Below are positions 1 through 64,000 of a stretch of DNA of 64,000 bases, piece by piece. Source of the stretch: a virus (taxonomy: Duplodnaviria; Caudoviricetes); the IMG/VR virus record IMGVR_UViG_3300031993_000016; one strand, given 5' to 3'. Under the pieces are notes generated by a model. The model was not told the DNA's origin. It saw only the letters and a list, made by a program, of their open reading frames with translations, and made no database searches. The position numbers were made by a program, and so were the translations under genes. Position 1 is the first letter of the stretch; each line of letters starts with the position of its first letter.

Positions 1-413
1 AGTTCTAAACTATGTTGTTTTATTCTTTCTTGAATCTCAGCACTTTGAGATAAATTATCTACACCATATCGAGATTTTACAGTCTGATGAACCTTTTCTT
101 TAATATCACTGCGCTGTAGTGGATTAGCTGCTCCATATCGTTCTAAATTAGTAGCTTCTCGTTTCTGTTGAGCTTGTAATTTAGCTTCAGCAGATCTATT
201 TTGATGTCCCTCGGAAATAACAATCTTTCGGCATTCTGAACATGTTCGAGGCCCATATTTCATATAATTTACATAAGATTCTTTTACTAACAACGGTTGG
301 CCGCATCGAGCGCATGGTCTATAATGATCATCTCCACAAGACTGTGCTTTTGCAGAATGCGCCATAAAAACTTTACCACACCATACACATTTTCTTTCAC
401 CATAGTTTCGCAT
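1..413 (-). CDS. Partial Zn-ribbon/repeat protein, probable homing-endonuclease N-terminus (runs off window; not in ORF track)
   Basis: GGAGG then ATG at 413. Manual translation gives MRNYGERKCVWCGK...CARCGQ...CSECRK...TNLERYGAANPLQRSDIKEKVHQTVKSRYGVDNLSQ, a RYG-x-x-N repeat typical of phage endonuclease N-termini. Confidence 0.6.
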   Translation of the reverse strand, partial: MRNYGERKCVWCGKVFMAHSAKAQSCGDDHYRPCARCGQPLLVKESYVNYMKYGPRTCSECRKIVISEGHQNRSAEAKLQAQQKREATNLERYGAANPLQRSDIKEKVHQTVKSRYGVDNLSQSAEIQERIKQHSLE

Positions 414-472
414 AGATAACCTCCTTTAATAAATAAAAGGTTTGTTGATTTGATTACTATAACGAATTTAAC

Positions 473-504
473 AAAAAACAAGACCCAGATTGCTCTGAGT
501 CTTG
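473..504 (-). terminator. Intrinsic terminator after tail sheath
   Basis: Minus strand CAAGACTCAGA-GCAA-TCTGGGTCTTG followed by TTTTTT. Confidence 0.8.
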
Positions 505-531
505 TGTTGAAACAAATTGTATCAAGTATGA

Positions 532-2712
532 TTAGCTTAATGAACTAAGATCAATACCTGCACCGGCAGGTAATGCAATAAGATCTACGTAAATATCGTT
601 TATAACTCCATTTACTAGGAGCCAAATTTTTCCAATAACAGTGTTAGCATTAACATGATCTAATTCATCAATGTCCGCTGACATCTGAACACGATAGCCA
701 TCGATTGCACCAACATTCTTCATTGTATCAAGAAGTGGTGTCACACCTGCATAAAACTTATTATAAGCCTGACCATTATTATATTGGAATGTGATGCTTA
801 TTCCGCATTTGTAAACTACATCTTCTACTGCATTTACTAAGAAACGAGTTGAAAGATTTGCAAGTGCCTGATAAGTTGCAGGAGGTACTTCAAATAATGT
901 TGAGTTACCCCAGATGTTTGTGCCGAGGTCTGGGATTGTTGTAAGTACGTTTACAGATACTCCGTCAAGTTTCTGCCATTTATCAAGTAATTTCTTTGGT
1001 ACTGTGTAATCAAGTTTTCCAATTCTTACATTGTGTTGTCTATTTGTTGGAAGTGCCCATTCATACTGTGTAGGCTGATTGAGGATCTGTGCTCTTTGTA
1101 TCATAAGTGCTGCGAATGAAGGAGATGCTTCACTCATTCTGCTTGTACCTACATACTGGAATTGTGTCCATGGTGCAAAGAATCCACAATGTGTGTGGAA
1201 GAGTGATCCATTTACATCAAGTGCTGCGTTTACAGGTGTTACACGAGCTAACATCTGTACATAACCTGCACGATCTGGATTAGCTTCATCCTCAATGTGA
1301 ACGAACTTTCTTTCTACCATATGCGGTACATCAATGTAACCTGTTGCACATCTGCTGTAGTATGCTACGTCCATTATCTTAAGGTTAAGCGGAGAGACTG
1401 GAATTGGACAAGATCCTGATGATGGTGTAGGATAATATGTACTGATGATTGTAGAATTATCTGTATACATGAAATAATCTTGATCATCCCAACCTGGGCT
1501 TATTACACGATTCGGGTTGTAAGAAAGTTTGTCTTTGAGAAGATCAAATACACCACCTACAGGCTGTCCATTTGAATCAACATAAGTACCGCCTACAAGA
1601 TGTGTAAATAACCATTCTCTATAGTATAATGAACATTTTGTATCGTCATCAAGTGCAGCTTGTACAGTTGAATCAGCAACAGCGGTTGGATACGTATAAG
1701 TAGCTGAATTTGCAGCTACTTGGTAAGCTTCTGCCCAATCATATCTAGGTTTTGCAATGTTTTCAAATGACATTGTTCCGCTAGTATATGTTGTGATATA
1801 ATCTGTACCAGCAGTAGCTGTTGTACTTCCAAGTATAGCAGCTGTACCAGTTGATGGAACTTCATCCCACTTTGTAGCGTCCCAGGCACCTGTTGTATCA
1901 TCAGCCTTGCATTTATATACGTTACATTCATGATATACAAGTGCATCTTTTGCATATGTAGCAGTTGCATCAAATGCTGTAACCCCTGCAGTAGATACTA
2001 CAATGTCCGCAGAAGTTGAAGACTCATCAACTGTACCAGTGATATTTGTAATATCCCAGAACTTAGATTCAACTTCTTTGTAGTAAAGAATACTGTCTGT
2101 TGAATTAGCAGCATTGAATACAAGTGTCTTTGACTCAGCTGCAGTTTTTACACCACTAGAATCTACAATATAAGTAATAATGTTCCAATAGAACTTAGTT
2201 GTTTGTGACTCCCTATCATAATAAGCAACTTTGCTAACTACAATCTGGAGATTATTTCCAAATGTTCCAGGATACTTTGCTCTGAAACTGATAGTAGCTG
2301 CACTATCTGTATTATTCTTATACTGATACTGCGTAAAGCTGCCCTGTGCATAAGTTCCAGGGCACAGACGACATACAAGTATATCATAACCAGCAGTGAG
2401 TAATGTAGTTGCTATCTGATATGAATAATCTTTTGCAAGTCTATAACCTGCAGCAGGTCCACGATAAGTAGATACAAATGCATCAAGTCCTGCCTGTGTA
2501 GCAGGAAATCGCTGCCAAGCGGTTTGCTCAAGCATATCGCTTACAGCATCACCATATCCAGCCCCACTTGGCTGAATACCAGAAGCAGCAGTTGGATCAA
2601 AGTATCCAGGACCCCAGCAAGATGTAATTGGAAGTGCTACGGTAGCATATCCACCATCTCCAACAGCCCAAGAATAATTTGTGCTGATTTCATTTATGAC
2701 AATTTTAGCCAT
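532..2712 (-). CDS. Contractile tail sheath protein with inserted CBM5/12-like module
   Basis: 726 aa; N-terminal WGP motif, AKYPGTFGNNL, and C-terminal IWGNSTL...LSTRFL...GAIDGYRVQM are sheath-like. Internal FDATATYAKDALVYHECNVYKC...WDATKW module. Confidence 0.85.
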   Translation of the reverse strand: MAKIVINEISTNYSWAVGDGGYATVALPITSCWGPGYFDPTAASGIQPSGAGYGDAVSDMLEQTAWQRFPATQAGLDAFVSTYRGPAAGYRLAKDYSYQIATTLLTAGYDILVCRLCPGTYAQGSFTQYQYKNNTDSAATISFRAKYPGTFGNNLQIVVSKVAYYDRESQTTKFYWNIITYIVDSSGVKTAAESKTLVFNAANSTDSILYYKEVESKFWDITNITGTVDESSTSADIVVSTAGVTAFDATATYAKDALVYHECNVYKCKADDTTGAWDATKWDEVPSTGTAAILGSTTATAGTDYITTYTSGTMSFENIAKPRYDWAEAYQVAANSATYTYPTAVADSTVQAALDDDTKCSLYYREWLFTHLVGGTYVDSNGQPVGGVFDLLKDKLSYNPNRVISPGWDDQDYFMYTDNSTIISTYYPTPSSGSCPIPVSPLNLKIMDVAYYSRCATGYIDVPHMVERKFVHIEDEANPDRAGYVQMLARVTPVNAALDVNGSLFHTHCGFFAPWTQFQYVGTSRMSEASPSFAALMIQRAQILNQPTQYEWALPTNRQHNVRIGKLDYTVPKKLLDKWQKLDGVSVNVLTTIPDLGTNIWGNSTLFEVPPATYQALANLSTRFLVNAVEDVVYKCGISITFQYNNGQAYNKFYAGVTPLLDTMKNVGAIDGYRVQMSADIDELDHVNANTVIGKIWLLVNGVINDIYVDLIALPAGAGIDLSSLS

Positions 2713-2968
2713 TTACGGATTCCTCCTTTTCTTCATTTTTTGTTGATTTATTTTGAGACTCTGATTCAGATTTCTTAGATTCAACTGAAGGTTTAGTTGA
2801 TGATTTTGTAGTAGACTTAGGCGCTTGCTTAGGAGCAGGTGCAATAGGTCTTTCGCAACGTTGGAAATCCTTATCATTTATGTATCCAGGTACTTCTTTG
2901 ATTTCACCTGGATTGAAGGTTACGCCGTAAAAGGTTTTTGTGGCTATTGACATGTTTTTATAAAACAT
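2705..2968 (-). CDS. Small hypothetical protein preceding sheath
   Basis: GAGGAGG RBS; low-complexity K/S/E tail; late-type motif at 3001-3010. Confidence 0.55.
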   Translation of the reverse strand: MFYKNMSIATKTFYGVTFNPGEIKEVPGYINDKDFQRCERPIAPAPKQAPKSTTKSSTKPSVESKKSESESQNKSTKNEEKEESVNG

Positions 2969-3009
2969 ATTTGTACTCTACCTCCTCATTTGATAACATT
3001 ATTAAAGGT

Positions 3010-3612
3010 TCATTCTTGTATATCTACTTCGTGCGCCATTCGTTTTAATTTAGCTGGTGTATAAGTTACTAAAACGGCACCATCAATATGTAGTTGAATT
3101 GTAGCTGAATAGAGCTTGCCCTCTTGTAGATAATTAGATGAAGTAGTTTGACGTTCTATATTTGTAGATGGATCAATTCTAACACCAAATCGAATCTTAC
3201 GCTTAGATTCATAAGGTATTTTAAATGTTATGAAATACTGACTTGTGTATTTAAATAATAATTCACGAATCAATTCATCAATATCTGCAGTATTTGTAGC
3301 CATACATACAAGATCATAATCTAGTTTAATTGGAAGTACTTTCTCATAGTATAATTCATTAGTTTTCTTGTCAAATACAGTGGCAACACCTTCATGTAAC
3401 CTAGTGTAGTTTAGTCGATCGTTATCAACAGGTGTATCGTCATGTCGGTTAACTGCAATCACAGGAAACTTGATTTTGTCTTCTTGTACCTGTGCTGCAA
3501 TAGTTAACACACTATCAGGTGATACTATATACACTGCAGGCTCTTGTCCAGGTTCTACTGCAAAAGATTGTCGTAAATCTGCAACTATTGCGTTATCGTA
3601 TGCCCAAAGCAT
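3010..3612 (-). CDS. Putative tail terminator/completion protein (gp15-like)
   Basis: Position between neck and sheath; KFPVIAVNR and PIKLDYDL...DELIRELL pattern. Confidence 0.5.
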   Translation of the reverse strand: MLWAYDNAIVADLRQSFAVEPGQEPAVYIVSPDSVLTIAAQVQEDKIKFPVIAVNRHDDTPVDNDRLNYTRLHEGVATVFDKKTNELYYEKVLPIKLDYDLVCMATNTADIDELIRELLFKYTSQYFITFKIPYESKRKIRFGVRIDPSTNIERQTTSSNYLQEGKLYSATIQLHIDGAVLVTYTPAKLKRMAHEVDIQE

Positions 3613-4226
3613 TAATTATCACCTCGCTTCTGTCCAGTGAAATTAGGATCTTGATCTTCTGCAGCTGTATGATAATTCCCTCGATAATCTACATTTGGTT
3701 TTAAGAAATTGTTAGATTTATCGAATTTCTTCTCAACTTCTTTCTTAGTATATCCTGTAGGTTGTTTCTCATCATATACAGGAATAACCTGAGCCACGAG
3801 GTGATCTGGTGCGGCAATATCATATGTAATTTCTGTAACACGAAACAATCTATCAGGTAATTCACTGTATTGACCAGATATTCTAAACAGACAATCCTTT
3901 TGCATATGTGGCAGATGAAAACTGCAATGAATTAAGAATGGGAGGTTCTGATCATTTTCAACTACCCAACCATATCGCTTAAATGTTTTCACTTTCGGAT
4001 TACCTTCAAAGAATATGTGAGTGTTGATATATTCTGAATAAGAATCTATTACAGTTTCACCTTGAGCATTGGGCTCAGGTTTAAGTGGATACTGATAGAT
4101 AGCTGATATACCTTGAAGCTGCAATGCTTCATCATACCTGTTTCGCATTAATTTTATGTCAGGACCGATAAGATTAACTGCCATCACTATCACCACTTTC
4201 AGCTGCATTTTGAGCAATGATATCAT
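3612..4226 (-). CDS. Putative neck/head-closure protein (probable start MAVNL at 4184)
   Basis: Synteny between portal and tail terminator; beta-rich, RLFRVTEI motif. Confidence 0.4.
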   Translation of the reverse strand: MISLLKMQLKVVIVMAVNLIGPDIKLMRNRYDEALQLQGISAIYQYPLKPEPNAQGETVIDSYSEYINTHIFFEGNPKVKTFKRYGWVVENDQNLPFLIHCSFHLPHMQKDCLFRISGQYSELPDRLFRVTEITYDIAAPDHLVAQVIPVYDEKQPTGYTKKEVEKKFDKSNNFLKPNVDYRGNYHTAAEDQDPNFTGQKRGDN

Positions 4227-4830
4227 CTATGCTATCAACTTCATCCATAAGCCAATCCCATCTATACTGCTTGGTTTCACTCATATTAGTTAAATTAATT
4301 GCAGTACCTTCGATGAGAGCATCAGTGAATTCCTTTTCGCTAGGACTGTATCCGTTATTCAACCAATCACCTAATGGATTAGATTGAAATGCTACAATTT
4401 TTGGCTCCCATTGTTGTACATGATTTTTATAATGCCATGTATTGATTATGCGAATTTTGTCATAGCCTAATCCTCGAAGTGTCATCAGATATTCAATCTG
4501 AGGTCCGCTGATTCCTAATTTCTGTGCAAATTCAATTATGAATCCATATCTGCGAAGTTCATTGAGAATAGCTTCTGCAGATAACTCTTCAGGACTATAC
4601 TCATCTACATCAGATACAAGTACACCATCTGCTTCTAATACACATGCAAACAATGTACCAATTACTGGGTGATCTACGCTTATGCGAAATCCTGTAAGTA
4701 AATCATTATTGAATAAATCCGCTATATGTATTCGTAATTCTCTGCTGTTATTAGATAAACACTTTGGAAGATCTCTCCAATTAGTTATTCTATACTGCAG
4801 AGGCGGTTGATTCATCGTCACTATTACCAC
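4174..4830 (-). CDS. Hypothetical protein
   Basis: 218 aa ORF in packed operon. Confidence 0.6.
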   Translation of the reverse strand: MVIVTMNQPPLQYRITNWRDLPKCLSNNSRELRIHIADLFNNDLLTGFRISVDHPVIGTLFACVLEADGVLVSDVDEYSPEELSAEAILNELRRYGFIIEFAQKLGISGPQIEYLMTLRGLGYDKIRIINTWHYKNHVQQWEPKIVAFQSNPLGDWLNNGYSPSEKEFTDALIEGTAINLTNMSETKQYRWDWLMDEVDSIDDIIAQNAAESGDSDGS

Positions 4831-5149
4831 CTCTCATTTCTCTTACATGTCGTTTCAATTCAATCTGAAAAGGTTTCAATAAATCAAGATTGACACTTGG
4901 ATATTCACTGAAGTAGGTAGCGATCATATCAATCTTGAGTTTGAAGTATAATACTCGTTTATCTTCGGCACTGATTTCAGGATGCCGTTCAGCGAATATG
5001 AAATATCGAGTCACTACACTAGAAAATGCCTTATGTACTGTCGGATCATCTTGATCAAGCGTAGCTCGTTCAATAGTCCGGAAGTTACTTGAATTAAAAT
5101 TTTTTAAATCCTTAAAGAAGAGTTGGGTTAACTCTAAACTAGAAAGCAT
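4790..5149 (-). CDS. Hypothetical protein
   Basis: 119 aa ORF overlapping portal end, AGGAGG RBS. Confidence 0.6.
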   Translation of the reverse strand: MLSSLELTQLFFKDLKNFNSSNFRTIERATLDQDDPTVHKAFSSVVTRYFIFAERHPEISAEDKRVLYFKLKIDMIATYFSEYPSVNLDLLKPFQIELKRHVREMRGGNSDDESTASAV

Positions 5150-6659
5150 TTGCCGGTCCTCCTTGTTCTGCAGATTCAGTTACGTCTACATTCCATTCTA
5201 TTGCATTAGCACCAAGTTGTGGGAATACTTCAGAAAGAATTTCTACTAAAGCTGTTTGATAGTCTTTCTTATCAGATACACCTAAATTCTTAAGTAAATC
5301 TACAAGTGTTTGTGCTTGACTTAATGCGGAATCACGTTTTTCAAACTGTACAGTGGATTGTGTAGTGATAATTGGATTCATATGTAATTTGAACATATTA
5401 ACAAATCCACTCATATTCCGTGCAATGAAATACTTGTTAATTGCGTCAGTCCAGCCCTGTATGTATGCATTCTCAAGACGTTGTAAAGAATTAGCGTATA
5501 GTGCAGATCTTTGTGACAGTACAGAACCCGCACCACCTAAACCTTCATTAGATGAAAAGTTCATTGCTTCTTTCGGTACACCTAAAACTGATAACTTCTT
5601 ATCCTGATAGTAATTAAGTAAATTATTATCAGCTTCGCTAGATTCTGCCATGTTTAAATCTGTAATAGATATTGCATCATTTCCATTTATCCTTGGAAGG
5701 TAAATGAGATTATTAGGGGATTGTGGGTTTACAAAACTCTGAGCATCTCCAGAAGCTGTATTCAATGCTAACTGTTGCTCAATAGCATCTTTAATCTGCT
5801 GAAGAGCATCTCGAATCTCCTCCTCTTGCGTACCACATTCAACATTTAAAAATTTAATAGTTCTAGATAATGATGATAATACTACCGCATCTTCAAGTAA
5901 CCCCAATGTTTGTGTAGGCTGTACAGCTCTAGACATAAGAGGTTCTGCAAACTGTATGTCATAAGTTATAGGATCACCTTCAGAATCTACACTGTCAATC
6001 GTATAATCACCTAATAATCCACCTAATGTAAAATGTATACAAGCAGTTTCTGGAAGTATGAGTATCTCAGATTGTATAGCTTTATCATCCGGATCCATCA
6101 GATATCCAGTAGGCTCACCACGATGCCAAAGATGTATGATAGTTTCAGGTGGTATTTTATACGATGGGATTATATCAAAATCTTCCTCTGGAATAGTATT
6201 ATTATCAAGTGCAACATGCTTGTGTGTATACATTGAAGCACTGTCTTTGTATAAATAAGTTGTAGGTATGTAGAGATTACCAATGGTTGCTAATTCAAGT
6301 ATATGATCTCTAGCATACTTATCAACTGCCCAACGTTTAAATAATGCGTTTACTATCTCAGCAGCTTGCTTACATTGTTTTGTATTATCTGCAGCTGTTG
6401 CCCATATGATCTCACCTGCAGTATTCGTTGTAGTAGCATCTGTTGCATAGTATGAAAGCGCTGTGCTGATCTGTGAATCATTTGCAAGTGCTCTCATAGT
6501 ATCAATTTGAGTTTTAATATCTGCAAAACTTGTGTTACCGCGTATATCAGATATTCTATATAAGGAACCTGTTATGACTGTTCTGAGCCAGGATTTCGGT
6601 CTATCTAGAAGCTTAGAACGTCTGGGCACTAATTTATCAAGCCATCGATTTTTCGCCAA
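5139..6659 (-). CDS. Portal protein (T4 gp20-like)
   Basis: 506 aa, near terminase; LLEDAVVLSSLSR, LIYLPR...ITDL and YYQDKKLSVLGVPK match gp20-type portal motifs. Confidence 0.8.
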   Translation of the reverse strand: MAKNRWLDKLVPRRSKLLDRPKSWLRTVITGSLYRISDIRGNTSFADIKTQIDTMRALANDSQISTALSYYATDATTTNTAGEIIWATAADNTKQCKQAAEIVNALFKRWAVDKYARDHILELATIGNLYIPTTYLYKDSASMYTHKHVALDNNTIPEEDFDIIPSYKIPPETIIHLWHRGEPTGYLMDPDDKAIQSEILILPETACIHFTLGGLLGDYTIDSVDSEGDPITYDIQFAEPLMSRAVQPTQTLGLLEDAVVLSSLSRTIKFLNVECGTQEEEIRDALQQIKDAIEQQLALNTASGDAQSFVNPQSPNNLIYLPRINGNDAISITDLNMAESSEADNNLLNYYQDKKLSVLGVPKEAMNFSSNEGLGGAGSVLSQRSALYANSLQRLENAYIQGWTDAINKYFIARNMSGFVNMFKLHMNPIITTQSTVQFEKRDSALSQAQTLVDLLKNLGVSDKKDYQTALVEILSEVFPQLGANAIEWNVDVTESAEQGGPANAF

Positions 6660-6685
6660 TGTTCAATACCTCCTCTATAGAAATA

Positions 6686-8281
6686 TTAAAGGTTCTCAGC
6701 CAGATCTTTGTCGATATCATACTGTGTGAAGAATTCAGATTCAGACATGATAGGTACACGACGCTTTCTAGCTTCAATAACAGCATGGCCATTGATGTTT
6801 TCTTGAGCATCACCAATAAGTACACAGTTAACATCATCAACTAATTCTGTTACAACATCTGCAGAATAACTACGCAGAATGTTGCTGATTTCATCAATGC
6901 TGCCATGCAAAAATGTTCCGGTAAGCATGATAAGTTTATCTCTAAATATTGGATCACCTTCAAACTTCTTAGTTTGTTTAACAAGATGAATGTTGCTAAG
7001 TTTGAAAAATTCTATGACATCCGAACAATTTTCATTATCAGATATCCAAGTGAAGAATCTATTGAATGCACCGAGCTCTAATTCTAAATCTACTTTCATT
7101 CTATCAGGATGCTGCAGATAGTATTGTAAAGTCTGCATAGAATTGCTGCAAGCATCGCATAACTGATTAATTTGAACCATGCTCGGAAGGATTGACTTCG
7201 GAATGATTGCCCTAAGCCCTTCAGATAATGTGACATCAACTTCACGATCTTTGTATGTAGCTTTATCAAATGTATCAAGTACAGAAAATATAGTACCAAT
7301 TTCATCTGAATATACTCTATAGTCTTCAAATGACATAAGTGGAAGATGCAAACATTTACATAACTGCAATACTCTAGGATATAATACAGAATTGCACTGA
7401 GGATCTGAGCATCTAACATTACCAGATGGTGGTACTACAATCTGTTTACCGCAGCATTCGCATTGTATCTTATTAGATAACACAGAATCTCGCTTATTAG
7501 TAGATGCAGAAATACTATGGATTATAGCACTTTCAGAATTTCGAACTACTAAGCTGTCAACTTGTACGTTGAATCTAACAATTGTAGAATATGGTACAGT
7601 CTGAATTTCATTAGTATCATAAGTTATGATACCAATAATATCACCAAATTCTGTGTATGTACGAAGTACATCTACAACTATATCTTGTTTGAGTTGTATC
7701 TTTGGATAAGATATAGAATGGTCTCTGTGAAATACAATGTAGCTATCAATTAATGGGTAAGTAAATGGGTAGTTCTGTGTAACCATGTATCTGAATTTAT
7801 CTTCAGTTATCTCACTAGGCATAACATATCCAGGAAGTAATGTAAATTTCGATGTAGATAACCATTGTCTAGTAGCTACTGCACCCTTGAACTTAACTGA
7901 TAAACTCTGGATGTCACCTGCATAGAACGTGAATGAATTTGGATCAGCTAAGTACAGCTGTTTGAATTCTGCTTGAATGGATTCTGGATGTTTTCGTAAA
8001 GACGACGCTACATCATTTGTTACAAATACACCACGAACATAAGACGTACCACCTGTAACCGATATCTTATTAGGTATCTGCTTGTTTTTAAGAACAAGTG
8101 GTAGGATGGATTCAGTCTCATCTACCCATTCATCTTGTTCATGATTGAGCATAACTTTCTGGATCAATCCTTTATCACTATATTGAATAGTGACTGCTAA
8201 TCCAAATGGTACAAGTGCTACATATTCACCTGACTGTAGTGACACCTCTCGACCTGATTGTAGAAGGTTTCTTACAAACAT
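6686..8281 (-). CDS. NAD-dependent DNA ligase-like protein with Zn finger and BRCT, catalytic KxDG lost
   Basis: VPFGLAVTIQY aligns to KxDGLAVSLxY; YVRGVF; CECCG...RCSDPQC; C-terminal BRCT (IMLTGTF...ARKRRVPIMSESEF). Confidence 0.75.
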   Translation of the reverse strand: MFVRNLLQSGREVSLQSGEYVALVPFGLAVTIQYSDKGLIQKVMLNHEQDEWVDETESILPLVLKNKQIPNKISVTGGTSYVRGVFVTNDVASSLRKHPESIQAEFKQLYLADPNSFTFYAGDIQSLSVKFKGAVATRQWLSTSKFTLLPGYVMPSEITEDKFRYMVTQNYPFTYPLIDSYIVFHRDHSISYPKIQLKQDIVVDVLRTYTEFGDIIGIITYDTNEIQTVPYSTIVRFNVQVDSLVVRNSESAIIHSISASTNKRDSVLSNKIQCECCGKQIVVPPSGNVRCSDPQCNSVLYPRVLQLCKCLHLPLMSFEDYRVYSDEIGTIFSVLDTFDKATYKDREVDVTLSEGLRAIIPKSILPSMVQINQLCDACSNSMQTLQYYLQHPDRMKVDLELELGAFNRFFTWISDNENCSDVIEFFKLSNIHLVKQTKKFEGDPIFRDKLIMLTGTFLHGSIDEISNILRSYSADVVTELVDDVNCVLIGDAQENINGHAVIEARKRRVPIMSESEFFTQYDIDKDLAENL

Positions 8282-8296
8282 TTAATTACCTCTCTT

Positions 8297-10207
8297 TCAT
8301 CTTTTATATTTTGTATATGGGCCGGAAAACATTGACAAACCTTTGTATGCTGCATTCCGGTTATTAACAGATGCAATTGCAGAAGCTACATGACTTGGTT
8401 GCGGAGTTGGTTGTGAATGCTCAAGTGTGAGTGTGTAGCATGCTCCGCATACACAATCTGCTACGTCCTTTGACCCATTTGCAGGGTGATCTATTTTATT
8501 ATTTACACGTTGCAAGTGAATTAATTCGTTATCACGTAATTCATTAGCAACTAATTCTATACGTTGATCATATAATATGTTTTTCAAACCGATATATGGC
8601 TCTTCGGACCTATCAACTGAGATTTTAGCTGTTTTGAACCCTTGACCACTGAGTACTTCTCTCATATAACTAGACTGATACTGGTCAGTTGAAATTGTTC
8701 CTATGTTGAACCCGTTTCGTCGTAACCAAAGTATGAAATTAACTACTTTCTGAAAGGATAATCTATCCCCTGTCGGTCGTTGTATACCTACAGAAAATAT
8801 CTCTTTGAAGTATGGCATACTGATTTTTCTACCTTCAAAATCAGTCACTACCTTACTGCCGTCTACGCATACACCTGCCATACCTGTTCTGTCACCAGTT
8901 TCAGATAAGTCAAGATGTATATTTAGTAAACAACTTTTCAATCGACTAGGTACTGCTTCAAGATGAAAAAATTCTTCTATTGTATTTTTATCTTGAGTTC
9001 CTACTTCTATAACATCAGTATAAAACGGGTTATGCCGAGTATCTGTAATATTAGGGGTAATAGCTGCTTGCGTGATAAATCCCATAGCACCTATGATAGA
9101 AATACCTGCGACATCTCTTAAAGATATGTCATAATCTGCAAGAAATCGAGTTCGCAGATCTGCAGGAGCTTCGATAACTTGATAACCTTGACGAATGTAT
9201 TCTTGCCGATGTTCTTCGTCATCATTTTCTTCTGGTATAACAAACCCTTTCTTGTATCGATCTCCTACCGTAAAATGAAATACTTCTTTGCTGAATCGTT
9301 CTTTAGGTAATACCTTCCATTGAGGTTGATCTACTAAATAAAGATGAGAATTACCTGCATTCATCTGCGTTTCGATATGATCAGACAAGAAATCCGAATC
9401 TGTATTTTTTGACGAAGCTGCTACAATCTTTCCATAAACTTCTCCGTTCAAAGAAAACGTACCAGCAATACGTGCATTAATAGTGTCATATAAACTTTTC
9501 ATATGTTGCTTTGCTAACGATATGTCTTTTATACCAGATTTAGCAAAGTTGCATTCGTCAATAACGCAACAAAATGTAGTTTTTCCTAAGAAATTTGTTG
9601 CAGATGATCCAGCAACAATTTCTATATCGCCGCTATCTGGAACATATATCTGGTTTACAGTGCCTCGATTCATTGCACCATGATCCATGAACCAAGGTGA
9701 ATGTTTCATTGTTTGATTAAAATCTGCAAATGCTACCCCCTCAGCTAAATCTTTTGTAAGATTAGCAAATGCTATTGTCATCTTAGCAGTAGGCTGCAGA
9801 TGAAAATACTTTTGCGGCTGTCGATACAACATCAATTTATATAACATATATGCAACGATTTTGACAGCAGTTGCACTTTTGCCCAAACGCGTAGCTCCTG
9901 ACAAAATTATCTCATTATACTGATTGCCATGGTTGAATATATCTGTTAAAGTTTTTCGCCAAAACGGATAAACTTGTGCGCCATTATCAGTACTTTGACC
10001 TAAATAGTAAGGATCACTTATAAAACGGTCAATAGAAACTGGCACTTCTGTAAAATCCGCAAGCCATATATCTCGATATGTTTGAGATTCTCCATGTGTT
10101 GCAACTTCTTCAAGTATTTGGCGTAATATAACCTGTTCTGCAGGGGGTGAAGATGCATATATGCTTTGGATACGTTCAATTACATTTTCATCAATTAAAT
10201 CTGCCAT
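8297..10207 (-). CDS. terL: Terminase large subunit
   Basis: Walker A GATRLGKS, Walker B CCVIDE, nuclease HLDLS...DRTG, DQYQS, KIDHP...KDVAD. Confidence 0.92.
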   Translation of the reverse strand: MADLIDENVIERIQSIYASSPPAEQVILRQILEEVATHGESQTYRDIWLADFTEVPVSIDRFISDPYYLGQSTDNGAQVYPFWRKTLTDIFNHGNQYNEIILSGATRLGKSATAVKIVAYMLYKLMLYRQPQKYFHLQPTAKMTIAFANLTKDLAEGVAFADFNQTMKHSPWFMDHGAMNRGTVNQIYVPDSGDIEIVAGSSATNFLGKTTFCCVIDECNFAKSGIKDISLAKQHMKSLYDTINARIAGTFSLNGEVYGKIVAASSKNTDSDFLSDHIETQMNAGNSHLYLVDQPQWKVLPKERFSKEVFHFTVGDRYKKGFVIPEENDDEEHRQEYIRQGYQVIEAPADLRTRFLADYDISLRDVAGISIIGAMGFITQAAITPNITDTRHNPFYTDVIEVGTQDKNTIEEFFHLEAVPSRLKSCLLNIHLDLSETGDRTGMAGVCVDGSKVVTDFEGRKISMPYFKEIFSVGIQRPTGDRLSFQKVVNFILWLRRNGFNIGTISTDQYQSSYMREVLSGQGFKTAKISVDRSEEPYIGLKNILYDQRIELVANELRDNELIHLQRVNNKIDHPANGSKDVADCVCGACYTLTLEHSQPTPQPSHVASAIASVNNRNAAYKGLSMFSGPYTKYKR

Positions 10208-10215
10208 ATTATCAC

Positions 10216-10731
10216 CTAACTTGCACTATCAACGGTTTCAAGTGCTCGGAGTACTTGTTGTGCACTAGTTCTAAGTGTTTCTCTAGACTCTTTTGTAAGT
10301 ACACCAGCTGCATTTGTTTCTGATTGCTCTATAACTGCAGGAGAGAGTGTTTCGATATTAAATAACTCGCTGTTTAAATATGGTTCAAGTAACTTATGAG
10401 ACTCAATCATATTTTTCTGTAGTTTCTCTTGTATAGTTAAAAGTGACATCCATGTAGTTGGGTTATCATCATCCATCATATCAATAGATGCATCAATTGC
10501 TTTATACAATTTGTCTTCAATCTTATCCATCATCTCAATATATTTAATAATTCTAGATACTTGATGATATACTCGAAGTATTGTTATATTTTTGATAGCT
10601 TGTCCTGCTGAATATATGTCTTCATTACAACACAATAAGGACGCACGCATCTTTGCGACGTCCTCTTTTTGTTTATGTATTAATGGATCGGTTGATATGA
10701 TGCTTTGATTGACGGTTTCAATATTCGGCAT
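10216..10731 (-). CDS. Putative terminase small subunit
   Basis: 171 aa helical ORF immediately upstream of terL; synteny only. Confidence 0.35.
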   Translation of the reverse strand: MPNIETVNQSIISTDPLIHKQKEDVAKMRASLLCCNEDIYSAGQAIKNITILRVYHQVSRIIKYIEMMDKIEDKLYKAIDASIDMMDDDNPTTWMSLLTIQEKLQKNMIESHKLLEPYLNSELFNIETLSPAVIEQSETNAAGVLTKESRETLRTSAQQVLRALETVDSAS

Positions 10732-10769
10732 ATTCGTTCTCCTAATTATTCAGATTTAAGATGAAAAAT

Positions 10770-11027
10770 TTACTCAGATTGAAGATCGAGTAATACTACA
10801 CTGAGGTTTGCAATAGCTTCTTTAGCCTTTGAGTCACCAGTTTCGTTTGCACAAACTGCTAAACAATCAATTGCTTGATGGATATGCTCAATGCAATCAC
10901 TATAGCAAGGTGCAGCTGTCGGAGCTTCTTCGATCACCTCTAATTCAGTTACCGGAGCTTCATCGACGGTTTCAAGTGTCTCATCAATGAACTCATCTGC
11001 TTTAATATTCTTCTTTGATATCTTCAC
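10770..11027 (-). CDS. Small acidic protein with MKISKKNIKA leader
   Basis: GAGGTG RBS; basic leader ending IKA followed by an acidic body. Confidence 0.6.
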   Translation of the reverse strand: MKISKKNIKADEFIDETLETVDEAPVTELEVIEEAPTAAPCYSDCIEHIHQAIDCLAVCANETGDSKAKEAIANLSVVLLDLQSE

Positions 11028-11322
11028 TACTAATCACCTCATTTACTTTATTTAACTTCACATAAGTTGTATCATCGCTGTTAATTAGTTTTTGGAAGTT
11101 TATAACAGCTTTATCTAGATCTTCATCTTCAACTTGTATATCATGAGCATATAGAAGGAATTTATCTAATGCTTGTGATATTTCTGGAAGATCTTGACAA
11201 GTACGATAACACGCAATCTCCAGATCTGCTAAAGCTTCAACTGCAGGAAAATCCCACAGATACTTGCGAACTTCCTTATATAATTTATTATAAGAATTTT
11301 GTATATCTGCGTAACTAATCAT
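11002..11322 (-). CDS. Hypothetical protein
   Basis: 106 aa ORF with GAGG RBS. Confidence 0.6.
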   Translation of the reverse strand: MISYADIQNSYNKLYKEVRKYLWDFPAVEALADLEIACYRTCQDLPEISQALDKFLLYAHDIQVEDEDLDKAVINFQKLINSDDTTYVKLNKVNEVISSEDIKEEY

Positions 11323-11540
11323 ATCTGCAAATTCCTCAATTCATTAGATGTAAGTTTATCTATATCAAGAGATGAAAGAAAATTGTTTCTGAGAAGAAAA
11401 CTCACCTCGTTGTCAATATTAGTATCCTGTATCTGCATAACATATTCAGTAAAGTATTGTTCAAATGTTATAGAAGGTAAATTAATTATTGTCTGCTTCA
11501 TCGTTTCTAGCATCGAACACCTCTGAAATCTTACGAACAA
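11319..11540 (-). CDS. Hypothetical protein (probable start near 11501)
   Basis: Fills operon gap; stop overlaps next start. Confidence 0.45.
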   Translation of the reverse strand: MFVRFQRCSMLETMKQTIINLPSITFEQYFTEYVMQIQDTNIDNEVSFLLRNNFLSSLDIDKLTSNELRNLQI

Positions 11541-11820
11541 GTCGACGTAGATTAAATGGTATATCTTCAGGTGACTTTGTATGTTTCATATTAACATCAT
11601 AGAACCATTGTAATGCGTCTATACTCTCAACAAGTTGATCCAAGGTAGGTATCTGAATAGTTTCTCCACCAGCATATTTACATAACAATATGAGTTTTTC
11701 ATGTCCGATGATAGAGAATAATTCAGGTAACCAACTGAATTCCGCTATGTTATGTAGCGGAGGCATGAGTTCTAGTAAGCAAGCAAAATCTAATTCCTCT
11801 GTAGTAGGAAGTTTACTCAT
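11482..11820 (-). CDS. Mor/C-like transcription regulator candidate
   Basis: IIGHEKLILLCKYAGGETIQIP resembles the Mor-family L-x-x-x-x-GG-x-x-x-x-IP motif. Confidence 0.45.
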   Translation of the reverse strand: MSKLPTTEELDFACLLELMPPLHNIAEFSWLPELFSIIGHEKLILLCKYAGGETIQIPTLDQLVESIDALQWFYDVNMKHTKSPEDIPFNLRRLVRKISEVFDARNDEADNN

Positions 11821-12580
11821 TTATATGACCTTTCAAAGGCTGTGTTTGTTTAAACACAGGTGAAATTGTAAATACAATTGCATTTTCTGTTCTAGCTAAT
11901 CTATTGAAATCTAAATTGCCGTATCCTGCAGCATTAAGGAGTGCAATTGCAGGTTCCATAACATTGTTAAGATTTATGTTATCGTTATAATGAATCCAAA
12001 TCTCAGAATCTTTAATAATAGCTCTACATACACCTTTTGTATCATCTCTAGCATTAAGCGCACCAATAATGGAATCTACGGATAAAGATGTGTTAATTGC
12101 AGGAATTACTACAATTGAATCGGAAGCAGTTACAGGAGTAGCTGATATATCCAATCGTACACTTTCTTCAACATCTTTCGATTCTGATTCAGGTGCTGAT
12201 TCAGGTGCTGATTGAACTTCAAATGTTTTCTTTTCTGGATTAAGCGCTTCATCACGTTCTTTATCGACTTCTGCAGCAGCTTCGCTCAAATGATGATCAG
12301 GTGCCGATTTAGGCGGTGCAGGTTTACTAGAAGTTGTACTAGGACGAATAACTTCTTTTTCAGACTCCTCAGCGTCTTCAGCAAGTGCAGATTCATCTGA
12401 TATAGTATCTTCAACCTCATCAACTTGTTCTTGTAAAGTATCTAAATCATTTTCATTGAGATACTCTTTAAGCTGTGTAACAAGTTCTGTATTGATAGGA
12501 TTAGCTAATGCAGCTTTTATCTTATCTTTATGCTTACTTGCTCTATAAAGTTTAGATGCAAATATTGCATTCATGCTCAT
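11813..12580 (-). CDS. Hypothetical protein with acidic disordered linker
   Basis: 255 aa; tandem SAPESAPES; AAGGAG RBS. Confidence 0.6.
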   Translation of the reverse strand: MSMNAIFASKLYRASKHKDKIKAALANPINTELVTQLKEYLNENDLDTLQEQVDEVEDTISDESALAEDAEESEKEVIRPSTTSSKPAPPKSAPDHHLSEAAAEVDKERDEALNPEKKTFEVQSAPESAPESESKDVEESVRLDISATPVTASDSIVVIPAINTSLSVDSIIGALNARDDTKGVCRAIIKDSEIWIHYNDNINLNNVMEPAIALLNAAGYGNLDFNRLARTENAIVFTISPVFKQTQPLKGHINE

Positions 12581-12603
12581 AATCTATTACTCCTTCTATA
12601 CTA

Positions 12604-13677
12604 CTAATAATCCCAACCAGGTCTAGAAAAATCTTCTTTGTACATTTCAAACTGATTTCTCAGATCCTTCAATGAGTCAGCTTCAAACGTTACTGCATTG
12701 TTGTATCGATCTGTGCGAGGGTCATCCGGTAATGGAACCATGTTAATTTCATATCGTGGCCAATAGTTATATGACTCTTGACTCATCACAGAACCACGAT
12801 CATGTGCATATGTAATAAGTGGACGAGCCCACTCCGGACATTGAATCAACAGCTTTTTATCTCCATAGAATCCAGAACGTGCTTCTGCAGCTTCAGCTTT
12901 TGCCGATTTAGTTATATCATCCTTAATATTATATAACCAATCATAAGCTTTCTGTTTACACTTCTTTGTAAGTGATTGAGTATTCTCCTCTTCAGAAAGC
13001 CTTGGATTCATTTTCAGGATTATAAAGTTACCATAAGTTCGATTACTCCAATATTTACTACTTCTAGGAACATCACCAAGTTTGCAGGTCATATATATTT
13101 TATAAGTGTGAATATTACCGCCGTATCTAGCTATAGATTCACATTCAACATCCATACAGTCAAGCTGCTTAGGTTTAAGTATATTCATAACATATGTATA
13201 TACACTGTTTGCAACATCAGCAGCAACTGCTTTCCAATCAGCTTCGTAAACTTCAGATCGTCCTGTAGATACAGTTGCATAATTCTTGACATAATATTCA
13301 AGCGAATTCCAGCTATCATATATGTCGCCATTTACAACAGCAATCATATGAGTTGTGTCTCTGTTATTAGGATTCTTACCTGCTAGTAACAAGTATACAC
13401 CATTTGGATGAGTCTCTCCAAATTCCTCTACCGTTACATAATTATTAGGATGAACTGAATTGAAGGCATCACCACGTAGTTTCATAAATAAATTAAATAC
13501 ACGCGGTTCGTTAAACTCGTCACAACCTAAGTTTCGTTTGATTCGATTCAATTCTGTGCTTACTGCATCGTAGTCCATACTGTATGCAACAGATAAACTT
13601 CGCTTTACACAATCACCTACATGATTATTACGAGAATTTGCATTATATCTAATTAAAGCCGCTTTTATATCATCCAT
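12604..13677 (-). CDS. Protein with N-terminal papain/C39-like Cys-His-Asp domain
   Basis: GDCVKRSL...HMIAVVNGDIYDSW motif order. Confidence 0.5.
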   Translation of the reverse strand: MDDIKAALIRYNANSRNNHVGDCVKRSLSVAYSMDYDAVSTELNRIKRNLGCDEFNEPRVFNLFMKLRGDAFNSVHPNNYVTVEEFGETHPNGVYLLLAGKNPNNRDTTHMIAVVNGDIYDSWNSLEYYVKNYATVSTGRSEVYEADWKAVAADVANSVYTYVMNILKPKQLDCMDVECESIARYGGNIHTYKIYMTCKLGDVPRSSKYWSNRTYGNFIILKMNPRLSEEENTQSLTKKCKQKAYDWLYNIKDDITKSAKAEAAEARSGFYGDKKLLIQCPEWARPLITYAHDRGSVMSQESYNYWPRYEINMVPLPDDPRTDRYNNAVTFEADSLKDLRNQFEMYKEDFSRPGWDY

Positions 13678-14122
13678 CGCAATTACACTCCCGATTATAC
13701 TTATCCATGTAGTTGTAAGGTTGTTCCGGTTTGTTGTTTTGAATCACATATGAAATATATAATGTGCATGTATCATCTGCGTGACGACTCATGAAAAGAA
13801 GTCGATACATATGATAACCAGTATCTAGATTGAGCTTATCTGTGCGAAATTTATACCATTTACGGAATGGGTCGTGCTCCCATAAATCTTCATCACTGAT
13901 AGCTACTACTTCATCACTGACCTCACTTACTTGACAGAGTTCAAATCTCTTAGCAACGTCTACAGGTACTTCTACAAATAGAAAATATTCTACTTCAGAA
14001 ATACTAAATACTCTGCTAAAAGAACTTGCATGCTTATAAGGTACGGCATCAAGTTTAAATACTGGGGCAGGAAATTTTCTAAAATCCTCCAATAGTCCAA
14101 GAGAAATCGGGATCAGCTGCAC
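13670..14122 (-). CDS. Hypothetical protein
   Basis: 150 aa ORF in packed operon. Confidence 0.55.
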   Translation of the reverse strand: MQLIPISLGLLEDFRKFPAPVFKLDAVPYKHASSFSRVFSISEVEYFLFVEVPVDVAKRFELCQVSEVSDEVVAISDEDLWEHDPFRKWYKFRTDKLNLDTGYHMYRLLFMSRHADDTCTLYISYVIQNNKPEQPYNYMDKYNRECNCDG

Positions 14123-14348
14123 GAGTGTTACGCGTTACTGTGTAACCCTGACCCTTAAGGACAACTTGTATAGCATCGCTTAGAGATTTACTCCAAGTAA
14201 TTGAGTGCTGACCTGTATTTGCAGCACTGTTGATCGCAGCCGCTACGGCTTGTTCTTCTAATATCTTAACAGCTTCGTCTGCTACAGCTTTAACATCAGT
14301 AGCAGGCTTAAGGTCTGTTAATTCATCAATAGGAATTAATGTTGCCAC
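14079..14348 (-). CDS. Hypothetical protein
   Basis: AGGAGG RBS, GTG start; late-type motif at 14431. Confidence 0.6.
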   Translation of the reverse strand: MATLIPIDELTDLKPATDVKAVADEAVKILEEQAVAAAINSAANTGQHSITWSKSLSDAIQVVLKGQGYTVTRNTRAADPDFSWTIGGF

Positions 14349-14479
14349 AGATATGACCTCCTATTCAGTATTTTTTGTGTATTCATCCAAGAAACTGAAG
14401 TTTCTTGGTTTTCTACCTGCCTTCCATATAAATAAAAGGTTGACCTCAATGATCAACCTTTCATAGTAAATTTGTGTAA

Positions 14480-14962
14480 TTAATTGACGCTACGAAGCTT
14501 ATTTGTAGTGTTGTGGTAGTTCTGTTTACGCTTCTCTTGTGTCTGTAAAATTTCTAAACTTGCTTTAGAATGTCCATTGCCTGTAAGTATCGCGTTCTGG
14601 ATTTCGCCTAAAGTAAATTGGTTTGATTTTTCTTGAGCAAGTATCTCACGAAGCGATTTGTCGATAGATGCAAGTAATGTCAAAATATTCTCATAATTGA
14701 GATTGTCTACCTGCTTAATGATTGCAGCTTTTTCAGCTTCTTCGGTTATGACATAATCTATTTTATCTAAGTCGTAAAATGTGCATAGCTTATCTAGTAC
14801 GTTTTCTTCCATGCTATTCTTACATATACATTGTGCATAGTATGATTTAGCACGACCCATGATGATTGTACTTATATTACTTTGATTATATCTATTGCCT
14901 TCAGCTTTCCTGATGTCTGTATCTAAAGCTTCGCCATTGATCTTAATATTTGGTTTTCTCAT
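14480..14962 (-). CDS. Hypothetical protein, possible XRE-like HTH N-terminus
   Basis: GGAGG RBS; ISTIIMGRAKSYY...LDKLCTFYDL pattern. Confidence 0.45.
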   Translation of the reverse strand: MRKPNIKINGEALDTDIRKAEGNRYNQSNISTIIMGRAKSYYAQCICKNSMEENVLDKLCTFYDLDKIDYVITEEAEKAAIIKQVDNLNYENILTLLASIDKSLREILAQEKSNQFTLGEIQNAILTGNGHSKASLEILQTQEKRKQNYHNTTNKLRSVN

Positions 14963-15004
14963 ATTATATCCTCCGCACCGAACATTACTAAATTGTTTGT
15001 GGTG

Positions 15005-15223
15005 TTATGCATTTGGTGTTAATTGTCTGAACCACTTTTCTGTCTTGCATACAACACCTGTGTCATCCATCAATACACATACAGCAATTTTGCACTTATC
15101 ATTAGCTACTGCGCTGGCCATAGTGGAATACATTGCAGAAGTAGCTTCTTCAGTTGTATGATATGCAAGTAACTGACGTGCTACAGTGTCATCTACAAGT
15201 GTCATGAGTGATATTAGATTCAT
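15005..15223 (-). CDS. Hypothetical protein
   Basis: AGGAGG RBS; late-type motif at 15261. Confidence 0.55.
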   Translation of the reverse strand: MNLISLMTLVDDTVARQLLAYHTTEEATSAMYSTMASAVANDKCKIAVCVLMDDTGVVCKTEKWFRQLTPNA

Positions 15224-15272
15224 ATTATGTGCCCTCCTAAATATATTTAGATTCTGTAAATATATAAGGTGT

Positions 15273-16184
15273 TCAATCCTCTATTACATATACTTCAGCA
15301 GTCTGCCTACCAAATTGGTAGCAAGCCTCGACATCACCCATGTAGATATCTATGACGTTATTGCTCATTCCTCCTGTGTCTGTTACAACTCTTTCACCTA
15401 AGCCTTCAATGTAAAGCCTAGTACCAATAGGATAGTAGTTACTAGCACATGTATAGCCTACTACAGGATATTCGCCATTAGCACATGTATTACCTGTCCA
15501 TTCATAAGCGGTAAGTTCAAATACACCGCCAGCTAATGTTTGTGCATAATCACCAATAGCACTAAATGTATTAGAACTTCCACCATAATTACGGGCATAC
15601 ATCATCGCTGCTTCAATCTGCTGACGACGCAATTCAAGACCTCTTTCAAGATCTTCACGAAGCTGATCCATTTCTTTGCGTAAACGTGTAATAGCTCCGT
15701 TACTGTTATGCTGAATCTGTTGCAAGTTAGAAATTTGATCTTGCTGCTGTGCAAAACCATCTTCCATATCATCGCGTACAATTTCAATAGAATTAGACAA
15801 GCTATCTAATTGACGCTGTTGATCTGTTGCAATATCTTTTGTTGTTTGATCCAAAGTTACTACAGATGCATCTAATGCAGTTAATTTGTGAAATAAACTG
15901 ATTACTACTGCACTTAAACCAATTATTGCAACAAACATGATTGCAGCTACTGCCGATATAAGGCGCAGCAATCTTTCAGATTTGAGTTTTGCATCAGCTA
16001 CATCGTGAACACGAGCTGCTGTTTCGGTAGCTAACTTACCACTTTCTGCAGCTAATGCAGTTTCACGAGCTGCTATTTCGATAGCTAACTCATCCTTAGA
16101 TGCTACTGGAATAGGCTCAGCGATATGATCAACTGGTGTGAGCGTAACAGTAGAATCAGTTACTAAATTATCTGGTTCTGTCAT
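15273..16184 (-). CDS. Membrane-anchored coiled-coil protein with C-terminal 3D (lytic transglycosylase-like) domain
   Basis: Transmembrane segment LISAVAAIMFVAIIGLSAVVISLF, coiled coil, FELTAY...YPIGTRLYIEGLG..VVTDTGG...IDIYM. Confidence 0.8.
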   Translation of the reverse strand: MTEPDNLVTDSTVTLTPVDHIAEPIPVASKDELAIEIAARETALAAESGKLATETAARVHDVADAKLKSERLLRLISAVAAIMFVAIIGLSAVVISLFHKLTALDASVVTLDQTTKDIATDQQRQLDSLSNSIEIVRDDMEDGFAQQQDQISNLQQIQHNSNGAITRLRKEMDQLREDLERGLELRRQQIEAAMMYARNYGGSSNTFSAIGDYAQTLAGGVFELTAYEWTGNTCANGEYPVVGYTCASNYYPIGTRLYIEGLGERVVTDTGGMSNNVIDIYMGDVEACYQFGRQTAEVYVIED

Positions 16185-16245
16185 CTAATTACCTCCATTT
16201 TCTTTCATCATTAGGTTACAAAACATTTAACGAATTTAGTACTAC

Positions 16246-16755
16246 TTAGATGTCTGTGGTTTGATACGTTGTTATGAAAGGTAGATCTATTAATTCTGGG
16301 TGATTAACTTGTGTCCAAGCTGCACCTAACATGTTCCAAACAAATGCACGATCATGAGGTTCATCGTTGTCGCCACGGAAAAACTTTAATAAATGTCGTA
16401 TACCACTATCCATATAACAATGGAGCGGAATACCTTTCTCCCAGTTCCTCTCGCCATACTTATTACAACCTTGTTCATAGTGCTTTGCAACTTCAAGCAC
16501 TGTGCTGATTGCATCTTGCTCTAAATAATTTGAAAATCTATCTATAGCGTTATAAAGCTGTTTGCATGACCCTGTTTGCATATATAAATAAATGAGCTGT
16601 AGTATGTCAGCACATACAGGTTCTTTAAAACTCAAAAGTTCTGCAATCTCAAATAAAGGTAGAAGATCACATCTACCTTTACCATCTACAATATCACGAA
16701 CTGCTCCGCTATCAAATTGCCTACGTTCTCCAGAATCTAGTATCTCTTTACCCAC
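16246..16755 (-). CDS. dATP/dGTP diphosphohydrolase (DUF5664-like)
   Basis: DSGERRQFDSGAVRD..GKGRCDLLP, KYGERNWEKGIP, DSGIRH, DEPH..AFVWN. Confidence 0.85.
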   Translation of the reverse strand: MGKEILDSGERRQFDSGAVRDIVDGKGRCDLLPLFEIAELLSFKEPVCADILQLIYLYMQTGSCKQLYNAIDRFSNYLEQDAISTVLEVAKHYEQGCNKYGERNWEKGIPLHCYMDSGIRHLLKFFRGDNDEPHDRAFVWNMLGAAWTQVNHPELIDLPFITTYQTTDI

Positions 16756-16771
16756 ATCTACTTCCTCCTCA

Positions 16772-17014
16772 TTAAAATAATCTCTTAGGTTTCTTCGGTG
16801 TAGCTGCTGAATCGGTTACAACACTATTAGTAGTTGTAGAAAACAGCTTCTCAAGTAACTCTGCAACTGTATATTGTTTTCCGTGAATACTTACAGTTGC
16901 AGGCGTATTTGGTTTTGTCTCTATTTTCAAAAAAGACCCATTTTGAATGTTTCTAACACGACCTAAATTAGATACTTCATAATTAGGCCCAAATCGTTTC
17001 CAAATCTCTTCCAT
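16772..17014 (-). CDS. Short NUMOD4-domain protein (endonuclease remnant)
   Basis: EEIWK...YEVSNLGRVR; no HNH; ends KKPKRLF. Confidence 0.65.
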   Translation of the reverse strand: MEEIWKRFGPNYEVSNLGRVRNIQNGSFLKIETKPNTPATVSIHGKQYTVAELLEKLFSTTTNSVVTDSAATPKKPKRLF

Positions 17015-17031
17015 ATGTTTATCACCTGATC

Positions 17032-18021
17032 TTAGAATAACTTCTTAGGTTTCTTAAGCTTAGTTGCATCAAACGCATAAGTAGTTTTAATAAGTTTCTG
17101 AATACTTCTAATAGTAAATGCTACTCGTGCTGAAGATGACTCTCTAAGCTGTTCCAATGTAAAACCGGAAGATGTTATTTCATCCATTAATAATTTTCTG
17201 TTGTAATCATCACAAGTGTCTATGAAACTCATATTTGATTTTGTGTTTGAAGTTCTTGCTTTCTGTGTTAGTGAAATAACTCCGAAATTGATAGACAGTA
17301 TTTTGTTGTATGCACTTATATGTCTATGTGATATAGAATCTGCACTATAGCAAGCCAGTTTACTTAGACCTTCTAACGATGTATATCCATATAAATGTGT
17401 TTTAACATTAGGGTTAGATGATGATTCAATGACACCATTGCATTCATTTATGTAGATATTGCGGACCGTCGTTACGCAGTCGTTCGCTGGCGATAAGCCG
17501 ACATACTCCAAATGCTTACCATTTTCGTCCTTCCATTCAAGCATATTTCTAAGAGCATCAAATGACTCGTTGTGATGGAATACAGGCATGATCTTATTTG
17601 GTGACTTTACTTTGGTACGCATATATAGATAATTATCCCAGCTCTTCTTCACAGACTCAATATAATCCTCAGGAGTTTTAGGCTTTTGGAACTGTCCTGG
17701 AATAGTATCAAGCTGTGCGAATACATCTACGTATTCATCAATACTATTGATGTAATTTATATAATTATCTTCCCAATCACGAAATGTTGGATTTTTTATC
17801 GATTTATCAGGAAATTTAGCATTACCAGTATGCACACTAAATGCTCCCGAATCTACAAATAAAGTTCTGATGAATCCTTCTTTCTTCCACTCAATTGCTT
17901 TTGTAATTGCACTTCTGTCAAGCTGTGTTATAAGTATGTCTAACGGCTCAAAATCTGGCGCTGACAATAGCATATCATGCATCGATTCTGTTAATGAGCC
18001 AGAGAAGTAATATGTGTCCAT
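17032..18021 (-). CDS. dpdA: DpdA-like deoxyguanosine:7-deazaguanine transglycosylase (TGT fold)
   Basis: FVDSGAFS, QLDTIPG, PVFH, HLYG, SADS motifs of TGT/DpdA; full que pathway in the same window. Confidence 0.8.
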   Translation of the reverse strand: MDTYYFSGSLTESMHDMLLSAPDFEPLDILITQLDRSAITKAIEWKKEGFIRTLFVDSGAFSVHTGNAKFPDKSIKNPTFRDWEDNYINYINSIDEYVDVFAQLDTIPGQFQKPKTPEDYIESVKKSWDNYLYMRTKVKSPNKIMPVFHHNESFDALRNMLEWKDENGKHLEYVGLSPANDCVTTVRNIYINECNGVIESSSNPNVKTHLYGYTSLEGLSKLACYSADSISHRHISAYNKILSINFGVISLTQKARTSNTKSNMSFIDTCDDYNRKLLMDEITSSGFTLEQLRESSSARVAFTIRSIQKLIKTTYAFDATKLKKPKKLF

Positions 18022-18983
18022 CCAGGTACCTCCTTAATTTTAGCTCTAGGCCATGTAAAATATTTATCTTTTGTTTCCTTTATGTAACTGTTTATATCAA
18101 TTAACGAATTTATTTGATCTGTATATATGAATGTCCACCCAAAACAGCAGCTACATCTTTCAATAGATGATGTGATTGCTGCAGGATCACAATTAAGTTC
18201 ATTTGCAACTTGTCCAATAGAATCAAATATATGTCCAGTATCTAAACAAGTTATCTGTCGACCTTGAGTGCGTCGGATTGCAGCTATTGCATTAGCTCGA
18301 CCTGAACGTGCTATTTGATCATGTACGTTATATTTAGCAGTACACCACTCTAAATTTTCCACATGATTATTATTTCGTACACCATCAATATGATTAACTT
18401 GAGGTAAATTATTTGGGTTAGGGATGAAAGCTTGAGCTACAAGACGATGAACGGTATAATATGCATAGTGTTCATTATGCACCAAATTTACTTGTGCATA
18501 TCCATCCGAGCTTAATGTCAACTTCATCAATCTATCAGGATATCTGCGGATACATGTTGTATGAGTATCCTTACGTGTGTAAGTTTCAACATGTGCTAAT
18601 CGCTTAACTCGCCCCTTATCAGATACTTGATATATGCCTTCAAATCCTTTGATATCTTTCCAATGCTCATCTACTAAGCTGTCAGCTGTATCTATTTCAA
18701 GATTATCTAATCGAATGTTACTATAATCACCATCTTTGTGACGTATCTTAGGTTTTATATTGGACGTGATATCTACACCTAAAAATGCACACGCCATGAG
18801 ATATTTAACAGAAAATACTACGTTGGAATTCTTCATAGCTATGCATACAGAACTTTGTCCAGAAGTTGGATTTGTAATTTTCAATATATGATTCCGTTTG
18901 ATGTGACGTACTCGGCCTAGATTACTAACTTCGTACCGGTCTTCCATAGTAGGTATTGGTTTCCAAACTTCATCCATGTACAT
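17991..18983 (-). CDS. Tandem NUMOD4-HNH homing endonuclease
   Basis: Two NUMOD4 modules; VHRLVAQAFIPNPNNLPQVNHIDG..NN..ENLEWC. Confidence 0.88.
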   Translation of the reverse strand: MYMDEVWKPIPTMEDRYEVSNLGRVRHIKRNHILKITNPTSGQSSVCIAMKNSNVVFSVKYLMACAFLGVDITSNIKPKIRHKDGDYSNIRLDNLEIDTADSLVDEHWKDIKGFEGIYQVSDKGRVKRLAHVETYTRKDTHTTCIRRYPDRLMKLTLSSDGYAQVNLVHNEHYAYYTVHRLVAQAFIPNPNNLPQVNHIDGVRNNNHVENLEWCTAKYNVHDQIARSGRANAIAAIRRTQGRQITCLDTGHIFDSIGQVANELNCDPAAITSSIERCSCCFGWTFIYTDQINSLIDINSYIKETKDKYFTWPRAKIKEVPGWTHITSLAH

Positions 18984-19018
18984 CGCACCCCCTCATTGAT
19001 TCCTAGATTCGTTTTCAT

Positions 19019-19450
19019 CTAGAATTCATGATTGCTTAGATAAACATAAATATCTGCATACGCAACACGACCTGAAGTTGCTAATTCATTTGCAAGCCAT
19101 TCGAAATAATCATGTATATCAGATTTTAATGCACCTTTATCAAATATTTCTGAATCGAATCTATCATTATAATCTACATCTATTATATGAATGTAACGAT
19201 CTAGTCGACTTTCATGTACATCATATGTGTGCTGTAGTATGAATCGAACAGAAGGTAGCTTATGAGAGCCTTTAAATGTATCGGTGCGATGTAGTTTCTC
19301 TGCAACCTCTTTACGCCAATGATTAACTTCTGAGGCAGCTGGGTACATCCGTAATTTGATAAGATGTAGTATCAATTCATCGCAACCTTGTTCTAAATCT
19401 GCTGCTACATCAACTCTAGATTTTGACATAGCAAAAATATATCGTTCCAT
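19019..19450 (-). CDS. Hypothetical protein, DUF29-like; MERYIFA leader
   Basis: LILHLIKL...HWRKEV motif. Confidence 0.45.
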   Translation of the reverse strand: MERYIFAMSKSRVDVAADLEQGCDELILHLIKLRMYPAASEVNHWRKEVAEKLHRTDTFKGSHKLPSVRFILQHTYDVHESRLDRYIHIIDVDYNDRFDSEIFDKGALKSDIHDYFEWLANELATSGRVAYADIYVYLSNHEF

Positions 19451-19465
19451 AATTACCTCTCATGA

Positions 19466-19936
19466 CTAATTCCATAATGTACCGATATCTAATGCTCGAT
19501 ATAAGTAATCTCCGTCTTTATCTGTAACGAAACTACCACCAGTATCGCATACAATACCTTTGCCTAAGGATGTATCTACAATTGATCCAAAAGGATATAT
19601 GTCAATGTTTGCTGCTACAATGACATATTCACCAAGCATCTGCACCCCGTCTTCACGAACATAATATGGATATTCAGTTTCAGAAAAACCTCTATATCGC
19701 ATATCACGTACCATACATGGATTACAGTAGTAATAAGATTCTAATCCTGAAGGTCCTTCATACATACCAGTAATTGATGCAGACATAGGGCGTAGCCTAT
19801 CAGTTGACATATGCTGTATGTAGTATGTTGTTCGCAATTCACGATGCATTTGTATGAACTCATGCTCAATACATGAACCTGTAGCATTGATGCTGATAAT
19901 CAGCAAAATTATTAGTACATTACACATCTGCATCAC
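19466..19936 (-). CDS. Secreted 3D-domain-like protein
   Basis: Hydrophobic N-terminus; IVAAN..YPFGSIVDTSLGKGIVCDTGG...LDI. Confidence 0.6.
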   Translation of the reverse strand: MMQMCNVLIILLIISINATGSCIEHEFIQMHRELRTTYYIQHMSTDRLRPMSASITGMYEGPSGLESYYYCNPCMVRDMRYRGFSETEYPYYVREDGVQMLGEYVIVAANIDIYPFGSIVDTSLGKGIVCDTGGSFVTDKDGDYLYRALDIGTLWN

Positions 19937-20498
19937 CTCGTTTTGCTATTTTGAATTGCTTCTTATTCTTATCTTCAAGCCGAAATCCTCGTAGATCAAA
20001 GTAGAAATCTTCAAATGTGTTATTTTTAATTGCAGTTTCAGCTAACTCACGACATCTGATAGCATCTTCTAAGAATTCAAAATAACCAAGTGTAGCTCGA
20101 TAATTTTGATATCCAATATAACAATGCCATCTATTAGCACTATTACTCCAACTTACACCTTGATGCCCTGATGTATTAGTAGCAATAGTACCAGGTCGTA
20201 GTGTCATCTGTATGTTGCAGCCATTTACAAATGCATCTTTCCTATGCTTACCTGCATCACGACACCTTTCAGAATCGCCGCTAGTTAAAAATTGTGTATG
20301 ATAACAACCACAACTAGATATTCTACCTGCTCTACGCGATGCTTTTAAAGATATTTCATTATGTATACATGTATTGCCACAATCACAAATACACTTATAT
20401 GCTCGCTTAGTATAAGGTTTTGCAACTACAAGTTCTATGACCTGTAATCTACCAAATCGTTCACCTACTAGATTCATCATAGCACCTCCTTCATACAT
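19920..20498 (-). CDS. AP2-domain homing-endonuclease-like protein
   Basis: GERFGRL..CICDCG..SCGC and NTSGHQGVSW...W..YIG...LGYF..EDA..R..AE. Confidence 0.8.
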   Translation of the reverse strand: MYEGGAMMNLVGERFGRLQVIELVVAKPYTKRAYKCICDCGNTCIHNEISLKASRRAGRISSCGCYHTQFLTSGDSERCRDAGKHRKDAFVNGCNIQMTLRPGTIATNTSGHQGVSWSNSANRWHCYIGYQNYRATLGYFEFLEDAIRCRELAETAIKNNTFEDFYFDLRGFRLEDKNKKQFKIAKRGDADV

Positions 20499-20519
20499 GC
20501 TATAACGATTTTAGCAAGT

Positions 20520-20918
20520 TCAAGAACCTCGTACACACTTCGTAGTAGAAGCTTTCAGAGCATATGTCAGATACAGATTTGAGGCAGCACACCCACCGCA
20601 TGGATCATAGAATCGAATAGTGTTAGTAGATTTATTTGGATCAAATCCTGCTAAGAATGCTTCTGCAACTAATCGTTTGATAGCTACATTACGTCGTGGC
20701 TCACCTTCTTTATGAAGGTGCACATAAGCTGTTGATGTACCTGTATATATCGGAGTTAATAGTTTCCCCAATCGCTGCCAAGATTCGTTACGAAGCGAAC
20801 CGTCTTTTCGAGTAACACCGATAACATGTGTAAGCCTAGGAAGAGATCTAACTCGACCTAAATTACTAACTTGATAGTAACCCTCATACCCCATTATATC
20901 TTTCCACACCTCATTCAT
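20520..20918 (-). CDS. NUMOD4 protein, degenerate HNH
   Basis: EVWKDIMGYEGYYQVSNLGRVRS; HNH residues absent. Confidence 0.75.
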   Translation of the reverse strand: MNEVWKDIMGYEGYYQVSNLGRVRSLPRLTHVIGVTRKDGSLRNESWQRLGKLLTPIYTGTSTAYVHLHKEGEPRRNVAIKRLVAEAFLAGFDPNKSTNTIRFYDPCGGCAASNLYLTYALKASTTKCVRGS

Positions 20919-20933
20919 ACCATAAAGTACCTC

Positions 20934-21410
20934 CTATGTGTCGTTACTATGACGCTGCTGATATGCTTGAATTAATTCATCTAAGTTATACTGCATTGTT
21001 TGAATTTCGATTTTATGTTTCACATCAGCTCGTATTCCTTGTATATCCTCTAGATATCTATCTTTAGCATGCATCCATGCTCTATAATCTTTGTCTATCT
21101 GTGTTTCCTTATAACGCTGTTCCAATTTCTCTACCCACTGATCTTTTAAATCTTCATTAGGGTAGATTCCAACTATGTGTTGGAATGACTCTCTCAGAAG
21201 CTGCCGAACTTCTTTATGGCTGCTTACAAATACATCGTAACCTTGCCTAGACAGACCTACAGCTATTCCACAATAAGGCTTATACCATTCAGTAATGTAT
21301 ATATCAGGTTTCGGTGCATAATAGAAGTCAGATGAGTCTAGGTCAATGAATTTGAAATTCTTTGCAGATAATGACGATTTACCAATACCTGCATATCCTA
21401 TAAAAATCAT
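20934..21410 (-). CDS. P-loop nucleotide kinase-like protein
   Basis: IFIGYAGIGKSS, IDLDSSDF. Confidence 0.65.
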   Translation of the reverse strand: MIFIGYAGIGKSSLSAKNFKFIDLDSSDFYYAPKPDIYITEWYKPYCGIAVGLSRQGYDVFVSSHKEVRQLLRESFQHIVGIYPNEDLKDQWVEKLEQRYKETQIDKDYRAWMHAKDRYLEDIQGIRADVKHKIEIQTMQYNLDELIQAYQQRHSNDT

Positions 21411-21652
21411 TCATTATCACCTCGCCGGCTTTCTAATATATTATCTATGTACATCTGTAGCTCGATGAGCTCTTCTGTAGATATTTTGCGAAGCTGCATA
21501 GTATTGGGCAATATAATTAATCTATCATGACCATCAATGGCATTTTCCAATGAATGTGCTAGTGCGTGCAGATCATCACCAGATACTTCACCTAATTCAT
21601 AGTTCAACACATATAAATTACCAGAATCTTGTAATACATTATTGTTTTTCAT
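21407..21652 (-). CDS. Hypothetical protein
   Basis: 81 aa ORF in operon. Confidence 0.5.
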   Translation of the reverse strand: MKNNNVLQDSGNLYVLNYELGEVSGDDLHALAHSLENAIDGHDRLIILPNTMQLRKISTEELIELQMYIDNILESRRGDNE

Positions 21653-21655
21653 ATG

Positions 21656-22438
21656 CTACTCTCCATATTTACATTCTAACACAAACTTTGCAAGTACTGC
21701 ATGCGCAGCTATTCTAGATCTAACAAGATCGTCAACAGCTTGTATAGCATAATGACGCACACGAATTGAATCACTTGCACCTATTATGAAATTAAATACA
21801 AACTGTATGTTAGTTTCGGTATTATCCTCATAATGACCTAGCTGCCACACTATATTAGATGTAGTATCCTTAAACTGTAACAATGGTATAAGTGTCTGAT
21901 AATATGCAAGTTGATCGGAAGTCAACTTATACACATATTCAACGTCATTTAATGTTTTAACACCTTTCCAAGCAAGCTGCTGAGATAGTCGATTATATTT
22001 TACAGTATCAATTAACTGTGCATAGTCGATAACATCGCGATCTATAGGTGTTGAAACGGTGACGCAAGTACTTCTACTTATAATAGTATCAGGTACTTTG
22101 TATCTGTTACGACATGTCACTACAATATAAACGTTAGATGTAGGCTCCTCTAAAAACTTAAGTAATGTATAGGAAGCAGCAGGTACACCGGTATCTAAGT
22201 TTTCAATACAAAACAGTACCGGCGAAGTTAAATCATAACTAGCATCAAGCGTGCTACGTATGTCCTGTACTGTTGGGGATATAGATGCAAAATCCATGAT
22301 ATCGAGCATCTTACCATATTCTTTTGCTAACATAGATTTACCACAACCTACATTGCCTTCAATCAACACACTATGCCTGTCTGCAGCTGCAAGCAGCTGT
22401 AATTCTTTTATTGCAGATTCTTGAAATGTTAAATTCAT
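21656..22438 (-). CDS. holB: Clamp loader delta-prime-like subunit
   Basis: GNVGCGKS, LLKFLEEP, TIISR. Confidence 0.75.
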   Translation of the reverse strand: MNLTFQESAIKELQLLAAADRHSVLIEGNVGCGKSMLAKEYGKMLDIMDFASISPTVQDIRSTLDASYDLTSPVLFCIENLDTGVPAASYTLLKFLEEPTSNVYIVVTCRNRYKVPDTIISRSTCVTVSTPIDRDVIDYAQLIDTVKYNRLSQQLAWKGVKTLNDVEYVYKLTSDQLAYYQTLIPLLQFKDTTSNIVWQLGHYEDNTETNIQFVFNFIIGASDSIRVRHYAIQAVDDLVRSRIAAHAVLAKFVLECKYGE

Positions 22439-23367
22439 GTTGCTGCCTCCATAGCTTCTACACTCGGGACTGTCTGAAATTTGAGTAAGCTAAATAAGTA
22501 TATCAAACTGTTTGATATATCTGTAGAATATGTTCTAGACTTCTTAAGTTCTTCATAAGTATTCATAAACATGTTGTAGATATCTTCTTTAGTCCACCGT
22601 TTCGCATACTCTCGAAGATTAGACGATGCTTGAGTATTGGAAGTTATTTTATCTAGCTCTAGCATAGTTGAAAGTATTGTATAATAGACTCCATCAACTT
22701 CTGTATAGTTCTGAATCAATTGATTGAGGTATGTAAAATTTCGACTAGCTATGCCTACCTTAATTTGATCTTCTGTAGATATATCCAATTTACCGAACAG
22801 CTTCATAATGGCCTTATCTGGTAAAGCAAATAGCTCTTCTGGAGCTACAGCAGACATGCATGCACACATGTTCTGCGCATCATTATAATCATTTGCATAC
22901 TGTGCAGCTAGGTTTATTAACTTATCAGGTAAATGTGGAAAATCTGTATGCAAGTATTTTACTTTAAATTGTAAACTAACTGCATCAATTCGAACAGTGT
23001 AATTAGGTAAGAATTTATCTAACTTAGCAAGATGCTTTTCATTTTCATATAAGCATACTGCAGTACCTATTATCTTTAATGACTTGATCTTAGACGCAAC
23101 AACTTCTGTCAACGTTGATACCAGATTCTCGTCATATCTACATATGTACAATGCAGGCTTCAGGGGTATGATATGTTTAGTAGACATAGTGTTAATTAAT
23201 TCAGCAAAGCTTTGAATCTCTATAACATTATCATTGTAATGTTGTGCAAGCATTGAAAGATACTTCTTCTTAATACCATATTCGGTACCACCAAATATAT
23301 AAAAGGATTTTGGATTATTGTTTAGAATTTCACTACCAACTTCTTGTATTGTCCTCAAGATTATCAC
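22435..23367 (-). CDS. Clamp loader delta-like subunit
   Basis: FYIFGGTEYGIKKKY N-terminus typical of HolA; size and position beside holB. Confidence 0.55.
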   Translation of the reverse strand: MIILRTIQEVGSEILNNNPKSFYIFGGTEYGIKKKYLSMLAQHYNDNVIEIQSFAELINTMSTKHIIPLKPALYICRYDENLVSTLTEVVASKIKSLKIIGTAVCLYENEKHLAKLDKFLPNYTVRIDAVSLQFKVKYLHTDFPHLPDKLINLAAQYANDYNDAQNMCACMSAVAPEELFALPDKAIMKLFGKLDISTEDQIKVGIASRNFTYLNQLIQNYTEVDGVYYTILSTMLELDKITSNTQASSNLREYAKRWTKEDIYNMFMNTYEELKKSRTYSTDISNSLIYLFSLLKFQTVPSVEAMEAAT

Positions 23368-23368
23368 C

Positions 23369-23875
23369 TCAATCTATCAGTGCGTAGAATGTATCTATTG
23401 GAGTTAATAATACTTTATAATTTCCTAGATCTAAAGAATATAATGTGTGCGGAGGTGTTTGCATCATCAACTCCACATGAGAAAATGAAATTGTATTACC
23501 AACCCTATAAGGATATGGTTTAATAACGAAGTTAGATGACACATCACGAGTTAGTATCATGACCCAAGTGTGGGCTATTTTCTGTGAACCATCATCTACA
23601 AAATATGCAGGTTGTTTGAATTTAGCAGAAGCTTCACCTACAATCTTATTAAGTATCTTAGAATCAAACATAATTGGCTGATAAGGCTTAGTATGTGTTT
23701 TACACTCACCTAACCATTTGTCAGATTCAACATCGCCTGTAACTAGTGGTCTAGCCCCACTACCTGTTACTTGATGCCAATCTAAATAATTAGCAATTGT
23801 CTTTTCTTGTTTATCACTGTATTCTTTATTATTCGTCATATTCATCAGCCTCATCGACAACAGGATTGCCTTCAA
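23369..23875 (-). CDS. PD-(D/E)XK Holliday junction resolvase-like nuclease
   Basis: QEK.IA..L...GSGA...GDV....LGECKT. Confidence 0.65.
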   Translation of the reverse strand: MKAILLSMRLMNMTNNKEYSDKQEKTIANYLDWHQVTGSGARPLVTGDVESDKWLGECKTHTKPYQPIMFDSKILNKIVGEASAKFKQPAYFVDDGSQKIAHTWVMILTRDVSSNFVIKPYPYRVGNTISFSHVELMMQTPPHTLYSLDLGNYKVLLTPIDTFYALID

Positions 23876-24998
23876 TATCTGCCATGATTACATCCTGTAA
23901 CTTCTTGAAATAATCTGGATTAAGCTGTAAATAATCGAGTACTTTAGCCATGCCTTGTACTCTAATAGCTTTTCCAGTTTCATCTACGATTGCTTCCTTA
24001 GTTGACGGATCTAATATAGAATACCAAGCCCCAGATTTTGTAATTATTTGATATTTATTAACTGCAAGATCTGCAAAATCCATATCAATACGAATACCAG
24101 ACTGCGCCATCAAGTGATATGAAGCATTTTTTCTGTCAAATGATGCAGATTTCTGCTTAGTAAGTCTCACATTTATAATATATCCTGCAGGATTTTCTGC
24201 GCTCTGTGGAAGCTCATTACCTAAGAAATCTACCGGAGAACCTATTCTGAATCGCATTATTAATGAAGCATAGAATTTAAGTGCTCTACCGCCTGGCATG
24301 TTTTCTATATACGGATTGTCTAGATTATCACGATTCTGATTAATCATAAGAAGCGTGCAATTGTAACGAGTAAGTATAGGTATAATCTTCCTACAGAATA
24401 CTGTCATCAATCCTGCTAATGCTGCTACAGTACGCTCTCCAAGTTTTTTCTCTAACTCAGCTTTAGGCACAAGTGATGGTATACTGTCTAAAACAGCTAA
24501 ACCTATTTCGCCTGTTTCAATCAGAGATTTAAGTGCTTCTAGTTCCTCTTCAGCGTGCACATCAGGGGGTTGCATAATATCAATGGAACCTTCATCAATG
24601 CCTAGCACAGATGCCCAAAATGCATCAAAAGTATGCTCAAGGTCTAGATAAAATACCTTTTTCGGACCGCGTTCTTCGAGATCTTCAATTTCAGCAGCTA
24701 ACTGTTTCTGACCATTTGCATACTTAGTCCTAAGATCACTGAGCTGCGCATCAAATTCTTCATCAAATATCTTTTTAGCATTTTTGCAAATATCGGCAGC
24801 ACTGGTACTCTTACCTCCGCCTGGATCTCCGAAGAATACTGTGAGTTTGTTCCTAGGTATTCCGCCATATGTTGCATAATTCAAAAGAGGACTGGAAAAA
24901 GGGATTTTAGGCCCCCGTTCTGCCTTAGCACCGTCCATCAAACCAGGGCAGTTCCAGTCCTTTTTAAGCTTATTAATAATACTTTCATAAGATGACAT
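23829..24998 (-). CDS. recA: RecA recombinase
   Basis: GGIPR, GDPGGGKST, VLDSI, INQNR, PGGRALKFYAS. Confidence 0.93.
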   Translation of the reverse strand: MSSYESIINKLKKDWNCPGLMDGAKAERGPKIPFSSPLLNYATYGGIPRNKLTVFFGDPGGGKSTSAADICKNAKKIFDEEFDAQLSDLRTKYANGQKQLAAEIEDLEERGPKKVFYLDLEHTFDAFWASVLGIDEGSIDIMQPPDVHAEEELEALKSLIETGEIGLAVLDSIPSLVPKAELEKKLGERTVAALAGLMTVFCRKIIPILTRYNCTLLMINQNRDNLDNPYIENMPGGRALKFYASLIMRFRIGSPVDFLGNELPQSAENPAGYIINVRLTKQKSASFDRKNASYHLMAQSGIRIDMDFADLAVNKYQIITKSGAWYSILDPSTKEAIVDETGKAIRVQGMAKVLDYLQLNPDYFKKLQDVIMADIEGNPVVDEADEYDE

Positions 24999-25039
24999 AG
25001 TCTATCTCCTTTCAACAGGTCTCTGTATATATAACGATT

Positions 25040-25651
25040 TTACTTGACATACTGTTGTCGATTATATTCAGGTAGTTCAGGTGTAACCGGTTCAACTGGA
25101 TTAACTGCTTCACCTGCTCTACGAGAATCCCATATCTTCTTAGACCCCATTATAAGTTCTTTAGAAAATGTTTGCTCATTCTCTACTCGAGTAATTACAG
25201 AAGTGTATGCTGCTAAAAGTATCTCATATTCGATTAAGCTTTCACTTATTTTATGAGATACATGTTCTTGTGTTTCTACTTTATTCATAGCTAGTGCAGC
25301 TGCTTCAGCAACAGCTTGAGTACGAATTGCCTCTACCTTCTCCTTGTTCTTGAGCTTCACAACTTGTGCATCAAGTCGAAGCTTATTTAAATTTTCAGCT
25401 ACACTTATGAGCTCCATAGGGAATAATGTAAGTATATATTCAAGTTCTTCATCAGTAATAGGCTGTATTTCAGATTTTAATCTAGTATACAAGTACTTAA
25501 CTTGAGTAAAGTGTTCAGCAAACAAGTTATCATATAGTTCATCACAGAAGTTTTTGATAACAGCGGAATCACTTTCGTATTCTTCAATTACTTTATATAG
25601 ATCAGACATATCAACTCTCCTTTTTAGGTACGCATAAATAAGTAATTGCAA
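25040..25651 (-). CDS. Hypothetical coiled-coil protein (possible recombination mediator)
   Basis: Helical protein between dnaX and recA; function inferred from synteny only. Confidence 0.45.
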   Translation of the reverse strand: MQLLIYAYLKRRVDMSDLYKVIEEYESDSAVIKNFCDELYDNLFAEHFTQVKYLYTRLKSEIQPITDEELEYILTLFPMELISVAENLNKLRLDAQVVKLKNKEKVEAIRTQAVAEAAALAMNKVETQEHVSHKISESLIEYEILLAAYTSVITRVENEQTFSKELIMGSKKIWDSRRAGEAVNPVEPVTPELPEYNRQQYVK

Positions 25652-27092
25652 TCTCTTGCAGATATTGAGTAGTCTTCAATTCAGCATTGAGTTTAAGTAA
25701 CTTATTAGCAAGCTTTAAGCATATCAAGCTGTGTTTAGGTCCATAAGGGGCAACCTTCTCTGCGTAATGTGCTGGTATCATAGTTGCTTCAATATCTTGC
25801 ATGAATATGTATTTCACTATGTTTATTACAAATGCGTGGAAGCCTTCAAACCACTTGACAAAATTAACCCCAGAATTGTAGACGGTATGGATTATTTTAG
25901 CAATCGCTTCATTATCGTGTTTGGCATATGCAGATAATAATGTAAAATAATCATCATATTGAGGTAAATTAAGTGCTTCTACTAATCCTTCTGAAGTTAT
26001 ATGTGTGCTGTATGCAAGTGCTTTATCTAAAAGTGTAAGGGCGTCACGCATACCACCATTTGCTAGCTTCGCAATGTAACTGATTGCAGAATCTTCATAA
26101 GTAATATCACGACCTTCTTTATTCTCGCAATCAATAACATATTTAAGTCGATTAATGATACCGTCTAGGCTGATCTTAGATAGCTGAAATGTTTGAACTC
26201 TTGAAGTGATTGTTGCAGGTATTTTTTCAGGATTTGTAGTAGCAAAAAGAAATATAGATTTAGCAGGGCTTTCTTCCAATACCTTCAAAGCAGACTGCCA
26301 TGCCGCAGATGATAGTGCATGCGATTCATCAATTATAAATATCTTATAATTCATACCAATTGGATATGTCTGTGCCTGCTCAACAATACTTCGCATCTTG
26401 TCTACACCGCTGTTTGACGCTGCATCAATTTCAATCGGCTCACCTTTACCTTCATTCAATACATTAGCAATTATACGACAAGTAGTTGTATTATGCGTCG
26501 GTATAAATCCATCAGAAACATAAGTATGATCAGGATGGTCGATGTAGATACACTGACAAGATTCGTTACCAACATATCTTATATCAACAATATGTCGTTG
26601 TTCTAAACACGAAGGAGCATCAAAATGCCACTTAGTTAAGTTTGCATTAGGTATAGTTATTGTGTGTCCGCGATCAAACTGAGCTATTAAGCAATCAGTA
26701 GTAATAACATGCTCTACACCATCAATGCAAACTAAATTTAAATGATTATCTGCAACTCGAATCACACACTCATCATGTAGCGTAATTGCATAAATGGGCC
26801 GTTCACCTTGCGGAAATACACCACTGACCTTGCCTGTATCGCCGGAATGCGTAATTACTTCTGTACCTATCTTTACATCTTGCATTTCAATGAACCCTGA
26901 CGGTGTAAGTACTTTACTATCTAGAGGCTGAGCTTTACCGGTCCCCGCAGGTCCAATAAATAAAAAGTTTCTACAATTAAGATTTTTATCTTCGCATAAC
27001 TTTCTAACCATGTTGACTACCAACTTCTGTTCTACCATATCATCGAAAGTTGCAGGACGATATTTGTTTGCTAAATTGCCTAGATTTGCCAT
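25611..27092 (-). CDS. dnaX: Clamp loader gamma/tau subunit, intein-containing
   Basis: LANKYRPATF, GPAGTGK[intein]TT, EIDAASNSGVD, IIDE, TITSR, GGMRDAL. Confidence 0.92.
   Translation of the reverse strand: MANLGNLANKYRPATFDDMVEQKLVVNMVRKLCEDKNLNCRNFLFIGPAGTGKAQPLDSKVLTPSGFIEMQDVKIGTEVITHSGDTGKVSGVFPQGERPIYAITLHDECVIRVADNHLNLVCIDGVEHVITTDCLIAQFDRGHTITIPNANLTKWHFDAPSCLEQRHIVDIRYVGNESCQCIYIDHPDHTYVSDGFIPTHNTTTCRIIANVLNEGKGEPIEIDAASNSGVDKMRSIVEQAQTYPIGMNYKIFIIDESHALSSAAWQSALKVLEESPAKSIFLFATTNPEKIPATITSRVQTFQLSKISLDGIINRLKYVIDCENKEGRDITYEDSAISYIAKLANGGMRDALTLLDKALAYSTHITSEGLVEALNLPQYDDYFTLLSAYAKHDNEAIAKIIHTVYNSGVNFVKWFEGFHAFVINIVKYIFMQDIEATMIPAHYAEKVAPYGPKHSLICLKLANKLLKLNAELKTTQYLQEIAITYLCVPKKES
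26490..26933 (-). mobile_element. Ala1 mini-intein (148 aa) in DnaX Walker A
   Basis: Begins AQPLDSKVLTP, ends CQCIYID...FIPTHN/T; no endonuclease domain. Confidence 0.88.
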
Positions 27093-27104
27093 ATATTATA
27101 GCTC

Positions 27105-27890
27105 CTATCTGCCATATTCGGCACATTTATTGTAATATGGACACATTGAAATCGTACACCATGGATCACCTTTAGGTAATGGATCTGGTGCTAGATTTTT
27201 ATCAACCATATCTATTACATACTTAAAACGATTTTTCACTTCCAACATATCTTGATCAGTTACATGTACTTCATAACATTTAAATCCACCATATTGCCTA
27301 TCTTGGTACATGAATAGTACGTCATGTATGTTAAGCAGGGTTGCATAACATTTTATTTGGTCTATATGTTGCAGTTTTGGATCTGTTAAATCGTTCCAGG
27401 AACTAAATTCAGATGTTTTGATTTCTAACAAGTAAATCTTATTATTCCATCGTACTAGTCCATCACATGCAAACATTATTGGTGGATCTATTATATGTAT
27501 CTGACATTCTAAGTCGTCAGCAGTTGAATCAATTATATATTCATACTCAGGTTTTAGATCTTCTAGATAATCTGATACAGACAACCAATCATCTTTAAGC
27601 ATTGATTTAAGATTAGTTTGGATTATTCTATGACATGCTGTGCCGATTTCAGCACTGAAGTTAAGCACCAAATCAGGTTCTTTTACAATATCAGGTTGAA
27701 CTCCACGTAATCTAAACCAGGATTTTCGATTACAACGAAATGCAGACCCTGCAAAGGTTTGATGTGAGGGCTCAGAGAGATCTTCACGAATCTGATCTTT
27801 GATATAGTTTTCGTAGTTATCTAAAAATTCTGAGCTTATCGCAGAGTTAAATCTTGCAAGATGGTCTGCGTTCCATTGTTTAAATGCCAT
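27105..27890 (-). CDS. Cas4-like PD-(D/E)XK exonuclease
   Basis: RCNRK, GTACH, CDG, EIKT, QIKCY, C-terminal WC..CPYYNKC. Confidence 0.8.
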   Translation of the reverse strand: MAFKQWNADHLARFNSAISSEFLDNYENYIKDQIREDLSEPSHQTFAGSAFRCNRKSWFRLRGVQPDIVKEPDLVLNFSAEIGTACHRIIQTNLKSMLKDDWLSVSDYLEDLKPEYEYIIDSTADDLECQIHIIDPPIMFACDGLVRWNNKIYLLEIKTSEFSSWNDLTDPKLQHIDQIKCYATLLNIHDVLFMYQDRQYGGFKCYEVHVTDQDMLEVKNRFKYVIDMVDKNLAPDPLPKGDPWCTISMCPYYNKCAEYGR

Positions 27891-27891
27891 G

Positions 27892-29052
27892 TTATTCTAC
27901 TCCTGCTACAACTGTAGTCAAATCGTTGTTCCATACAATGATACCTGTAATCTCTGTTTCACCAGTATCTTCATCAAAACGCGATGACGAGCAGATCTGT
28001 ATAGTATCATCAGTATAGTTGCTAAGTACCTGTTTAAGCAGATCTAGCTTGAAATCAAGTGAAAACTGAATATTATTATCACCATCACCGGCAATCTGAC
28101 CATCTACATTCTTATCTCTGAGATATACAGTACGATTATCTACAGATAATTTGATAGTATCATCAGAAGATGTTGAAAGCAACAGTGCCTGATTAAGTAA
28201 CTTAGTAATAGCAGCTGTTGAAATCTTAATGCTGTTTGCAGGTCGCTGCATAGCTTCAAGTATCATACTAGAACTATAATCCCCTACACCATCATCTGAT
28301 TCGTAGAATGGACTAAACTGTGTTATGTAAGAATAGCTATCAGCCGATATCTGAATTACATAATCCTTATCAACTTTAGATAATTTAGCACCGTCAGGTA
28401 AGGAATTGAATAAGTTAATAATTGTATCAGATACTAAACAAGTACTTCCAAGCTTGTTCTTATTAGAATGTGTGAATAATCCGATATCAATATTACCTAC
28501 AAGTACATCACCTGATTCACCGAGCCATACCTTTGTATACACTGGATGAACAAATGCCATTGAGATTGCATACATCTGATTATCTTTGATGAACTTCCAA
28601 TCAGCTTTATCAATATCAATAGCAGTAGCCGAAGCATCCGGTACTACCGGTGATTTGAGCTCAAATTCTGTACTGTCAATCATCTTCGGCAAAGTAAATT
28701 TGGATTTACCAGAATGAATAGTTAGACCACTTTCTGAAAACTCTAAAGTTACCGTTGAGGAGTCTAAAGTGCTTATTAACTGCTTCAAGAGCAAACTATC
28801 TACAAATATTGTAGCAGAATTACTCTCACCAGAACCTTCACCAGAACCTTTGAGCTGAATCTCAGTACAGATATTAGCAGCTTCTATGTTTATTTTAAGT
28901 GTAGTAGAATCTGCACTAACCTGTACTACGCAACTTTTCTTATGAAAATTGGAAACATTAGAATTAACAATTCCAAGATTCAAAGAATCTGAAAGCGGTT
29001 TTGTGTTTGTTGTAAATTTCATATGCTTATCTCCTTTATGGATATATTTCAC
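27892..29052 (-). CDS. dnaN: Bacterial-type beta sliding clamp (probable start MKFTT at 29022)
   Basis: MKFT start, about 376 aa three-domain pattern (SGKSKFTLP, LFNSLP, LKQVL); adjacent to polymerase and clamp loader. Confidence 0.7.
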   Translation of the reverse strand: MKYIHKGDKHMKFTTNTKPLSDSLNLGIVNSNVSNFHKKSCVVQVSADSTTLKINIEAANICTEIQLKGSGEGSGESNSATIFVDSLLLKQLISTLDSSTVTLEFSESGLTIHSGKSKFTLPKMIDSTEFELKSPVVPDASATAIDIDKADWKFIKDNQMYAISMAFVHPVYTKVWLGESGDVLVGNIDIGLFTHSNKNKLGSTCLVSDTIINLFNSLPDGAKLSKVDKDYVIQISADSYSYITQFSPFYESDDGVGDYSSSMILEAMQRPANSIKISTAAITKLLNQALLLSTSSDDTIKLSVDNRTVYLRDKNVDGQIAGDGDNNIQFSLDFKLDLLKQVLSNYTDDTIQICSSSRFDEDTGETEITGIIVWNNDLTTVVAGVE

Positions 29053-29055
29053 TTA

Positions 29056-32000
29056 CTATAACGATTCTCCATAGATTACTTTATGTTCTATATGCTCAAT
29101 AAACTGAATATCTGATTCAATGTGATAGCGTCGTTTATAGTCTTCAATAGCTGCAAAATACTCATCACTTTCAATACCATTAACACCTAATGCTGCATCA
29201 CCCCTAGGCTTCTCACCATTTTCATCTTTATATACAGGCAATATGTATTCATTCTCGTACAGCTGATATTGAACCCATTTAATCTCTTCTGGACTTAAAT
29301 TTTCTAGAGATTCAGGTTTTGGATATTTACAAGGATATTCTAATCCATACCATCTAAGTGTTGTTGTTACGTCGCACGTCATGTTAAATGGCAAGAAAGA
29401 AGCAGCTTCAATCATACATCTACTTAGTATCTCTCCACCTTCTTTCCAATGTTCTATAGGAACTTCACAGCATAACTCATCGTGAATTGGTGTAAGCAAA
29501 CGCCCCCCAATACGTAACCAATCAGGGTCGTTACATAAGTTTAGTATGGCAAGTTTTGACATATCAGCTGCACTGCCCTGGATAATCGAATTCAATATCT
29601 GTCTAGTAGCGTCTTGTATTTTAGATCGATTGTTAATAACTTTAATATGTTCGCCATCATGTAATTGCTTCATTCTATTAGCAACTTGACCAAAGTACTT
29701 GTATCCTTTAAACTCCTTTAATAAGGATGCTTTTATTCTTTCAGGTATGTCTGATTTGTTTTTGAGTGTTTCTGGATCTAACGGATCTATATCAGGGTTT
29801 ACATATCCTGCAAGCGGTTTGAATTCGTATTCCGGCAATTGCATATCCGGAAGATGACGACGTCTGCCAAGTATTGTTTCCGTATATCCATGAGTTACTA
29901 CAAATTTTTGAGATGCTAACATTATTTTACGAAGACCTGGAAATGCATTCATAACAGAATCATATACTTTTTGAGCACCTTTGATCTTCTCTTCATCTGT
30001 CATATCATCTCTAGAATTATATAACTGTTCTGCAATTGACGGGATTGCACGCCCGTATGAAATTCCAAGCAAAATTGTTTTAGCTTCACCCCTTCGTGCC
30101 TTACCATCCGGTTGATATTCATGAGTATCTGGATGAAATTCGAGACATTTTTCATAAGGTACGTTAAATGCAAGGCTTGCAATACTTGCGTATATATCAC
30201 GATTCTGGATAAAAGAATCAAGCATACCTTTATCCCCTGACACAAATGCAGTTATTGCAGGTTCCTGTCGACTATAATCTGATGACAGCATAACATATCC
30301 AGGTGTTGCTCTAAACATATGTCGTATATCATGAGCATTAGATGGAATATTCATTACGTTCGGTTCACTCGAACTAAGACGACCTGTATTATGTGATATC
30401 ATACCATTACTTATGAAAGAATGAGTTTCCGGTACAACAAAATCATAAACATCATTAACAGAATGTTCAATCTTCTTGACCTTAACATAGAATGAATCAC
30501 CTACACGGCGATGCCAGTATTGATTTTTTACGCAAGGCTTTGTATCCTTTATCTTCTTAGTTTCTATAAAACCTATATGATCTCTAAAAAGCAGATAATT
30601 ATCTGCATTGAATACTAAGCAAAGAAACATATCCGTAACACCTTTAACATTATAAGAAATGTGCGAATATATACCTTGTGATATGAGATACTGCTGTACA
30701 AACCTAGCATCCTGTTCATTCAAAATAGACAATTCAAATGCTACACGCTCATTTTCATCTACATACACAGTTGAATCTAAGGTCATACCTTTGATGTATG
30801 CATTGATTACTGAAGACGGAGATTTATATATAGCATCAGGTATTTTTTTGTTTCTTGTACCGTGACATAATATGTGATCAAGATCTCGTAGTTGCATACA
30901 ATCTATGTAAGTTTCTACTTCGTGATTTTCACGTTGTTTTGCACATTGACATGTAGTAACATTAAATAAAGATTTTGCTAACTCGCTGTATCTAGTATAT
31001 ACATCAGGATCATCATTGGATAATGCTATAGTATATGTACCTTCTCTGCAAGCTGCGGAACCATCCGCATGATACATACCTAAAAATTCTGCAAATTCTT
31101 CATTAAAAATATCCGGTAACTGAGCTTCAACAGAAGTGTGGTTTCTTACAGCTGTTAGAACTAAGTTTGTCTGTTGGTAGGATCCAGTAACTTTAAAATT
31201 GCATGGAATTTCGATAAGATCATTAATCTTTAACTCGTCTAACTGTTTAAATCTTCGATCTTCCCATAGCGAATGCAATCTAGGATATTCACCTTTATAA
31301 TTATACATCAAATAAGATGAACGCTCACTTGCAGTGTATTTACTAACCATAATTGGGTGATTAGGTGTACCTTCTAAAACTAAGCCAAGTTCTGTAGTAA
31401 CTTTAATTGTAGATACATTATGATAGCACACGCAGTGCGATGCACTCTCTAAAGACTGATCTTTATTTATTATTTGTATGCCATGCACTTCTGCAAACTC
31501 ACCATCTGGTAAATCTATAACATTAGACTTATTTGTTAACTCTTCTATAGTATAGTATCCAGAATCGGTAGGTATAAGAGAATCCCCTGTAATGCAAGCT
31601 GCCCCAACGGAAGAGAATCTAGCATGAATTCGACTATCAGCTGTAGTTGCATTTGGCATCTTCTCTACAAATGTACTTATCAATACACCTAAACTTCGCA
31701 CTTTAAGTATCTGATTTGTGATTGGAAGATTCATCTCAGCTAATACAGTTTTATCTGTACTACCACCATTTTTACCTTGTGGTAAATTCATAACTGTATA
31801 TAAAAGATACTTAACGTGTGGGGGAGATTTTGGATTGAAAGTTGATCCGCTTGTAAACGGCTTTTTAGAAAATGCGGGAATTGTTGTAGATTTTGCTAAT
31901 TCATCATCTACCATAGCAGATAATATGTCCATTTCTGCTGCACGCTTCTTAGTGTAACGCTCAAGTAAAACCGGTGTGGTAGTCTTATCTACATACATGC

Positions 32001-32850
32001 CTAATCTGTGCATATTCTGACATACAGAAATGAGAGGAAATTCAACATTCCAAACAAGATCTGCAATCTTTTCAAGATGCGCTTTTTTGCATTTAGGGTG
32101 ATCTTTAGTTACATAAGGAAGTTGCCATTTGAATAAATCATAAGTAATTTTAGCATCGTTAGCTGCATATAATTTAGCTACTTCTGGTTTACAATATGGA
32201 AACATCTGAGGTGTAAAGAAATCGCTGAATTTCTTTGGATCACCGGCGCCCTTTAATACATACTTATTATAAAGACCTTTCAGTGTATTATCTAATTCGT
32301 TCTCCTTAAGGCATCTCCATGCAAGGATCACGTCATAGTAACATCTATCATTGAAATCTACTTTGAGGTCTTTGTATATCATAGCTAAGTCGAAATCTGC
32401 GTTTGCAAAAATCAACTTAATATTAGAATCTGCAAGTCGTTGGAACTCTATAGTGACGTCCTCATAAGATAATTGATTCTTATAAGGTTCGTCAAATATA
32501 GGTACAAGATGTTTCATCGGTATATAACATTCTACACCACCTGGGTAGTATAATGATGCACCTACAATAGTATCATGAATTCTGTCAAGGCCTGTAGTCT
32601 CTGTATCAATACCCGCATAGCCTGATTCTATAGCTTCATCAATATACTCGTGCAATTGATCTCGGCTTTCAATGAGAATAGCAAGGGAATCTTGGAAATA
32701 ATCTAGCACAGCTTGTGACATTTCATTTAGATCTGCGGTGATATTCTTACGTGTGGTTGACTTAGTAGGTGTATTAAGCTCTTTACTCTTTGCAGCTATT
32801 TGATTAATTTGTTCTAGTTGAGATTTGCTAAATAATCCCAAATATACCAC
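29056..32850 (-). CDS. polA: Family A DNA polymerase with 3'-5' exonuclease, intein-containing
   Basis: IDTETTG, TGRLSS, SDYSRQE, R..AKTILLGISYG, NSIIQGSAAD, IHDE. Confidence 0.95.
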   Translation of the reverse strand: MVYLGLFSKSQLEQINQIAAKSKELNTPTKSTTRKNITADLNEMSQAVLDYFQDSLAILIESRDQLHEYIDEAIESGYAGIDTETTGLDRIHDTIVGASLYYPGGVECYIPMKHLVPIFDEPYKNQLSYEDVTIEFQRLADSNIKLIFANADFDLAMIYKDLKVDFNDRCYYDVILAWRCLKENELDNTLKGLYNKYVLKGAGDPKKFSDFFTPQMFPYCKPEVAKLYAANDAKITYDLFKWQLPYVTKDHPKCKKAHLEKIADLVWNVEFPLISVCQNMHRLGMYVDKTTTPVLLERYTKKRAAEMDILSAMVDDELAKSTTIPAFSKKPFTSGSTFNPKSPPHVKYLLYTVMNLPQGKNGGSTDKTVLAEMNLPITNQILKVRSLGVLISTFVEKMPNATTADSRIHARFSSVGAACITGDSLIPTDSGYYTIEELTNKSNVIDLPDGEFAEVHGIQIINKDQSLESASHCVCYHNVSTIKVTTELGLVLEGTPNHPIMVSKYTASERSSYLMYNYKGEYPRLHSLWEDRRFKQLDELKINDLIEIPCNFKVTGSYQQTNLVLTAVRNHTSVEAQLPDIFNEEFAEFLGMYHADGSAACREGTYTIALSNDDPDVYTRYSELAKSLFNVTTCQCAKQRENHEVETYIDCMQLRDLDHILCHGTRNKKIPDAIYKSPSSVINAYIKGMTLDSTVYVDENERVAFELSILNEQDARFVQQYLISQGIYSHISYNVKGVTDMFLCLVFNADNYLLFRDHIGFIETKKIKDTKPCVKNQYWHRRVGDSFYVKVKKIEHSVNDVYDFVVPETHSFISNGMISHNTGRLSSSEPNVMNIPSNAHDIRHMFRATPGYVMLSSDYSRQEPAITAFVSGDKGMLDSFIQNRDIYASIASLAFNVPYEKCLEFHPDTHEYQPDGKARRGEAKTILLGISYGRAIPSIAEQLYNSRDDMTDEEKIKGAQKVYDSVMNAFPGLRKIMLASQKFVVTHGYTETILGRRRHLPDMQLPEYEFKPLAGYVNPDIDPLDPETLKNKSDIPERIKASLLKEFKGYKYFGQVANRMKQLHDGEHIKVINNRSKIQDATRQILNSIIQGSAADMSKLAILNLCNDPDWLRIGGRLLTPIHDELCCEVPIEHWKEGGEILSRCMIEAASFLPFNMTCDVTTTLRWYGLEYPCKYPKPESLENLSPEEIKWVQYQLYENEYILPVYKDENGEKPRGDAALGVNGIESDEYFAAIEDYKRRYHIESDIQFIEHIEHKVIYGESL
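30388..31596 (-). mobile_element. Intein (403 aa) with LAGLIDADG endonuclease in polA
   Basis: CITGDS start, TPNHP, FLGMYHADG, YIKGMTLDS, VYDFVV...NGMISHN/T. Confidence 0.92.
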
Positions 32851-32872
32851 CTCGTTCCGATTAAAAATAGAA

Positions 32873-32911
32873 GTAAGTACGCAGAATACTGGAACTATCC
32901 TGCGTACTTAT
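32873..32911 (-). terminator. Hairpin/terminator between SSB and polA
   Basis: TAAGTACGCAG...CTGCGTACTTA inverted repeat, followed by a T-rich tract on the minus strand. Confidence 0.6.
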
Positions 32912-32940
32912 ATGGAGGAAAAGATGTAAGTATATGATCA

Positions 32941-33672
32941 TTAGAATGATACATCATCTACATCATCACCTTCGTCATTACCTTCTGCAAAATCTTCCGG
33001 AGGTAACATAGTATCCTGCGGTACAGCTTCGTATACCGGCGGAATCATATCAGACGAGGTAGATGTTGCAGAAATGTTTCTTGGAGTTACAGAATAATCT
33101 GGAAGATCATCACTGTAGTTTGATGTGTCAGGTTTAGCTAGCAGATCACTAAGTTTAGCTGCATCAAATTCTTTACAGATTGTATCATAGTGGTCTGGCA
33201 TCTTAATACCAAATCTACTAAGGATCTGATCATAAGACTCCTGAGAATTCTTTCCAATGACTGTAATTTCATACGTGGTATTTATATCACCTGCAACCCC
33301 ATGACGAGTTATGCGGAATACATATTCACTCGGGTTTGGAAACTTGCTGAATACATCAGAACTAAGCTGATTTTCAAACTTAACCGATCTGTCCCAGAAC
33401 TGAATCTCATTTTCTGTAAGATTGTACACAGGTACAAACAGCTTTGTCTGCACCCTAATACCCTTACCGCATGCTGGGCAACCTCTGCCAGTACAATGAA
33501 CATATCCAGAATATTCGGCTGACTTGATATAATGTGTATCACCGACTAATACGTCTTCAACACCTCTATACAGAAATATTACATCTGCAGAATCATTGTC
33601 GTTGACTAATCTGAATAGTCCACCATACCTCTCTTCATTATACTGCTTTACACTTTTAAATGCCATGTTCAT
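32941..33672 (-). CDS. Single-stranded DNA binding protein (gp32-like)
   Basis: HY...CTGRGCPAC Zn site, FRITRHG...TTY, acidic tail ending DDVSF. Confidence 0.75.
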   Translation of the reverse strand: MNMAFKSVKQYNEERYGGLFRLVNDNDSADVIFLYRGVEDVLVGDTHYIKSAEYSGYVHCTGRGCPACGKGIRVQTKLFVPVYNLTENEIQFWDRSVKFENQLSSDVFSKFPNPSEYVFRITRHGVAGDINTTYEITVIGKNSQESYDQILSRFGIKMPDHYDTICKEFDAAKLSDLLAKPDTSNYSDDLPDYSVTPRNISATSTSSDMIPPVYEAVPQDTMLPPEDFAEGNDEGDDVDDVSF

Positions 33673-33725
33673 ATTCTCCTTTCATTGACATTTATTGATA
33701 CATATATCATAACGATTTTACTCTG

Positions 33726-34139
33726 TTACAACGACCATGTTGCAAGAGAATCGTTAGTTTCGCGTAGTTTAACTTCAATAACACGAACGCATGGCTCATG
33801 TCTATTAAGCAAATCTTGTAACTCACAAGCAAGACTCTCGCACAAACTTTCAATAGTAAGTCTGTGTGATCTATAAGTTACAGGTATACCACATACTTTC
33901 ATACACTCAGCTACTGCATGTTCTTCTTGTATGGAATCTGTACCAATTAAAAATGATTTATCTGGGCAGATACTTTTCACATGTTTTGCTAAAACTTTGT
34001 AGTCTATGACCTGACCTTCATTCTTATATCGTTCAGGGCCATCAACGGTAACTTCTAATTTATATCTGTGTGCGTGTAACTCTGAATTCTGTATATAACA
34101 TGATTCAAATTCACATCTATATGAAACTGTTGCTCCCAT
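33726..34139 (-). CDS. Degenerate QueD/6-PTPS-like paralogue
   Basis: LHAHRYKLEVTV, IDY, TIESL, LRET; lacks the FxAAH His and the Cys before LHGH. Confidence 0.7.
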   Translation of the reverse strand: MGATVSYRCEFESCYIQNSELHAHRYKLEVTVDGPERYKNEGQVIDYKVLAKHVKSICPDKSFLIGTDSIQEEHAVAECMKVCGIPVTYRSHRLTIESLCESLACELQDLLNRHEPCVRVIEVKLRETNDSLATWSL

Positions 34140-34148
34140 ATATCCTCC

Positions 34149-34583
34149 TTATTCTGCATATACTCTAGCTTCATCTCCACCATACTCATACATGACGAAA
34201 TATTCATCACCTACAGCATCTTTGACGATTTTCTTGCAACGCTTGTGCTCGTATTCACCATCAATCTCACGACGACGTTCAAGATATGTAACTGTATCAT
34301 CAGTACGTGCAACTACAATCAACGTAGCTACACCACCTGTGAACCAATCTGTAAATTCGTATGTATCATCAATTTTGAATACTTTAGGTACATCTCTAAT
34401 CTCTTCAACATCGTCTATGAAATTATGAATATCATAGAATTCATCATATTCACCCTGACCAGGTGAAAAATATGAATCCGTCATATCGACTCCACCAAAA
34501 CCTTCAGGAAACTGCTCAGTTAAATCGGGTATGTAGCTCATATTTACACCTCCATCATCATGCAAAAGACTCTCTATACTCAC
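34149..34583 (-). CDS. Hypothetical acidic protein
   Basis: ORF in operon; probable start MSYIP. Confidence 0.5.
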   Translation of the reverse strand: MSIESLLHDDGGVNMSYIPDLTEQFPEGFGGVDMTDSYFSPGQGEYDEFYDIHNFIDDVEEIRDVPKVFKIDDTYEFTDWFTGGVATLIVVARTDDTVTYLERRREIDGEYEHKRCKKIVKDAVGDEYFVMYEYGGDEARVYAE

Positions 34584-35445
34584 CGAAAAGATCTCTAAGG
34601 AAATTTATGATTTCGGCTCTCTCATCTGGACTGATACTCTCATGATCTTCCTTTGAAAACTTCTTAGCACCTTTGTATGTATCCTTAACATATTCACGAT
34701 ACTCGATCTTATATGTGTCATCACCTAAATAAGTTTCTGAAATGATTTCAGTAGCGCCTTCAGTACCAGAAGGATACTTTGTATGAGAATGTATAGCATT
34801 TCGTGCATACTTGTCAACCTTACACTTATGCTTCTTCCACTTCATCCTCCACGGTTCATTAGCCTTTGGGAGATCTGCTTCTTCATCTGTCCAATCATAC
34901 TCTTCACCAATAAGTTCAGCTACTACTATGATGGTCTTACGTCCACGAGATTCAATAGCTCGCCAGATCCTTGCTTCTGCTTCAGCAGCAATGTGTGCTT
35001 CGATGGTGTGATTAGTATCTGCAAAAGTATCGAATAAATCAAACTCACCATCTGAAGAATTCTGAATGTTGCTGCATTCGTTCTCATAAGCCTTCTTGTA
35101 GCGATTAGGATCTCTACAGAGGCAGTAAAGGCAGTTATAAACTACCTTATAGATGTATCCTGGTGTAAACTTCTTACTATCGGCCTTTATAAGCTCTACA
35201 TTCTTCTGCAGGTACTGGAGCACTTCCGCTACACCATCGGCTTCTGTTGAGTAGACACTCTTAAGCTTATACCAAGCAAGTGTAATCTGTTCGAAAAACT
35301 GGCAATATAAAACCGCTGCCTTAAGGTCGTCAGCTACTTCGAGCCACGCTTCATAAGACAACGGTGCGTTGTAATTTACATACTGGGAAAAAAGTTCACG
35401 AGTTGTATAAAGATCAGACTTTGTAGACATATGAAATACCTCCAA
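34558..35445 (-). CDS. Phage sigma-factor-like protein (ECF-like region 2)
   Basis: EADGVAEVLQYL...FTPGYIYKVVYNCLYCLCR resembles sigma region 2; GEFDLFDTF; own sigma-A promoter. Confidence 0.55.
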   Translation of the reverse strand: MEVFHMSTKSDLYTTRELFSQYVNYNAPLSYEAWLEVADDLKAAVLYCQFFEQITLAWYKLKSVYSTEADGVAEVLQYLQKNVELIKADSKKFTPGYIYKVVYNCLYCLCRDPNRYKKAYENECSNIQNSSDGEFDLFDTFADTNHTIEAHIAAEAEARIWRAIESRGRKTIIVVAELIGEEYDWTDEEADLPKANEPWRMKWKKHKCKVDKYARNAIHSHTKYPSGTEGATEIISETYLGDDTYKIEYREYVKDTYKGAKKFSKEDHESISPDERAEIINFLRDLFGEYRESFA

Positions 35446-35513
35446 TTTTGAAATTTGTTGACGTCTTCGATAAGTATTGATATATTATTTCGTATGACGT
35501 TGCTATGTATATT

Positions 35514-35542
35514 ATTATAGACGGATTTTGACCAAAAATCAA
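35514..35542 (-). promoter_or_regulatory. Sigma-A promoter TTGATT-N17-TATAAT
   Basis: Direct read of minus strand upstream of 34558..35445. Confidence 0.8.
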
Positions 35543-35559
35543 GCCCAATTTTAAATATT

Positions 35560-35910
35560 TTAACGATTTTCTTCTAACTTGTTGTATTCTGCCGTGAAGT
35601 CTGTTTCAAATATCTCCATCCACTTCTTCAACCCATGTTCATACGTTTTAACATCACTTTTCTTCAACTTACGAGCTATCCAAGCTTCTTGTGCTGCAGA
35701 TTTAAGTTGAAGATCCTTGTATTGACCTAGTTTACTATGAACACCTTCTGGGCCTCGATGACAGCTAGAGCATAAACCTACAAGTAGATGATACTGTGTA
35801 GCTAGACTTCGCTTCTCTTTACTACCATGAATGCAATGATGTAATTCAACATTGTCCATGCTCCCGCACAAACAGCAAACTTCTAAGTTACCTGTTACTA
35901 TACTTCGCAT
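35560..35910 (-). CDS. Zn-binding HNH-like nuclease
   Basis: CCLCG..VELHHC...LVGLCSSCH. Confidence 0.7.
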   Translation of the reverse strand: MRSIVTGNLEVCCLCGSMDNVELHHCIHGSKEKRSLATQYHLLVGLCSSCHRGPEGVHSKLGQYKDLQLKSAAQEAWIARKLKKSDVKTYEHGLKKWMEIFETDFTAEYNKLEENR

Positions 35911-35924
35911 TAAGCATCACCCTT

Positions 35925-36155
35925 TCAAGAATTTGATTCTTTGCGTAATTTATATATATGTAAGATTAAGCATGCTCCGTTCAGTAACCATACGCTAAAT
36001 GCACCGATCAACAACCCATATGTTACAAACAGTATACACCCAACTATGTTGATATAGCGTATCTTCTTAACATCCGATTGAGTGAAGCTGATAAGTACTA
36101 AAATTGTAGCTAATATGCCTATGATTTCTTTCCAACTGTTTATCATGAAAATCAC
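35925..36155 (-). CDS. YgjV-like small membrane protein
   Basis: IIGILATILVLISF...IRYINIVGCILFVTYG...LLN, three transmembrane segments. Confidence 0.65.
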   Translation of the reverse strand: MIFMINSWKEIIGILATILVLISFTQSDVKKIRYINIVGCILFVTYGLLIGAFSVWLLNGACLILHIYKLRKESNS

Positions 36156-37150
36156 TCCCTTTCAGCATACAGCTGATCAAATTCTTCTTTAGTTAAATCG
36201 TTCAGGTCTTTACCATCAGGCATTGGGATGACCCATACAAACGCAACAGATTGTAACTGCTTTTTTAATTTCTGTGCAGCATGTCTACCAGCATCATCTC
36301 CATCAGTACAAATTACAAACTCATCCATACCTAATTGCTTAAGTTGTTGTATTTGATATGAATTACCGGTACCTAGTAAGCCAACTGCAGGTTTTCCATA
36401 TATTACGCTTGTAAGCGTATTGATGCAACTTTCACAAATCACTAATGAATGAGTGCCTTCTGGGATCATATCAATGCCATATACAGGTTTAGTTACGCCT
36501 TGTGGGTAATTGTATAGTTTTCCTTGTATACTACGTCGACATAGAAACAATGTATTACCTGAAGCATCCCGTATAGGGAATGTGATGCAAGGCACAGGTT
36601 TAACTCTACCTGGAGGTACCCACTTAGCATCATATCCTACATCATATTTCTCAATGATTTCATCTGTGAGTTTTCGCTCATACATGTAAGGTACAATAAA
36701 TCTATAAGATGCTAATTCTCCCTCACTAATGTAATCAGGCTGTGGTTGTGTTATCTTCTGGATATAATCAATCGCATACTTGTTGTTTATTGCATCCATC
36801 ATGGATTCTGGTATGAGATAATCAAAATCAGCTTCCGGATCATATCCAGGCACATTTGCAATAAGCCATTCTTGCCCCGTCATTTTGATATCATGAAGCT
36901 TAAGTATCTCAGTAACAAGTTTAACTAAATTGCCAGAAGCACCACATGCAAAGCAATGATACATACCTGCAGGATAACTCTGACCGCCTCGATATTGATC
37001 ATGTAAGCTTATACCAAACGATGGTTTCTTTTCGTTACCACCACCATGAAATGGACATTTGCATTGATACCAATCTTGCATCTGCTTAGTAGGATGTAAC
37101 AATCCATGAGCTTCAAGTATATTTACAATCTGAATTATATCTACTGCCAT
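36152..37150 (-). CDS. dnaG: DNA primase (Zn finger + TOPRIM)
   Basis: CPFH..E.KPSF, CFACG, ICE, DGDDAG, KDLND. Confidence 0.9.
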   Translation of the reverse strand: MAVDIIQIVNILEAHGLLHPTKQMQDWYQCKCPFHGGGNEKKPSFGISLHDQYRGGQSYPAGMYHCFACGASGNLVKLVTEILKLHDIKMTGQEWLIANVPGYDPEADFDYLIPESMMDAINNKYAIDYIQKITQPQPDYISEGELASYRFIVPYMYERKLTDEIIEKYDVGYDAKWVPPGRVKPVPCITFPIRDASGNTLFLCRRSIQGKLYNYPQGVTKPVYGIDMIPEGTHSLVICESCINTLTSVIYGKPAVGLLGTGNSYQIQQLKQLGMDEFVICTDGDDAGRHAAQKLKKQLQSVAFVWVIPMPDGKDLNDLTKEEFDQLYAERE

Positions 37151-37168
37151 TCAGATCACCTCGCGTAA

Positions 37169-37390
37169 TTATTCAGATTCAATTGGGCGATTATAGTAAT
37201 CCCAGGACATACTACTACCATTAGACTCATGGCAATAAGGGCAAATATCTTCGGATCTATCTCGAAATCCTGCTATCTGTTCCTCACTTACTTGTCTGTA
37301 CTTCTTACCACAATGCGAACACGTTACAATCTCTTCATAAGTTTCAAGTTCTCGATCTTCCCAATCGCCATCTTCATTAAAAAATCCCAT
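37169..37390 (-). CDS. Zn-ribbon protein
   Basis: CSHCG...CPYC; GGGAG RBS. Confidence 0.6.
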   Translation of the reverse strand: MGFFNEDGDWEDRELETYEEIVTCSHCGKKYRQVSEEQIAGFRDRSEDICPYCHESNGSSMSWDYYNRPIESE

Positions 37391-37393
37391 GAT

Positions 37394-38260
37394 TCAATCT
37401 CTCCCTTCTATTAATTCGAACTGTAATCCTTTAACATCTACACCTTCACTAGCAGACCGCTTGATAGTGCTACTATCTAAATTATATCGAAGTGCAGCTT
37501 CGGCTAAACTTCGATATTCAGTACCGTCAGTGACGCACCTTACAGGTATCCCACATATCTGTTTTGAAAGTTCTCCGCAAACTTTTGGATTTCTCAAACC
37601 TAATTCTATTGAATGTTGAAGGTTCTCTATGTTAGTGACCCATTCTAGATTTTCAACATTGTTGTTGATCTTATTCCCGTCTCTGTGATTAACCTGAGGC
37701 AAATTTCCTGGATTTGGTATGAAAGCTGATGCTACTAATCTATGTACGCTACACAATTTTGATTCACCTCTCACTGACAGCATACAATGTTCATATCCGT
37801 CAGCACCTACATGAAGCTTTAGCTCATGCACATCTCTAAACACAACTCCGCCGTTGTAACTAACTAAGCGGCCGACACTTCGTATCTTGCCATACCTACT
37901 CGCCTGATAGCTGCCTTCATAGCCTGGTATAGATTTCCAAATCTCATCATCCACAACTTCTGGAGATACTATAGAAAGATTACTCACTGCATCGGAATTA
38001 CCAGATAGATGAAATACTGGTGTATCGGGCGTATATCCTTCTAGAAATGCTTCTGCTACAAGCTTACTTACACGAATTGTAGACACGTTACCGTCTTTGG
38101 ACAAGTACACTTGACCCCGATATGGCTTCAGTACATTTTGACCTATGCGCCTCACTTCTCCTAAAGAGCTGACCTCATACAGACCTTCATAACCTTTGAC
38201 AGATCTCCATCTGCATTCGCCAGTAGATGCACTTTCAGGAATGTTGAAAAGCTTTCGCAT
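37394..38260 (-). CDS. Tandem NUMOD4-HNH homing endonuclease
   Basis: Two NUMOD4 modules; VHRLVA..FIPNP..LPQVNHRDGNK.NN..ENLEW. Confidence 0.88.
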   Translation of the reverse strand: MRKLFNIPESASTGECRWRSVKGYEGLYEVSSLGEVRRIGQNVLKPYRGQVYLSKDGNVSTIRVSKLVAEAFLEGYTPDTPVFHLSGNSDAVSNLSIVSPEVVDDEIWKSIPGYEGSYQASRYGKIRSVGRLVSYNGGVVFRDVHELKLHVGADGYEHCMLSVRGESKLCSVHRLVASAFIPNPGNLPQVNHRDGNKINNNVENLEWVTNIENLQHSIELGLRNPKVCGELSKQICGIPVRCVTDGTEYRSLAEAALRYNLDSSTIKRSASEGVDVKGLQFELIEGRD

Positions 38261-38270
38261 CAGCTACCTC

Positions 38271-39632
38271 CTAGAACTCAACATCTTCATCATCCCAATC
38301 ATCACCTAAATCATCATCCAACACCGCACTATCTGAAGTAGATGTATGCGTAGAAACTGTAGGCATTGATGGAACTACTGAGTTATTTATCATTGGATCT
38401 TCATCACCACCTGGCAAGTACTGCATGTTTCCTGTATTAACATCCCAAGCGTAGCTGAGAATAGGTTTTTGATTGTTTGCATTTCTTGCTTTTTCAAGCC
38501 TGACGTCTAATACGTGTTTATCAAATATCTGACGAAGTGACCAAGCTTGAGTACATATGCGTGCTGGGTGATCGCTTCCCTCGCAATTGTATAGATCAGG
38601 GAATGCGACGCCCTTATCATCTAAGTTCAGCTTAGTTTCTCTATTAGCCTGCATCGCTACAACCATTGCACAACCATACTGTTTGCTTAATTTGAATAAG
38701 CCGTTACAGATGTTTTTGTACTTGATATGATCTGTAGGAGCTTTCTGTACATCAGCCATGTAAGACAAACCGTCAACAATCACAAGCTGTAAATTAAATC
38801 GCTTAATGAGATTTTCTATGTTAGCTACATTTACCTCACCTTCTGACATATCTTTATCTTCTATGACATACAGTGAAGCACTATCTTTATCAGCTTGCAA
38901 TTCTTTGATATATGTTTCATACTGTTCTGTATATTTACCTTGGAACAGCTGGCTATTTTGGAAATGACCTCTCCAAGTATCAAATCGAGTTCCGATATAT
39001 GATGATTGCATCTCAGGAGAATAATATCCAACATTAAATCCATGTTTCTGTGCAGATTCTGCTATTCTAGTTAATGTCCACGATTTTCCAATACCAGTAC
39101 GGCCTATGATGAGTAGCAACTCTTCTACCGTAGATAATCCACCATACATGAGTTTGTCTATTTCAGCAAAGCCTGTTGGTATTCTACGTTGCTTGGCAAA
39201 TTCTTTGACTTGATCAGCACGTGTTTGTGCTTCATGGATGATATCCATTGGTTTATTTTCGTCAAGTTGTGCAACTCTGTCACATTGTCTATTCAAATAC
39301 TCCCAAGCTTCTGTAACATCTTCTGAACCTAAATCTTTGATCTTGTTAAATGTCTCTCGTATCAGAATTCGTTGCTTATTTTTACGAATTTCACGGGTCA
39401 AATAAGTAAGTGGTTCATTGACTGTGATTAAGTTGATATCTGGAAATTCAGCTTGGAATGTAAAAGCATCAGGAACAACTCCGTATTGGGATAGATGATC
39501 AAATATGAATTTAATCTGATTATGAAACACGGAATAATAAGACGGGTCATAGTTGCATAATGTATCTATTTCTTGTTGATTTTCACTAGTTATAAGTTTT
39601 GAAATTATCTGAAGTTCAATTGACGCAATCAA
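38271..39632 (-). CDS. dnaB: DnaB-like replicative helicase
   Basis: IPTGF..IDKL..GGL, GRTGIGKS, SPEM, IVDG, QANR, KAR. Confidence 0.88.
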   Translation of the reverse strand: MIASIELQIISKLITSENQQEIDTLCNYDPSYYSVFHNQIKFIFDHLSQYGVVPDAFTFQAEFPDINLITVNEPLTYLTREIRKNKQRILIRETFNKIKDLGSEDVTEAWEYLNRQCDRVAQLDENKPMDIIHEAQTRADQVKEFAKQRRIPTGFAEIDKLMYGGLSTVEELLLIIGRTGIGKSWTLTRIAESAQKHGFNVGYYSPEMQSSYIGTRFDTWRGHFQNSQLFQGKYTEQYETYIKELQADKDSASLYVIEDKDMSEGEVNVANIENLIKRFNLQLVIVDGLSYMADVQKAPTDHIKYKNICNGLFKLSKQYGCAMVVAMQANRETKLNLDDKGVAFPDLYNCEGSDHPARICTQAWSLRQIFDKHVLDVRLEKARNANNQKPILSYAWDVNTGNMQYLPGGDEDPMINNSVVPSMPTVSTHTSTSDSAVLDDDLGDDWDDEDVEF

Positions 39633-40249
39633 GAATTATCACCCCCTATTCGAGAGGCTCTATTCAATAATTCTTGAAGCAATGTGGTGAACACATATTT
39701 GTTAGAATTAGTTGCACGAATGCCACCACCATAAGGTCTCACTACTATAGTAGTTAATCCTTCAGATTGTCGCTGCTGAATCAGATTCAATAAAGTTTGT
39801 GACTCAAAATCTGTAAAGCTTACATAATCTGTATTAGATATAATTAATATCTTTGCAGTATCGTGCCATATTCGCATGTACTGTAGCTCTTCGGATTCGG
39901 CACCTTTCCAGGACTTCTTTATCTCATCAATGTATTTAGAATATCTGAGATTGTATACAGTACAATGTAGTCGACTGCCTTTCCAATTTTGGCAAATTGC
40001 GCAATATGTAAGCAAATCGGCTTCATAAATTGTATTATCTTTAGCACCTACTTCATAACTGACTAACTGACCCTCACTAGCATCAAGTAACTGTAAAGTT
40101 TTTTGAATTTTATCAGGACTTGCTTTGAATACAGCATTAGTAGATTGTATACTGTTTCGCTCTAATAAATATGAAGTCTCTGCAAGTATTGGGCATGATT
40201 TATCACAAAAGTTTTCAATACAATGTGCTGTGAAGATACAATTATACAT
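39629..40249 (-). CDS. Degenerate DnaC/IstB-like helicase loader
   Basis: KILIISNTD...LLNLIQQRQSEGLTTIV matches the DnaC C-terminal half; Walker A/B missing; next to helicase. Confidence 0.5.
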   Translation of the reverse strand: MYNCIFTAHCIENFCDKSCPILAETSYLLERNSIQSTNAVFKASPDKIQKTLQLLDASEGQLVSYEVGAKDNTIYEADLLTYCAICQNWKGSRLHCTVYNLRYSKYIDEIKKSWKGAESEELQYMRIWHDTAKILIISNTDYVSFTDFESQTLLNLIQQRQSEGLTTIVVRPYGGGIRATNSNKYVFTTLLQELLNRASRIGGDNS

Positions 40250-41450
40250 TTTCTGATAACCTCCTCAACACAGGATTCCTAGTTCGCTTATAATTAACAC
40301 GAGCAGCTACACAAGATCTAGCTAGCTCAACTGCATCTGTATAACCCATTTTATTGTAATCAGCTGCTGTAGTAAATAGTGTTAAGAATGGGTCAAGTGA
40401 ACCATATATATTATAACGATGCTGTATATGTTTGATATCTCGCTCTAATAAGTATCTACGCACTACATATTCTTTGATAAATTCTTTTGTGTAAGGAATT
40501 GAAGAAGATTCAGGCAGTTGTTTCCATACATCTGAAATCTTATGCAACTCGCCATCAATTTCAATTGTACTGTAGAAACTTTCTATGTTACCGTCTACGT
40601 CTTTCTGAAGTTTAAAAAGATGTGGATATCTAATAACATTATCAATTAACTGCTTTCGAGTGAATCCATGAACAGGTAATATGAGGCCTAGCTGTGGATG
40701 CAATTCGATATCTTCACAAAGTTGATACATACATTCTGCACGTGTACGAATGAACGTGTTAGGAAATAACTTAATCAGATCTTTATCTGTCATCCGATTT
40801 ACATCCGTAGTAGCCGAAATCTCATTCTGCTTTGTAGGGATTTCGGGATAGCTGATGTATACAGTAAATACAGTACCATCAATTGCCCCAGATGCATATG
40901 CCCTAGATGAATCAAATCTAGGCACAGTAGGCGGCTGTATGTATAAATCACTTTTATCTGTTTCTTTGAATATTGTAGCAGGCTGATCAAGCGGTGTAAC
41001 TTTAATTGGATCGGTATTTGGTACATGCTTAAATCCTTTCTTCTCAGGCGAGCTAGCAGGCTCAGATGAAAGCTTTTCACTGGCTACAGCGTTTACTGCT
41101 GAATCAGATGCTTGAATTGGGACATCTACCCAATCTATATCCTTCATGTTGATATAAAAATCTTTCAGATTATCTTCAAGTATGTCTTCATCATAGTTGG
41201 TAAAAGTATTCCATGGATCTTTTGCATCCCAAGTAAGTGGTTTACTGTCTTTAGAAATATACATCCAACTGATGCAGTTAAATGCATGAATTATCTTATT
41301 CTTACAAGCATTTGTATTATCAAATATATCTATCACCTGATCTATGAATGTAGAATGCACTGTAGATAATTCACCTTTTACAGATGGTGGATATTTAATT
41401 GTACTAGTAAGCTGCAGAAATTCAAGCGGCTTCTTACGTTTACTTCCCAT
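40242..41450 (-). CDS. Hypothetical protein (replication module)
   Basis: 402 aa ORF, GGAGG RBS. Confidence 0.65.
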   Translation of the reverse strand: MGSKRKKPLEFLQLTSTIKYPPSVKGELSTVHSTFIDQVIDIFDNTNACKNKIIHAFNCISWMYISKDSKPLTWDAKDPWNTFTNYDEDILEDNLKDFYINMKDIDWVDVPIQASDSAVNAVASEKLSSEPASSPEKKGFKHVPNTDPIKVTPLDQPATIFKETDKSDLYIQPPTVPRFDSSRAYASGAIDGTVFTVYISYPEIPTKQNEISATTDVNRMTDKDLIKLFPNTFIRTRAECMYQLCEDIELHPQLGLILPVHGFTRKQLIDNVIRYPHLFKLQKDVDGNIESFYSTIEIDGELHKISDVWKQLPESSSIPYTKEFIKEYVVRRYLLERDIKHIQHRYNIYGSLDPFLTLFTTAADYNKMGYTDAVELARSCVAARVNYKRTRNPVLRRLSENV

Positions 41451-41453
41451 AGC

Positions 41454-42371
41454 TTACACCTCCCATCCTAATGTAGTAAATATTTCAGGGTGATTAGCAT
41501 AGTCCTGATAGTTATCAAGTAACACAGGATTTAACGAATTGCACAGATTGTAGATGCTATACTGATCAAGATAGAGATCTTGTTTGTTATCTGTGCATAA
41601 TTTGTCTAAACCTTTGTCTAATAAGATATCCCACAGCACTACTGCATCTAGCGTCATATCTTGTGGACTATGATTCTTGCAGAATTGATACACCGGATAA
41701 GGTACTACATATTTGTTCTTAGCATCAGTAGTCGCAAGCGAATCAATCCAATTTTGAAACTCAAACTCAAATGATGCTACACTGTTATCGTGGATCGCTT
41801 TACCATACATGACCACCACACCTTGCACCCATTCTGGAAACTTTCGCATACTATACTTGAACGTGCTACCTGTGATAGTTTTATGAAATCTAGTTTCAAA
41901 CCAAGTCCACAATAGACTTGCACATCTCTGTGCATATATAGGACCTGATTTTGATGCGGCAGGTAACTGAGCTAAACATTCAGTATAGTTTGCAAACACT
42001 TTGCGTCGTAGATTGATTGAAAGTGCTGTTTGAGACGCTGTAGTTTCGGATGCTTGAAGTAATGCAGACGTTTCGGATCTTTGTGACTCTGCAGACCCTC
42101 TAGTGAAATCTTGTACTTTAGTTATCTGATACTCCATGTCATCTAATACATCAGATATAGTTGATGAACTTTCCCCGAATTCATCGCTATCATCTTTTAG
42201 TATCTCTTCCTGCAATATATCAGATATGAGTGCAACAACTTGATTACAGTTATCTGCAATTTCTCTCAACCTATCACGAGACTTAGTATAGAGCTTAGAC
42301 TCATTTGAAGATACTTCTTCAACATATGCAAGTAATTTTTCAACACTCTTTTTGGCACTATGAACATCCAC
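41454..42371 (-). CDS. Hypothetical protein (possible initiator, adjacent to putative origin)
   Basis: 305 aa, AGGAGG RBS, first gene of the replication operon. Confidence 0.6.
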   Translation of the reverse strand: MDVHSAKKSVEKLLAYVEEVSSNESKLYTKSRDRLREIADNCNQVVALISDILQEEILKDDSDEFGESSSTISDVLDDMEYQITKVQDFTRGSAESQRSETSALLQASETTASQTALSINLRRKVFANYTECLAQLPAASKSGPIYAQRCASLLWTWFETRFHKTITGSTFKYSMRKFPEWVQGVVVMYGKAIHDNSVASFEFEFQNWIDSLATTDAKNKYVVPYPVYQFCKNHSPQDMTLDAVVLWDILLDKGLDKLCTDNKQDLYLDQYSIYNLCNSLNPVLLDNYQDYANHPEIFTTLGWEV

Positions 42372-42439
42372 TGTTCTGTACCTCCTAACTAAGCAACTGG
42401 AACAATTAGTTCCGCATAACCTATAACGAATTTAGTACA

Positions 42440-42700
42440 ACAAAACGGGTGCGGCGTTAGAATGTGAGATTGTCCTCTTTCCACAGCTAGTGACTCACGA
42501 CGTAGTGTCTAGAACACTACCGGCTACTATAAAACTGGAACTGTGCGGAGGCGACAGGTGCGGCCGCCGTCTCCACCAGACAATCTCACATTCTAACGCC
42601 GCACCCGCTAGAAGTAATTTCTACGTGGACATGATAAACAGCAAGAATAAGTAAATGACAGATGATATCATGACCGAAATCTATTCTATTTAACCCTACA
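42440..42700 (-). ncRNA. Candidate structured ncRNA closed by a 29-bp perfect stem
   Basis: Inverted repeat 42446-42474/42579-42607, internal hairpins, TTTTG after the stem on the minus strand, upstream sigma-A promoter. Confidence 0.6.
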
Positions 42701-42705
42701 CCAAT

Positions 42706-42734
42706 AGTATATTATAACTTGACCAAGAAGTCAA
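42706..42734 (-). promoter_or_regulatory. Sigma-A promoter TTGACT-N17-TATACT
   Basis: Direct read; no RBS-supported ORF between it and the 29-bp stem. Confidence 0.7.
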
Positions 42735-42864
42735 TAGCTGATTTTAAGATTCTTTTAAAAAGTTTGACCTTACCCCATAGATTGATCTGTCGATTGTGCG
42801 TAGCGGTAAAATCTCAGTTTCAAAGAATGTCAATGCGTAGATCTTAAATTTTTACTATTGAGTG

Positions 42865-43165
42865 ATTTTTTAGTGAGGCGAACGAAGTGAGCTAGCGAGC
42901 TTTGCGAGCTATTTTTTAGTGAGGTTTGGAGGGCGCTTGCGAGCCACTACTGTGTGGCGAGCTTAATTAATATTAATTAATATTATTATTATTAAATTAA
43001 TATTAAAAGAATTAATATTATTAATATTGCGGCCTTAGATTTTTGGAGTAAAACGGGAAATATTCTGTATCACTTTTGCAACTTTTTGTCACTTTTTCTA
43101 CATCACTTTTGCAATTTTCTACCTAATTTTATATAAGTACTTTTGATATTAATCACTCACTTTAT
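42865..43165. other. Putative replication origin
   Basis: ATTTTTTAGTGAGG x2, GCGAGC x4, 66-nt tract with a single G (42963-43028), TCACTTTT x4; beside helicase/primase operon. Confidence 0.55.
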
Positions 43166-43412
43166 TAAACTTAAAAATTCCGGAGAAAATAAGTGTAAAA
43201 TATCAAATTGATATTATAAAATTTAACATAAATTATCAAAAGTTATTTAGAAAATCTAGCAGAACTTATCAGATTTTCACATGTAAAATCATCCGTTTTG
43301 CATCTTGAATTCAAGTATCAAATTTGCTATAATACATGTACATATTCTATATGAAATCATAAAATCGTTATAGAAAATACGCATAATTGTGTAGTATAAC
43401 ATGTAGGTTAGA

Positions 43413-44024
43413 TTGAATAATTCAAAGGAGGTCAATGATATGAATGAAACTTGGAAACACATTGATGGATTACCACTAGGATATGAAATATCCGATGCAG
43501 GTAACATAAGAGAGAATTATGGTGATCATTATGAAATAATGAGATTGTCTAAATCGGGCAAGTATTTGACGTTTTGTATACGAGGTAAACAGTTGTTAGT
43601 ACATAGACTAGTTGCTGATGCATTCTTGCCTAAACCAAACATACAGATAGGTAGGTGGGTAATACTACACTTAGATGGAGACACGCATAATAATGCAGTA
43701 ACTAATTTGCAGTGGATCAATGCTGTAGATCTATATTTTACAAAGGCTCATAATGAATGTATTATAAGATGTATAGAAGATCAGCTCACATTCAATTCAA
43801 TACAGACTGCAAGTGCATTTTATGGTATTCCTACATATACTTTGACAGCATGTATAGATGCAGATACAAGCATATGCGGATTACATTTTCAGCGTATGCC
43901 GTCTATAGAAGTTAAGGACTGCGATATTATAGCATCCGGATCGCAAATCACACACATCTTAGCAAATATGTCATATGTCGATCTTGCAGAACTGCAAACA
44001 GCGATGAAACAGTTGAACAAATAA
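43413..44024 (+). CDS. NUMOD4-HNH endonuclease (probable start 43440)
   Basis: ETWKHI...YEISDAG, VHRLVA.AF, HLDGD.HNN..NLQW; AAGGAGG RBS. Confidence 0.8.
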   Translation: MNNSKEVNDMNETWKHIDGLPLGYEISDAGNIRENYGDHYEIMRLSKSGKYLTFCIRGKQLLVHRLVADAFLPKPNIQIGRWVILHLDGDTHNNAVTNLQWINAVDLYFTKAHNECIIRCIEDQLTFNSIQTASAFYGIPTYTLTACIDADTSICGLHFQRMPSIEVKDCDIIASGSQITHILANMSYVDLAELQTAMKQLNK

Positions 44025-44040
44025 TCTAAGAATCTGTTCA

Positions 44041-44071
44041 AGCCTGCCATTAACTTGGTGGGCTCATTTTT
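44041..44071 (+). terminator. Intrinsic terminator
   Basis: AGCCTGCCA...TGGTGGGCT then TTTTT. Confidence 0.65.
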
Positions 44072-44107
44072 ATGAAAAAAAATTCGTTAAATTTAATAAG
44101 AAACCAG

Positions 44108-44136
44108 TTGATTTTTGTCTATTTTTATTATATATT
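44108..44136 (+). promoter_or_regulatory. Sigma-A promoter TTGATT-N17-TATATT
   Basis: Direct read upstream of 44322..45113. Confidence 0.6.
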
Positions 44137-44321
44137 AATAATGTAGACAGTTTTACATATTTCTACTATTCTATGATCTATACCCACAACCCTACAATTC
44201 AAAAAAAATATTTTTCCCACAATTTTTAACAGTTCATGTGCGAGTGAGCACCTGCTGTAAAGTTAATCTGTGTACTTCACGGAAATAATATGTAAAGTTT
44301 TGAGTAAAGGAAGTAACCGAG

Positions 44322-45113
44322 ATGGCAACAAATGTGGCGAACAACAATGCGTATATTAAGCAGCGTACTTTAGAAATCTATGAATCTATGCCCCAAGATA
44401 AAGCACTTCGTATGAATTGTCTTAAGGAGCGAGATGAGATCATAGAACTAAATTACGCGTTTTTTGGTTTTATAGCAACACATACATTTATCAACAATAC
44501 CACAGTAACTTATGAAGATAAGCTACAATCAGCACTTTTACACTTCTGTGAATGTTTCTGGTGGTATAAATGGAAGGGTGACGAAACGCACAAAGCATAT
44601 AGAGATGACCTCGCATTTACTGTGTTTTTCAAACCCCGTATAGGTGAAATGATAGAGCGAGAGTTGAATGAAGTTAAATATTCAATTCGTCGCTCTTTAT
44701 GTATGGAAGTTGGTGATATGATAGGTAAACATTGGGGCAAAGTAACTTATGAAGATTTATCTGACCCTCGTGTTAATTTATCTGCTGAAAAAATGACATC
44801 ATTGAAAGCAATATTCGGTGTATTATACACAGCAGATCTAGACGAGCATGCATTATTTATTTCATCACCAAATGTTAATAACTGCTCAGGATTGATTACA
44901 GATAAGTATAACACCATACAAGAACTGCTTATACAAGAAATGATCGCAGAAGAATCTAAATTAGATGATAAGCACCTTAAAGAGATGTCAGAAATCTATG
45001 ATGTAGATATGTATATACTTAAAGCAAATTTACCGCAAGCTGAAAACACGCTTTATTGCAGATTAAAAGCACAGCGTGATTTGCGAGATGCTTTTGAAGG
45101 TGATATTGAGTAA
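44322..45113 (+). CDS. Phage sigma-70-family factor
   Basis: RDEIIELNYAFFGFIA...YEDKLQSA...FTVFFKPRIGEMIEREL...SIR aligns to sigma regions 2.1-2.4. Confidence 0.7.
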   Translation: MATNVANNNAYIKQRTLEIYESMPQDKALRMNCLKERDEIIELNYAFFGFIATHTFINNTTVTYEDKLQSALLHFCECFWWYKWKGDETHKAYRDDLAFTVFFKPRIGEMIERELNEVKYSIRRSLCMEVGDMIGKHWGKVTYEDLSDPRVNLSAEKMTSLKAIFGVLYTADLDEHALFISSPNVNNCSGLITDKYNTIQELLIQEMIAEESKLDDKHLKEMSEIYDVDMYILKANLPQAENTLYCRLKAQRDLRDAFEGDIE

Positions 45114-45119
45114 CAATGC

Positions 45120-45158
45120 AAAAGCGACGAATACTTTCGCCCTAGTATTCGCCGCTTT
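45120..45158. terminator. Bidirectional terminator between convergent genes
   Basis: AAAGCGACGAATACT...AGTATTCGCCGCTTT. Confidence 0.75.
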
Positions 45159-45189
45159 CGTATATCTCAAATATGGCAATTAAGATCGT

Positions 45190-45651
45190 TTAGAGTAGAT
45201 CAAGTTCTTGCGCATCTTCTACTATCTGATAAAGATGATGACCGGCATTAAGTAATTCAATAGCTGCATCATCAATGTCTACCGAAGGTGAGATCTCATA
45301 TTTGCTGAGATATCTTTTTATGATAGTATCATCAGCCTCAACTACGTAACCTGCTTCATATAGTGTGTTGAATCCAAAATCCTCTAATGCAAGTTCTGGA
45401 TCAACTTCTTCGCCTAATATGTTAATTCCATATCCATCAGTTACACATAAGACGAAGTCATCGCCTATCATCTCAGACCCATACAGATGACTTAAATCAA
45501 ATGCATTGAATCCACCTTCGTTTACAAGATATTTCATAACAATATTACTATCATTTTCATATACTGACTTAAGAGCATCTTCAGTTATAATGTAAAAGGT
45601 TGTACCTATCTGCTCTGCTTCTTGTATATCTGCACCAAGTACTGTTCTCAT
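45190..45651 (-). CDS. Hypothetical acidic protein
   Basis: GAGGT RBS; 153 aa. Confidence 0.6.
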   Translation of the reverse strand: MRTVLGADIQEAEQIGTTFYIITEDALKSVYENDSNIVMKYLVNEGGFNAFDLSHLYGSEMIGDDFVLCVTDGYGINILGEEVDPELALEDFGFNTLYEAGYVVEADDTIIKRYLSKYEISPSVDIDDAAIELLNAGHHLYQIVEDAQELDLL

Positions 45652-45666
45652 ATTTATTACCTCACT

Positions 45667-46053
45667 TTATGAATTAACTCCGCCTTTTTGTTTTGTTCGC
45701 TTATCTCCAGTGAGTTTAGCGAATGGATATTTACCTCTAATGTACTGCCAAAACGAATGACCCTTTGAAGGAGCGCTTATTAACTTTCTATATATGATAA
45801 TTGGAACATCGAAGTATACGTATACATCACCAGCCCCACCATTGTTACCTTTAAACTGAATATACAAATTGCAGGTTTTGTCTTCAGCACGTTTTATATC
45901 TACACAATATGACCAGATGTTAGATGAATTAACACGGATCATATTCTTTGTAATTTCACGAGAAGACATACCAGCTTTAATAACTTGTTTATCTATGATA
46001 TCACAAGTAGCAATCTTCAATATTTCTACTTTCGGGTTTCGGGTTATCTGCAT
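45667..46053 (-). CDS. KTSC-domain protein
   Basis: VNSSNI...LYIQF..YVYFDVP..Y..L..APSKG.....IRGKY. Confidence 0.8.
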   Translation of the reverse strand: MQITRNPKVEILKIATCDIIDKQVIKAGMSSREITKNMIRVNSSNIWSYCVDIKRAEDKTCNLYIQFKGNNGGAGDVYVYFDVPIIIYRKLISAPSKGHSFWQYIRGKYPFAKLTGDKRTKQKGGVNS

Positions 46054-46062
46054 AACAGCTCC

Positions 46063-46482
46063 TTATCTCGATAACATATCATATAATTCATCTGTATCAC
46101 TTCTGTCAGCTACACGATATGTAACACCATCCTTAACATGAGTACTGCGTTCACAGGACGGAGAATAAATAGTATAGCCCATTTTCTTGAATCTCTTATA
46201 AATATCGCTATTCCACCAATCCGGTATTACATATTTTGGAGAATAGATAGTATTTGGTTCAATAGCTTTTACAAACGTTGCAGGAACTTTTACAACTCTG
46301 TCAGATAATCCATATATGTATAATGTACCTTCAAATGAATCATCATATACATATAATGTCTCATAGTTTCTAGCTTTCCAATCAGTGTTGTTCCAGATTT
46401 CAATATCAGCATCTGACCACTCACTAAGGTCTGCACGTTCCCATGGATCATATGTATATGTTGATTTTATATATCGTTTCAT
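46063..46482 (-). CDS. MKRYIKS-leader protein
   Basis: AGGAGG RBS places the start at 46482. Confidence 0.65.
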   Translation of the reverse strand: MKRYIKSTYTYDPWERADLSEWSDADIEIWNNTDWKARNYETLYVYDDSFEGTLYIYGLSDRVVKVPATFVKAIEPNTIYSPKYVIPDWWNSDIYKRFKKMGYTIYSPSCERSTHVKDGVTYRVADRSDTDELYDMLSR

Positions 46483-46731
46483 TCTGTACCTCCTACTTAT
46501 CAATTATCATGTTCATCACAGTTGTGAAATGATAATGCTGCATATCTTCATCGTTCTTGTTATCTACATCTATCATAATTAAATAAGGTTCTTTTACAAA
46601 GAAATAGCAGGTAAACTTTATATTATTATTTCAAAAATATAAATAATTATAAATTTTTATAAATATTTAACCTTTTATTTTTATGAACTCATCAAAATAT
46701 ATATGTATCTACAAATGAAAGGAATGATATA

Positions 46732-47349
46732 ATGCGAGCAAAAGAAGCATTAGAACTTTTACAAGTTCATCGTGTTACTCTTAATAGATATGTACGTGAA
46801 GGCGTTATTAGAGTAACAAAATTATCAAATGGTAGATATGAATATAATGATGAAGATGTGCTTAGATTCATAGGTAAGAAGCAAAAAACACATAGTACTA
46901 AAGTAATTTCATATTCAAGAGTATCTACACAATCACAAAAATCACAATTAAAAGAACAAACACAAAGAATTTATGATAGTTGTACTTCAAGAGGTCTTAC
47001 CTTAGATGAACAATATGAAGATATCGGTTCTGGTATGTCATCTGACAGAAAAAACTTTAATAAAATCTGCCAAATGATATTTCACGGTGATGTTGAATTG
47101 TTAATTATTGAAAATAAAGACCGTCTTGTTCGTTTTGGTTTCGATATGCTTGAAAAGTTTTTTAGTTATTTTGGTTGTAAGATACTTGTTTTAAATGACT
47201 CAATAGAAAATAAATCTTATGAACAAGAACTTACAGATGACCTTATATCTGTTATTCATTATTTTACAATGAAATCCTATTCACACAGGCGTAAATTAAA
47301 TAAACTAAGAAGGGAACTAGAGAATGAAACAAAATCTAATAACTCTTAA
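46732..47349 (+). CDS. tnpA: IS607 serine-recombinase transposase
   Basis: N-terminal MerR-like HTH, YSRVST, DIGSG, KDRLVRFGF, ELTDDL. Confidence 0.92.
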   Translation: MRAKEALELLQVHRVTLNRYVREGVIRVTKLSNGRYEYNDEDVLRFIGKKQKTHSTKVISYSRVSTQSQKSQLKEQTQRIYDSCTSRGLTLDEQYEDIGSGMSSDRKNFNKICQMIFHGDVELLIIENKDRLVRFGFDMLEKFFSYFGCKILVLNDSIENKSYEQELTDDLISVIHYFTMKSYSHRRKLNKLRRELENETKSNNS

Positions 47350-48700
47350 AATTAAATATTCTTGTAATACTTCAATTTTAGATGTTATTAGACAGTATAA
47401 TTCTGTACTTAAATTCACTTATAATCGATTAGTAGAGAATTCAAAATTAAAAACTTCTGAAATTACGCAGTTACAGAAAAATCTTAATAATTGTGATTTA
47501 ATAGGGTCTCATTTAAGAAATTCAGCTATATATGATGCAAAATCTTTAGTAGAGCATTCTGATAAACATATTATTTTTGGTGGTAAGTGTCTTTTTAAGC
47601 AAAGATGTCAGCATAAAATAGATAAAGATGAATTTTTGCTTAAACGATTAAGACCAATAAATTCAATAGGTGAAGCAAATCAGAAAGCAAATCGCCTATT
47701 TGATATAGTAAACAATCAAACTATTATGTTTAAGTTGAATAGGCAGCAACACTTTGAATTAAAATTACAACAAGTAGGCACTAAAAGACTCAAAGAACTC
47801 AATAGGCTAATAGAACTGCAAAATAACAAACAAGTTGCAATAACTTATAAATTAGATTTGGATTATGTTTATCTTATTTTTGATTATAACTCATTAAAAA
47901 CTTATGATTATAAAGTTAAATTTAATAGAGTTATGGCAATAGATTTAAATCCAAATAGTATAGGTTGGTCAATTGTTGACTGGTTTGCTGAAAATAAATA
48001 CACTATGATTCAGTCAGGTACTTTTAGTCTTAAACCACTTAATGATTATAGAAATTCTAAATCAGTTGCATCTGATAGTAATTTTCATAAATACATAACA
48101 AATAAGCGTAACTATGAAATTATACATATTGCTAAAGACTTATTTACCTTATGTAGGCATTATCATTGTGAGATATTTTCTATTGAAGACTTAAATATAA
48201 AAGCTTCTGATAAGAAATTAGGTCGTGATTTTAATAGATTAGTAAATAATAATTGGAATAGAAATCTTTTAGTTAACCAAATAAAGAAACATATAAATTC
48301 AAGTTCTACTACTTTAGTAGAAGTACAGCCACAATACAATTCTTATATAGGTAATCTTGTTTTTAGACAAGAACATTTACCAGATGAATGTTTAGCCTCT
48401 ATTGAGATAGGTAGGCGAGGATTTGAATTTGCAACACAGTATATTTTTAGTAGACGATCGCATCAAAAGACAGTTATTTATCCAAAACTAGAGTTAGTTA
48501 AAAATCAACTTACCTTATCGTTGGAAGAATTAGGTATCGATATTCCTAACTTAGAATCTTGGAAAAATATTTTGTCTGCGGTCAAAGAATCGAAAGTGAA
48601 ATATCGGTTCTCTACTTCTGAAGCACAGATTTATCATTCAGAAGGTCTTTTTAGTAAGTTTTATAAATATAAATACTTAAAAATTTATGTATATTTATAA
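47324..48700 (+). CDS. tnpB: TnpB RNA-guided nuclease (Zn-finger-less type)
   Basis: RuvC-I AIDLN, RuvC-II IEDL, then VQPQYNSYIG...PDECLASIEIGRRG without CxxC pairs. Confidence 0.85.
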   Translation: MKQNLITLKIKYSCNTSILDVIRQYNSVLKFTYNRLVENSKLKTSEITQLQKNLNNCDLIGSHLRNSAIYDAKSLVEHSDKHIIFGGKCLFKQRCQHKIDKDEFLLKRLRPINSIGEANQKANRLFDIVNNQTIMFKLNRQQHFELKLQQVGTKRLKELNRLIELQNNKQVAITYKLDLDYVYLIFDYNSLKTYDYKVKFNRVMAIDLNPNSIGWSIVDWFAENKYTMIQSGTFSLKPLNDYRNSKSVASDSNFHKYITNKRNYEIIHIAKDLFTLCRHYHCEIFSIEDLNIKASDKKLGRDFNRLVNNNWNRNLLVNQIKKHINSSSTTLVEVQPQYNSYIGNLVFRQEHLPDECLASIEIGRRGFEFATQYIFSRRSHQKTVIYPKLELVKNQLTLSLEELGIDIPNLESWKNILSAVKESKVKYRFSTSEAQIYHSEGLFSKFYKYKYLKIYVYL

Positions 48701-48751
48701 AAATTTATAAAACTTATATTTTAGCTTACCTGCTTACTATAACGATTTGTG

Positions 48752-50224
48752 TTACATTGCGATTCTCGTGTAGTAATCTTTCCAAGGGAGGCATCGTTCA
48801 ACAGTGCCTGCAACTGTATAAATGTCTTCATCAAAGTATCTTCGGCCAACAATCTGTACACCTATTGGCAAGTTATTATCACCTAACCCGGCAGGGACTG
48901 AAGCAGCTGGATTTCCGGTCATATTCTGCAACCATGTTTGGCAGAACCCGATAAGTTCTTCGCAATCGCTTCCAGGACTATTCGGATTAGAAGAAGGCCC
49001 TTTAGTATCTTCATCTTCATTCTTAACAGGCATACATGATGTTACTGGAGAAATAATAATATCATAATTATTAAGAATGGCTAAATTAGCATCTAGGATG
49101 TCTGTTCTAATATCATGGAACTTTCTATAATCCATCATAGTAGAATTAAATGCGAGGTTGACCCATTTAATCATCTGTTCTGGTAGATCTTCTGCATGAT
49201 CACCGATCAAGTCAAATCCAGTTTGTTTCATTAATTCTAAATCCACAGCGCTATCTACACTGATACTACGAAGCCAAGCTTCTTCCATCGCTTCGAGGCT
49301 GTGATTGAATTTAAAGTTAACATAATCTACAAAAGCGCCCTCATCTTTTAAAACAGCTGCAACAGAATCCACCGCTTTCTTAATCTGCGGATCTACGTTA
49401 GGAAAAATATCATAATCATAAGTAACTGCAATTTTCTTTCCTTGTAAACTTGCATGTATAGCTGCACTGAATGATTTATGTGCTAAAGGCACACTGATTG
49501 GATCTTTTGGATCATATTTCATCATCTGCTCTACAATCAATGCAGAATCTAAAACAGTTCTAGCTGTAGGTCCATCACAGCAATAAGGATGCGTAGCTGC
49601 CCAAGCATCAGGCCTGCAGACACTCGGTACAAGTCCTGCGGAGGGTTTGAACCCAAATGTACTGCACCATGCAGATGGAACACGTGTACTGCCTCCAGCA
49701 TCACCACAACTAGCAAGTGGGACTAAACGACCTCCTACAGCAGCACAGCTACCTCCAGAAGATCCACCTGAGTTATATTCTAAGTTAAATGGATTACAAG
49801 TATTCCCATACATCTTGTTATATGTAGTTCCTCTGAATCCAAAAGACGGTGCATTTGTTTTACCGATCGCAATACAGCCGAGTTTATTAGCAGCTTTCCA
49901 AAATGTACAGTCTTCTGTATCAACTGTTATAAATGATTTAACTCCACCATGGCTTGCAGTCCACCCCTTTTTCGCAGGTAGAAAGTCCTTAAGTCCAACA
50001 GGTACGCCTGCAAATGGCCCTACGTCTTCACCATGCATAATTCGCTGCTCAAGTTTTTCTGCTTCTTCTAGTGCTTCATCAAATTTTGTATACGTGAATG
50101 CATTAAGTTTTGGATTGAATGCTTCTATCCTATCTGCAAAGTACTTGATTACTTCTTTAGGTGAAATCTGTTTAGTATTAACTAACCCACCTAATTCAAC
50201 TCCGCTTAATTTTTCGAGTTCCAT
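48752..50224 (-). CDS. Amidase signature family enzyme (GatA-like fold)
   Basis: GVPVGLKD, GKTN, GGSSGGS, DAGGSTRVPS, LPIGVQIVG; Lys-Ser-Ser triad intact. Confidence 0.92.
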   Translation of the reverse strand: MELEKLSGVELGGLVNTKQISPKEVIKYFADRIEAFNPKLNAFTYTKFDEALEEAEKLEQRIMHGEDVGPFAGVPVGLKDFLPAKKGWTASHGGVKSFITVDTEDCTFWKAANKLGCIAIGKTNAPSFGFRGTTYNKMYGNTCNPFNLEYNSGGSSGGSCAAVGGRLVPLASCGDAGGSTRVPSAWCSTFGFKPSAGLVPSVCRPDAWAATHPYCCDGPTARTVLDSALIVEQMMKYDPKDPISVPLAHKSFSAAIHASLQGKKIAVTYDYDIFPNVDPQIKKAVDSVAAVLKDEGAFVDYVNFKFNHSLEAMEEAWLRSISVDSAVDLELMKQTGFDLIGDHAEDLPEQMIKWVNLAFNSTMMDYRKFHDIRTDILDANLAILNNYDIIISPVTSCMPVKNEDEDTKGPSSNPNSPGSDCEELIGFCQTWLQNMTGNPAASVPAGLGDNNLPIGVQIVGRRYFDEDIYTVAGTVERCLPWKDYYTRIAM

Positions 50225-50226
50225 TT

Positions 50227-50505
50227 CTACGCCTCCTTGTCAGCTTCAACTATTGTTTCTGCATTTCTAATAGCCTTAAGTGAATAGCCCTCATTTGGGC
50301 TTTCCATAGTAGAACATTGCCAGCAATTATCATCGAATATATCTTGATTTAATTTACTTACATCAATCAATCTTCCATGTCCTTTTGGAAGTGATGTACC
50401 GTGTATGATAGCTTTGACGATATAATCGTATTCGCTATCGAATATCTTGTTGTACTCACTGATATGTTCATAGATGCGATCTGATATGTCTATTACTATC
50501 TGCAT
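50227..50505 (-). CDS. Hypothetical phage protein
   Basis: HGRLID...IRNAETIVEAD motif, common in Clostridia phages. Confidence 0.6.
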   Translation of the reverse strand: MQIVIDISDRIYEHISEYNKIFDSEYDYIVKAIIHGTSLPKGHGRLIDVSKLNQDIFDDNCWQCSTMESPNEGYSLKAIRNAETIVEADKEA

Positions 50506-50529
50506 ACAGTTTTCTCCTTTCTCCTACAT

Positions 50530-50793
50530 TTACAGTAATTCATCAATCATCCTAAGCACATTTTCAAGTCGAATTCGTTTCTTTTCTGCACGAGGATCAT
50601 CACCCAACACTTCAATAGCGTCAATCAAATCATCACGTTCATTAGCTAATCTGCGAATCTTATCTTGCCGTTTTCTATATTCTTCAGAAGTTTCACCTCG
50701 TGTTATAGCTTCCATAGCTTGAGCTAATGTTAAATATCTTTTCATGTGCTTAACTCCAATCATCATAGAAATCTCTGTCAAATGTAGTTTCAT
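50530..50793 (-). CDS. Hypothetical protein (probable start MKRYL near 50745)
   Basis: GGAG RBS; short coiled coil. Confidence 0.5.
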   Translation of the reverse strand: MKLHLTEISMMIGVKHMKRYLTLAQAMEAITRGETSEEYRKRQDKIRRLANERDDLIDAIEVLGDDPRAEKKRIRLENVLRMIDELL

Positions 50794-51175
50794 CTACTAA
50801 GCCAAATTTATAATATTCATCTAGTTTCTTTATGAGTTTATCTCCATAATAACCATACTCTGTGTTTTCTAAATCATTTTCTAGAACAATACACCAAGCA
50901 CGAAGTACGTCATACATGAGTCCTGCAGATATTCCGCGATGGTCTGTAGATTTTTCAATTGCAAATTCAACATCCTCTTTAAGTTGAGCTAATACATTTT
51001 CTTCAGTCCACTCTACAACTTTACGCTCATTTGCATCGCCTGTATATTTATATCCGAATTTTTCAAAATATTCTATAGGAAGAAATTGTAAAAATCTTGT
51101 GGTCCACCTAGTATCAAAAAATTTATCTGGTTCAATTTCATCATAATGTTCTATAACATACTGTAACGATTTCAT
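50750..51175 (-). CDS. Hypothetical protein
   Basis: 141 aa, AAGGAG RBS. Confidence 0.6.
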   Translation of the reverse strand: MKSLQYVIEHYDEIEPDKFFDTRWTTRFLQFLPIEYFEKFGYKYTGDANERKVVEWTEENVLAQLKEDVEFAIEKSTDHRGISAGLMYDVLRAWCIVLENDLENTEYGYYGDKLIKKLDEYYKFGLVDETTFDRDFYDDWS

Positions 51176-51460
51176 TTATTCATCTCCTTGTATTCTTATA
51201 TTGAATGGCATTATCACATTTTCAAATCCACCATGTACTTCATAGTACTGATCTATTTCAAATCGCCAAACTTGATACGCTGCCGTGTCTTCATCAGGAC
51301 ATTTCCAATGCTCTCCGTTTGGACATTTATCACACCACATGCATCTGTAATAATCATCTATTTGAGTCGCACAAGATGGATACAACTTATTCCATTTCTC
51401 TTGTAGTGGGTTTAGTGGTGGATTAACCAGAGTGCCATCCTTAAAAAGTACTGTCATCAC
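51176..51460 (-). CDS. Hypothetical Cys-rich protein
   Basis: C...CMWCDKC..WKC; GGAGG RBS. Confidence 0.55.
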   Translation of the reverse strand: MMTVLFKDGTLVNPPLNPLQEKWNKLYPSCATQIDDYYRCMWCDKCPNGEHWKCPDEDTAAYQVWRFEIDQYYEVHGGFENVIMPFNIRIQGDE

Positions 51461-51474
51461 TTATCCTCCCTAAC

Positions 51475-51526
51475 GTGAACTACCACCCACCTAAAGGTAG
51501 GTGGCTTCTAAGAGCCTTACGGCTCT
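51475..51526. mobile_element. IS200/IS605-type end hairpin remnant (PATE-like)
   Basis: GTGAACTACCACCCACCTAAAGGTAGGTGGCTTC matches the AACTAC-stem-TAAA-stem-GCTT end pattern. Confidence 0.6.
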
Positions 51527-51536
51527 ATTTAAGAAA

Positions 51537-51589
51537 TAAAAAAAATAGTAGGCGAAGCATTCATTTACTTCACCTACTATAACGATTTT
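51537..51589 (-). terminator. Terminator with overlapping AAATCGTTATAG motif
   Basis: ATAGTAGGTGAAG...CTTCGCCTACTAT then T8. Confidence 0.75.
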
Positions 51590-51608
51590 AGTATTTACAA
51601 CATGGTAA

Positions 51609-51902
51609 TCATCTTTTCAACTTTGCTACCATACGTTCAATCAGATCCTCTGTATCTGATAACATTGCATCATATTCAGTAGCAACTTCTACAAGATAGA
51701 TTGATTCAATGAATTTAAGTTTACGTTCTGGTGTTTCAAACGGACTACTGTATATATGACGAGCTTGAGCTCTTGCCATTTCATTGATCTCATTAATGTC
51801 ATTAGACCCACCTAACAAGCAATCTTTACCATCTGGGCTTATCCAATGAACTTCATATTTTGTTTTCCAAGGACTTACTGCGGATTTAATATATTTTTTC
51901 AT
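51609..51902 (-). CDS. MKKYIKS-leader protein
   Basis: GAGGTG RBS. Confidence 0.65.
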   Translation of the reverse strand: MKKYIKSAVSPWKTKYEVHWISPDGKDCLLGGSNDINEINEMARAQARHIYSSPFETPERKLKFIESIYLVEVATEYDAMLSDTEDLIERMVAKLKR

Positions 51903-51917
51903 ACAGCACCTCTTTAT

Positions 51918-52835
51918 CTACCGTTTACCTGAGTTGAAGTCATCGATATATGTTTCAACGTCATCTAAGTTACTATTTATGTAGCTGACCTGTTCTGAAA
52001 AATCTTGCGGACCAACTTCTCTCCAACCTCTAGTTGACTTTAACTTACCAGATTCATCAATCTGAGCAAGCAATTTTTGATATTCAGAAGCAGTATCGCC
52101 AAATCTACTGAATGCATTACGAAGATCTGTGCTACCATATTCTGAAGGTGTGTTGAAATTAACATTTATAAGCTTTGTTTTTACTTTCAGCATTCTGTCA
52201 TATACTGCATTAAGCTTATCAGTAATCTTCTCAGGGAATCTCTCATAATATCTTGCTATCATGTCTTCAGGACTTGGAACTGCATATCCGGACTTATCAC
52301 GAGCCTTACGTTCATTAGAAGCTGTACGACCTTTCTTTGACCAGGTACCTTCTTCGCTATATTTACCATCACCTAAGTACTCATAATCTTTGTATTGTCC
52401 CATGTAGGTACCTTTGCTATTATGACGATAGCTGTATCTCGGATCTTGATACCTATCATATTTAGGCTTATGCACGTTGTTTGGATCTGAAAGATCTAAG
52501 TAGCAGATATCTTCTGCCATTGTAGGTAACTTCGACTTCGCGATAGACCCAAGCTTTCTATACCTACCACCGATGTCAGTTGACTCATCGTCGTTGATAC
52601 CAGGGCAGTAAACTATTCTACTGTAGTAATTGTCGTTAGGTCTGAGTAAATAAAATGTTAGATAATTATTACTTGCAGGTCTTTCACCCTGGAAATTAGC
52701 AGTATCGAGAGATACATTGTATCTATTAACTAAGTTGTTGATTAATCTAGTTTTAGAATAACCACCACGGGTGATTTCTTTTCTCAACCAATCAGGCATA
52801 CTTCCTGATATAGATGCTTTGATATATCTTTTCAT
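51918..52835 (-). CDS. MKRYIKA-leader protein
   Basis: 305 aa, AAGGAG RBS, promoter motifs at 52868-52884. Confidence 0.7.
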   Translation of the reverse strand: MKRYIKASISGSMPDWLRKEITRGGYSKTRLINNLVNRYNVSLDTANFQGERPASNNYLTFYLLRPNDNYYSRIVYCPGINDDESTDIGGRYRKLGSIAKSKLPTMAEDICYLDLSDPNNVHKPKYDRYQDPRYSYRHNSKGTYMGQYKDYEYLGDGKYSEEGTWSKKGRTASNERKARDKSGYAVPSPEDMIARYYERFPEKITDKLNAVYDRMLKVKTKLINVNFNTPSEYGSTDLRNAFSRFGDTASEYQKLLAQIDESGKLKSTRGWREVGPQDFSEQVSYINSNLDDVETYIDDFNSGKR

Positions 52836-52888
52836 TATAGTTAGCTCCTTCCGTTATATTTTCTACATATAACGATATAAGGTTTGGA

Positions 52889-53497
52889 TCATCTAATCAA
52901 CGAATAGAATTCTGACCTTAAGTCCGAATCAGTTTCGAATCTACCTCGAAGTGTAGCCGTTTTAGTTACTGCTTCACGAGCTTTGATACCTCGTCTAGTC
53001 ATACAAGCATGTTTGCCTTTGATAACTACAATTATGTCTTTTGTACCGAGTACTATTTCAATTACATCTGCTATGTCAGAGCCTATTCTTTCTTGCAACT
53101 GCAACCGCTTACCAACCATGTCAGCTATCCTAGCAAGCTTACTAAGTCCAATAACTTTACCGTTTGGAATATAACCTATCGCTACGGACATATCGTACAT
53201 AGTTGCAATGTGATGCTCGCAGGTTGAGAATATTGGAATATCTGTTTCAACAACTAGATCACCTGTGCTAACATCTTCAAAGCATTTATCAAACATATGT
53301 GCAATTTCTTCATTTGAGTAGCACATTCCTTCAAATATCTCTGCACACATCTTAGCAACTCGGTTTGGTGTTTCTTTGAGACCTTCACGATTTGGGTTAT
53401 CTCCGAGCGCTTCTAAAAACTGTGGTACTAATTCTCTAATCTTATCTACGTCTATTTGCTTCATATCATACACCTCTAGCATCCATGCTATACACAT
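52889..53497 (-). CDS. folE: GTP cyclohydrolase I (probable start 53464)
   Basis: [38 protein letters not shown]. Confidence 0.95.
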
Positions 53498-54116
53498 ATT
53501 TATGCAGCTGCAACTGAAACCTCACATCATTTAAATTGTGCTTCATCATGTATTCAACAATCTCCTTCGGCTCTATTCTGCCAAATACAGGGCTTACAAA
53601 TACTTGAGCTCGAGTCAATGCAGATATGCGTTGCATCTCATCTAAATCTTCTTCATTACTTACTACACATTTTAATACGTCAGATCTGTATAGGTGTGTG
53701 AGATTAGATTCTAACATTTTTGAAGTCATACCGCTTGATGGACATTTCCAATCCATAGTAACAGTAACGTTGCCTAAACCTACAACTCCTGATATGTCTA
53801 CAGCACCGCTTGTTTCTATTTCTACATGATAGTTGTTAACAGCAAGTTTCAATATGAGCTGCACAGCATCTTGTTGGATCAAAGGCTCCCCACCCGTAAA
53901 TATAACATATTTACAGTTTAATGCTTCAACCTCTGCAAACACTTCATCTACAGTCATATCTTTGAAATCATCACCCTCAACTGCATACATAGAATCGCAC
54001 CAGCTGCATCGAAGCGGACAAGAAAATGTACGGATAAACACAGCAGGTCTACCAGCTTGAATACTCTCTCCGCTTATTGATTTAAATATCTCGTTTATTA
54101 GCATATAATCTCCCAT
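53466..54116 (-). CDS. queE: 7-carboxy-7-deazaguanine synthase (radical SAM)
   Basis: [33 protein letters not shown]. Confidence 0.95.
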
Positions 54117-54547
54117 TCCTTTCTATAGTTGCATTCGCTATTTTCGGTTTCATGTAATTCAACCTCAACCACGTTAACATCTATAAGACCTAATTCATTG
54201 TGAATATAATCTTCTAATTCATGCAACATAGCTGGCGCTATATTCTCAACGGATGTAGCAAATGGATAAGTTTTATATCTAAGCTCGTACTTGTCAAGTA
54301 CTTTCACAATTTCTTCGCTTATTTCATTTCCTTTAAAATGTAAATACATATGATCCGGCATTACAGCTTTCATAGCATCTTTGAGCAATGTGTAATCCAT
54401 GATCATGCCGAACTCTTTAGGGACGCTAGACGTAACAGTCGCTTTAAAATAATATGAATGCCCGTGCAAGTTACAACAGTGTCCGCTATGATTAGGCAAA
54501 AGATGTGCAGCCTCAAAATATTCTACTCTACTTATTGTTTCCATCAC
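54098..54547 (-). CDS. queD: 6-carboxy-5,6,7,8-tetrahydropterin synthase
   Basis: FEAAH, CCNLHGHSY, DH, ENIA, ETE. Confidence 0.93.
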   Translation of the reverse strand: MMETISRVEYFEAAHLLPNHSGHCCNLHGHSYYFKATVTSSVPKEFGMIMDYTLLKDAMKAVMPDHMYLHFKGNEISEEIVKVLDKYELRYKTYPFATSVENIAPAMLHELEDYIHNELGLIDVNVVEVELHETENSECNYRKEWEIIC

Positions 54548-55284
54548 TACACCTCCGCATATTCTATTCTCTTACAGCCTGACCAATCAACATCAATCTC
54601 ATAATCAATTGGGTCTATCACGCCATTAGCTTTAAATGCAGCAATTCTGTCAAGGCAAGTACCGCACCGCCCGCAGGCACACCCTCTACCATTATAGCAA
54701 CTTGTTGTAAGATGATAAGGTACTTGTAATTCAAGACCCTTCTTAACGACATCTGCTTTATTCCACAGCACAAACGGCGTTGCAACATCTACCTTATTAT
54801 AAGTACCTTCCCAGATTGCCTTTGCAATTGCTTGTGAAAACTCTTTGCTACAATCCGCGTATGCATTACCTGCACTATCATCTGCATGATTACCTAAGAA
54901 CAATGTGATGTCATCCTCCGGATATGTAGATTGTGCAAAAGCAGCAAGTGCTGAAAGCATCAGACCGTTTCTGAATGGTATTGCAGTATCTACACCAGTA
55001 GTTTTACCTGCTAATTGTTCTGCATAAGAACCTTCCGGAACATCTTTATCGCTATGTGCTAAGAGTGAACAGTTACATTTTTCGTATATCTCAGATAAAT
55101 TTAATATTTCATGATTGATTCCATAATAATCTGCAATCTTCTCAGCAGCTTTCAGCTCGCGTGAATGCTTTTGTCCGTACATTACACTGACAGAATTTAC
55201 ATTCTCTTTTCCATAAGAATCAATTGCAATTCCAAGTGCAGTAGTGCTATCAACACCACCACTCGACAATACATATGCTTGCAT
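54547..55284 (-). CDS. queC: 7-cyano-7-deazaguanine synthase
   Basis: SGGVDS, YGQKH, PFRN, YADC, SCY...CGRCGTC..R. Confidence 0.95.
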   Translation of the reverse strand: MQAYVLSSGGVDSTTALGIAIDSYGKENVNSVSVMYGQKHSRELKAAEKIADYYGINHEILNLSEIYEKCNCSLLAHSDKDVPEGSYAEQLAGKTTGVDTAIPFRNGLMLSALAAFAQSTYPEDDITLFLGNHADDSAGNAYADCSKEFSQAIAKAIWEGTYNKVDVATPFVLWNKADVVKKGLELQVPYHLTTSCYNGRGCACGRCGTCLDRIAAFKANGVIDPIDYEIDVDWSGCKRIEYAEV

Positions 55285-55377
55285 ATTATACTAACCTCCT
55301 GTTTTTAAAAAATATAAAAAAAATTATCACATAACTCAAGCTAGGTCAACAGCACTGTCTTGAGGTTGATTACTAAA

Positions 55378-55608
55378 TCAGTTAATCTCTTTGCTTTTAT
55401 CAAAGAAGTGTGTATTATTTGTCATTTTCTTTCGAGTAGCGATTACATCATCGATTTCAATTGTATCTGACGATTCAAACAATGACCGTACTTTAGCATC
55501 TGAAAATTTGTAATGTTGTGTAAACTTAGTTTGGCTAGTAAATACATTGCCATCACTACATGAAATTTCATATCTGAAAGACCATCCAGGACCTCGATAA
55601 TCATTCAA
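55378..55608 (-). CDS. Small hypothetical protein (NUMOD1-like remnant)
   Basis: ISCSDGNVFTSQ pattern. Confidence 0.4.
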   Translation of the reverse strand: MNDYRGPGWSFRYEISCSDGNVFTSQTKFTQHYKFSDAKVRSLFESSDTIEIDDVIATRKKMTNNTHFFDKSKEIN

Positions 55609-55613
55609 TTTGA

Positions 55614-56117
55614 TTAAGATGTTCTAGGCCTGTGTGTAAATGTTTGAGTCATGCATGCTATCTGCATCTGCCGTTTAAGATCCTGATGATTTTCATCTGC
55701 ATATATAGATATAGGTAGCAAACAACAGCCTCCGCGGCTGTTGAAATCACCATATACAGAGAGGTATTGAGGCTCTAACAATTTTACTAAATCATTCATT
55801 ATCATGTGTGTAACTTGTTCGTGAAAAGCACCATGCCTCTGAAAACTATACATATATAATTTCAATGATTTCGATTCAACAGCAAATCTATTTGGGATGT
55901 AAGAAATATGAAAACTTGCTAAATCCGGTTGACCTGTTTTTGGACAACTGCCCACCCATTCAAAGAAATCGATGTTGATGATCTGTTCCTCATGCGCCTG
56001 CTCATCTGCAAACTGAAGTTCAAACCTTTCCAACACATCTGGATCATACTCAAACTTATATTTAGTGTTTTGGTTACCAAGTAATGTTACTCCGCTTAAA
56101 TCTTGTTCTTTGCTCAT
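55614..56117 (-). CDS. queF: NADPH-dependent preQ0 reductase (type I)
   Basis: CPKTGQPD, VESKSLKLY, FHE, RGG. Confidence 0.95.
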   Translation of the reverse strand: MSKEQDLSGVTLLGNQNTKYKFEYDPDVLERFELQFADEQAHEEQIINIDFFEWVGSCPKTGQPDLASFHISYIPNRFAVESKSLKLYMYSFQRHGAFHEQVTHMIMNDLVKLLEPQYLSVYGDFNSRGGCCLLPISIYADENHQDLKRQMQIACMTQTFTHRPRTS

Positions 56118-56163
56118 TGTTTTTTTTTGTTCTCCTTTACATGTGTTTATTGTTGTGAAACAT

Positions 56164-56198
56164 AAAAAGATGTAACCACAGTAATATGGTTACATCTT
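56164..56198 (-). terminator. Terminator in queF leader (riboswitch expression platform)
   Basis: AAGATGTAACCA-N8-TGGTTACATCTT then T run. Confidence 0.8.
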
Positions 56199-56219
56199 CT
56201 ATAACGATTTCTTTCTTGT

Positions 56220-56278
56220 TGTAACCTTGTTATTTTTGTTTATTGCGAGAGGGTGTCAAAGGTTGTTACAAAACTCTC
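56220..56278 (-). promoter_or_regulatory. Variant preQ1-I-like riboswitch aptamer, copy 1 (queF-C-D-E-folE operon)
   Basis: GAGAG-TTTTGTAACAACCTTTGACACC-CTCTC then A-rich tail ending AAGGTTACA. Confidence 0.7.
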
Positions 56279-56298
56279 ATTTTAATTAAGATCGATTA

Positions 56299-56952
56299 TC
56301 ACCAGTGTGACATCTTGAACTGACGTGCTAATTTTGTTATATTACCTGAAAGCATTAACGGCTTGTTTCTATCAATTGAAATCGAACCATCGTCATAAAT
56401 TGTTATATCTGTGACATATATTCGATCTCCTCTAAAATCATAACGATCATATGGAACACGATATGTTCTGCTTGTAGCATTTCGTTTTATCAACTCAATG
56501 TATTTATCGGAATCCTTATAATTAGAGTTGTTTCTAAGTGCTGCAGAAGTAGAAAATGTAGGTATAATCTTATATTCTGCAAGACTGCGAATTATATCAA
56601 CATCTTGAGGATCTATATTTTGAAAATCATTAAGATCAACTTCTTTACGACTCGGTGTTATGTCATCGGAAATTTTAAGACGAATATAAAATGGTGTTTT
56701 AGGTAACAATCTATCTGTCGAGTTGTCTGTGGTAATATCAGACACACCTGGGATATCTATACTCTGTAGATATGCAAAATCATCATCTCGAATCTTATCT
56801 GATACATATGCAAGTCTCATACCTTTAGTAAGTTGTGATATCTTATCATAATTAAGTTCTCGTTTGTGCTTCATGCTGAATATTAGATTCTTTATATCAT
56901 CATATGCTATGCGACCATCCTCTGATGAATCGCTTTTAATGTATATTTTCAT
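56299..56952 (-). CDS. MKIYIKS-leader protein
   Basis: 217 aa, AAGGTG RBS. Confidence 0.65.
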   Translation of the reverse strand: MKIYIKSDSSEDGRIAYDDIKNLIFSMKHKRELNYDKISQLTKGMRLAYVSDKIRDDDFAYLQSIDIPGVSDITTDNSTDRLLPKTPFYIRLKISDDITPSRKEVDLNDFQNIDPQDVDIIRSLAEYKIIPTFSTSAALRNNSNYKDSDKYIELIKRNATSRTYRVPYDRYDFRGDRIYVTDITIYDDGSISIDRNKPLMLSGNITKLARQFKMSHW

Positions 56953-57016
56953 CTTTCACCTTCAAGTTATGTTAAGTTACTACAAAACTCTCGCTTATGA
57001 TATTGAACTATGTGAT

Positions 57017-57382
57017 TCAACTACGTCTACGTTTTGATGGTGCATCACGTCTAAGATACAGATTCCTACTGTAGTCAGCTGGTGTAAGTTGATTGTAATA
57101 TTCCAGCATGAATTCACGATCAGCGTCTTGAATCCTGACACCACGTAAATCATTATTTAAAGTTTCAATCATATCGATTACATATTCATCAAAGTATTCA
57201 TGTCGGTGATCATATACAAATTTTGGATAATCTAGTTCGTCTGATGCAATAAAATCTTTTATGATATCTTTATTAAAATCATTTCTAAAATACTTTGTAT
57301 ATACAAGTCTGTTTACTAATTTACGTAATTCTATTAATTTAGTAGTAGACATTGTATAATCGCTTTTAATATATCTTTTCAT
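57017..57382 (-). CDS. MKRYIKS-leader protein
   Basis: AAGGAG RBS; promoter motifs at 57431 and 57450. Confidence 0.65.
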   Translation of the reverse strand: MKRYIKSDYTMSTTKLIELRKLVNRLVYTKYFRNDFNKDIIKDFIASDELDYPKFVYDHRHEYFDEYVIDMIETLNNDLRGVRIQDADREFMLEYYNQLTPADYSRNLYLRRDAPSKRRRS

Positions 57383-57461
57383 AATTCATCTATCTCCTTT
57401 TTTTTTCAAAAGGTTGTTATCACCTAACTATATTAAAGGTTACATGAGATATAACGAAATT

Positions 57462-57493
57462 AAGGAGCAGACTCTTTGATGAATCTGCTCCTT
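57462..57493 (-). terminator. Terminator after yhhQ
   Basis: AAGGAGCAGA...TCTGCTCCTT inverted repeat. Confidence 0.7.
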
Positions 57494-57569
57494 TGATGAT
57501 TCTATTTTTCTTACAACTTTCCTGCATACTGTGCTGCAATATGAGTTGTCAAGATATAAATATTAAGTT

Positions 57570-58307
57570 TTATGCTACAATTTTATACTTTTCGAGATAG
57601 CTTGCGCCCACGTTGTCGTTCTTCCAAGACTTTGACATCTTATAACTGATAGGTGAGAATATCATCTCAAATGCAAGTTCTACAAGCATCATCATAAATG
57701 AACATACAAGTACCTGCTTAATTGTCCATCCAAAGAATATGTAAGATACAAATAATGCAAATACAATGTTATCTACAAACTGACCAAGTGCTGTTGAAGC
57801 AAAACTTCTTATAGCAAATCCACCGTAATTATCATTTTTATCTACTTTAGCACCTACTAGCTTATTCACGATTGAGTTAATTAATCCACCGAGAAACATT
57901 GCAAGTGCAGAACCGATGATTATGAACCAAGTTGATGCAAATGTTGAGTCAAGTGCTGTATTAATTTCAGTTGCAACTTCTGGGCTGGATGCGGAATAGC
58001 TTGGCGCCCATACACCTGGGATCTTCACAATTATAGCATAAAGTAGTGTGGTGAGAAGTGTTACAATCATTGCAACCGTATTGAGTATAGTTGCAGTCTT
58101 GGCTCCAAATCTTTTGCAAACCGCATCTAAGCATAAGAATGAGATCCAGCTAACAAATATACCTGCCGTTGAAGCAAGCCAAGGTAAATTGAATATTGAC
58201 TTATTTGCTAACAGATTCATCGATACTACTGACAATATAAATAATGCTGTTACAATTCCAGGAATCGCTCTTAATGCGTCTTTTGTTTGTTCAATTAACT
58301 TTTTCAT
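57570..58307 (-). CDS. yhhQ: Queuosine precursor transporter (YhhQ/VUT family)
   Basis: Multi-pass membrane protein; NLLANK, FLCLD....FG, R...ST..GQFVDN..F. Confidence 0.88.
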   Translation of the reverse strand: MKKLIEQTKDALRAIPGIVTALFILSVVSMNLLANKSIFNLPWLASTAGIFVSWISFLCLDAVCKRFGAKTATILNTVAMIVTLLTTLLYAIIVKIPGVWAPSYSASSPEVATEINTALDSTFASTWFIIIGSALAMFLGGLINSIVNKLVGAKVDKNDNYGGFAIRSFASTALGQFVDNIVFALFVSYIFFGWTIKQVLVCSFMMMLVELAFEMIFSPISYKMSKSWKNDNVGASYLEKYKIVA

Positions 58308-58352
58308 TTAATTGTCCTCCAATTCATATTAATTAGAGAGCACATAATAATG

Positions 58353-58457
58353 CCCTCGAATCTGTGTTGTTGAGTTAGTTATCTTTGGCGAGATGTAATT
58401 TTCGTCATATTGATGATGAATTAGTCCATCGGCGGACTCAAACATGAGATTCGAGGG
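58353..58457 (-). other. Multi-branched RNA structure in yhhQ leader
   Basis: CCCTCGAATCT/AGATTCGAGGG outer stem, TTGAGT/ACTCAA, three short internal hairpins. Confidence 0.5.
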
Positions 58458-58477
58458 ATCTTTAAGATCTTATTCAT
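58421..58477 (-). CDS. 18-aa leader ORF MNKILKIPRISCLSPPMD (not in ORF track)
   Basis: AAGGAGGT Shine-Dalgarno 58487-58494 just upstream of ATG at 58477. Confidence 0.5.
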   Translation of the reverse strand: MNKILKIPRISCLSPPMD

Positions 58478-58485
58478 ATGTTTTG

Positions 58486-58544
58486 TACCTCCTTATTTTT
58501 CTTATTTTGAGACCAGGCTGTCAGAGTAGTTACAAAACTGGTCT
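58486..58544 (-). promoter_or_regulatory. Variant preQ1-I-like riboswitch aptamer, copy 2 (yhhQ leader)
   Basis: AGACCAG-TTTTGTAACTACTCTGACAGC-CTGGTCT then A-rich tail ending AAGGAGGTA. Confidence 0.7.
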
Positions 58545-58551
58545 ATGTATA

Positions 58552-58770
58552 TTATCTAAACATTTTCGCATACTTTTCCGCGATTCTTTGATATTCATCT
58601 GCTGAGATTTCCTCAGTACCTCCGAAGGAATCATCAAACCTTTCGGTCTCTGACTTAAAGTATCTTTCACCACGTTTAGTTCGTTTTATACCGTAGTAAT
58701 GATTATTCCAGGTTATGATATCGTCTAAATCCATTCCGGATTTTCTTGCTGCTTTGATATATCTCTTCAT
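58552..58770 (-). CDS. MKRYIKA-leader protein
   Basis: GAGGAG RBS. Confidence 0.65.
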   Translation of the reverse strand: MKRYIKAARKSGMDLDDIITWNNHYYGIKRTKRGERYFKSETERFDDSFGGTEEISADEYQRIAEKYAKMFR

Positions 58771-58788
58771 ATTAGCTCCTCTAATATA

Positions 58789-59340
58789 TTAATCTGTCCA
58801 CATCTCAGTATATTCAGTGATATCAATATTATGTGATATCATCCAATCTCGTAAAATAGATTCAGCACCTTTTGCTGCTTCTTCATAGGTATCATATATC
58901 TCATCGTTTATAACGATATTAAGTGGTCTATACCTCTGACGTTTCTTTGTCGCAGGTAATTTGTTTTCTTCTAAGAGATTGTTTAGGTTATCACGAATCT
59001 TTTCAATGTGCTCTGCTCTTTTATGTTGGGGTTCGTGGTCAGAAACTCTTAGATACACATAGTAAGGAACATCGTTCTTTGCAATTTCGTCTTTTCTTGC
59101 AAACATGTAATAGAACGATGTTCTGCTCGGATGTGAGTGTACTATTTTAAATCCGTAGTAATCTATCATTGCTGTAAGCAGGTCCACAAATGCACAGTAG
59201 TCTGAATATGATTGGGGGTCTAATTTACCCGTTGCATCATATAAAGAATTGATTGTAGTAGCTGCTAAGTAGTTGTCATCTACTATAAAAGAGACTATTA
59301 CTTCAAATTCTATTGAATTGTCTATAAGAAGTCTCTTCAT
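58789..59340 (-). CDS. Hypothetical protein
   Basis: 183 aa; LRVSDH motif. Confidence 0.6.
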   Translation of the reverse strand: MKRLLIDNSIEFEVIVSFIVDDNYLAATTINSLYDATGKLDPQSYSDYCAFVDLLTAMIDYYGFKIVHSHPSRTSFYYMFARKDEIAKNDVPYYVYLRVSDHEPQHKRAEHIEKIRDNLNNLLEENKLPATKKRQRYRPLNIVINDEIYDTYEEAAKGAESILRDWMISHNIDITEYTEMWTD

Positions 59341-59350
59341 ATTCTATCCT

Positions 59351-59689
59351 CTAATATGCATACTCGTCATACACTTCTTGTGTTATGTAGCCGTAGTCGA
59401 GTAAGTCGTCAAGTATGTGATCTAAATCACCTTCAAAGTAATGACCACCATCCCATGGCTCTAAGCTGAGATAAGCGTCAAGTCCATTATCTTTGATAAT
59501 TCTCTGATATTCTTTGAGCTTAGGTAAGCACTGATTAAGAGGTCCGTCAAAGGATTCTTCAAATTCATATTCGTCAGATTCTTCTGCTCCATATACATTG
59601 AGATTAGCTGTAAATTTAGTAAGGAGATTTGCACCTAACCATGTACCCAATTGATGACTTGCATCACCTGCTTTTACATATCTCTTCAT
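59351..59689 (-). CDS. MKRYVKA-leader protein
   Basis: AGGAGG RBS. Confidence 0.65.
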   Translation of the reverse strand: MKRYVKAGDASHQLGTWLGANLLTKFTANLNVYGAEESDEYEFEESFDGPLNQCLPKLKEYQRIIKDNGLDAYLSLEPWDGGHYFEGDLDHILDDLLDYGYITQEVYDEYAY

Positions 59690-59699
59690 AATCTACCTC

Positions 59700-59951
59700 C
59701 TACCATTCGCAGTAATCATTCAAATAATCAAGAGCATTGTCAATTGCATCTATTTCATCTTCAAGTTCTTCGATATCTTCGTCAATCTTATCATATCTTT
59801 CCTGCTCAGCATCTGTGAGATCTCTATCGTAATCATTTGCCTTTTCTTCGATAGCTTCTTGTTTCTCTCTAAGGGCATCAATCTTATCTTCTATATTTGC
59901 TCTGATATCATCTAATTTGTTTACTATGTTGTTTAGCTTTATGATTGCCAT
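59700..59951 (-). CDS. Small acidic coiled-coil protein
   Basis: 83 aa, D/E-rich heptads. Confidence 0.6.
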   Translation of the reverse strand: MAIIKLNNIVNKLDDIRANIEDKIDALREKQEAIEEKANDYDRDLTDAEQERYDKIDEDIEELEDEIDAIDNALDYLNDYCEW

Positions 59952-59965
59952 AGTATTACCCCCTA

Positions 59966-60229
59966 TTAAGCTTTAGTTAACTGATGAGATTTCGTCATAA
60001 GTATTTCAGAAGCTTGTCCTAAGATGCTAAGTTCATCATCAGTGAAATTTTCTACAAGATCAGAATATCCTATATTCTGAAATACTTCAAGTACGCCGAG
60101 ACAATCATCTATGTCTGTAGCAATCAGTCCAAGCTTTCTGCCAAGTCGAGCTATTGTGCTCAATCTATTTTCATTTGCTGCACCTTCAAATCCATATGGA
60201 TCCGATGCACTGATTATACGCTTTTTCAT
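59966..60229 (-). CDS. MKKRIISA-leader protein
   Basis: AGGAGG RBS. Confidence 0.6.
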   Translation of the reverse strand: MKKRIISASDPYGFEGAANENRLSTIARLGRKLGLIATDIDDCLGVLEVFQNIGYSDLVENFTDDELSILGQASEILMTKSHQLTKA

Positions 60230-60241
60230 ACTAGAATCCTC

Positions 60242-60556
60242 CTAATGCTTTATGTACCAGTTGATGCATTCAATATCTTCATCATCTAAGAATTCATCTT
60301 CTAGCTTGTAACTTAACCAATCTTTCTCAAGAGGTGTAAGTCGGATGATGCCTGTAAAGTTATCTAACTTGTTGTATGCAGCACGTGCTTTTCTGCATAT
60401 ACTTCTACCTTCACCTTCATCATGTTGCTCTGTCATGACTCGGAGAGTATCAAGTCGATTCATACGTTTCATCAACTCGTCTTTGGACAAGTAAGATGTA
60501 ACAACTTCACCATTAGAAAATCTATAGGTGTGAAGTACTTTGTTTAATTGCTTCAT
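60242..60556 (-). CDS. Hypothetical protein
   Basis: AGGAGGTG RBS; promoter motifs at 60589 and 60619. Confidence 0.6.
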   Translation of the reverse strand: MKQLNKVLHTYRFSNGEVVTSYLSKDELMKRMNRLDTLRVMTEQHDEGEGRSICRKARAAYNKLDNFTGIIRLTPLEKDWLSYKLEDEFLDDEDIECINWYIKH

Positions 60557-60709
60557 TATACACCTCCTATATGTATCATTATTACTGATATATAAGGTGA
60601 TTTAGCTTCACAAATACATTAACGATTTTTACATAGTATAAGACCCTAACTAAGCTGGCAAACTTAATCAGGGCCTAAGGAGAAAAATAAATGTATAGTT
60701 ACTTTAAGC

Positions 60710-61258
60710 TTACTTGTTTGGGTGCACAAGGTTTCTTATAAAATAATACTTATTTTCAAGGTCAACTGCAGCCTCGTCTATTTCTTCTAATTGCTCGTCA
60801 GATAACAAGCTGAACCACTGTTGACCATTGATGGTTATTGGGTTACGGTCAAGTTCTTGCATGTATGCCGCATACTTTTTAAGGCCTTGCGAAAGAGTCA
60901 GACCTAATTCACTCATTTGCAGTAACTCTTGTACTCGATCAAGTGGTTGCGAATCTTCAGCAATTTCGGTCGACATCATGATATCGTCATCATCAAATCC
61001 TGTATAACTATCAAACCATTCATGGGCTTCTGCTTCATTGTCAAATTCTGCATCGCAGCTGTTAGATGGATTGTAGAAATCTACATCACCGAATATACAG
61101 ATCCATGTATCATCCATCCAGTTGTGCCAAAGGGAGTAATCTGTGGAAAATCCGTCGTAATCTAAAACAGATTTTTTAGCTATCATCTCCCAACCTGCAA
61201 GAGCATCATAATCATCATATTCATCTAAATCAGAATCATCAAAGAATTCATCTTGCAT
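60710..61258 (-). CDS. Acidic hypothetical protein
   Basis: GAGGAGG RBS; 182 aa. Confidence 0.6.
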   Translation of the reverse strand: MQDEFFDDSDLDEYDDYDALAGWEMIAKKSVLDYDGFSTDYSLWHNWMDDTWICIFGDVDFYNPSNSCDAEFDNEAEAHEWFDSYTGFDDDDIMMSTEIAEDSQPLDRVQELLQMSELGLTLSQGLKKYAAYMQELDRNPITINGQQWFSLLSDEQLEEIDEAAVDLENKYYFIRNLVHPNK

Positions 61259-61261
61259 GAT

Positions 61262-62773
61262 TTAATCCTCCTCATCAAATGTACTTTGTATTTCATCTAC
61301 AATGTGATTGAAATCTTCATCCACATCTGCAAATGTAAGATCTTCAATTGGTAGTTCATATTCTACTATAGTAAGTACACCTGCGTTTTCATAAGTAAGT
61401 GTTATGTAGAGATTCTCGTCATCCCCATCATCTAATAATATTGAATCTATGGCATAATTATCAGAACCTACTGTACCATCTACTGCCCATTTATTCAATT
61501 TATCACCGATTAGATTGATATATGAGTCATTGTTATCCTCATCATAATCATCATCGTCATTGTAATCATTATCAGCATCTTCTGCAGCTTGCACCACATC
61601 ATATGTAACTAAATCTGCTTTTTCTTCATTGTGGTTTGCAGTATCAGCTGTAGCACCTTCTACTACAGCTGATTGATCGCAACCCTCAATAAATGATGAA
61701 TCATCAGGTTCAAAACCTAAATAATTTATCATATACTGTTTAGCTTGTTCAAGTGAGCAATCAAAATGATCTGCGATGTATTGTTGTTCAGCAGCAGTTT
61801 CTGTACCCCAATCTCCAGAAACTGGATCAGATGTTACGAAGCTATCTGCGATATTCCACAAATCGTCTACCTGTGCTGGAGTTAATTCATCAGTTGCACA
61901 AGCTACGTTTACTGTGTTAGTTGCTGAATCAATTACATCCTGTGGAAGATCTTTAAGATCTTCTGGATAATTCTGCATTGTATCTTTATACCATTGGTCT
62001 AATGTATAAGGCTGTTCTGAATCATCGTATAAATCAATATAAGATGCAACACCTTCTGCATAATTTTTTACTTCTTCGGATTCTGCGTCATAGCCTTTAG
62101 ACGATAAAAAGTCTAATACTTCAGCTACGGAGGTTGTTGAGTTGACATTTGTAGTAGAGTTAATTCCGTTAACTTCTGCAACTTCACGTCTTGCATCGTT
62201 GACGCTTTGTATGAATTCATCAGTTAATTCAAATCCATCTGCTATAGCGTCTTCGCATCTTTCCTTAAGATAATCATCATAAGAACCGGTAAAATCATCT
62301 TCATATTCTGACTGATAGCATTCACCTAAATGTTTATCATATCCATAATAATCAACAGCTTCAGGATCATCTGTTTTGGACTGCCAATAAGCATATAAGA
62401 ATCTAGTCATCTCACCTATTGTCATATCGTCTAGACCCTTAACTGCATCCGGATCAAAATATGAACTAGCACTTATATATCCATCAGCTTTCAGCTCTTC
62501 TAGTTCATCTTCAAGATATTCATCTAAAGAGCCTTCAAATGCACCTTGGGAAACATCACTGTTATATGTATCAATTATGTCGTCTTTAAATGCTTCAAAA
62601 TCTTGACCTTCACCCCAACAATCATATAACTGTTTGAATAAATTGTCTTGAGAAGCTTCGATTGTTTGTGTAGATGTTATATCATTAGAATCTTCTAAAA
62701 CATCTATCTGACGCATAACAGCGTTAAGCAATTGGTCAGGTGTTCCTTTTGTAATCTTGCTCAATGTATACAC
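61262..62773 (-). CDS. Highly acidic multi-module protein (candidate processed internal head protein)
   Basis: 503 aa, D/E-rich blocks separated by S/T/A linkers. Confidence 0.6.
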   Translation of the reverse strand: MYTLSKITKGTPDQLLNAVMRQIDVLEDSNDITSTQTIEASQDNLFKQLYDCWGEGQDFEAFKDDIIDTYNSDVSQGAFEGSLDEYLEDELEELKADGYISASSYFDPDAVKGLDDMTIGEMTRFLYAYWQSKTDDPEAVDYYGYDKHLGECYQSEYEDDFTGSYDDYLKERCEDAIADGFELTDEFIQSVNDARREVAEVNGINSTTNVNSTTSVAEVLDFLSSKGYDAESEEVKNYAEGVASYIDLYDDSEQPYTLDQWYKDTMQNYPEDLKDLPQDVIDSATNTVNVACATDELTPAQVDDLWNIADSFVTSDPVSGDWGTETAAEQQYIADHFDCSLEQAKQYMINYLGFEPDDSSFIEGCDQSAVVEGATADTANHNEEKADLVTYDVVQAAEDADNDYNDDDDYDEDNNDSYINLIGDKLNKWAVDGTVGSDNYAIDSILLDDGDDENLYITLTYENAGVLTIVEYELPIEDLTFADVDEDFNHIVDEIQSTFDEED

Positions 62774-62777
62774 CCCC

Positions 62778-62954
62778 TTACAATGTTATAAGTCCTGTAT
62801 CGTCAACTGTATCTGTATAATAAGCATCAGAACACTCTTCTATAGAAGTGTTACATGCTGATTCTACAACGTTGCTATCTAAATCAGCTATTTTGTTCTT
62901 AACTGCGTTGAGTAATTGTTCAGGTGTGCCTTTTGCACATGTTATCTTGTTCAT
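62778..62954 (-). CDS. 58-aa protein sharing the KGTPxQLLNAV module with its downstream neighbour (not in ORF track)
   Basis: Manual translation MNKITCAKGTPEQLLNAVKNKIADLDSN...; GGGGGTG RBS; ATG overlaps the upstream TGA. Confidence 0.7.
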   Translation of the reverse strand: MNKITCAKGTPEQLLNAVKNKIADLDSNVVESACNTSIEECSDAYYTDTVDDTGLITL

Positions 62955-63184
62955 TCAGTCACCCCCTGTAATATATCAGCTATCTGTGAAATTGCATCGT
63001 TTATTGTATCTGAAATGCTCTGTGCAATTTCGACGCCTGCATCACTAGCAGATGCGTCAGATCTGTCTAATTTTTCAAGACCTGCAACTAGATAGTCATA
63101 ATCTTCGTCAATTTGATCTAGTAATGTTGATAATTCACTAGGTTCGGTAGATTCTGCAGCTACAATAGGTGTATACTTTTTCAT
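62951..63184 (-). CDS. Small acidic protein, MKKYTPIVAA leader
   Basis: GGAGG RBS. Confidence 0.6.
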   Translation of the reverse strand: MKKYTPIVAAESTEPSELSTLLDQIDEDYDYLVAGLEKLDRSDASASDAGVEIAQSISDTINDAISQIADILQGVTE

Positions 63185-63187
63185 AGC

Positions 63188-64000
63188 TTATACCTCCGCT
63201 TCGCTGTTCAGAAGATCATCAAGGTTGTATATTGTTGCAGGGTCTGCAAGAGAAATGTTACCCTTCTTAGCCCTTACCACGTTCCAGGTGTCCTTAAGTC
63301 TATTTTTAAGCATTGTAACACCAGTCTCATCACCGTTGATAACATAGTCAATAGTCCAACTATCGATAACTTTCACTAGATACTGTGCAGGTGTTTCCTT
63401 TAATACTTGTATATAAGCAAATTTACCAGAAACTGGACTAGTATTCCAATTGTATATCTTTATGATATTACGAGTACCAATAAGCTCTTCTAATTCAGCT
63501 TCCTGTAACTGTGCTCGCCAATCTTCGCCCTTTGGTGCGGCTTCATCTAATTTATAATCTGAATATTTCGGCATATCAACTTTTATAATTGTGTTCCAAT
63601 TAACTTCGTTGAGAAACTCAAGTGCGTCAACTGTCTGTCTGAGCGATTTCATTTGATCAACTGTTGTAGCTTTAAGACCTGACCAAGAAGAAGATTTACG
63701 AGTAACTTCCCCGTTGCTATCTAATCCAATATCATATGACCAACTAAGTGCACTAGAATCTTCAAATTTGCTATGCTCATTACATCTGATATATACTTCT
63801 GCGAATTCGTATTCTTTATCGCCCTTACCCCAATTATAACCTCTACGAACATCGATGTCAAAATCAAGTGCATCAAATTGTCTAAGCTGGCTCTCTAAAA
63901 ACTTCTGTATAGGGTCAAGCACTTTACGTTCAGCTTCTCTTAATGCAGATTGGTGTTCTTTATATCTAGCATCATAAGCAGCTTTATCCGCATCATACTG
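63188..64000 (-). CDS. Hypothetical protein, 5' end outside window
   Basis: Frame stays open from 63922 to the window edge. Confidence 0.6.
   Translation of the reverse strand, partial: QYDADKAAYDARYKEHQSALREAERKVLDPIQKFLESQLRQFDALDFDIDVRRGYNWGKGDKEYEFAEVYIRCNEHSKFEDSSALSWSYDIGLDSNGEVTRKSSSWSGLKATTVDQMKSLRQTVDALEFLNEVNWNTIIKVDMPKYSDYKLDEAAPKGEDWRAQLQEAELEELIGTRNIIKIYNWNTSPVSGKFAYIQVLKETPAQYLVKVIDSWTIDYVINGDETGVTMLKNRLKDTWNVVRAKKGNISLADPATIYNLDDLLNSEAEV

Follow-up and report, generated by a model that had tools for sequence, protein, structure and literature searches.

An N-terminal octapeptide on unrelated proteins of a cattle-gut phage clade: a probable capsid-targeting leader that ends in a predicted head-processing motif

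In this study, we show that a short N-terminal leader occurs on many unrelated proteins of a clade of cattle-gut phages, that selection acts on it at the protein level, that orthologs differ by its gain, loss or replacement, and that it ends in the putative motif of head-protein processing. The leader probably acts in capsid targeting and is probably removed by a protease; it would be a variant of the T4 capsid-targeting sequence (CTS), with a (V/L/I)-x-A↓S specificity similar to that of herpesvirus assemblin (arrows mark cleavage sites, predicted ones in the case of this clade). This reading is favored because the motif at the end of the leader is found again where head proteins are predicted to be processed.

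The leader in the window

The DNA analysed is a 64,000-nt stretch, referred to here as the window, from a large uncultured phage of the cattle gut. The single DNA data set listed as containing it is a bovine gut metagenome, which may be its source, and no RNA data set was listed. MK[RKI]Y[IV]K[SA] opens seven of its open reading frames, all on the minus strand. These starts had been listed in the initial annotation as MK(R/K)YIK(A/S)-type starts backed by ribosome-binding sites, and all of them were recovered, each with a GGAG-type site 5-9 nt upstream. They head the list below and are followed by four looser versions.

46063..46482, minus strand: cargo gene of 139 aa, leader MKRYIKS↓T (leader codons 46459-46482); strict start with ribosome site
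51609..51902, minus strand: cargo gene of 97 aa, leader MKKYIKS↓A; strict start with ribosome site
51918..52835, minus strand: cargo gene of 305 aa immediately downstream of folE, leader MKRYIKA↓S; strict start with ribosome site
56299..56952, minus strand: cargo gene of 217 aa, leader MKIYIKS↓D; strict start with ribosome site
57017..57382, minus strand: cargo gene of 121 aa, leader MKRYIKS↓D; strict start with ribosome site
58552..58770, minus strand: cargo gene of 72 aa, leader MKRYIKA↓A; strict start with ribosome site
59351..59689, minus strand: cargo gene of 112 aa, leader MKRYVKA↓G; strict start with ribosome site
59966..60229, minus strand: gene of 87 aa, probable variant leader MKKRIISA↓S, matching the forms MKRVIISS and MKKVIIS in relative G001
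62951..63184, minus strand: gene of 77 aa, probable longer variant leader MKKYTPIVA↓AE, read from MKKY plus I-V-A-A
10770..11027, minus strand: gene of 85 aa with a GTG start, probable second leader type VKISKKNIKA↓D; the same type occurs in relatives
19019..19450, minus strand: gene of 143 aa, MERYIFAM, doubtful member; position-matrix score equal to background

When the window is translated in all six frames, the core [KR]Y[IV]K[AS] appears six times, on each occasion at residues 3-7 of such a reading frame. Mononucleotide shuffles give an expectation of 0.66 occurrences, residue shuffles within the 90 predicted proteins one of 0.098, and none of 500 shuffles contained more than one. The bodies of the seven proteins are unrelated: with the first 10 residues cut off, the best pairwise BLASTP match had an E value of 0.076 against a database of about 1 kb of residues, which bears out the earlier remark that similarity ends at about residue 8. 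The neighbors of the tagged genes in the window are DNA-modification genes rather than structural genes. When 15 kb of the window was compared with 50,697 phage records by megablast, nothing matched, and a literature search on the motif string also found nothing.

The leader is present in all 11 homologs of the 139-aa protein (42-70% identity) and in all 52 homologs of the 305-aa protein, in whose family identity is 0.84 in the leader versus 0.43 in the body. The C-terminal domain of the 217-aa protein was found again in six other proteins, four of which start with leader variants (MKRYIRSA, MKRVIRAS, MKRYIRSD and MKRMITAK), and the single homolog of the 121-aa protein, in G001, starts with MYRYIRSS. 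In the AF2 model of the 305-aa protein (pLDDT 85), residues 1-6 are disordered; a leader predicted to be disordered on an otherwise confident fold counts in favor of the capsid-targeting reading. Foldseek searches of this model against the PDB found nothing at E <= 0.001, and the ESM Atlas gave no usable match. The 97-aa protein belongs to no Pfam or PHROG family, and ten candidate proteins searched against PHROGs and Pfam yielded sub-threshold matches only.

Among the looser versions proposed in the initial annotation, those at 60229, 63184 and 11027 probably belong to the tagged set, given their resemblance to recurrent variants in relatives; for example, the second leader type at 11027 has counterparts in MKINKKQIKAS on the small head protein of G003 and MKVSKKSIKSS in G001. 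MERYIFAM at 19450 was rejected on its background-level matrix score; its gene has a weak PHROG match of unknown function. MKRYLTLAQ (50745) and MKRLLIDN (59340) were also considered and rejected.

It is the peptide that is conserved in the leader, since the choice among synonymous codons is that of the genome as a whole. In the window, leader serine is encoded by TCA, TCC and AGC and arginine by CGA and AGA; in 83 leaders, the Y, I, V, S and A codons match genome usage (p > 0.05), and there is a mild excess of AAA (0.70 vs 0.57) and AGA (0.63 vs 0.47). Conservation confined to the nucleotide level, which the initial annotation had named as incompatible with its reading, was thus checked and excluded. 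It is very unlikely that the leader is an expression device, whether an N-terminal peptide or an AAA-rich K-Y-I codon ramp, that boosts initiation or early elongation of small accessory genes. Such a device would fit the AAA and AGA excess, the frequency of MK starts throughout the genome, and the reported increase in E. coli expression by K/N-Y and K/N-I at codons 3-5. However, codon choice for Y, I, V, S and A is unconstrained, the highly expressed capsid, sheath and portal genes have no leader, and a ramp does not account for the small residues at positions 7-8 or for long leader variants, which retain only the Y-[IV]-K-[AS]-[ST] end.

The initial annotation also drew on an AACCTT-type motif shared with the portal and sheath genes. 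Three of the seven tagged genes do have AACCTT 33-108 nt upstream, as do the portal gene and the gene preceding the sheath gene, and eight of the nine AACCTTWWWW sites in the window are upstream of starts, one of these eight on the opposite strand.

52878..52884, minus strand: promoter-like AACCTTA element that precedes the 305-aa cargo gene by 49 nt
57441, 57415 and 46590: elements similar to AACCTTA

There is, however, no enrichment at leader genes: AACCTT is equally frequent upstream of leader genes (8%) and other genes (8%), and the argument from a promoter linking leader genes with portal and sheath therefore fails. Since k-mer enrichment upstream of leader genes was also not significant after multiple testing, a shared late promoter of leader and structural genes was rejected. 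AACCTT is a general element of the clade, not one specific to leader genes.

Leaders and cargo across the clade

A motif count in relatives, a check suggested in the initial annotation, gathered 203 tagged proteins clade-wide, which form 155 BLAST clusters, 131 of them singletons. The pattern [IV][KRTNHQM][AS][ASD] begins at residue 5 in 59 of 1890 clade proteins, 14.8 times background; the clade sequences are related to one another, and neither the tag nor the motif counts are independent events. Tagged genes occur in arrays of up to 11 out of 16 genes. Cargo domains include LRR, LRV, GNAT and phosphoribosyltransferase, with Pfam matches in about 6 of 75 cargo proteins. No known anti-defense family or domain was found by Pfam on these 75 proteins, by PHROGs and Pfam on the ten candidates, or by Foldseek against the PDB on the 305-aa protein. 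The cargo has the same pI and length as the rest of the proteome, and the idea that it is distinctively acidic or basic was dropped (median pI 4.84 vs 5.04).

Orthologs exist with the leader, without it, and with a different one. The small head protein, for example, was found both with and without a leader. One cargo carries short leaders in some phages and long leaders in others, and its bodies align from the first residue past the motif. The ortholog of the 139-aa protein in relative G004, for instance, has the long leader MKKTNRVYPKSYVKAS↓Y, and the alignment of the bodies starts directly past the leader.

The leader might instead be a relic of common descent or cassette exchange, arising from one fast-evolving paralogous family or from bodies swapped by recombination at a conserved 5' end, with no function of its own. 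The tandem arrays of tagged genes and the T-even internal-protein loci, which are hypervariable behind a conserved 5' end (PMC3012670), are consistent with such an origin. Nevertheless, we consider it highly improbable. The 24-nt leader is not conserved as DNA and thus cannot act as a recombination site, the cargo spans unrelated known folds (LRR, GNAT, phosphoribosyltransferase) and 155 clusters without detectable similarity, and within families the leader is far better conserved than the body, which requires selection on the peptide.

The head module and its processing motif

5139..6659, minus strand: T4-type portal gene (PHROG portal; Pfam Portal_T4 on ENA contig k141_4744591)

The portal gene ties the window to a head module on the same contig, where genes for a Gp23 capsid protein and for a scaffold-fused S77 protease (L165) are also present. 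The three Pfam families of a T4-type head, Gp23, Peptidase_S77 and Portal_T4, are hence on one contig with the window. All 24 proteases of relatives matched Peptidase_S77, and the enzyme belongs to family S77, not to peptidase family S21. Its link to T4 gp21 comes from this Pfam assignment together with an hhalign match of modest strength (E 7e-5, probability 62%); sequence and profile searches of the protease-scaffold against the PDB gave nothing. With T4 head proteins as phmmer queries, the portal was the sole match, and hhalign of the capsid alignment with T4 gp23 aligned the C-terminal part only, the propeptide junctions lying outside the direct alignment. The clade of cattle-gut phages has more than 850 capsid homologs; the closest cultured capsid protein is 26% identical, and no cultured member of the clade was found.

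In 121 of 160 capsid homologs a junction pattern is present, in which a variable propeptide (median 67 aa) ends in [IV]-x-A(G)↓ATN[TS]TN; the end reads [IV]-[TM]-A↓A in more than 120 homologs. The density of [IV]-x-A-[ASG] is 39 per 1000 residues in capsid propeptides and 2.5 in the mature parts, a difference of about 15 times, and the propeptides contain 336 such motifs versus 43.7 +/- 6.2 after shuffling. In the protease-scaffold, [IV]-A-A↓S immediately follows the protease domain in 37 of 37 proteins and V-T-A↓S-T-S-V lies about 55 aa from the C-terminus in 30 of 37; the motif occupies two positions where T4 gp21 has L-I-E and I-T-E. The N-terminal extension bears the motif in 29 of 37 proteins, with both A and S at P1. 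Judged from these conserved columns, head proteins would be cut at sites with an aliphatic P3, Ala at P1 and Ser or Ala at P1'. The leader thus appears to end in the motif cut by the phage's own head protease at the predicted sites. What the leaders and the putative head sites share is a loose four-residue motif of small residues.

This looseness bears on whether the leader might be an uncleaved docking or localization tag that binds the scaffold, the portal or some other part of the phage; its likeness to the protease motif would then be coincidental. The preferences do differ: in head-protein sites P1 is almost always Ala and P2 is T, M or A, whereas in leaders P1 is more often Ser than Ala and P2 is K or R. 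On the other hand, position 8, which was left free when the leaders were selected, holds S or A in 64% of them, the bodies of orthologs align exactly from the residue past the motif, and the N-terminal extension of the protease itself shows A and S at P1. We therefore regard an uncleaved tag as unlikely.

A signal for a non-capsid fate, such as timed degradation, cytoplasmic activation by a phage protease or export, is more doubtful still. Activation of CBASS immunity by phage proteases, reported in a 2026 preprint (PMC12991175), would be in keeping with such a fate. Against it, the motif is that of classic intracapsid processing sites, and T4 gp21 becomes active only once the prohead is assembled (PMC9958956). 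Moreover, no hydrophobic core of at least 10 residues and no lipobox was found after the tag, where positions 9-16 are polar and variable; a secretion or lipoprotein signal peptide was rejected for want of a hydrophobic core past the basic N-terminus.

For the capsid-targeting leader, we infer from the sequences the following course of core docking, encapsidation, cleavage and injection. Proteins bearing M-K-[RKI]-Y-[IV]-[KR]-[SA]-[SA] would be made in the infected cell, and the leader would dock them to the core of the forming prohead, a core organized around the protease-scaffold fusion. Once the shell is closed, the Peptidase_S77-type protease may cut after the [SA] at residue 7 (P3 I/V, P1 A/S, P1' S/A). 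A heptapeptide would thereby be freed, and the mature cargo would stay in the head until the following infection, when it would be delivered along with the DNA. Several observations count against this course: leaders and predicted head sites differ at P1 and P2, the tagged genes of the window lie among DNA-modification genes and have no specific promoter in common with structural genes, the cargo resembles the rest of the proteome in pI and length, and the cargo searches described above gave no recognizable anti-defense domain.

Relation to known systems and significance

The closest known counterpart is the T4 CTS, which is found on IPII, IPIII, IPI and Alt and removed by gp21. It is likewise a short N-terminal leader, carried by proteins that are hypervariable, dispensable and otherwise unrelated; its end is the motif of its own head protease, and it belongs to the same head type (Gp23, Portal_T4, Peptidase_S77). 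The T4 sites are L/I-x-E and the leader is MKTYQEFIAE, so that M-K-x-Y and the P3 Ile are the only residues in common, in a very short peptide. The T4 leader has 10 residues and is cut after Glu, whereas the clade's tag has 8 and is predicted to be cut after Ala or Ser. T4 has a handful of tagged genes and two leader copies identical in DNA; the clade has tens per genome, at least 155 cargo clusters and leaders not conserved at the DNA level. The clade protease is also fused to its scaffold, unlike that of T4.

Herpesvirus assemblin (pUL26) has release and maturational sites Y-L-Q-A↓T/S and V-x-A↓S (PMC4498786). The leader core Y-[IV]-K-A↓S resembles the release site, and the specificity deduced for the clade is [IV]-x-A↓[SA]. 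Both systems have an N-terminal protease fused to a coiled-coil scaffold, with one conserved site immediately behind the protease domain and a second some 55 residues before the C-terminus. The clade enzyme is nevertheless of phage Pfam S77 and not S21, and its cleavage is deduced; the likeness is one of putative specificity and architecture, not of family. To our knowledge, the herpesvirus system does not employ its release site as an N-terminal cargo tag. Head and ejection proteins of the giant phages (SPN3US gp245, phiKZ) have N-terminal propeptides with several motif copies, which the prohead protease removes by cutting after A-X-E (PMC10052503). These resemble the clade's capsid propeptide in their multiple copies, but they are 20-254 residues long, share no short tag and are cut after Glu, whereas the clade's tag is short and shared.

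A distant cultured relative, Streptococcus phage vB_SagM-GXN1, has L-x-E in its capsid propeptide, and five of its genes start with MRL[VI][RK]LxE; three of the five follow shortly after the capsid gene and are unrelated to one another. The design is that of the clade, an 8-residue leader on unrelated small proteins near the capsid gene that ends in the phage's own motif, here L-x-E; the leader has another sequence and another P1 residue, and it occurs in just five copies. We know of no description of this leader. The end of the leader would thus co-vary with the protease motif in three lineages, T4, GXN1 and this clade, which supports the proposed matching of the two. The core of the initial annotation, a T4-CTS-like leader cut after (I/V)-x-(A/S), is therefore backed by the capsid and protease motifs, the leader swaps among orthologs and this co-variation, but it has lost the shared-promoter argument. 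The virion presence, injection and anti-defense action that it proposed are candidate features.

If the capsid-targeting reading is true, MK-x-Y-[IV]-[KR]-[SA]-[SA] at the N-terminus would mark the packaged, and probably injected, proteome of an uncultured phage clade, and hundreds of candidates for first-minute effectors could be drawn from metagenomes alone and put through functional screens. Leader and protease would co-evolve, and T4-family (S77) proteases could switch P1 from Glu to Ala/Ser, converging on the assemblin rule and the protease-scaffold architecture; such a switch would bear on the shared ancestry of capsid assembly in tailed phages and herpesviruses. With the 8-residue tag, there would also be a practical means to load foreign proteins into the heads of phages that infect Gram-positive hosts, and since GXN1 is cultured, its leader is experimentally accessible. 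A wider reading has, in our estimate, an even chance of being correct: in the cattle-gut clade the S77 protease was re-tuned to Ala/Ser↓Ser and the tag loads dozens of injected effectors per virion (at least 155 unrelated families clade-wide), while sister lineages, including the cultured Streptococcus phage, have independently matched leader-protease pairs. If so, the tagged set would offer a reservoir, so far largely unexplored, of proteins that act early in host takeover and anti-defense, together with a ready-made protein-delivery tag, and tag-protease co-evolution would be a general rule of T4-type heads.

The leader in the window and its gene neighbourhood

All seven strict starts of the leader MK[RKI]Y[IV]K[SA] that the initial annotation had listed (46482, 51902, 52835, 56952, 57382, 58770 and 59689) were found, each after a GGAG-type ribosome site; transcription of the window runs almost wholly from the minus strand. 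In the six-frame translation of the window there are six matches to [KR]Y[IV]K[AS], each forming residues 3-7 of a strict-start ORF. By comparison, 0.66 matches were expected from mononucleotide shuffling of the window and 0.098 from residue shuffling within its 90 predicted proteins (maximum of 1 among 500 shuffles). The bodies behind the leader are unrelated, as had been claimed: without their first ten residues, the seven proteins show no mutual similarity. The alternative that only the DNA is conserved, which the initial annotation had named as refuting, was excluded by the codons. They vary within the window (Ser TCA/TCC/AGC; Arg CGA/AGA; Ile ATA/ATT/ATC), and in 83 clade leaders the synonymous codons of Y, I, V, S and A are used as often as they are genome-wide (p > 0.05); K and R codons of these leaders show a mild A-rich bias only.

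Features of the window around or beside the tagged genes
48752-58307, minus strand: 7-deazaguanine cluster (amidase, folE, queE, queD, queC, queF, Vut_1/YhhQ-type transporter)
46732-48700, plus strand: 205-aa serine recombinase (MerR-HTH and resolvase domain), overlapping a 458-aa ORF without Pfam match
37394-38260, 16772-17014, 17991-18983, 20520-20918 and 43440-44024: genes starting with E-x-W-K-x-I, typical of HNH/NUMOD homing endonucleases
442, 3010, 6694, 14441, 46590, 52884 and 57441, minus strand; 46669, plus strand: AACCTT sites

The tagged genes of the window flank the 7-deazaguanine cluster rather than structural genes, and four of them are interleaved with it; the phage probably modifies its DNA. 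Relatives have tagged genes in the interval separating sheath from portal, too, and immediately behind the capsid gene. The recombinase pair adjoins the tagged gene at 46482 on the opposite strand within a minus-strand gene array, and looks like an IS607-type insertion. One of the E-x-W-K-x-I genes matches HNH endonucleases from Enterococcus phages, and mobile nuclease genes abound in the genome.

The initial annotation had also linked tagged to structural genes through a shared AACCTT motif. That link proved weak, since tagged and untagged genes have the element upstream equally often. The window contains nine AACCTT sites with four A/T behind them, and eight of the nine are correctly oriented and 29-110 nt ahead of a start codon. 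The element is common upstream of genes in the clade; it stands ahead of the capsid gene in three relatives, as does AACCTTATAT. AACCTT is probably a promoter element of the clade. A search for k-mers specific to the upstream regions of tagged genes found none.

Distribution and modularity of the leader

The window portal gene maps to ENA contig k141_4744591 (163,809 bp), and only one sequencing run, a bovine gut metagenome and possibly the source sample, contains the stretch. Cultured phages are all distant: megablast of 15 kb of the window against 50,697 phage records gave no match, and the capsid proteins of the closest cultured phages share about 26% identity with that of the clade. Portals of the IMG/VR relatives are 58-74% identical to the window portal. 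When the motif was counted over the full length of five of these relatives' contigs (527 kb in total), as had been proposed, all five carried the tag. Together with the window they encode 57 tagged proteins, which form 52 BLAST components once trimmed. A scan of IMG/VR with a single narrow codon pattern returned 60 stretches, mostly on contigs also bearing clade capsid or portal genes, and in the densest arrays up to 11 of 16 genes within 9 kb are tagged.

The clade-wide collection comprises 203 distinct tagged proteins (median length 123 aa), which group into 155 clusters (131 singletons) and have the leader consensus M-K-[RKIV]-Y-[IV]-[KR]-[SA]-[SA]. About 64% of the leaders have S or A as residue 8, a position outside the selection pattern, and no conserved signal was found from position 9 onward. 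The tetrapeptide [IV][KRTNHQM][AS][ASD] begins at residue 5 in 59 of 1890 clade proteins, 14.8 times its internal rate; a lesser excess at residues 6-9 and 12-13 arises because longer leader variants exist. In relative G004, one such form, MKR[TK]F[TR]KYPxxY[IL][KRQ]AS, heads at least four small proteins that are unrelated and encoded close to the capsid gene. Another, MK[IV][SN]KKxIK[AS][SD], occurs on three proteins in three phages, including the window (10770-11027).

Longer-leader loci of G004
Stretch L038: 10582-11437 and 967-1632
Stretch L039: 1956-2363

The tag is under selection: within families, the leader is better conserved than the cargo behind it. In the family of the 305-aa cargo (52835), all 52 homologues keep it, down to 25% identity; mean pairwise identity is 0.84 for the leader versus 0.43 for the body, and only 3 of 289 eight-residue windows match the leader's conservation. 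The 139-aa cargo (46482) keeps its leader in 11 of 11 homologues. Its G004 orthologue carries a 16-residue leader, MKKTNRVYPKSYVKAS, and the alignment of the two bodies starts at the residue following [SA]. The gene immediately ahead of the protease gene encodes a small head protein, which in most relatives is leaderless and starts at its conserved core, M-[DE]-x-[IL]-x-F-T-P-A-A-L-L; in others the core is preceded by MKKVIHAAEE, MKKRYIRSAE or MKINKKQIKAS. Six further proteins, four of which bear leader variants, share the C-terminal domain found in the 217-aa cargo (56952). About six of 75 tagged proteins have Pfam matches (two BspA-type LRR, LRV, GNAT, phosphoribosyltransferase, HEAT), so that folds of unrelated kinds carry the tag. 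In charge, the cargo does not stand out from the rest of the proteome. The AF2 model of the 305-aa cargo has a confident fold with a disordered leader, and a Foldseek search of it against the PDB gave no match at E <= 0.001.

Head genes and the putative cleavage motif

The Pfam profiles Gp23 and Peptidase_S77 match in the relatives, the latter in 24 of 24 protease domains tested. Relative G002 (IMGVR_UViG_3300028914_000060, 175,559 bp) has no capsid or protease gene by these two profiles, though IMG/VR rates it 100% complete; either the completeness estimate is wrong, or the genes are too diverged or interrupted.

Head genes on the window phage's own contig (stretch L165)
Small head protein, 116 aa
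Protease-scaffold, 484 aa (5509-6963): N-terminal S77 domain (residues 1 to about 170), then a long coiled-coil tail
Gp23 capsid protein, 488 aa

The fusion of the protease to a coiled-coil scaffold of about 290 residues is also encoded upstream of the capsid gene in stretches L050-L099, and it recurs in SP-15-like Bacillus and Listeria phages. In a profile comparison with T4 gp21, G-H-P aligns to N-H-P and G-I-S-V-R-G to G-V-S-S-R-G, segments that we take to be the sites of the catalytic His and Ser.

Clade leaders end in [IV]-[KR]-[SA]↓[SA] (↓, published or putative cut), and a similar motif recurs in the head proteins. In the capsid family, with its more than 855 members, a variable, basic N-terminal region of about 67 residues ends at a near-invariant block. 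The 121 of 160 sequences that fit the junction pattern have x-[IV]-x-A (G in 4) just before A-T-N-[TS]-T-N; T4 gp23 has L-T-E↓A-E-I-G at equal distance, 65 residues (PMC9958956). The density of [IV]-x-A-[ASG] is 39 per 1000 residues in the propeptides versus 2.5 in the mature parts, and 336 copies were observed versus 43.7 +/- 6.2 with each propeptide shuffled. Propeptides of SPN3US similarly hold multiple copies of an A-X-E motif by mass spectrometry (PMC10052503). The 37 protease-scaffold sequences contain [IV]-[KTV]-[AS]↓[AD] in a short, variable N-terminal extension (29/37), F-T-x-[IV]-A-A↓S-[ST]-D immediately past the protease domain (37/37), and [IV]-T-A↓S-T-S-V about 55 residues before the C-terminus (30/37). 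In T4 gp21, L-I-E↓T comes after nine residues, and the T4 literature describes this cut as autocatalytic and as activating the protease (PMC9958956); hhalign pairs the gp21 motif I-T-E↓S with the clade [IV]-A-A↓S. In the window phage, the corresponding motifs are ISAA, VTAS, VMAS and ITAA↓TNTTN in the capsid protein, and KVEA↓D, EIAAS↓TD, TVTAA↓T and RVTS↓TTSV in the protease-scaffold. We infer from these alignments that the sites are homologous to T4 cleavage sites, with [IV]-x-A↓[AS] in the clade where T4 has [LI]-x-E↓.

Comparison with other viruses

The putative cleavage rule of the clade matches the published specificity of herpesvirus assemblin; in pseudorabies virus, the release site is YLQA↓T and the maturational site VQA↓S (PMC4498786). 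The architecture parallels that of pUL26 as well: the protease comes first, followed by a site past its domain, the scaffold and, close to the C-terminus, a further site. The T4 leader MKTYQEFIAE, which ends in I-A-E, occurs twice in the T4 genome in DNA-identical copies. In its working, the clade tag would resemble this capsid-targeting sequence; in sequence it shares M-K-x-Y and the P3 Ile with it and is probably not a member. The cargo repertoire of the clade tag exceeds that of T4 by far.

A distant cultured relative, Streptococcus phage vB_SagM-GXN1 (PQ819873.1), has the gene order of the clade, protease-scaffold then capsid. Its capsid propeptide contains LIE↓S, LLE↓N and LLE↓S, and five genes start with MRL[VI][RK]LxE; the reversed pattern, used as a control in this phage, had no matches.

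Gene starts with MRL[VI][RK]LxE in PQ819873.1 (stretch L102)
132585, 132841 and 134401; also 98803 and 122094

Three of these five genes are small, mutually unrelated, and just downstream of the capsid gene. Judged from sequence, vB_SagM-GXN1 would have an independent leader and protease pair. Across three lineages and two P1 classes, each leader end matches the local head-protein motif, and this co-variation is the strongest single argument for a protease-processed head signal. Of the original proposal of a T4-like leader cut after (I/V)-x-(A/S), the cleavage motif gains from its presence at capsid and protease positions, whereas the shared-promoter argument falls away. On sequence evidence, the tag is likely to be a leader that targets proteins to the capsid and is cut off by the head protease. 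Since vB_SagM-GXN1 is cultured, its putative leader and protease pair is open to bench testing.

Follow-up and report, generated by a model that had tools for sequence, protein, structure and literature searches.

A perfect inverted repeat stands just ahead of the replication genes in the 64,000-nucleotide stretch of phage DNA analysed here (the window), and the question it raises is whether it works as RNA or as DNA and, if as RNA, what that RNA does. The two 29-bp arms (42446-42474 and 42579-42607) are 100% complementary and lie 104 nt apart, as the sequence-only reading of this locus had reported; that reading proposed a stand-alone minus-strand RNA of about 250 nt, made at the start of infection next to a putative origin and perhaps serving as a replication primer or regulator, an RNAP decoy, an RNase III substrate or a defence-protein decoy, and named a DNA cruciform or an invertible segment as alternatives. 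The window derives from a large tailed phage (genes for a tail sheath, a portal, the large subunit of terminase, a family-A polymerase, a clamp loader, a UvsX-like recombinase, a primase and a DnaB-like helicase), the sample behind it is a bovine gut metagenome, and the phage looks like a lytic myovirus of 140-250 kb with Firmicutes-type hosts; two related loci, L076 and L078, suggest Ruminococcus and other Clostridia. Between 42371 and about 500 almost every gene lies on the minus strand, on which the element is followed, after a gap of 73 nt, by the first ORF of the replication module (42371..41454, 305 aa). On our reading of the sequence this ORF has the ribosome-binding site AGGAGG (42386..42381) and a GTG start codon at 42371 (together 42369..42386), and its N-terminus, MD(I/V)xSA, is conserved in relatives; a 402-aa ORF, a 206-aa ORF and the helicase gene come next, in that order.

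The 29-mer arm belongs to a single element in the 64-kb window, even when 3 mismatches are allowed (0 expected from shuffles), and on the minus (gene) strand, to which all features described below belong, the stem reaches 32 pairs, terminal G-U pairs included. The folding energy of the region is -96 kcal/mol (z = -9.1 against dinucleotide shuffles). The RNA is predicted to form a folded domain of about 170 nt with a three-way junction, closed by the 29-bp stem, P1, whose 5' strand (42578..42609, core 42607..42579) and 3' strand (42444..42475, core 42474..42446) are defined by the repeat, the fold and covariation. From 5' to 3', the interior comprises: the hairpin P2 (42545..42576), with the apical loop CCGCAC (42563..42558) inside the 8-mer GCCGCACC (42564..42557); the junction CACAGUUCCA..UUUUA together with P3, the third branch, inside which P4 lies (42484..42544), their letters being conserved in the model alignment described below, in which 4/4 P3 pairs change on both sides; the P4 hairpin GUAGUGU/ACACUAC itself (42502..42520), with the self-complementary tip UCUAGA (42508-42513); and a conserved purine-rich junction, GGAAAGAG (consensus GGAGAGAGG; 42476..42483), just 5' of the P1 3' strand. 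Two of the inner hairpins listed by the sequence-only reading, GGAG.CGGCGG/CUGUCG.CUCC and GUAGUGU/ACACUAC, recur in this predicted fold, and the helix that closes the third branch comes out slightly different from the CACAG/CUGUG given there. The element is also, as claimed, GC-rich in AT-rich DNA: 0.54 over the element and 0.46-0.49 in 200-nt windows, compared with about 0.35 in the surroundings. Between the presumed start site and the stem lies a 5' extension of about 90 nt (42610..42699), shorter in most relatives, which holds a 16-codon hydrophobic ORF without a Shine-Dalgarno sequence. One 151-nt contig from a second bovine-gut study, probably a single read, is identical to 42443-42593.

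Relatives were gathered by scanning a family alignment of the 402-aa protein (A3) against viral and genome collections, and a smaller alignment (A2) against a metagenome collection. The comparison set comprises about 55 loci with full-length matches at 33-55% protein identity, and the ORF upstream of the match is in these a homologue of the 305-aa ORF of the window. A near-perfect stem of 22-40 bp (median 27) enclosing 50-173 nt is present in about 30 of the 41 loci with enough upstream DNA, 25-85 nt 5' of the orthologous first ORF of the replication module, and it is nearly bulge-free in all 20 of the distinct versions examined, some of which are closely related. Sequence is shared as well: the window and several relatives have in common the stem base GAGUGCGGCGUUGA, the junction CUGGUG, the hairpin with the loop GCCGCAC, the run CACAGUUCCA..UUUA, the arrangement CCGA-hairpin-GUCNNGA, and GCUGGGAGAGAGG ahead of the 3' strand. 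A covariance model made from seven relatives sharing sequence with the window scores the window at 148 bits on the gene strand, compared with 40 bits on the opposite strand, and detects one copy per locus, with no second copy in the window.

Searches of existing catalogues returned nothing comparable. Rfam 15 gave no match on the element in the window (E up to 5) and Rfam none in 11 related loci (E up to 1), blastn of the region found no match among 50,697 phage records, and an exact 24-mer of the arm was absent from the viral and genome contig collections. A motif-pattern scan of the viral contigs recovered known contigs only, together with three chance matches in coding DNA that the RNA model rejected, and full-text literature searches yielded no description of such an RNA. 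Taken at the level of sequence, these comparisons point to a conserved structured RNA, absent from Rfam, which in a clade of rumen and gut phages is placed between a promoter and the replication genes.

The covariation that the sequence-only reading had suggested looking for in related phages is present. In ten sequences aligned to the model, a fit that itself favours pairing, 98.1% of the cells are paired, whereas sliding the partners by 1-3 columns leaves 31-47%. In 25 of the model's 32 pairs, most of them in the stem, both partners have changed, and the alignment has a covariation score of 0.742, compared with 0.278 for shuffles, 0/500 of which attain the observed value. The raw MAFFT alignment already contains 18/32 compensated pairs. 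The strand was assessed with the stem defined symmetrically and with all non-Watson-Crick pairs penalised equally: mismatches inside the stem, read on the gene strand, comprise 31 G·U versus 7 A·C (p = 1e-4), G·U exceeding A·C in 16 instances and A·C exceeding G·U in 1. Neither a cruciform nor a pair of protein-binding half-sites would show such a bias, so the excess argues for RNA. Comparison with relatives (covariation, G·U excess and promoter) thus supports the proposed minus-strand RNA and disfavours the cruciform. The invertible segment is disfavoured too, because the interior has one orientation relative to the promoter in the 12/20 versions alignable by the model and in the source-sample contigs; that a source-sample contig shows a single orientation, with no joint at the repeat, is weak evidence in the same direction.

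Both ends of the putative transcript carry recognisable signals. The promoter read earlier as TTGACT-N17-TATACT is present at 42734..42706, and transcription would start near 42699. The match alone is not above chance, as the AT-rich window contains 23 promoter matches at 10/12 compared with 19.6 in shuffles, and we call it a sigma-70-type promoter because it is conserved in relatives: in 16/20 versions the stem is preceded, at 7-50 nt, by the end of a promoter with a score of 9.5/12 or more, two of these being a perfect TTGACA-17-TATAAT. The promoter ends 97 nt away from the stem in the window, and 84 nt away in relative L050. On the opposite strand around the stem no antisense promoter was seen on reading, and the promoter scan lists none. 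At the 3' end, the GC-rich base of the stem (...CGCCGCACCCG) runs directly into the U-rich tail UUUUGUUGU (42445..42437) already described by the sequence-only reading, an arrangement resembling the end of an intrinsic terminator. The 8 nt after the stem include 5 or more T in 17/20 versions, well above a background that we estimate by hand at about 0.05-0.1, and at least 6 in 10/20. A terminator scan of the window did not call the element, whose loop is a 102-nt branched domain and not a compact hairpin.

Between the stem and the first ORF the window carries AATTCGTTATAG (42421..42432), a copy of what we term motif M and, judged by copy number, a candidate second promoter of phage type: the phage-specific motif AAATCGTTATAG occurs in 10 copies in the window versus 0.65 expected, oriented with the neighbouring genes as read from the ORF table. 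A motif-M-like TCGTTATA lies 3' of the stem in 10/20 versions. The versions without motif M have only 24-45 nt, ribosome-binding site included, before the start codon, where the start was located. Three of them (L028, L036, L076) have tails among the weaker ones (5 T of 8), which we count in favour of the conditional terminator proposed below; L033, L046, L032, L068 and L057 have a strong U-rich tail with the start codon, where located, 24-42 nt further on, and in L046 the tail abuts the ribosome-binding site directly. These last versions leave no room for a second promoter, so expression of their replication genes appears to need read-through of the stem. The stand-alone RNA of the earlier reading is therefore retained in part: an end formed by stem and U-rich tail would give a product of about 260 nt, close to the size proposed, but the element lies within the leader of the replication operon, and read-through appears to be needed in several relatives.

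Judged from the sequences, the base of the stem has two partners, the P1 3' strand and the P2 loop. In the window the P2 loop GCCGCACC is fully complementary to the base of the P1 5' strand, GGUGCGGC (42605..42598; hereafter alpha). The longest interior complement to the 5' strand is the P2 apical loop in 11/19 versions, and these loop complements differ by lineage (GCCGCACC, GCCGCAC, CCUCACU, GCUACGACC, CCUGCAA, CCCGCAA, CGGCAU). In an alignment not fitted to the loop-stem pairing, 89.9% of its cells are paired versus 22-50% when slid, 4/7 pairs change on both sides, and 0/500 shuffles reach the score. In L046 the P2 loop is a better complement there (9/9) than the stem's own 3' strand. When nascent RNAs were folded without the 3' strand, the loop pairing was part of the minimum-energy structure in 3/8. 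Support is weak to moderate for a small 5' hairpin whose 7-nt loop would present alpha (84% paired versus 26-56% slid, with two compensated pairs). No other target of the P2 loop was found on the relevant strand, where the complement of the 8-mer occurs only inside the element.

From the structure, its conservation and covariation, the acting strand, the alternative pairing, the U-rich tail and the position, all seen in the sequences, we infer termination, an early timing, a gating by the alternative pairing and some trigger for it. Our preferred reading, in which our confidence and our doubt are about balanced, is a leader RNA acting in cis: as a conditional terminator of transcription, it would gate early read-through into the replication genes. 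Host RNA polymerase would start early in infection at the sigma-70-type promoter, and the first roughly 260 nt would fold into P1 (29-32 bp) with its three-way junction to P2 and to P3, the latter enclosing P4. The GC-rich base of P1 together with UUUUGUUGU would serve as an intrinsic terminator, at which many early transcripts would end as a compact, stable RNA (about 260 nt here, about 150-220 nt in relatives). As long as P1 lacks its 3' strand, the base of the 5' strand, GGUGCGGC, could instead pair with the P2 loop GCCGCACC; this pairing would block closure of the P1 base beside the U-tract, and the polymerase would read into the 305-aa and 402-aa ORFs, the helicase, the primase and beyond. 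The competition between loop and stem would thus set the share of transcription that reaches the replication genes. A protein, a ligand, the speed of the polymerase or the accumulated RNA itself may trigger the switch, the terminated product may act in trans as well, and in the phage of the window the phage-specific promoter motif 3' of the stem could take over later.

Several features fit this conditional terminator poorly. Canonical terminators do not have a 29-bp stem with a branched insert of 102 nt, which counts against this reading. Once the upper part of P1 has formed, a loop pairing of 7-8 bp would be easily displaced, and so the gate may need a further factor. Gating would require 8-12 bp only, and a near-perfect stem of 22-40 bp would be left over; the length and perfection of the stem, the conserved junction letters and the self-complementary tip of P4 are not explained by gating, suggesting another role, added to gating or replacing it: an RNase III target, a protein- or ligand-binding fold, dimerisation, or a stable trans-acting RNA. 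Compared with riboswitches, the element has an alternative pairing and conserved junction letters, and its 29-bp P1 is very stable; to our knowledge, it is far more stable than any known ligand-controlled helix. If the gating is correct, it would represent a new attenuator design, in which the terminator stem is the closing helix of a folded domain and an inner loop competes for it, and it would provide a handle on how these phages time DNA replication.

In their logic, the nearest analogues of the conditional terminator seem to be the leader-derived RNAs CI of phage P4 and c4 of P1/P7. The c4 RNA derives from the leader of an operon that carries the anti-repressor gene. The CI RNA of P4 derives from a leader and pairs with sites in the same transcript, leading to premature termination before the replication genes, as PMC4825925 summarises it. 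Three likenesses apply to both: the leader is untranslated and precedes replication or anti-repressor genes of the phage; a hairpin carries a sequence that can pair with a same-strand site of the same transcript; and loop and target co-change between related phages. Control by premature termination, proposed here for the element, is a fourth likeness, to P4 CI as summarised in that paper. The element differs from both in having no sequence or Rfam similarity to them, in that its target is a strand of its own 29-bp closing stem and not a free site, and in that its phage looks like a lytic 140-250 kb myovirus, whereas P4, P1 and P7 are temperate. A second group for comparison is formed by the attenuators of Gram-positive bacteria, with terminator/antiterminator leaders and, in pT181 and pIP501, attenuation of rep driven by a countertranscript. 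In these attenuators, as in the element, the leader stands ahead of replication genes, a U-tract comes after the stem, and the 5' half of the terminator is contested by an internal segment. In contrast to them, the terminator stem of the element is 22-40 bp long with a roughly 100-nt three-way junction inside, its competitor is a hairpin loop of 6-8 nt located downstream of the strand it binds, and no antisense promoter was seen around the stem. The element has no sequence or Rfam relationship to the Gram-positive attenuator RNAs either.

The rival that survives best is a stable stand-alone early non-coding RNA acting in trans as a regulator, a protein decoy or a scaffold; we regard it as unlikely, with an appreciable chance of being right. 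P1 and the U-rich tail would then provide termination and end protection, and the P2 and P4 loops would be sites of dimerisation or, in the manner of P4 CI RNA, of kissing with nascent copies of their own leader. In the closest relatives, L070 and L023, the -10 element ends 9-20 nt before P1, so that their RNA would comprise little beyond the closed structure and its U-rich tail. The phage-type promoter motif after the stem, in the window and in 9 other versions, implies that the genes there need not rely on read-through, and in the phage of the window the RNA could be purely stand-alone. The conserved junction letters CUGGUG, CACAGUUCC and GGAGAGAGG are those expected of a specific three-dimensional fold. 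A hammerhead-like reading of CUGGUG...GAAAG was considered and rejected, as the order of the elements was judged wrong and there is no Rfam match. The display of alpha in the 7-nt loop of the weakly supported 5' hairpin, complementary to the P2 loop, would have the 'kissing' geometry of antisense RNAs. Against an action in trans, at least 5 lineages place the element directly 5' of the ribosome-binding site with no other promoter, which makes it part of the mRNA, and the search for the 8-mer complement on the relevant strand found no target outside the element.

The tip of P4 bears on the same rival. It is self-complementary in 9/10 of the type-A sequences, in six different words, the chance of a four-letter tip being self-complementary being 1 in 16; the words found at the aligned tip in relatives are UCUAGA, AUCUAGAU, CCUAGG, CCGCGG, CCCGGG, GGCGCC or CAUAUG. 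Since a hairpin has no need of a self-complementary tip, this suggests loop-loop dimerisation, although it could also be a by-product of an origin as a palindrome, which weakens the argument for an RNA acting in trans. Avoidance of a restriction site at this loop was rejected as an explanation, since TCTAGA is not rare in the window (25 versus 21 expected). With the stem and the pairing of loop and stem strand, the self-complementary loop makes three independent covariation signals in one element. Some RNAs join through their loops, such as phi29 pRNA and the dimerisation hairpin of HIV-1, and the element shares with them a long helix of the 5' and 3' ends, a three-way junction, and a tip that stays self-complementary while its letters change, with no likeness in sequence. 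A packaging RNA would not be expected in a phage that encodes a portal, a tail sheath and the large subunit of terminase, as this one does. Two further candidates were rejected: 6S RNA, because the element is predicted, with covariation in agreement, to form a perfect stem with a three-way junction and not a rod with a large central bubble, and has no Rfam 6S match; and the msr-msd of a retron, because the flanking ORFs have no Pfam or PHROG match to a reverse transcriptase.

A variant in which RNA alone would time replication is improbable in our view, though still to be taken seriously. The terminated, end-protected RNA would accumulate from the strong early promoter, kiss nascent leaders through the P2 loop and perhaps the P4 loop, and block closure of the terminator. 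Its target would be the base of the 5' strand not yet paired, and read-through would take place only past a threshold of RNA; a homodimer could form as well. If this replication timer were true, it would be a self-targeting, same-strand RNA switch situated inside its own terminator stem.

A somewhat smaller probability attaches to a role mainly as an RNase III processing site, which would split the leader from the replication mRNA and set the stability or the translation of that mRNA. RNase III requires about two turns of double-stranded RNA, and phages use it in early leaders, as in the leader hairpins of lambda N and of the T7 early RNAs, which it cuts. The nearly bulge-free helix of 22-40 bp (median 27) in 20/20 versions goes beyond what a terminator or a junction needs, all 20/20 have the two or more turns of near-continuous double-stranded RNA of a substrate, and the 5' leader position just before the ribosome-binding site is as in lambda N and T7; cleavage of the stem is plausible. 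Natural RNase III sites are, however, usually imperfect helices, whereas that of the element is near-perfect and closes a conserved branched domain. The covarying pairing of the P2 loop with the lower part of the helix, the U-rich tail after it and the conserved junction would also be left unexplained, and a role for RNase III is compatible with the other readings.

That the element acts as DNA in an origin-like region, as a hairpin or cruciform or through initiator sites (three copies of the octamer GGTGCGGC), with transcription incidental, we consider very unlikely. To the right of the element lie AT-rich palindromes and short direct repeats, and in L001-type relatives it adjoins iteron-rich DNA; the octamer has 3 copies inside a span of 160 bp, and the window as a whole contains 5 where 0.23 would be expected. 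L070 also has a DnaA-box-like TTATCCACC, a likeness not conserved in the alignment and rejected as a DnaA box. The adjoining AT-rich, repeat-rich DNA is thus real, but the GC skew shows no origin-type switch at the element or in the neighbouring DNA and gives the putative origin of the sequence-only reading no support. The third copy of the octamer is always in a hairpin loop with a covarying stem, the promoter consistently points into the element, and the 31 to 7 ratio of G·U to A·C favours folding of one strand only, with which a hairpin in single-stranded DNA of that same strand would formally be compatible. A mobile or rearranging element, either an invertible segment or a MITE whose terminal inverted repeats would be the 29-bp arms, is highly improbable: perfect inverted repeats do flank a short GC-richer insert, and an IS607-type element holding the nearest recombinase is 4 kb away, but the window contains a single copy, the sequence of the arm does not occur in the viral and genome collections, no flanking direct repeat is seen (AAAA on one side, CTAG on the other), the element keeps the same gene position in relatives at 35-55% protein identity and diverges along with them, and its orientation is fixed in every model-aligned lineage and in the source-sample contig.

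Whichever of the RNA roles applies, the comparisons suggest that an uncatalogued RNA heads the replication module in uncultured phages of rumen and gut that form a large clade. The proteins encoded directly behind it are similarly hard to place: the 305-aa and 402-aa ORFs have no match in PHROG and Pfam, the 402-aa protein has no relative among the 50,697 phage records, and the helicase has only distant relatives there (<30% identity). For the 305-aa and the 402-aa protein AlphaFold gave confident models (pLDDT 77 and 80, respectively) with no recognisable fold; Foldseek gave no PDB match for them at E up to 0.001, and VIA-align only generic helical matches (best Z 4.6 and 9.7). In a large protein database the family of the 402-aa protein comprises 679 homologues, the closest at 70-60% protein identity.

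At 42960-43030 and 43063-43128, between the divergent promoters, there are highly AT-rich palindromes nested in one another and a pair of 33-nt direct repeats with a ATCACTTTTGCAA core. Relatives of the L001 type (loci found by homology to the 402-aa protein, the product of the second ORF downstream of the folded leader RNA) carry many TTTCAAATTGAAAGAAAATG-like repeats in the equivalent position. The region looks origin-like; GC skew gives no support for an origin at 42960-43128. Numerous unrelated short contigs stack on 42960-43030 because of its low complexity.

The phage-specific motif AAATCGTTATAG occurs in 10 copies in the window, compared to 0.65 expected (examples are the sites at 20500-20511, 43362-43373, 48737-48748, 51577-51588 and 56199-56210), and the direction of the copies appears to match that of the adjacent genes. 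The motif is probably a promoter for a phage-encoded transcription factor or polymerase. At two of the sites it ends just 2-4 nt upstream of the predicted start codon, placing in doubt either the start calls there or the role of the motif.

The 5' extension of the RNA includes a 16-codon hydrophobic ORF (MISSVIYLFLLFIMST; 42625-42675, minus strand) ending about 15 nt upstream of the closing stem; it is probably not translated, since it is not preceded by a Shine-Dalgarno sequence and is missing from the relatives. The octamer GGTGCGGC, related to the P2 loop (the apical loop of the first inner hairpin), is present five times in the window compared to 0.23 expected. Two of these copies lie outside the element (3808-3815 and 63534-63541, plus strand), both within minus-strand ORFs, whose mRNA would carry the P2-loop sense at these sites; the two copies may be due to chance.

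Among the relatives, L046 (2452-2671) has a closing stem of 40 bp, and its U-rich tail directly abuts the ribosome-binding site GGAGGAGG; the initially predicted start of its downstream ORF lay within the RNA. Two further contigs, L078 (from a Ruminococcus flavefaciens 007c assembly) and L075 (from IMG/VR), match at 3501-4058, where the part of the 402-aa protein that they encode is limited to residues 211-397 (51% identity); the gene may be split or interrupted in them. The R. flavefaciens match hints at a host.

Also encoded in the window are: two HNH/NUMOD4 homing-endonuclease-like genes, one directly opposite the RNA across the divergent promoter region (43413-44024, plus strand) and one between the helicase and primase genes (37394-38260, minus strand); and an IS607-type pair (46732-48700, plus strand), whose GC content is only 0.28. 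The first gene of the pair encodes a 205-aa transposase with MerR-HTH and serine-resolvase domains (PHROG 6620, E = 8.5e-47); the second, a 458-aa ORF without a match in Pfam or PHROG, overlaps the first at the position expected for TnpB. Short segments of three minus-strand products, the family-A polymerase (1264 aa, 29056-32850), a clamp-loader subunit (493 aa, 25611-27092) and a terminase-like ORF (636 aa, 8297-10207), match PHROGs of unrelated proteins (terminase and, additionally for the clamp loader, the primase and DnaC families); these segments may be inteins or a common inserted domain.

Follow-up and report, generated by a model that had tools for sequence, protein, structure and literature searches.

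Two leader elements on the minus strand of a phage sequence of 64,000 nucleotides (hereafter the window), one upstream of queF and the other upstream of yhhQ, probably represent an uncatalogued, phage-borne and stretched offshoot of the class I preQ1 riboswitch, and would act as ligand-sensing OFF switches. From the comparison of related sequences, we estimate the probability of this reading at about 0.8. The class I preQ1 riboswitch is the smallest known riboswitch fold, and to the best of our knowledge reports of metabolite riboswitches in phages are few. The structural and genomic claims of the original prediction, which had recognized both elements, hold overall when they are set against related sequences.

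A sequence check found both elements where they had been predicted, and with the same letters; all the features described below lie on the minus strand. Copy 1 (56220..56279) consists of a stem P1 (GAGAG/CUCUC; strands 56279-56274 and 56251-56246) enclosing L1 (UUUUGUAAC, 56273-56265), the 5' strand of P2 (AACCUU, 56264-56259) and L2 (UGACACC, 56258-52), followed by an A-rich tail (56245-56229) and by the 3' strand of P2 (AAGGUU, 56228-56223), which is complementary to the 5' strand. Copy 2 (58486..58544) has the same arrangement: a P1 which is also predicted by folding (AGACCAG/CUGGUCU, 58544-58538 and 58516-58510), L1 (UUUUGUAAC, 58537-58529), the P2 5' strand (UACUCU, 58528-58523), L2 ((U)GACAGC, to 58517), the tail (58509-58494) and a P2 3' strand that is at the same time a Shine-Dalgarno (SD) sequence (AGGAGG, 58493-58488); if no bulge is admitted, its P2 is limited to about 4 bp (CUCU/GGAG). 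The loops of 22 nt (copy 1) and 21 nt (copy 2) are, as predicted, about twice as long as in class I. A covariance model of homologous phage leaders, which had been proposed as a check, was built from the copies of other phages only, and found exactly two sites in the window, namely copy 1 (58.0 bits, E 6e-9) and copy 2 (48.6 bits, E 6e-7).

The RNA family comprises 104 distinct sequences from phages and metagenome contigs, Streptococcus phage Dp-1 being among the carriers, and sequence comparison gives an H-type pseudoknot, composed of P1 and of a loop-to-tail P2, across the family. P1 is 5-9 bp long and is closed by a G-C pair (G-C in 57 of 59 aligned rows). The earlier observation that the two stems differ in sequence but both pair extends to the family as a whole: there are 30 different P1 sequences among the 104 members, and in the 59 distinct aligned rows 92.2% of the P1 positions pair, compared with 56.9% in shuffles and 36-59% in slid registers, with 133 double-change cells and covariation of six of the seven pairs. 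The predicted covariation between loop and tail was also borne out, because P2 is possible in nearly all members, changes in a compensating manner (AACCUU/AAGGUU, GCCU/AGGC, CUCAU/AUGAG, CUACU/AGUAG, UCCU/AGGA), and has a pairing energy of -4.50 kcal/mol with the true loop and tail partners versus -4.11 +/- 0.10 kcal/mol for permuted partners, the observed energy being reached by 1 of 5000 permutations; in some members P2 is only 2-3 bp long. By themselves the aptamers have no folding advantage over shuffled sequence, a result that is to be expected of a pseudoknot and is uninformative.

The loop of 18-23 nt is composed of L1 (UUUUGUA plus 1-3 nt, about 8-10 nt in all, with a conserved GUA), the P2 5' strand and L2 (UGAMANC, with a conserved UGAMA), which ends in a C adjoining P1, and the tail is A-rich, of the form A[C/U]AAAAAUAA, and is followed by the P2 3' strand; the whole aptamer is 52-62 nt long. 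Among the matches listed for loose DNA patterns most were due to chance, and the collection relied on a tighter pattern combined with filtering for a stem. That UUUUGUA, UGAMANCC and AAAAAUAA do not vary in the large set is partly circular, as these words were required by the collection scans. Among the loci selected by their protein, 39 of 47 have the exact forms of the motif and 8 of 47 have variants, and no member, these loci included, lacks the specificity C or the AAAAAUAA tail. The base 5' of the specificity C is C in 59, G in 25, U in 17 and A in 1 of 102 members. In IMG/VR, UGACGUC co-occurs with UUAUGUA only and never with UUUUGUA; L1 and L2 thus change together in sub-variants, which points to additional tertiary structure.

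Three further pairings were considered. A complement to the UUUUGU of L1 is found in the tail of most members, and the variation of L1 is too small for a covariation test; pairing of UUUUGU with A[C/U]AAAA was not adopted, because it fails in copy 2 and in the relative L123 and crosses P2. An extension of P1 by UGU/ACA was rejected because the C is an A in 41% of members (the form TGAAA), and so was a downstream pairing of L1 in copy 2 (GUUUUGUA with UACAAAAC), which relatives do not conserve.

Among the known preQ1 riboswitches, type II of class I (the B. subtilis queC leader, T. tengcongensis, RF00522) shares with the phage family the H-type pseudoknot, the G-C pair atop P1, the C adjoining the P1 3' strand, an L2 of the form ACAxC, the A-rich L3 and a position upstream of que genes; moreover, in both the 3' strand of P2 doubles as part of an antiterminator (B. 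subtilis, to whose transcriptional switch copy 1 can be likened) or as the SD sequence (T. tengcongensis). However, the type II aptamer has about 34 nt rather than 52-62, class I has an L1 of 2-3 nt in place of UUUUGUA plus 1-3 nt, and type II lacks the conserved UGA added in the L2 of the phage family. Type III (the E. coli yhhQ leader, PDB 8fza; PMC10622847) and type I (Carnobacterium antarcticum; PMC8752633) resemble the phage family in having UU immediately after the P1 5' strand, in regulating yhhQ and in burying the SD sequence in P2, but they are small, stringent bacterial forms, while the phage family has a long L1 and occurs almost only on phage or phage-like contigs. Class I pocket features described in PMC11625349 are thus retained in the phage family, namely the UU after the P1 5' strand, the G-C pair atop P1, the specificity C and the A-rich L3. 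Immediately before the specificity C, type I has U and types II and III have A (PMC11625349), whereas in the phage family this base is C, G or U and almost never A, and the pocket may therefore differ from that of class I. The preQ1-II and preQ1-III riboswitches are HLout-type pseudoknots with an embedded hairpin, in contrast to the simple H-type of the phage family.

The suggestion that the elements could form an undescribed subtype agrees with searches using the preQ1 models of Rfam. No model of Rfam 15 matches them, even at E=10; with RF00522, neither the window nor 146 kb from 18 related loci gave a match at gathering, segments of 2.9 kb and 91 nt had none at E<=10, and the initial 5 kb of the Dp-1 record had none at E<=1, and RF01054 (preQ1-II) and RF02680 (preQ1-III) matched neither the window at gathering nor the 2.9 kb and 91 nt at E<=10. 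No paper describing the phage family was found in the part of the literature searched. It is conceivable, but rather improbable, that the elements are ordinary preQ1-I riboswitches which the Rfam model misses, with the same pocket and only the loop length being new. The topology, the UU, the G-C floor, the specificity C, the A-rich tail and the gene context are indeed the same, and the various class-I-like pseudoknots, with loops of 11-16 nt, in other phage yhhQ leaders are also missed by Rfam at gathering. However, an RF00522 model that stays silent on 91 nt at E=10, an L1 of 8-10 nt with a conserved GUA against one of 2-3 nt, a conserved UGAMA in L2, and the joint change of L1 and L2, with the tertiary structure that it points to, all argue for more than a longer loop.

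For the offshoot reading that we prefer, the region downstream of copy 1 suggests a transcriptional mechanism. An intrinsic terminator (56160..56200), composed of a 16-bp hairpin (56200-56165) and a U run, lies upstream of queF, with an equivalent in six relatives. The 5' arm of the terminator contains UGUAACC (56194-56188), to which the tail GGUUACA (56226-56220) is complementary, and the antiterminator so formed (56188..56228; duplex energy -9.7 kcal/mol), noticed already in the original prediction, is exclusive with P2 because it uses the tail of the aptamer. In all seven queF-type leaders one and the same segment of the tail is able to pair in P2 or, alternatively, with the terminator 5' arm in an antiterminator of 7-9 bp, which is kept with energies from -6.7 to -13.1 kcal/mol and with compensating changes, so that the arms change together. 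The truncated transcript of copy 1 is predicted to fold into P1 and the antiterminator helix. Binding of a 7-deazaguanine base would lock P2 in both aptamers; in copy 1 the locked P2 would withdraw the tail from the antiterminator, the terminator would form, and read-through into queF-queC-queD-queE-folE would stop. The operon so regulated (52889..56117) contains, by Pfam, queF (56117-55614), a 76-aa ORF, queC, queD, queE and folE. The phage promoter-like motif TCGTTATA occurs between aptamer 1 and the terminator (56200..56207), overlapping the start of the terminator 5' arm, and a part of queF transcription may therefore bypass the switch. The motif is kept at the same place in related queF leaders; it is present 14 times in the window (12 on the coding strand) versus 2.9 expected, mostly in intergenic positions 20-60 nt before an SD sequence and ATG.

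The majority of yhhQ-type leaders have their SD sequence, 5-10 nt before the ATG, as the 3' strand of P2. The original prediction was correct in stating that copy 2 ends in an SD sequence, but this serves an 18-codon leader ORF (58421..58477, ATG at 58477) and not yhhQ (57570..58307), which encodes a Vut_1 queuosine-precursor transporter (Pfam PF02592, 72.1 bits) and starts at 58307 with its own SD sequence, placed by folding inside a small hairpin. A long-range stem of 11 bp has codons 8-11 of the leader ORF as its 5' strand and the partner at about 58360-58350. The close relative L435 keeps this ORF, and leader ORFs recur in about ten other members; in copy 2 and in about ten relatives the masked SD sequence serves an ORF of 9-19 codons, whose end falls in the 5' arm of a terminator or of a long-range stem. 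We infer that P2 of copy 2 would hide the SD sequence of the leader ORF, and that the loss of leader translation would keep yhhQ off through the downstream RNA structure. In the location of the end of the short ORF, copy 2 is similar to leader-peptide attenuators and to riboswitch-leader-ORF relays; attenuators, however, respond to the supply of charged tRNA, while in copy 2 the aptamer would gate the translation of the leader.

The association of the family with two genes is close. Among the 100 members with a readable ORF, the downstream gene is yhhQ in 62 and queF in 29, and Pfam assigned 35 of 49 downstream proteins to Vut_1 and 13 to QueF. Of 80 phage yhhQ loci that were chosen only for the similarity of their proteins, and are therefore independent of the motif search pattern, 47 have a match to the model directly upstream and on the same strand, and the model matched nowhere else. 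Homologues are thus enriched upstream of que and yhhQ genes, as the original prediction implied. The family occurs almost only on phage or phage-like contigs, and was found in 4 of 185,579 species genomes. Searches of isolated phages gave only weak queF matches with the DNA of the region and nothing with yhhQ in tblastn, and with the model no copy turned up in the vicinity of queF in three faecal phage scaffolds, Bacillus phage Flasso and Staphylococcus phage SA 1306 Kay. The high conservation of unpaired loop sequences, and the A-rich tail as a possible protein site, could also suggest a structured leader to which a translational regulator of the phage or of the host binds, or a pseudoknot that tunes translation independently of a ligand. 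We consider this very unlikely in view of the near-exclusive tie to two non-homologous genes of one pathway, although the yhhQ proteins of the carrier phages are only 35-76% identical, of the feature-by-feature likeness to a known metabolite aptamer, and of the use of both SD masking and a terminator, two different expression platforms such as riboswitches typically have.

As to the ligand of the proposed OFF switches, preQ1 is the most likely candidate, and preQ0 or another 7-deazaguanine is possible; most likely, the leaders would switch their genes off when such a base builds up. The QueF of the window matches the preQ1 synthase family NCBIfam TIGR03139 at 118.9 bits (cut-off 86.9), and as it scores as a true preQ1 synthase, repression by its product is the simplest logic. 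The same fold and OFF logic could instead serve preQ0, another 7-deazaguanine (CDG, ADG, N-acylated preQ1) or more than one stacked ligand, sensed by an enlarged L1/L2 pocket, which we regard as unlikely but deserving attention. This would fit the loop of about twice the class I length and the near absence of A before the specificity C, unlike in types II and III (PMC11625349). In addition, four near-complete relatives (144-176 kb) have riboswitch-yhhQ without QueF, QueC or a TGT detected by Pfam, and yhhQ is often followed by an amidase there; 18 loci show this order. The choice of ligand is accordingly less certain. The amidase, and in other loci an SDR after yhhQ or a formyltransferase nearby, hint at precursors beyond free preQ1; YhhQ transports preQ0 (PMC5372724), and class I type I of Carnobacterium antarcticum provides a precedent for the binding of two stacked ligands (PMC8752633). 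On the other hand, preQ1 is the product of queF, which ranks second in frequency among the regulated genes, a substrate repressing its own consuming enzyme would be an odd logic for preQ0, the hallmarks of the class I pocket are kept, and Dp-1 DNA contains dPreQ1.

If the co-changing bases of L1 and L2 did form an enlarged pocket, the family might be a new class for a 7-deazaguanine other than free preQ1, metering a DNA-modification precursor, in some members through a new relay with an aptamer-gated leader peptide whose translation breaks a terminator; candidate ligands would be preQ0, an N-acylated preQ1 set free by the co-transcribed amidase, or a stack of more than one base. We offer this only tentatively. 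The conserved insertion of 6-7 nt offers structural biologists a natural experiment in the rebuilding of the class I pocket, and the amidase and SDR of riboswitch-controlled operons are candidates for unknown steps of 7-deazaguanine salvage.

Phages put 7-deazaguanine bases into their DNA, and thereby evade restriction. By all appearances the family is specific to phages, is abundant in the viromes of gut and rumen and is linked to genes of 7-deazaguanine supply. Phages would accordingly exert feedback control over this supply on their own, without depending on the riboswitches of the host. In the cultured pneumococcal phage Dp-1, the motif heads the operon queF-queC-queD-queE-folE-queT-TGT, whose last gene encodes a TGT/DpdA-type transglycosylase, and dPreQ1 is present in Dp-1 DNA (PMC6884629); no riboswitch is annotated in the first 9 kb of the Dp-1 record. 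A link to DNA modification in the phage studied here is suggested by analogy with this homologous leader, its operon and dPreQ1. Since DNA modification has already been measured in Dp-1, the idea is directly testable there. In the window, searches of candidate ORFs against Pfam, PHROGs, NCBIfam and PDB sequences identified no DpdA/TGT gene, and an atlas look-up brought no usable match; the single-sequence fold of a 305-aa ORF had a pLDDT of 46.9, too low to be of use.

The motif of Dp-1 starts 8 nt after the annotated -10 box, so that the annotated promoter is upstream of the element. This bears on a reading at the DNA level, in which the elements would be sigma-70-type promoters (TTGACA, 16-18 nt, AAAAAT) with an inverted-repeat operator. 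A consensus scan does find TTGACA-16-AAAAAT in copy 1 and CTGACA-18-AAAAAT in copy 2, but promoter-like sites number 21 in comparison with 19.0 in shuffles, the distance from TGAMA to AAAAAUAA varies from about 14 to 31 nt among members, and 41% have TGAAA. Furthermore, the inverted repeat varies and yet stays paired, pointing to RNA and not to a protein operator, and the SD sequence lies within 0-3 nt downstream, so that such a transcript would have none. The promoter reading was therefore rejected for both elements as extremely improbable.

The word TTTTGTA(R)(Y)(W)AC, shared by the two elements, occurs three times in the window versus 0.23 expected. The third occurrence is a partial copy (GAGAGUUUUGUAGUAAC, 56976..56992) before a 217-aa ORF, without the 3' strand of P1 and without a tail; the family model does not match it and its structure is not above that of shuffles, and it is probably a relic.

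The two elements lie on the minus strand within a gene array that runs, in the listed order, from a 72-aa ORF through aptamer copy 2 (58544-58486), an 18-codon ORF (58477-58421), yhhQ (58307-57570), a terminator, two small ORFs (starting MKRYIK and MKIYIK), aptamer copy 1 (56278-56220), the motif TCGTTATA (56207-56200) and a 16-bp terminator with its U run (56200-56160) to queF (56117-55614), followed by a 76-aa ORF, queC, queD, queE and folE, ending at 52889. Pfam bears out the assignments as QueF, Vut_1/YhhQ, QueC, PTPS/QueD, radical-SAM QueE and GTP cyclohydrolase I, and QueF scores over the NCBIfam cut-off for preQ1 synthase. The remainder of the window is clearly phage, with genes for a DNA polymerase, clamp loader, DnaB-like helicase, primase and HNH nucleases. 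A plus-strand ORF (47324-48700) with weak TnpB-type (IS200/IS605 accessory) matches sits inside the otherwise minus-strand array. Ahead of a 217-aa ORF, a minus-strand fragment (56992-56976) has a 12-nt identity (GAGAGUUUUGUA) with the beginning of aptamer 1 and lacks the remainder of the motif. In relatives yhhQ and queF are neighbours, and the fragment is probably a remnant of a duplication or insertion between them.

On comparative grounds, the elements form a real RNA family, and those of the window are a real and well-supported riboswitch candidate. The first related loci (L numbers, from other phage or metagenome contigs) were gathered by similarity to the window YhhQ and QueF proteins alone, and in them the element was found immediately 5' of the gene, with the same unpaired motifs and wholly different hairpin stems (P1: CGAGGG/CCCUCG, GCCGAG/CUCGGC, AGACGG/CCGUCU, AGAGUG/CACUCU, AAGUG/CACUU). 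A specific-pattern scan returned 75 IMG/VR loci, at least 118 metagenome contigs and 43 matches in 185,579 species genomes. Only four of the last were real (62-74 bits), all on MAG contigs of 20-142 kb where the genes nearby are phage-like (such as an HNH nuclease and an intein-bearing QueF). At L243:574-2085 and L332:4117-5661 the QueF gene is split by an HNH-domain intein. After stem filtering, the matches listed came down to 104 distinct sequences, in which the P1 strand takes 30 different forms, the stem measures 4-9 bp and the loop 19-23 nt. When a covariance model was trained on 24 relatives, with the window copies left out, it found both copies and no other site in the window. In the model-based alignment P1 was paired at 92.2%, versus 56.9% in shuffles and 36-59% in slid registers, with both-sided changes in six of seven pairs.

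The sequences put forward in the original prediction agree exactly with the window, and its suggestion of an undescribed subtype is in keeping with the Rfam searches. Rfam 15 gave no match at gathering level in the whole window, nor in 18 related loci (146 kb in all, with more than 20 copies of the element); its preQ1 families gave none at E<=10 in 2.9 kb around both elements or in a 91-nt slice around copy 1. No paper on a preQ0 riboswitch, on a phage variant of the preQ1 type or on a fourth class of preQ1 riboswitch turned up in full-text literature searches, and the word "riboswitch" is absent from the two main papers on phage 7-deazaguanine DNA.

The predicted H-type pseudoknot (P2, between loop and tail) also stood up to comparison. 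Its 3' strand is the Shine-Dalgarno sequence (SD) in most members (UCCU/AGGA, UUCCUU/AAGGAG), and such pairing, taken alone, is weak support. The pairing is kept with other sequences in the queF type (AACCUU/AAGGUU, AACCU/AGGUU) and as GCCU/AGGC (L391, L437), CUCAU/AUGAG (L129) and CUACU/AGUAG (L284). Among the matches listed (76 distinct combinations), true loop and tail partners paired better (-4.50 kcal/mol) than permuted ones (-4.11 +/- 0.10 kcal/mol), and the true value was reached in 1 of 5000 permutations of sequences that are, however, related to each other. L284 (4254-4563) carries two tandem aptamers about 260 nt apart with a single yhhQ downstream, and in L242 (8872-8935) and L340 the A-rich tail carries an inserted small hairpin.

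Compared with the class I preQ1 layout (PMC11625349), the elements share UU after the P1 5' strand, a G-C pair closing P1, a C adjoining the P1 3' strand (the specificity C), and an A-rich tail (L3) followed by a P2 3' strand within the expression platform. They depart from it in three membership features, namely model score, size and length of L1 (the first loop part), and the base before the specificity C, which is almost never A. By analogy, they most likely work like class I preQ1 riboswitches, in which case the ligand would stabilise P2. In most yhhQ copies, P2 holds the SD of yhhQ itself. In copy 1, the tail GGUUACA is able to pair with UGUAACC in the terminator 5' arm as an alternative to P2, the same design as in the B. 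subtilis queC switch. The antiterminator originally proposed for this copy is borne out in relatives: both pairing options are kept in 7/7 queF-type leaders (P2, -3.6 to -6.3; antiterminator, -6.7 to -13.1 kcal/mol), and where P2 has changed to GCCU/AGGC the terminator arm has changed accordingly.

The window has 14 copies of the motif TCGTTATA (often AAATCGTTATAG), where 2.9 would be expected, and 12 of them are on the coding strand. The motif is mostly intergenic, 20-60 nt before start codons (SD plus ATG) and often just after terminators, as at 56207-56200, 57457-57450, 52875-52868 and 29064-29057 (all minus strand). It is enriched in related loci, and its position between aptamer and terminator is kept in related queF leaders. 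It is probably a promoter element of this phage clade itself. If so, transcripts begun there would be without the aptamer and, depending on the start site, might miss part of the terminator 5' arm, and riboswitch control would be limited to read-through from upstream.

Copy 2 does end in an SD, as predicted, but this SD serves the 18-codon ORF, and yhhQ starts 113 nt past the stop codon of that ORF. About ten members have a leader ORF of 9-19 codons behind the aptamer; it ends within the 5' arm of a hairpin followed by a U run in L123, L248/L451, L420, L428 and L382, and overlaps the SD of the next gene in L328. L435 is also among the loci with such an ORF. In the window, the ORF spans the 5' strand of an 11-bp long-range stem (58477-58350 region, minus strand), with an equivalent of different sequence in L452, and the yhhQ SD sits inside a small hairpin. 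Aptamer and leader ORF look like a riboswitch-to-leader-peptide relay, in which leader translation would be needed to open the downstream structure before yhhQ.

Homologues are enriched upstream of que and yhhQ genes, as anticipated. Downstream proteins (Pfam, n=49) were Vut_1 in 35 cases and QueF in 13; in the expanded set, among the matches listed, they were YhhQ in 62, QueF in 29 and others in nine (three resembling divergent YhhQ and three short-chain dehydrogenases), while four members ran into a contig edge. For a test independent of the pattern, a protein profile was used to collect 80 phage yhhQ loci; 47 had a strong model match on the coding strand immediately before the gene and four more a weak one, the remaining matches lying only ahead of a neighbouring queF; all three motifs were exact in 39 of the 47 and variant in eight. 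Where phage yhhQ leaders are without the motif, they often have different short pseudoknots of class-I-like form, which Rfam likewise misses; the stretched-loop family is therefore the largest of the branches in a broader phage radiation of class-I-like leaders. Those in L506/L509, L478, L493, L488, L541, L543 and L503 have 11-16 nt loops, some with UUC...UC, and no Rfam report at gathering; the one in L503 lies 110 nt before yhhQ.

No DpdA/TGT was identified in the window. In Streptococcus phage Dp-1, whose DNA contains dPreQ1 (PMC6884629), the model matched at 75-131 (40.6 bits, E 3e-7; loop of 18 nt), in a leader with no Rfam match. This element lies 8 nt past an annotated -10 box, ahead of an operon for gp1 (QueF), QueC, QueD, QueE, FolE, QueT and a TGT-type enzyme. 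Regulation of queF argues for preQ1 as the candidate ligand. The assignment is made less certain by the non-A base before the specificity C, by yhhQ-amidase loci, and by four near-complete riboswitch-yhhQ relatives of 144-176 kb (G001-G004, the contigs of L126, L124, L125 and L129), from which QueF, QueC and Pfam-TGT are absent. The amidase, a protein of 490 aa with the amidase signature (PF01425), comes directly after riboswitch-controlled yhhQ in 18/64 yhhQ loci (as at L126:4742-6214), in lineages whose YhhQ are only 35-76% identical, and is also encoded near the que cluster in the window (48752-50224, minus strand); it is a candidate for a 7-deazaguanine salvage or modification step. A short-chain dehydrogenase follows yhhQ in L332 (5651-6373), L307 (5297-5986), L388 and L457, and in L323 the neighbours of riboswitch, yhhQ and amidase include a dCTP deaminase-like gene and one for a formyltransferase-domain protein.

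L1 and L2, the loop parts around the P2 5' strand, change jointly in sub-variants (L120:3918-3983, L121:~3905-3985, L490, L494, L524, L481), so that the extra nucleotides probably belong to the tertiary core. UUAUGUA occurs with UGACGUC or UGACAUC, and UGACGUC was never found with UUUUGUA in IMG/VR; further combinations are UUUCGUA with UAAAACC and UUCGUAUGA with GUCGAACUC. The GUA of L1 is kept in every sub-variant.
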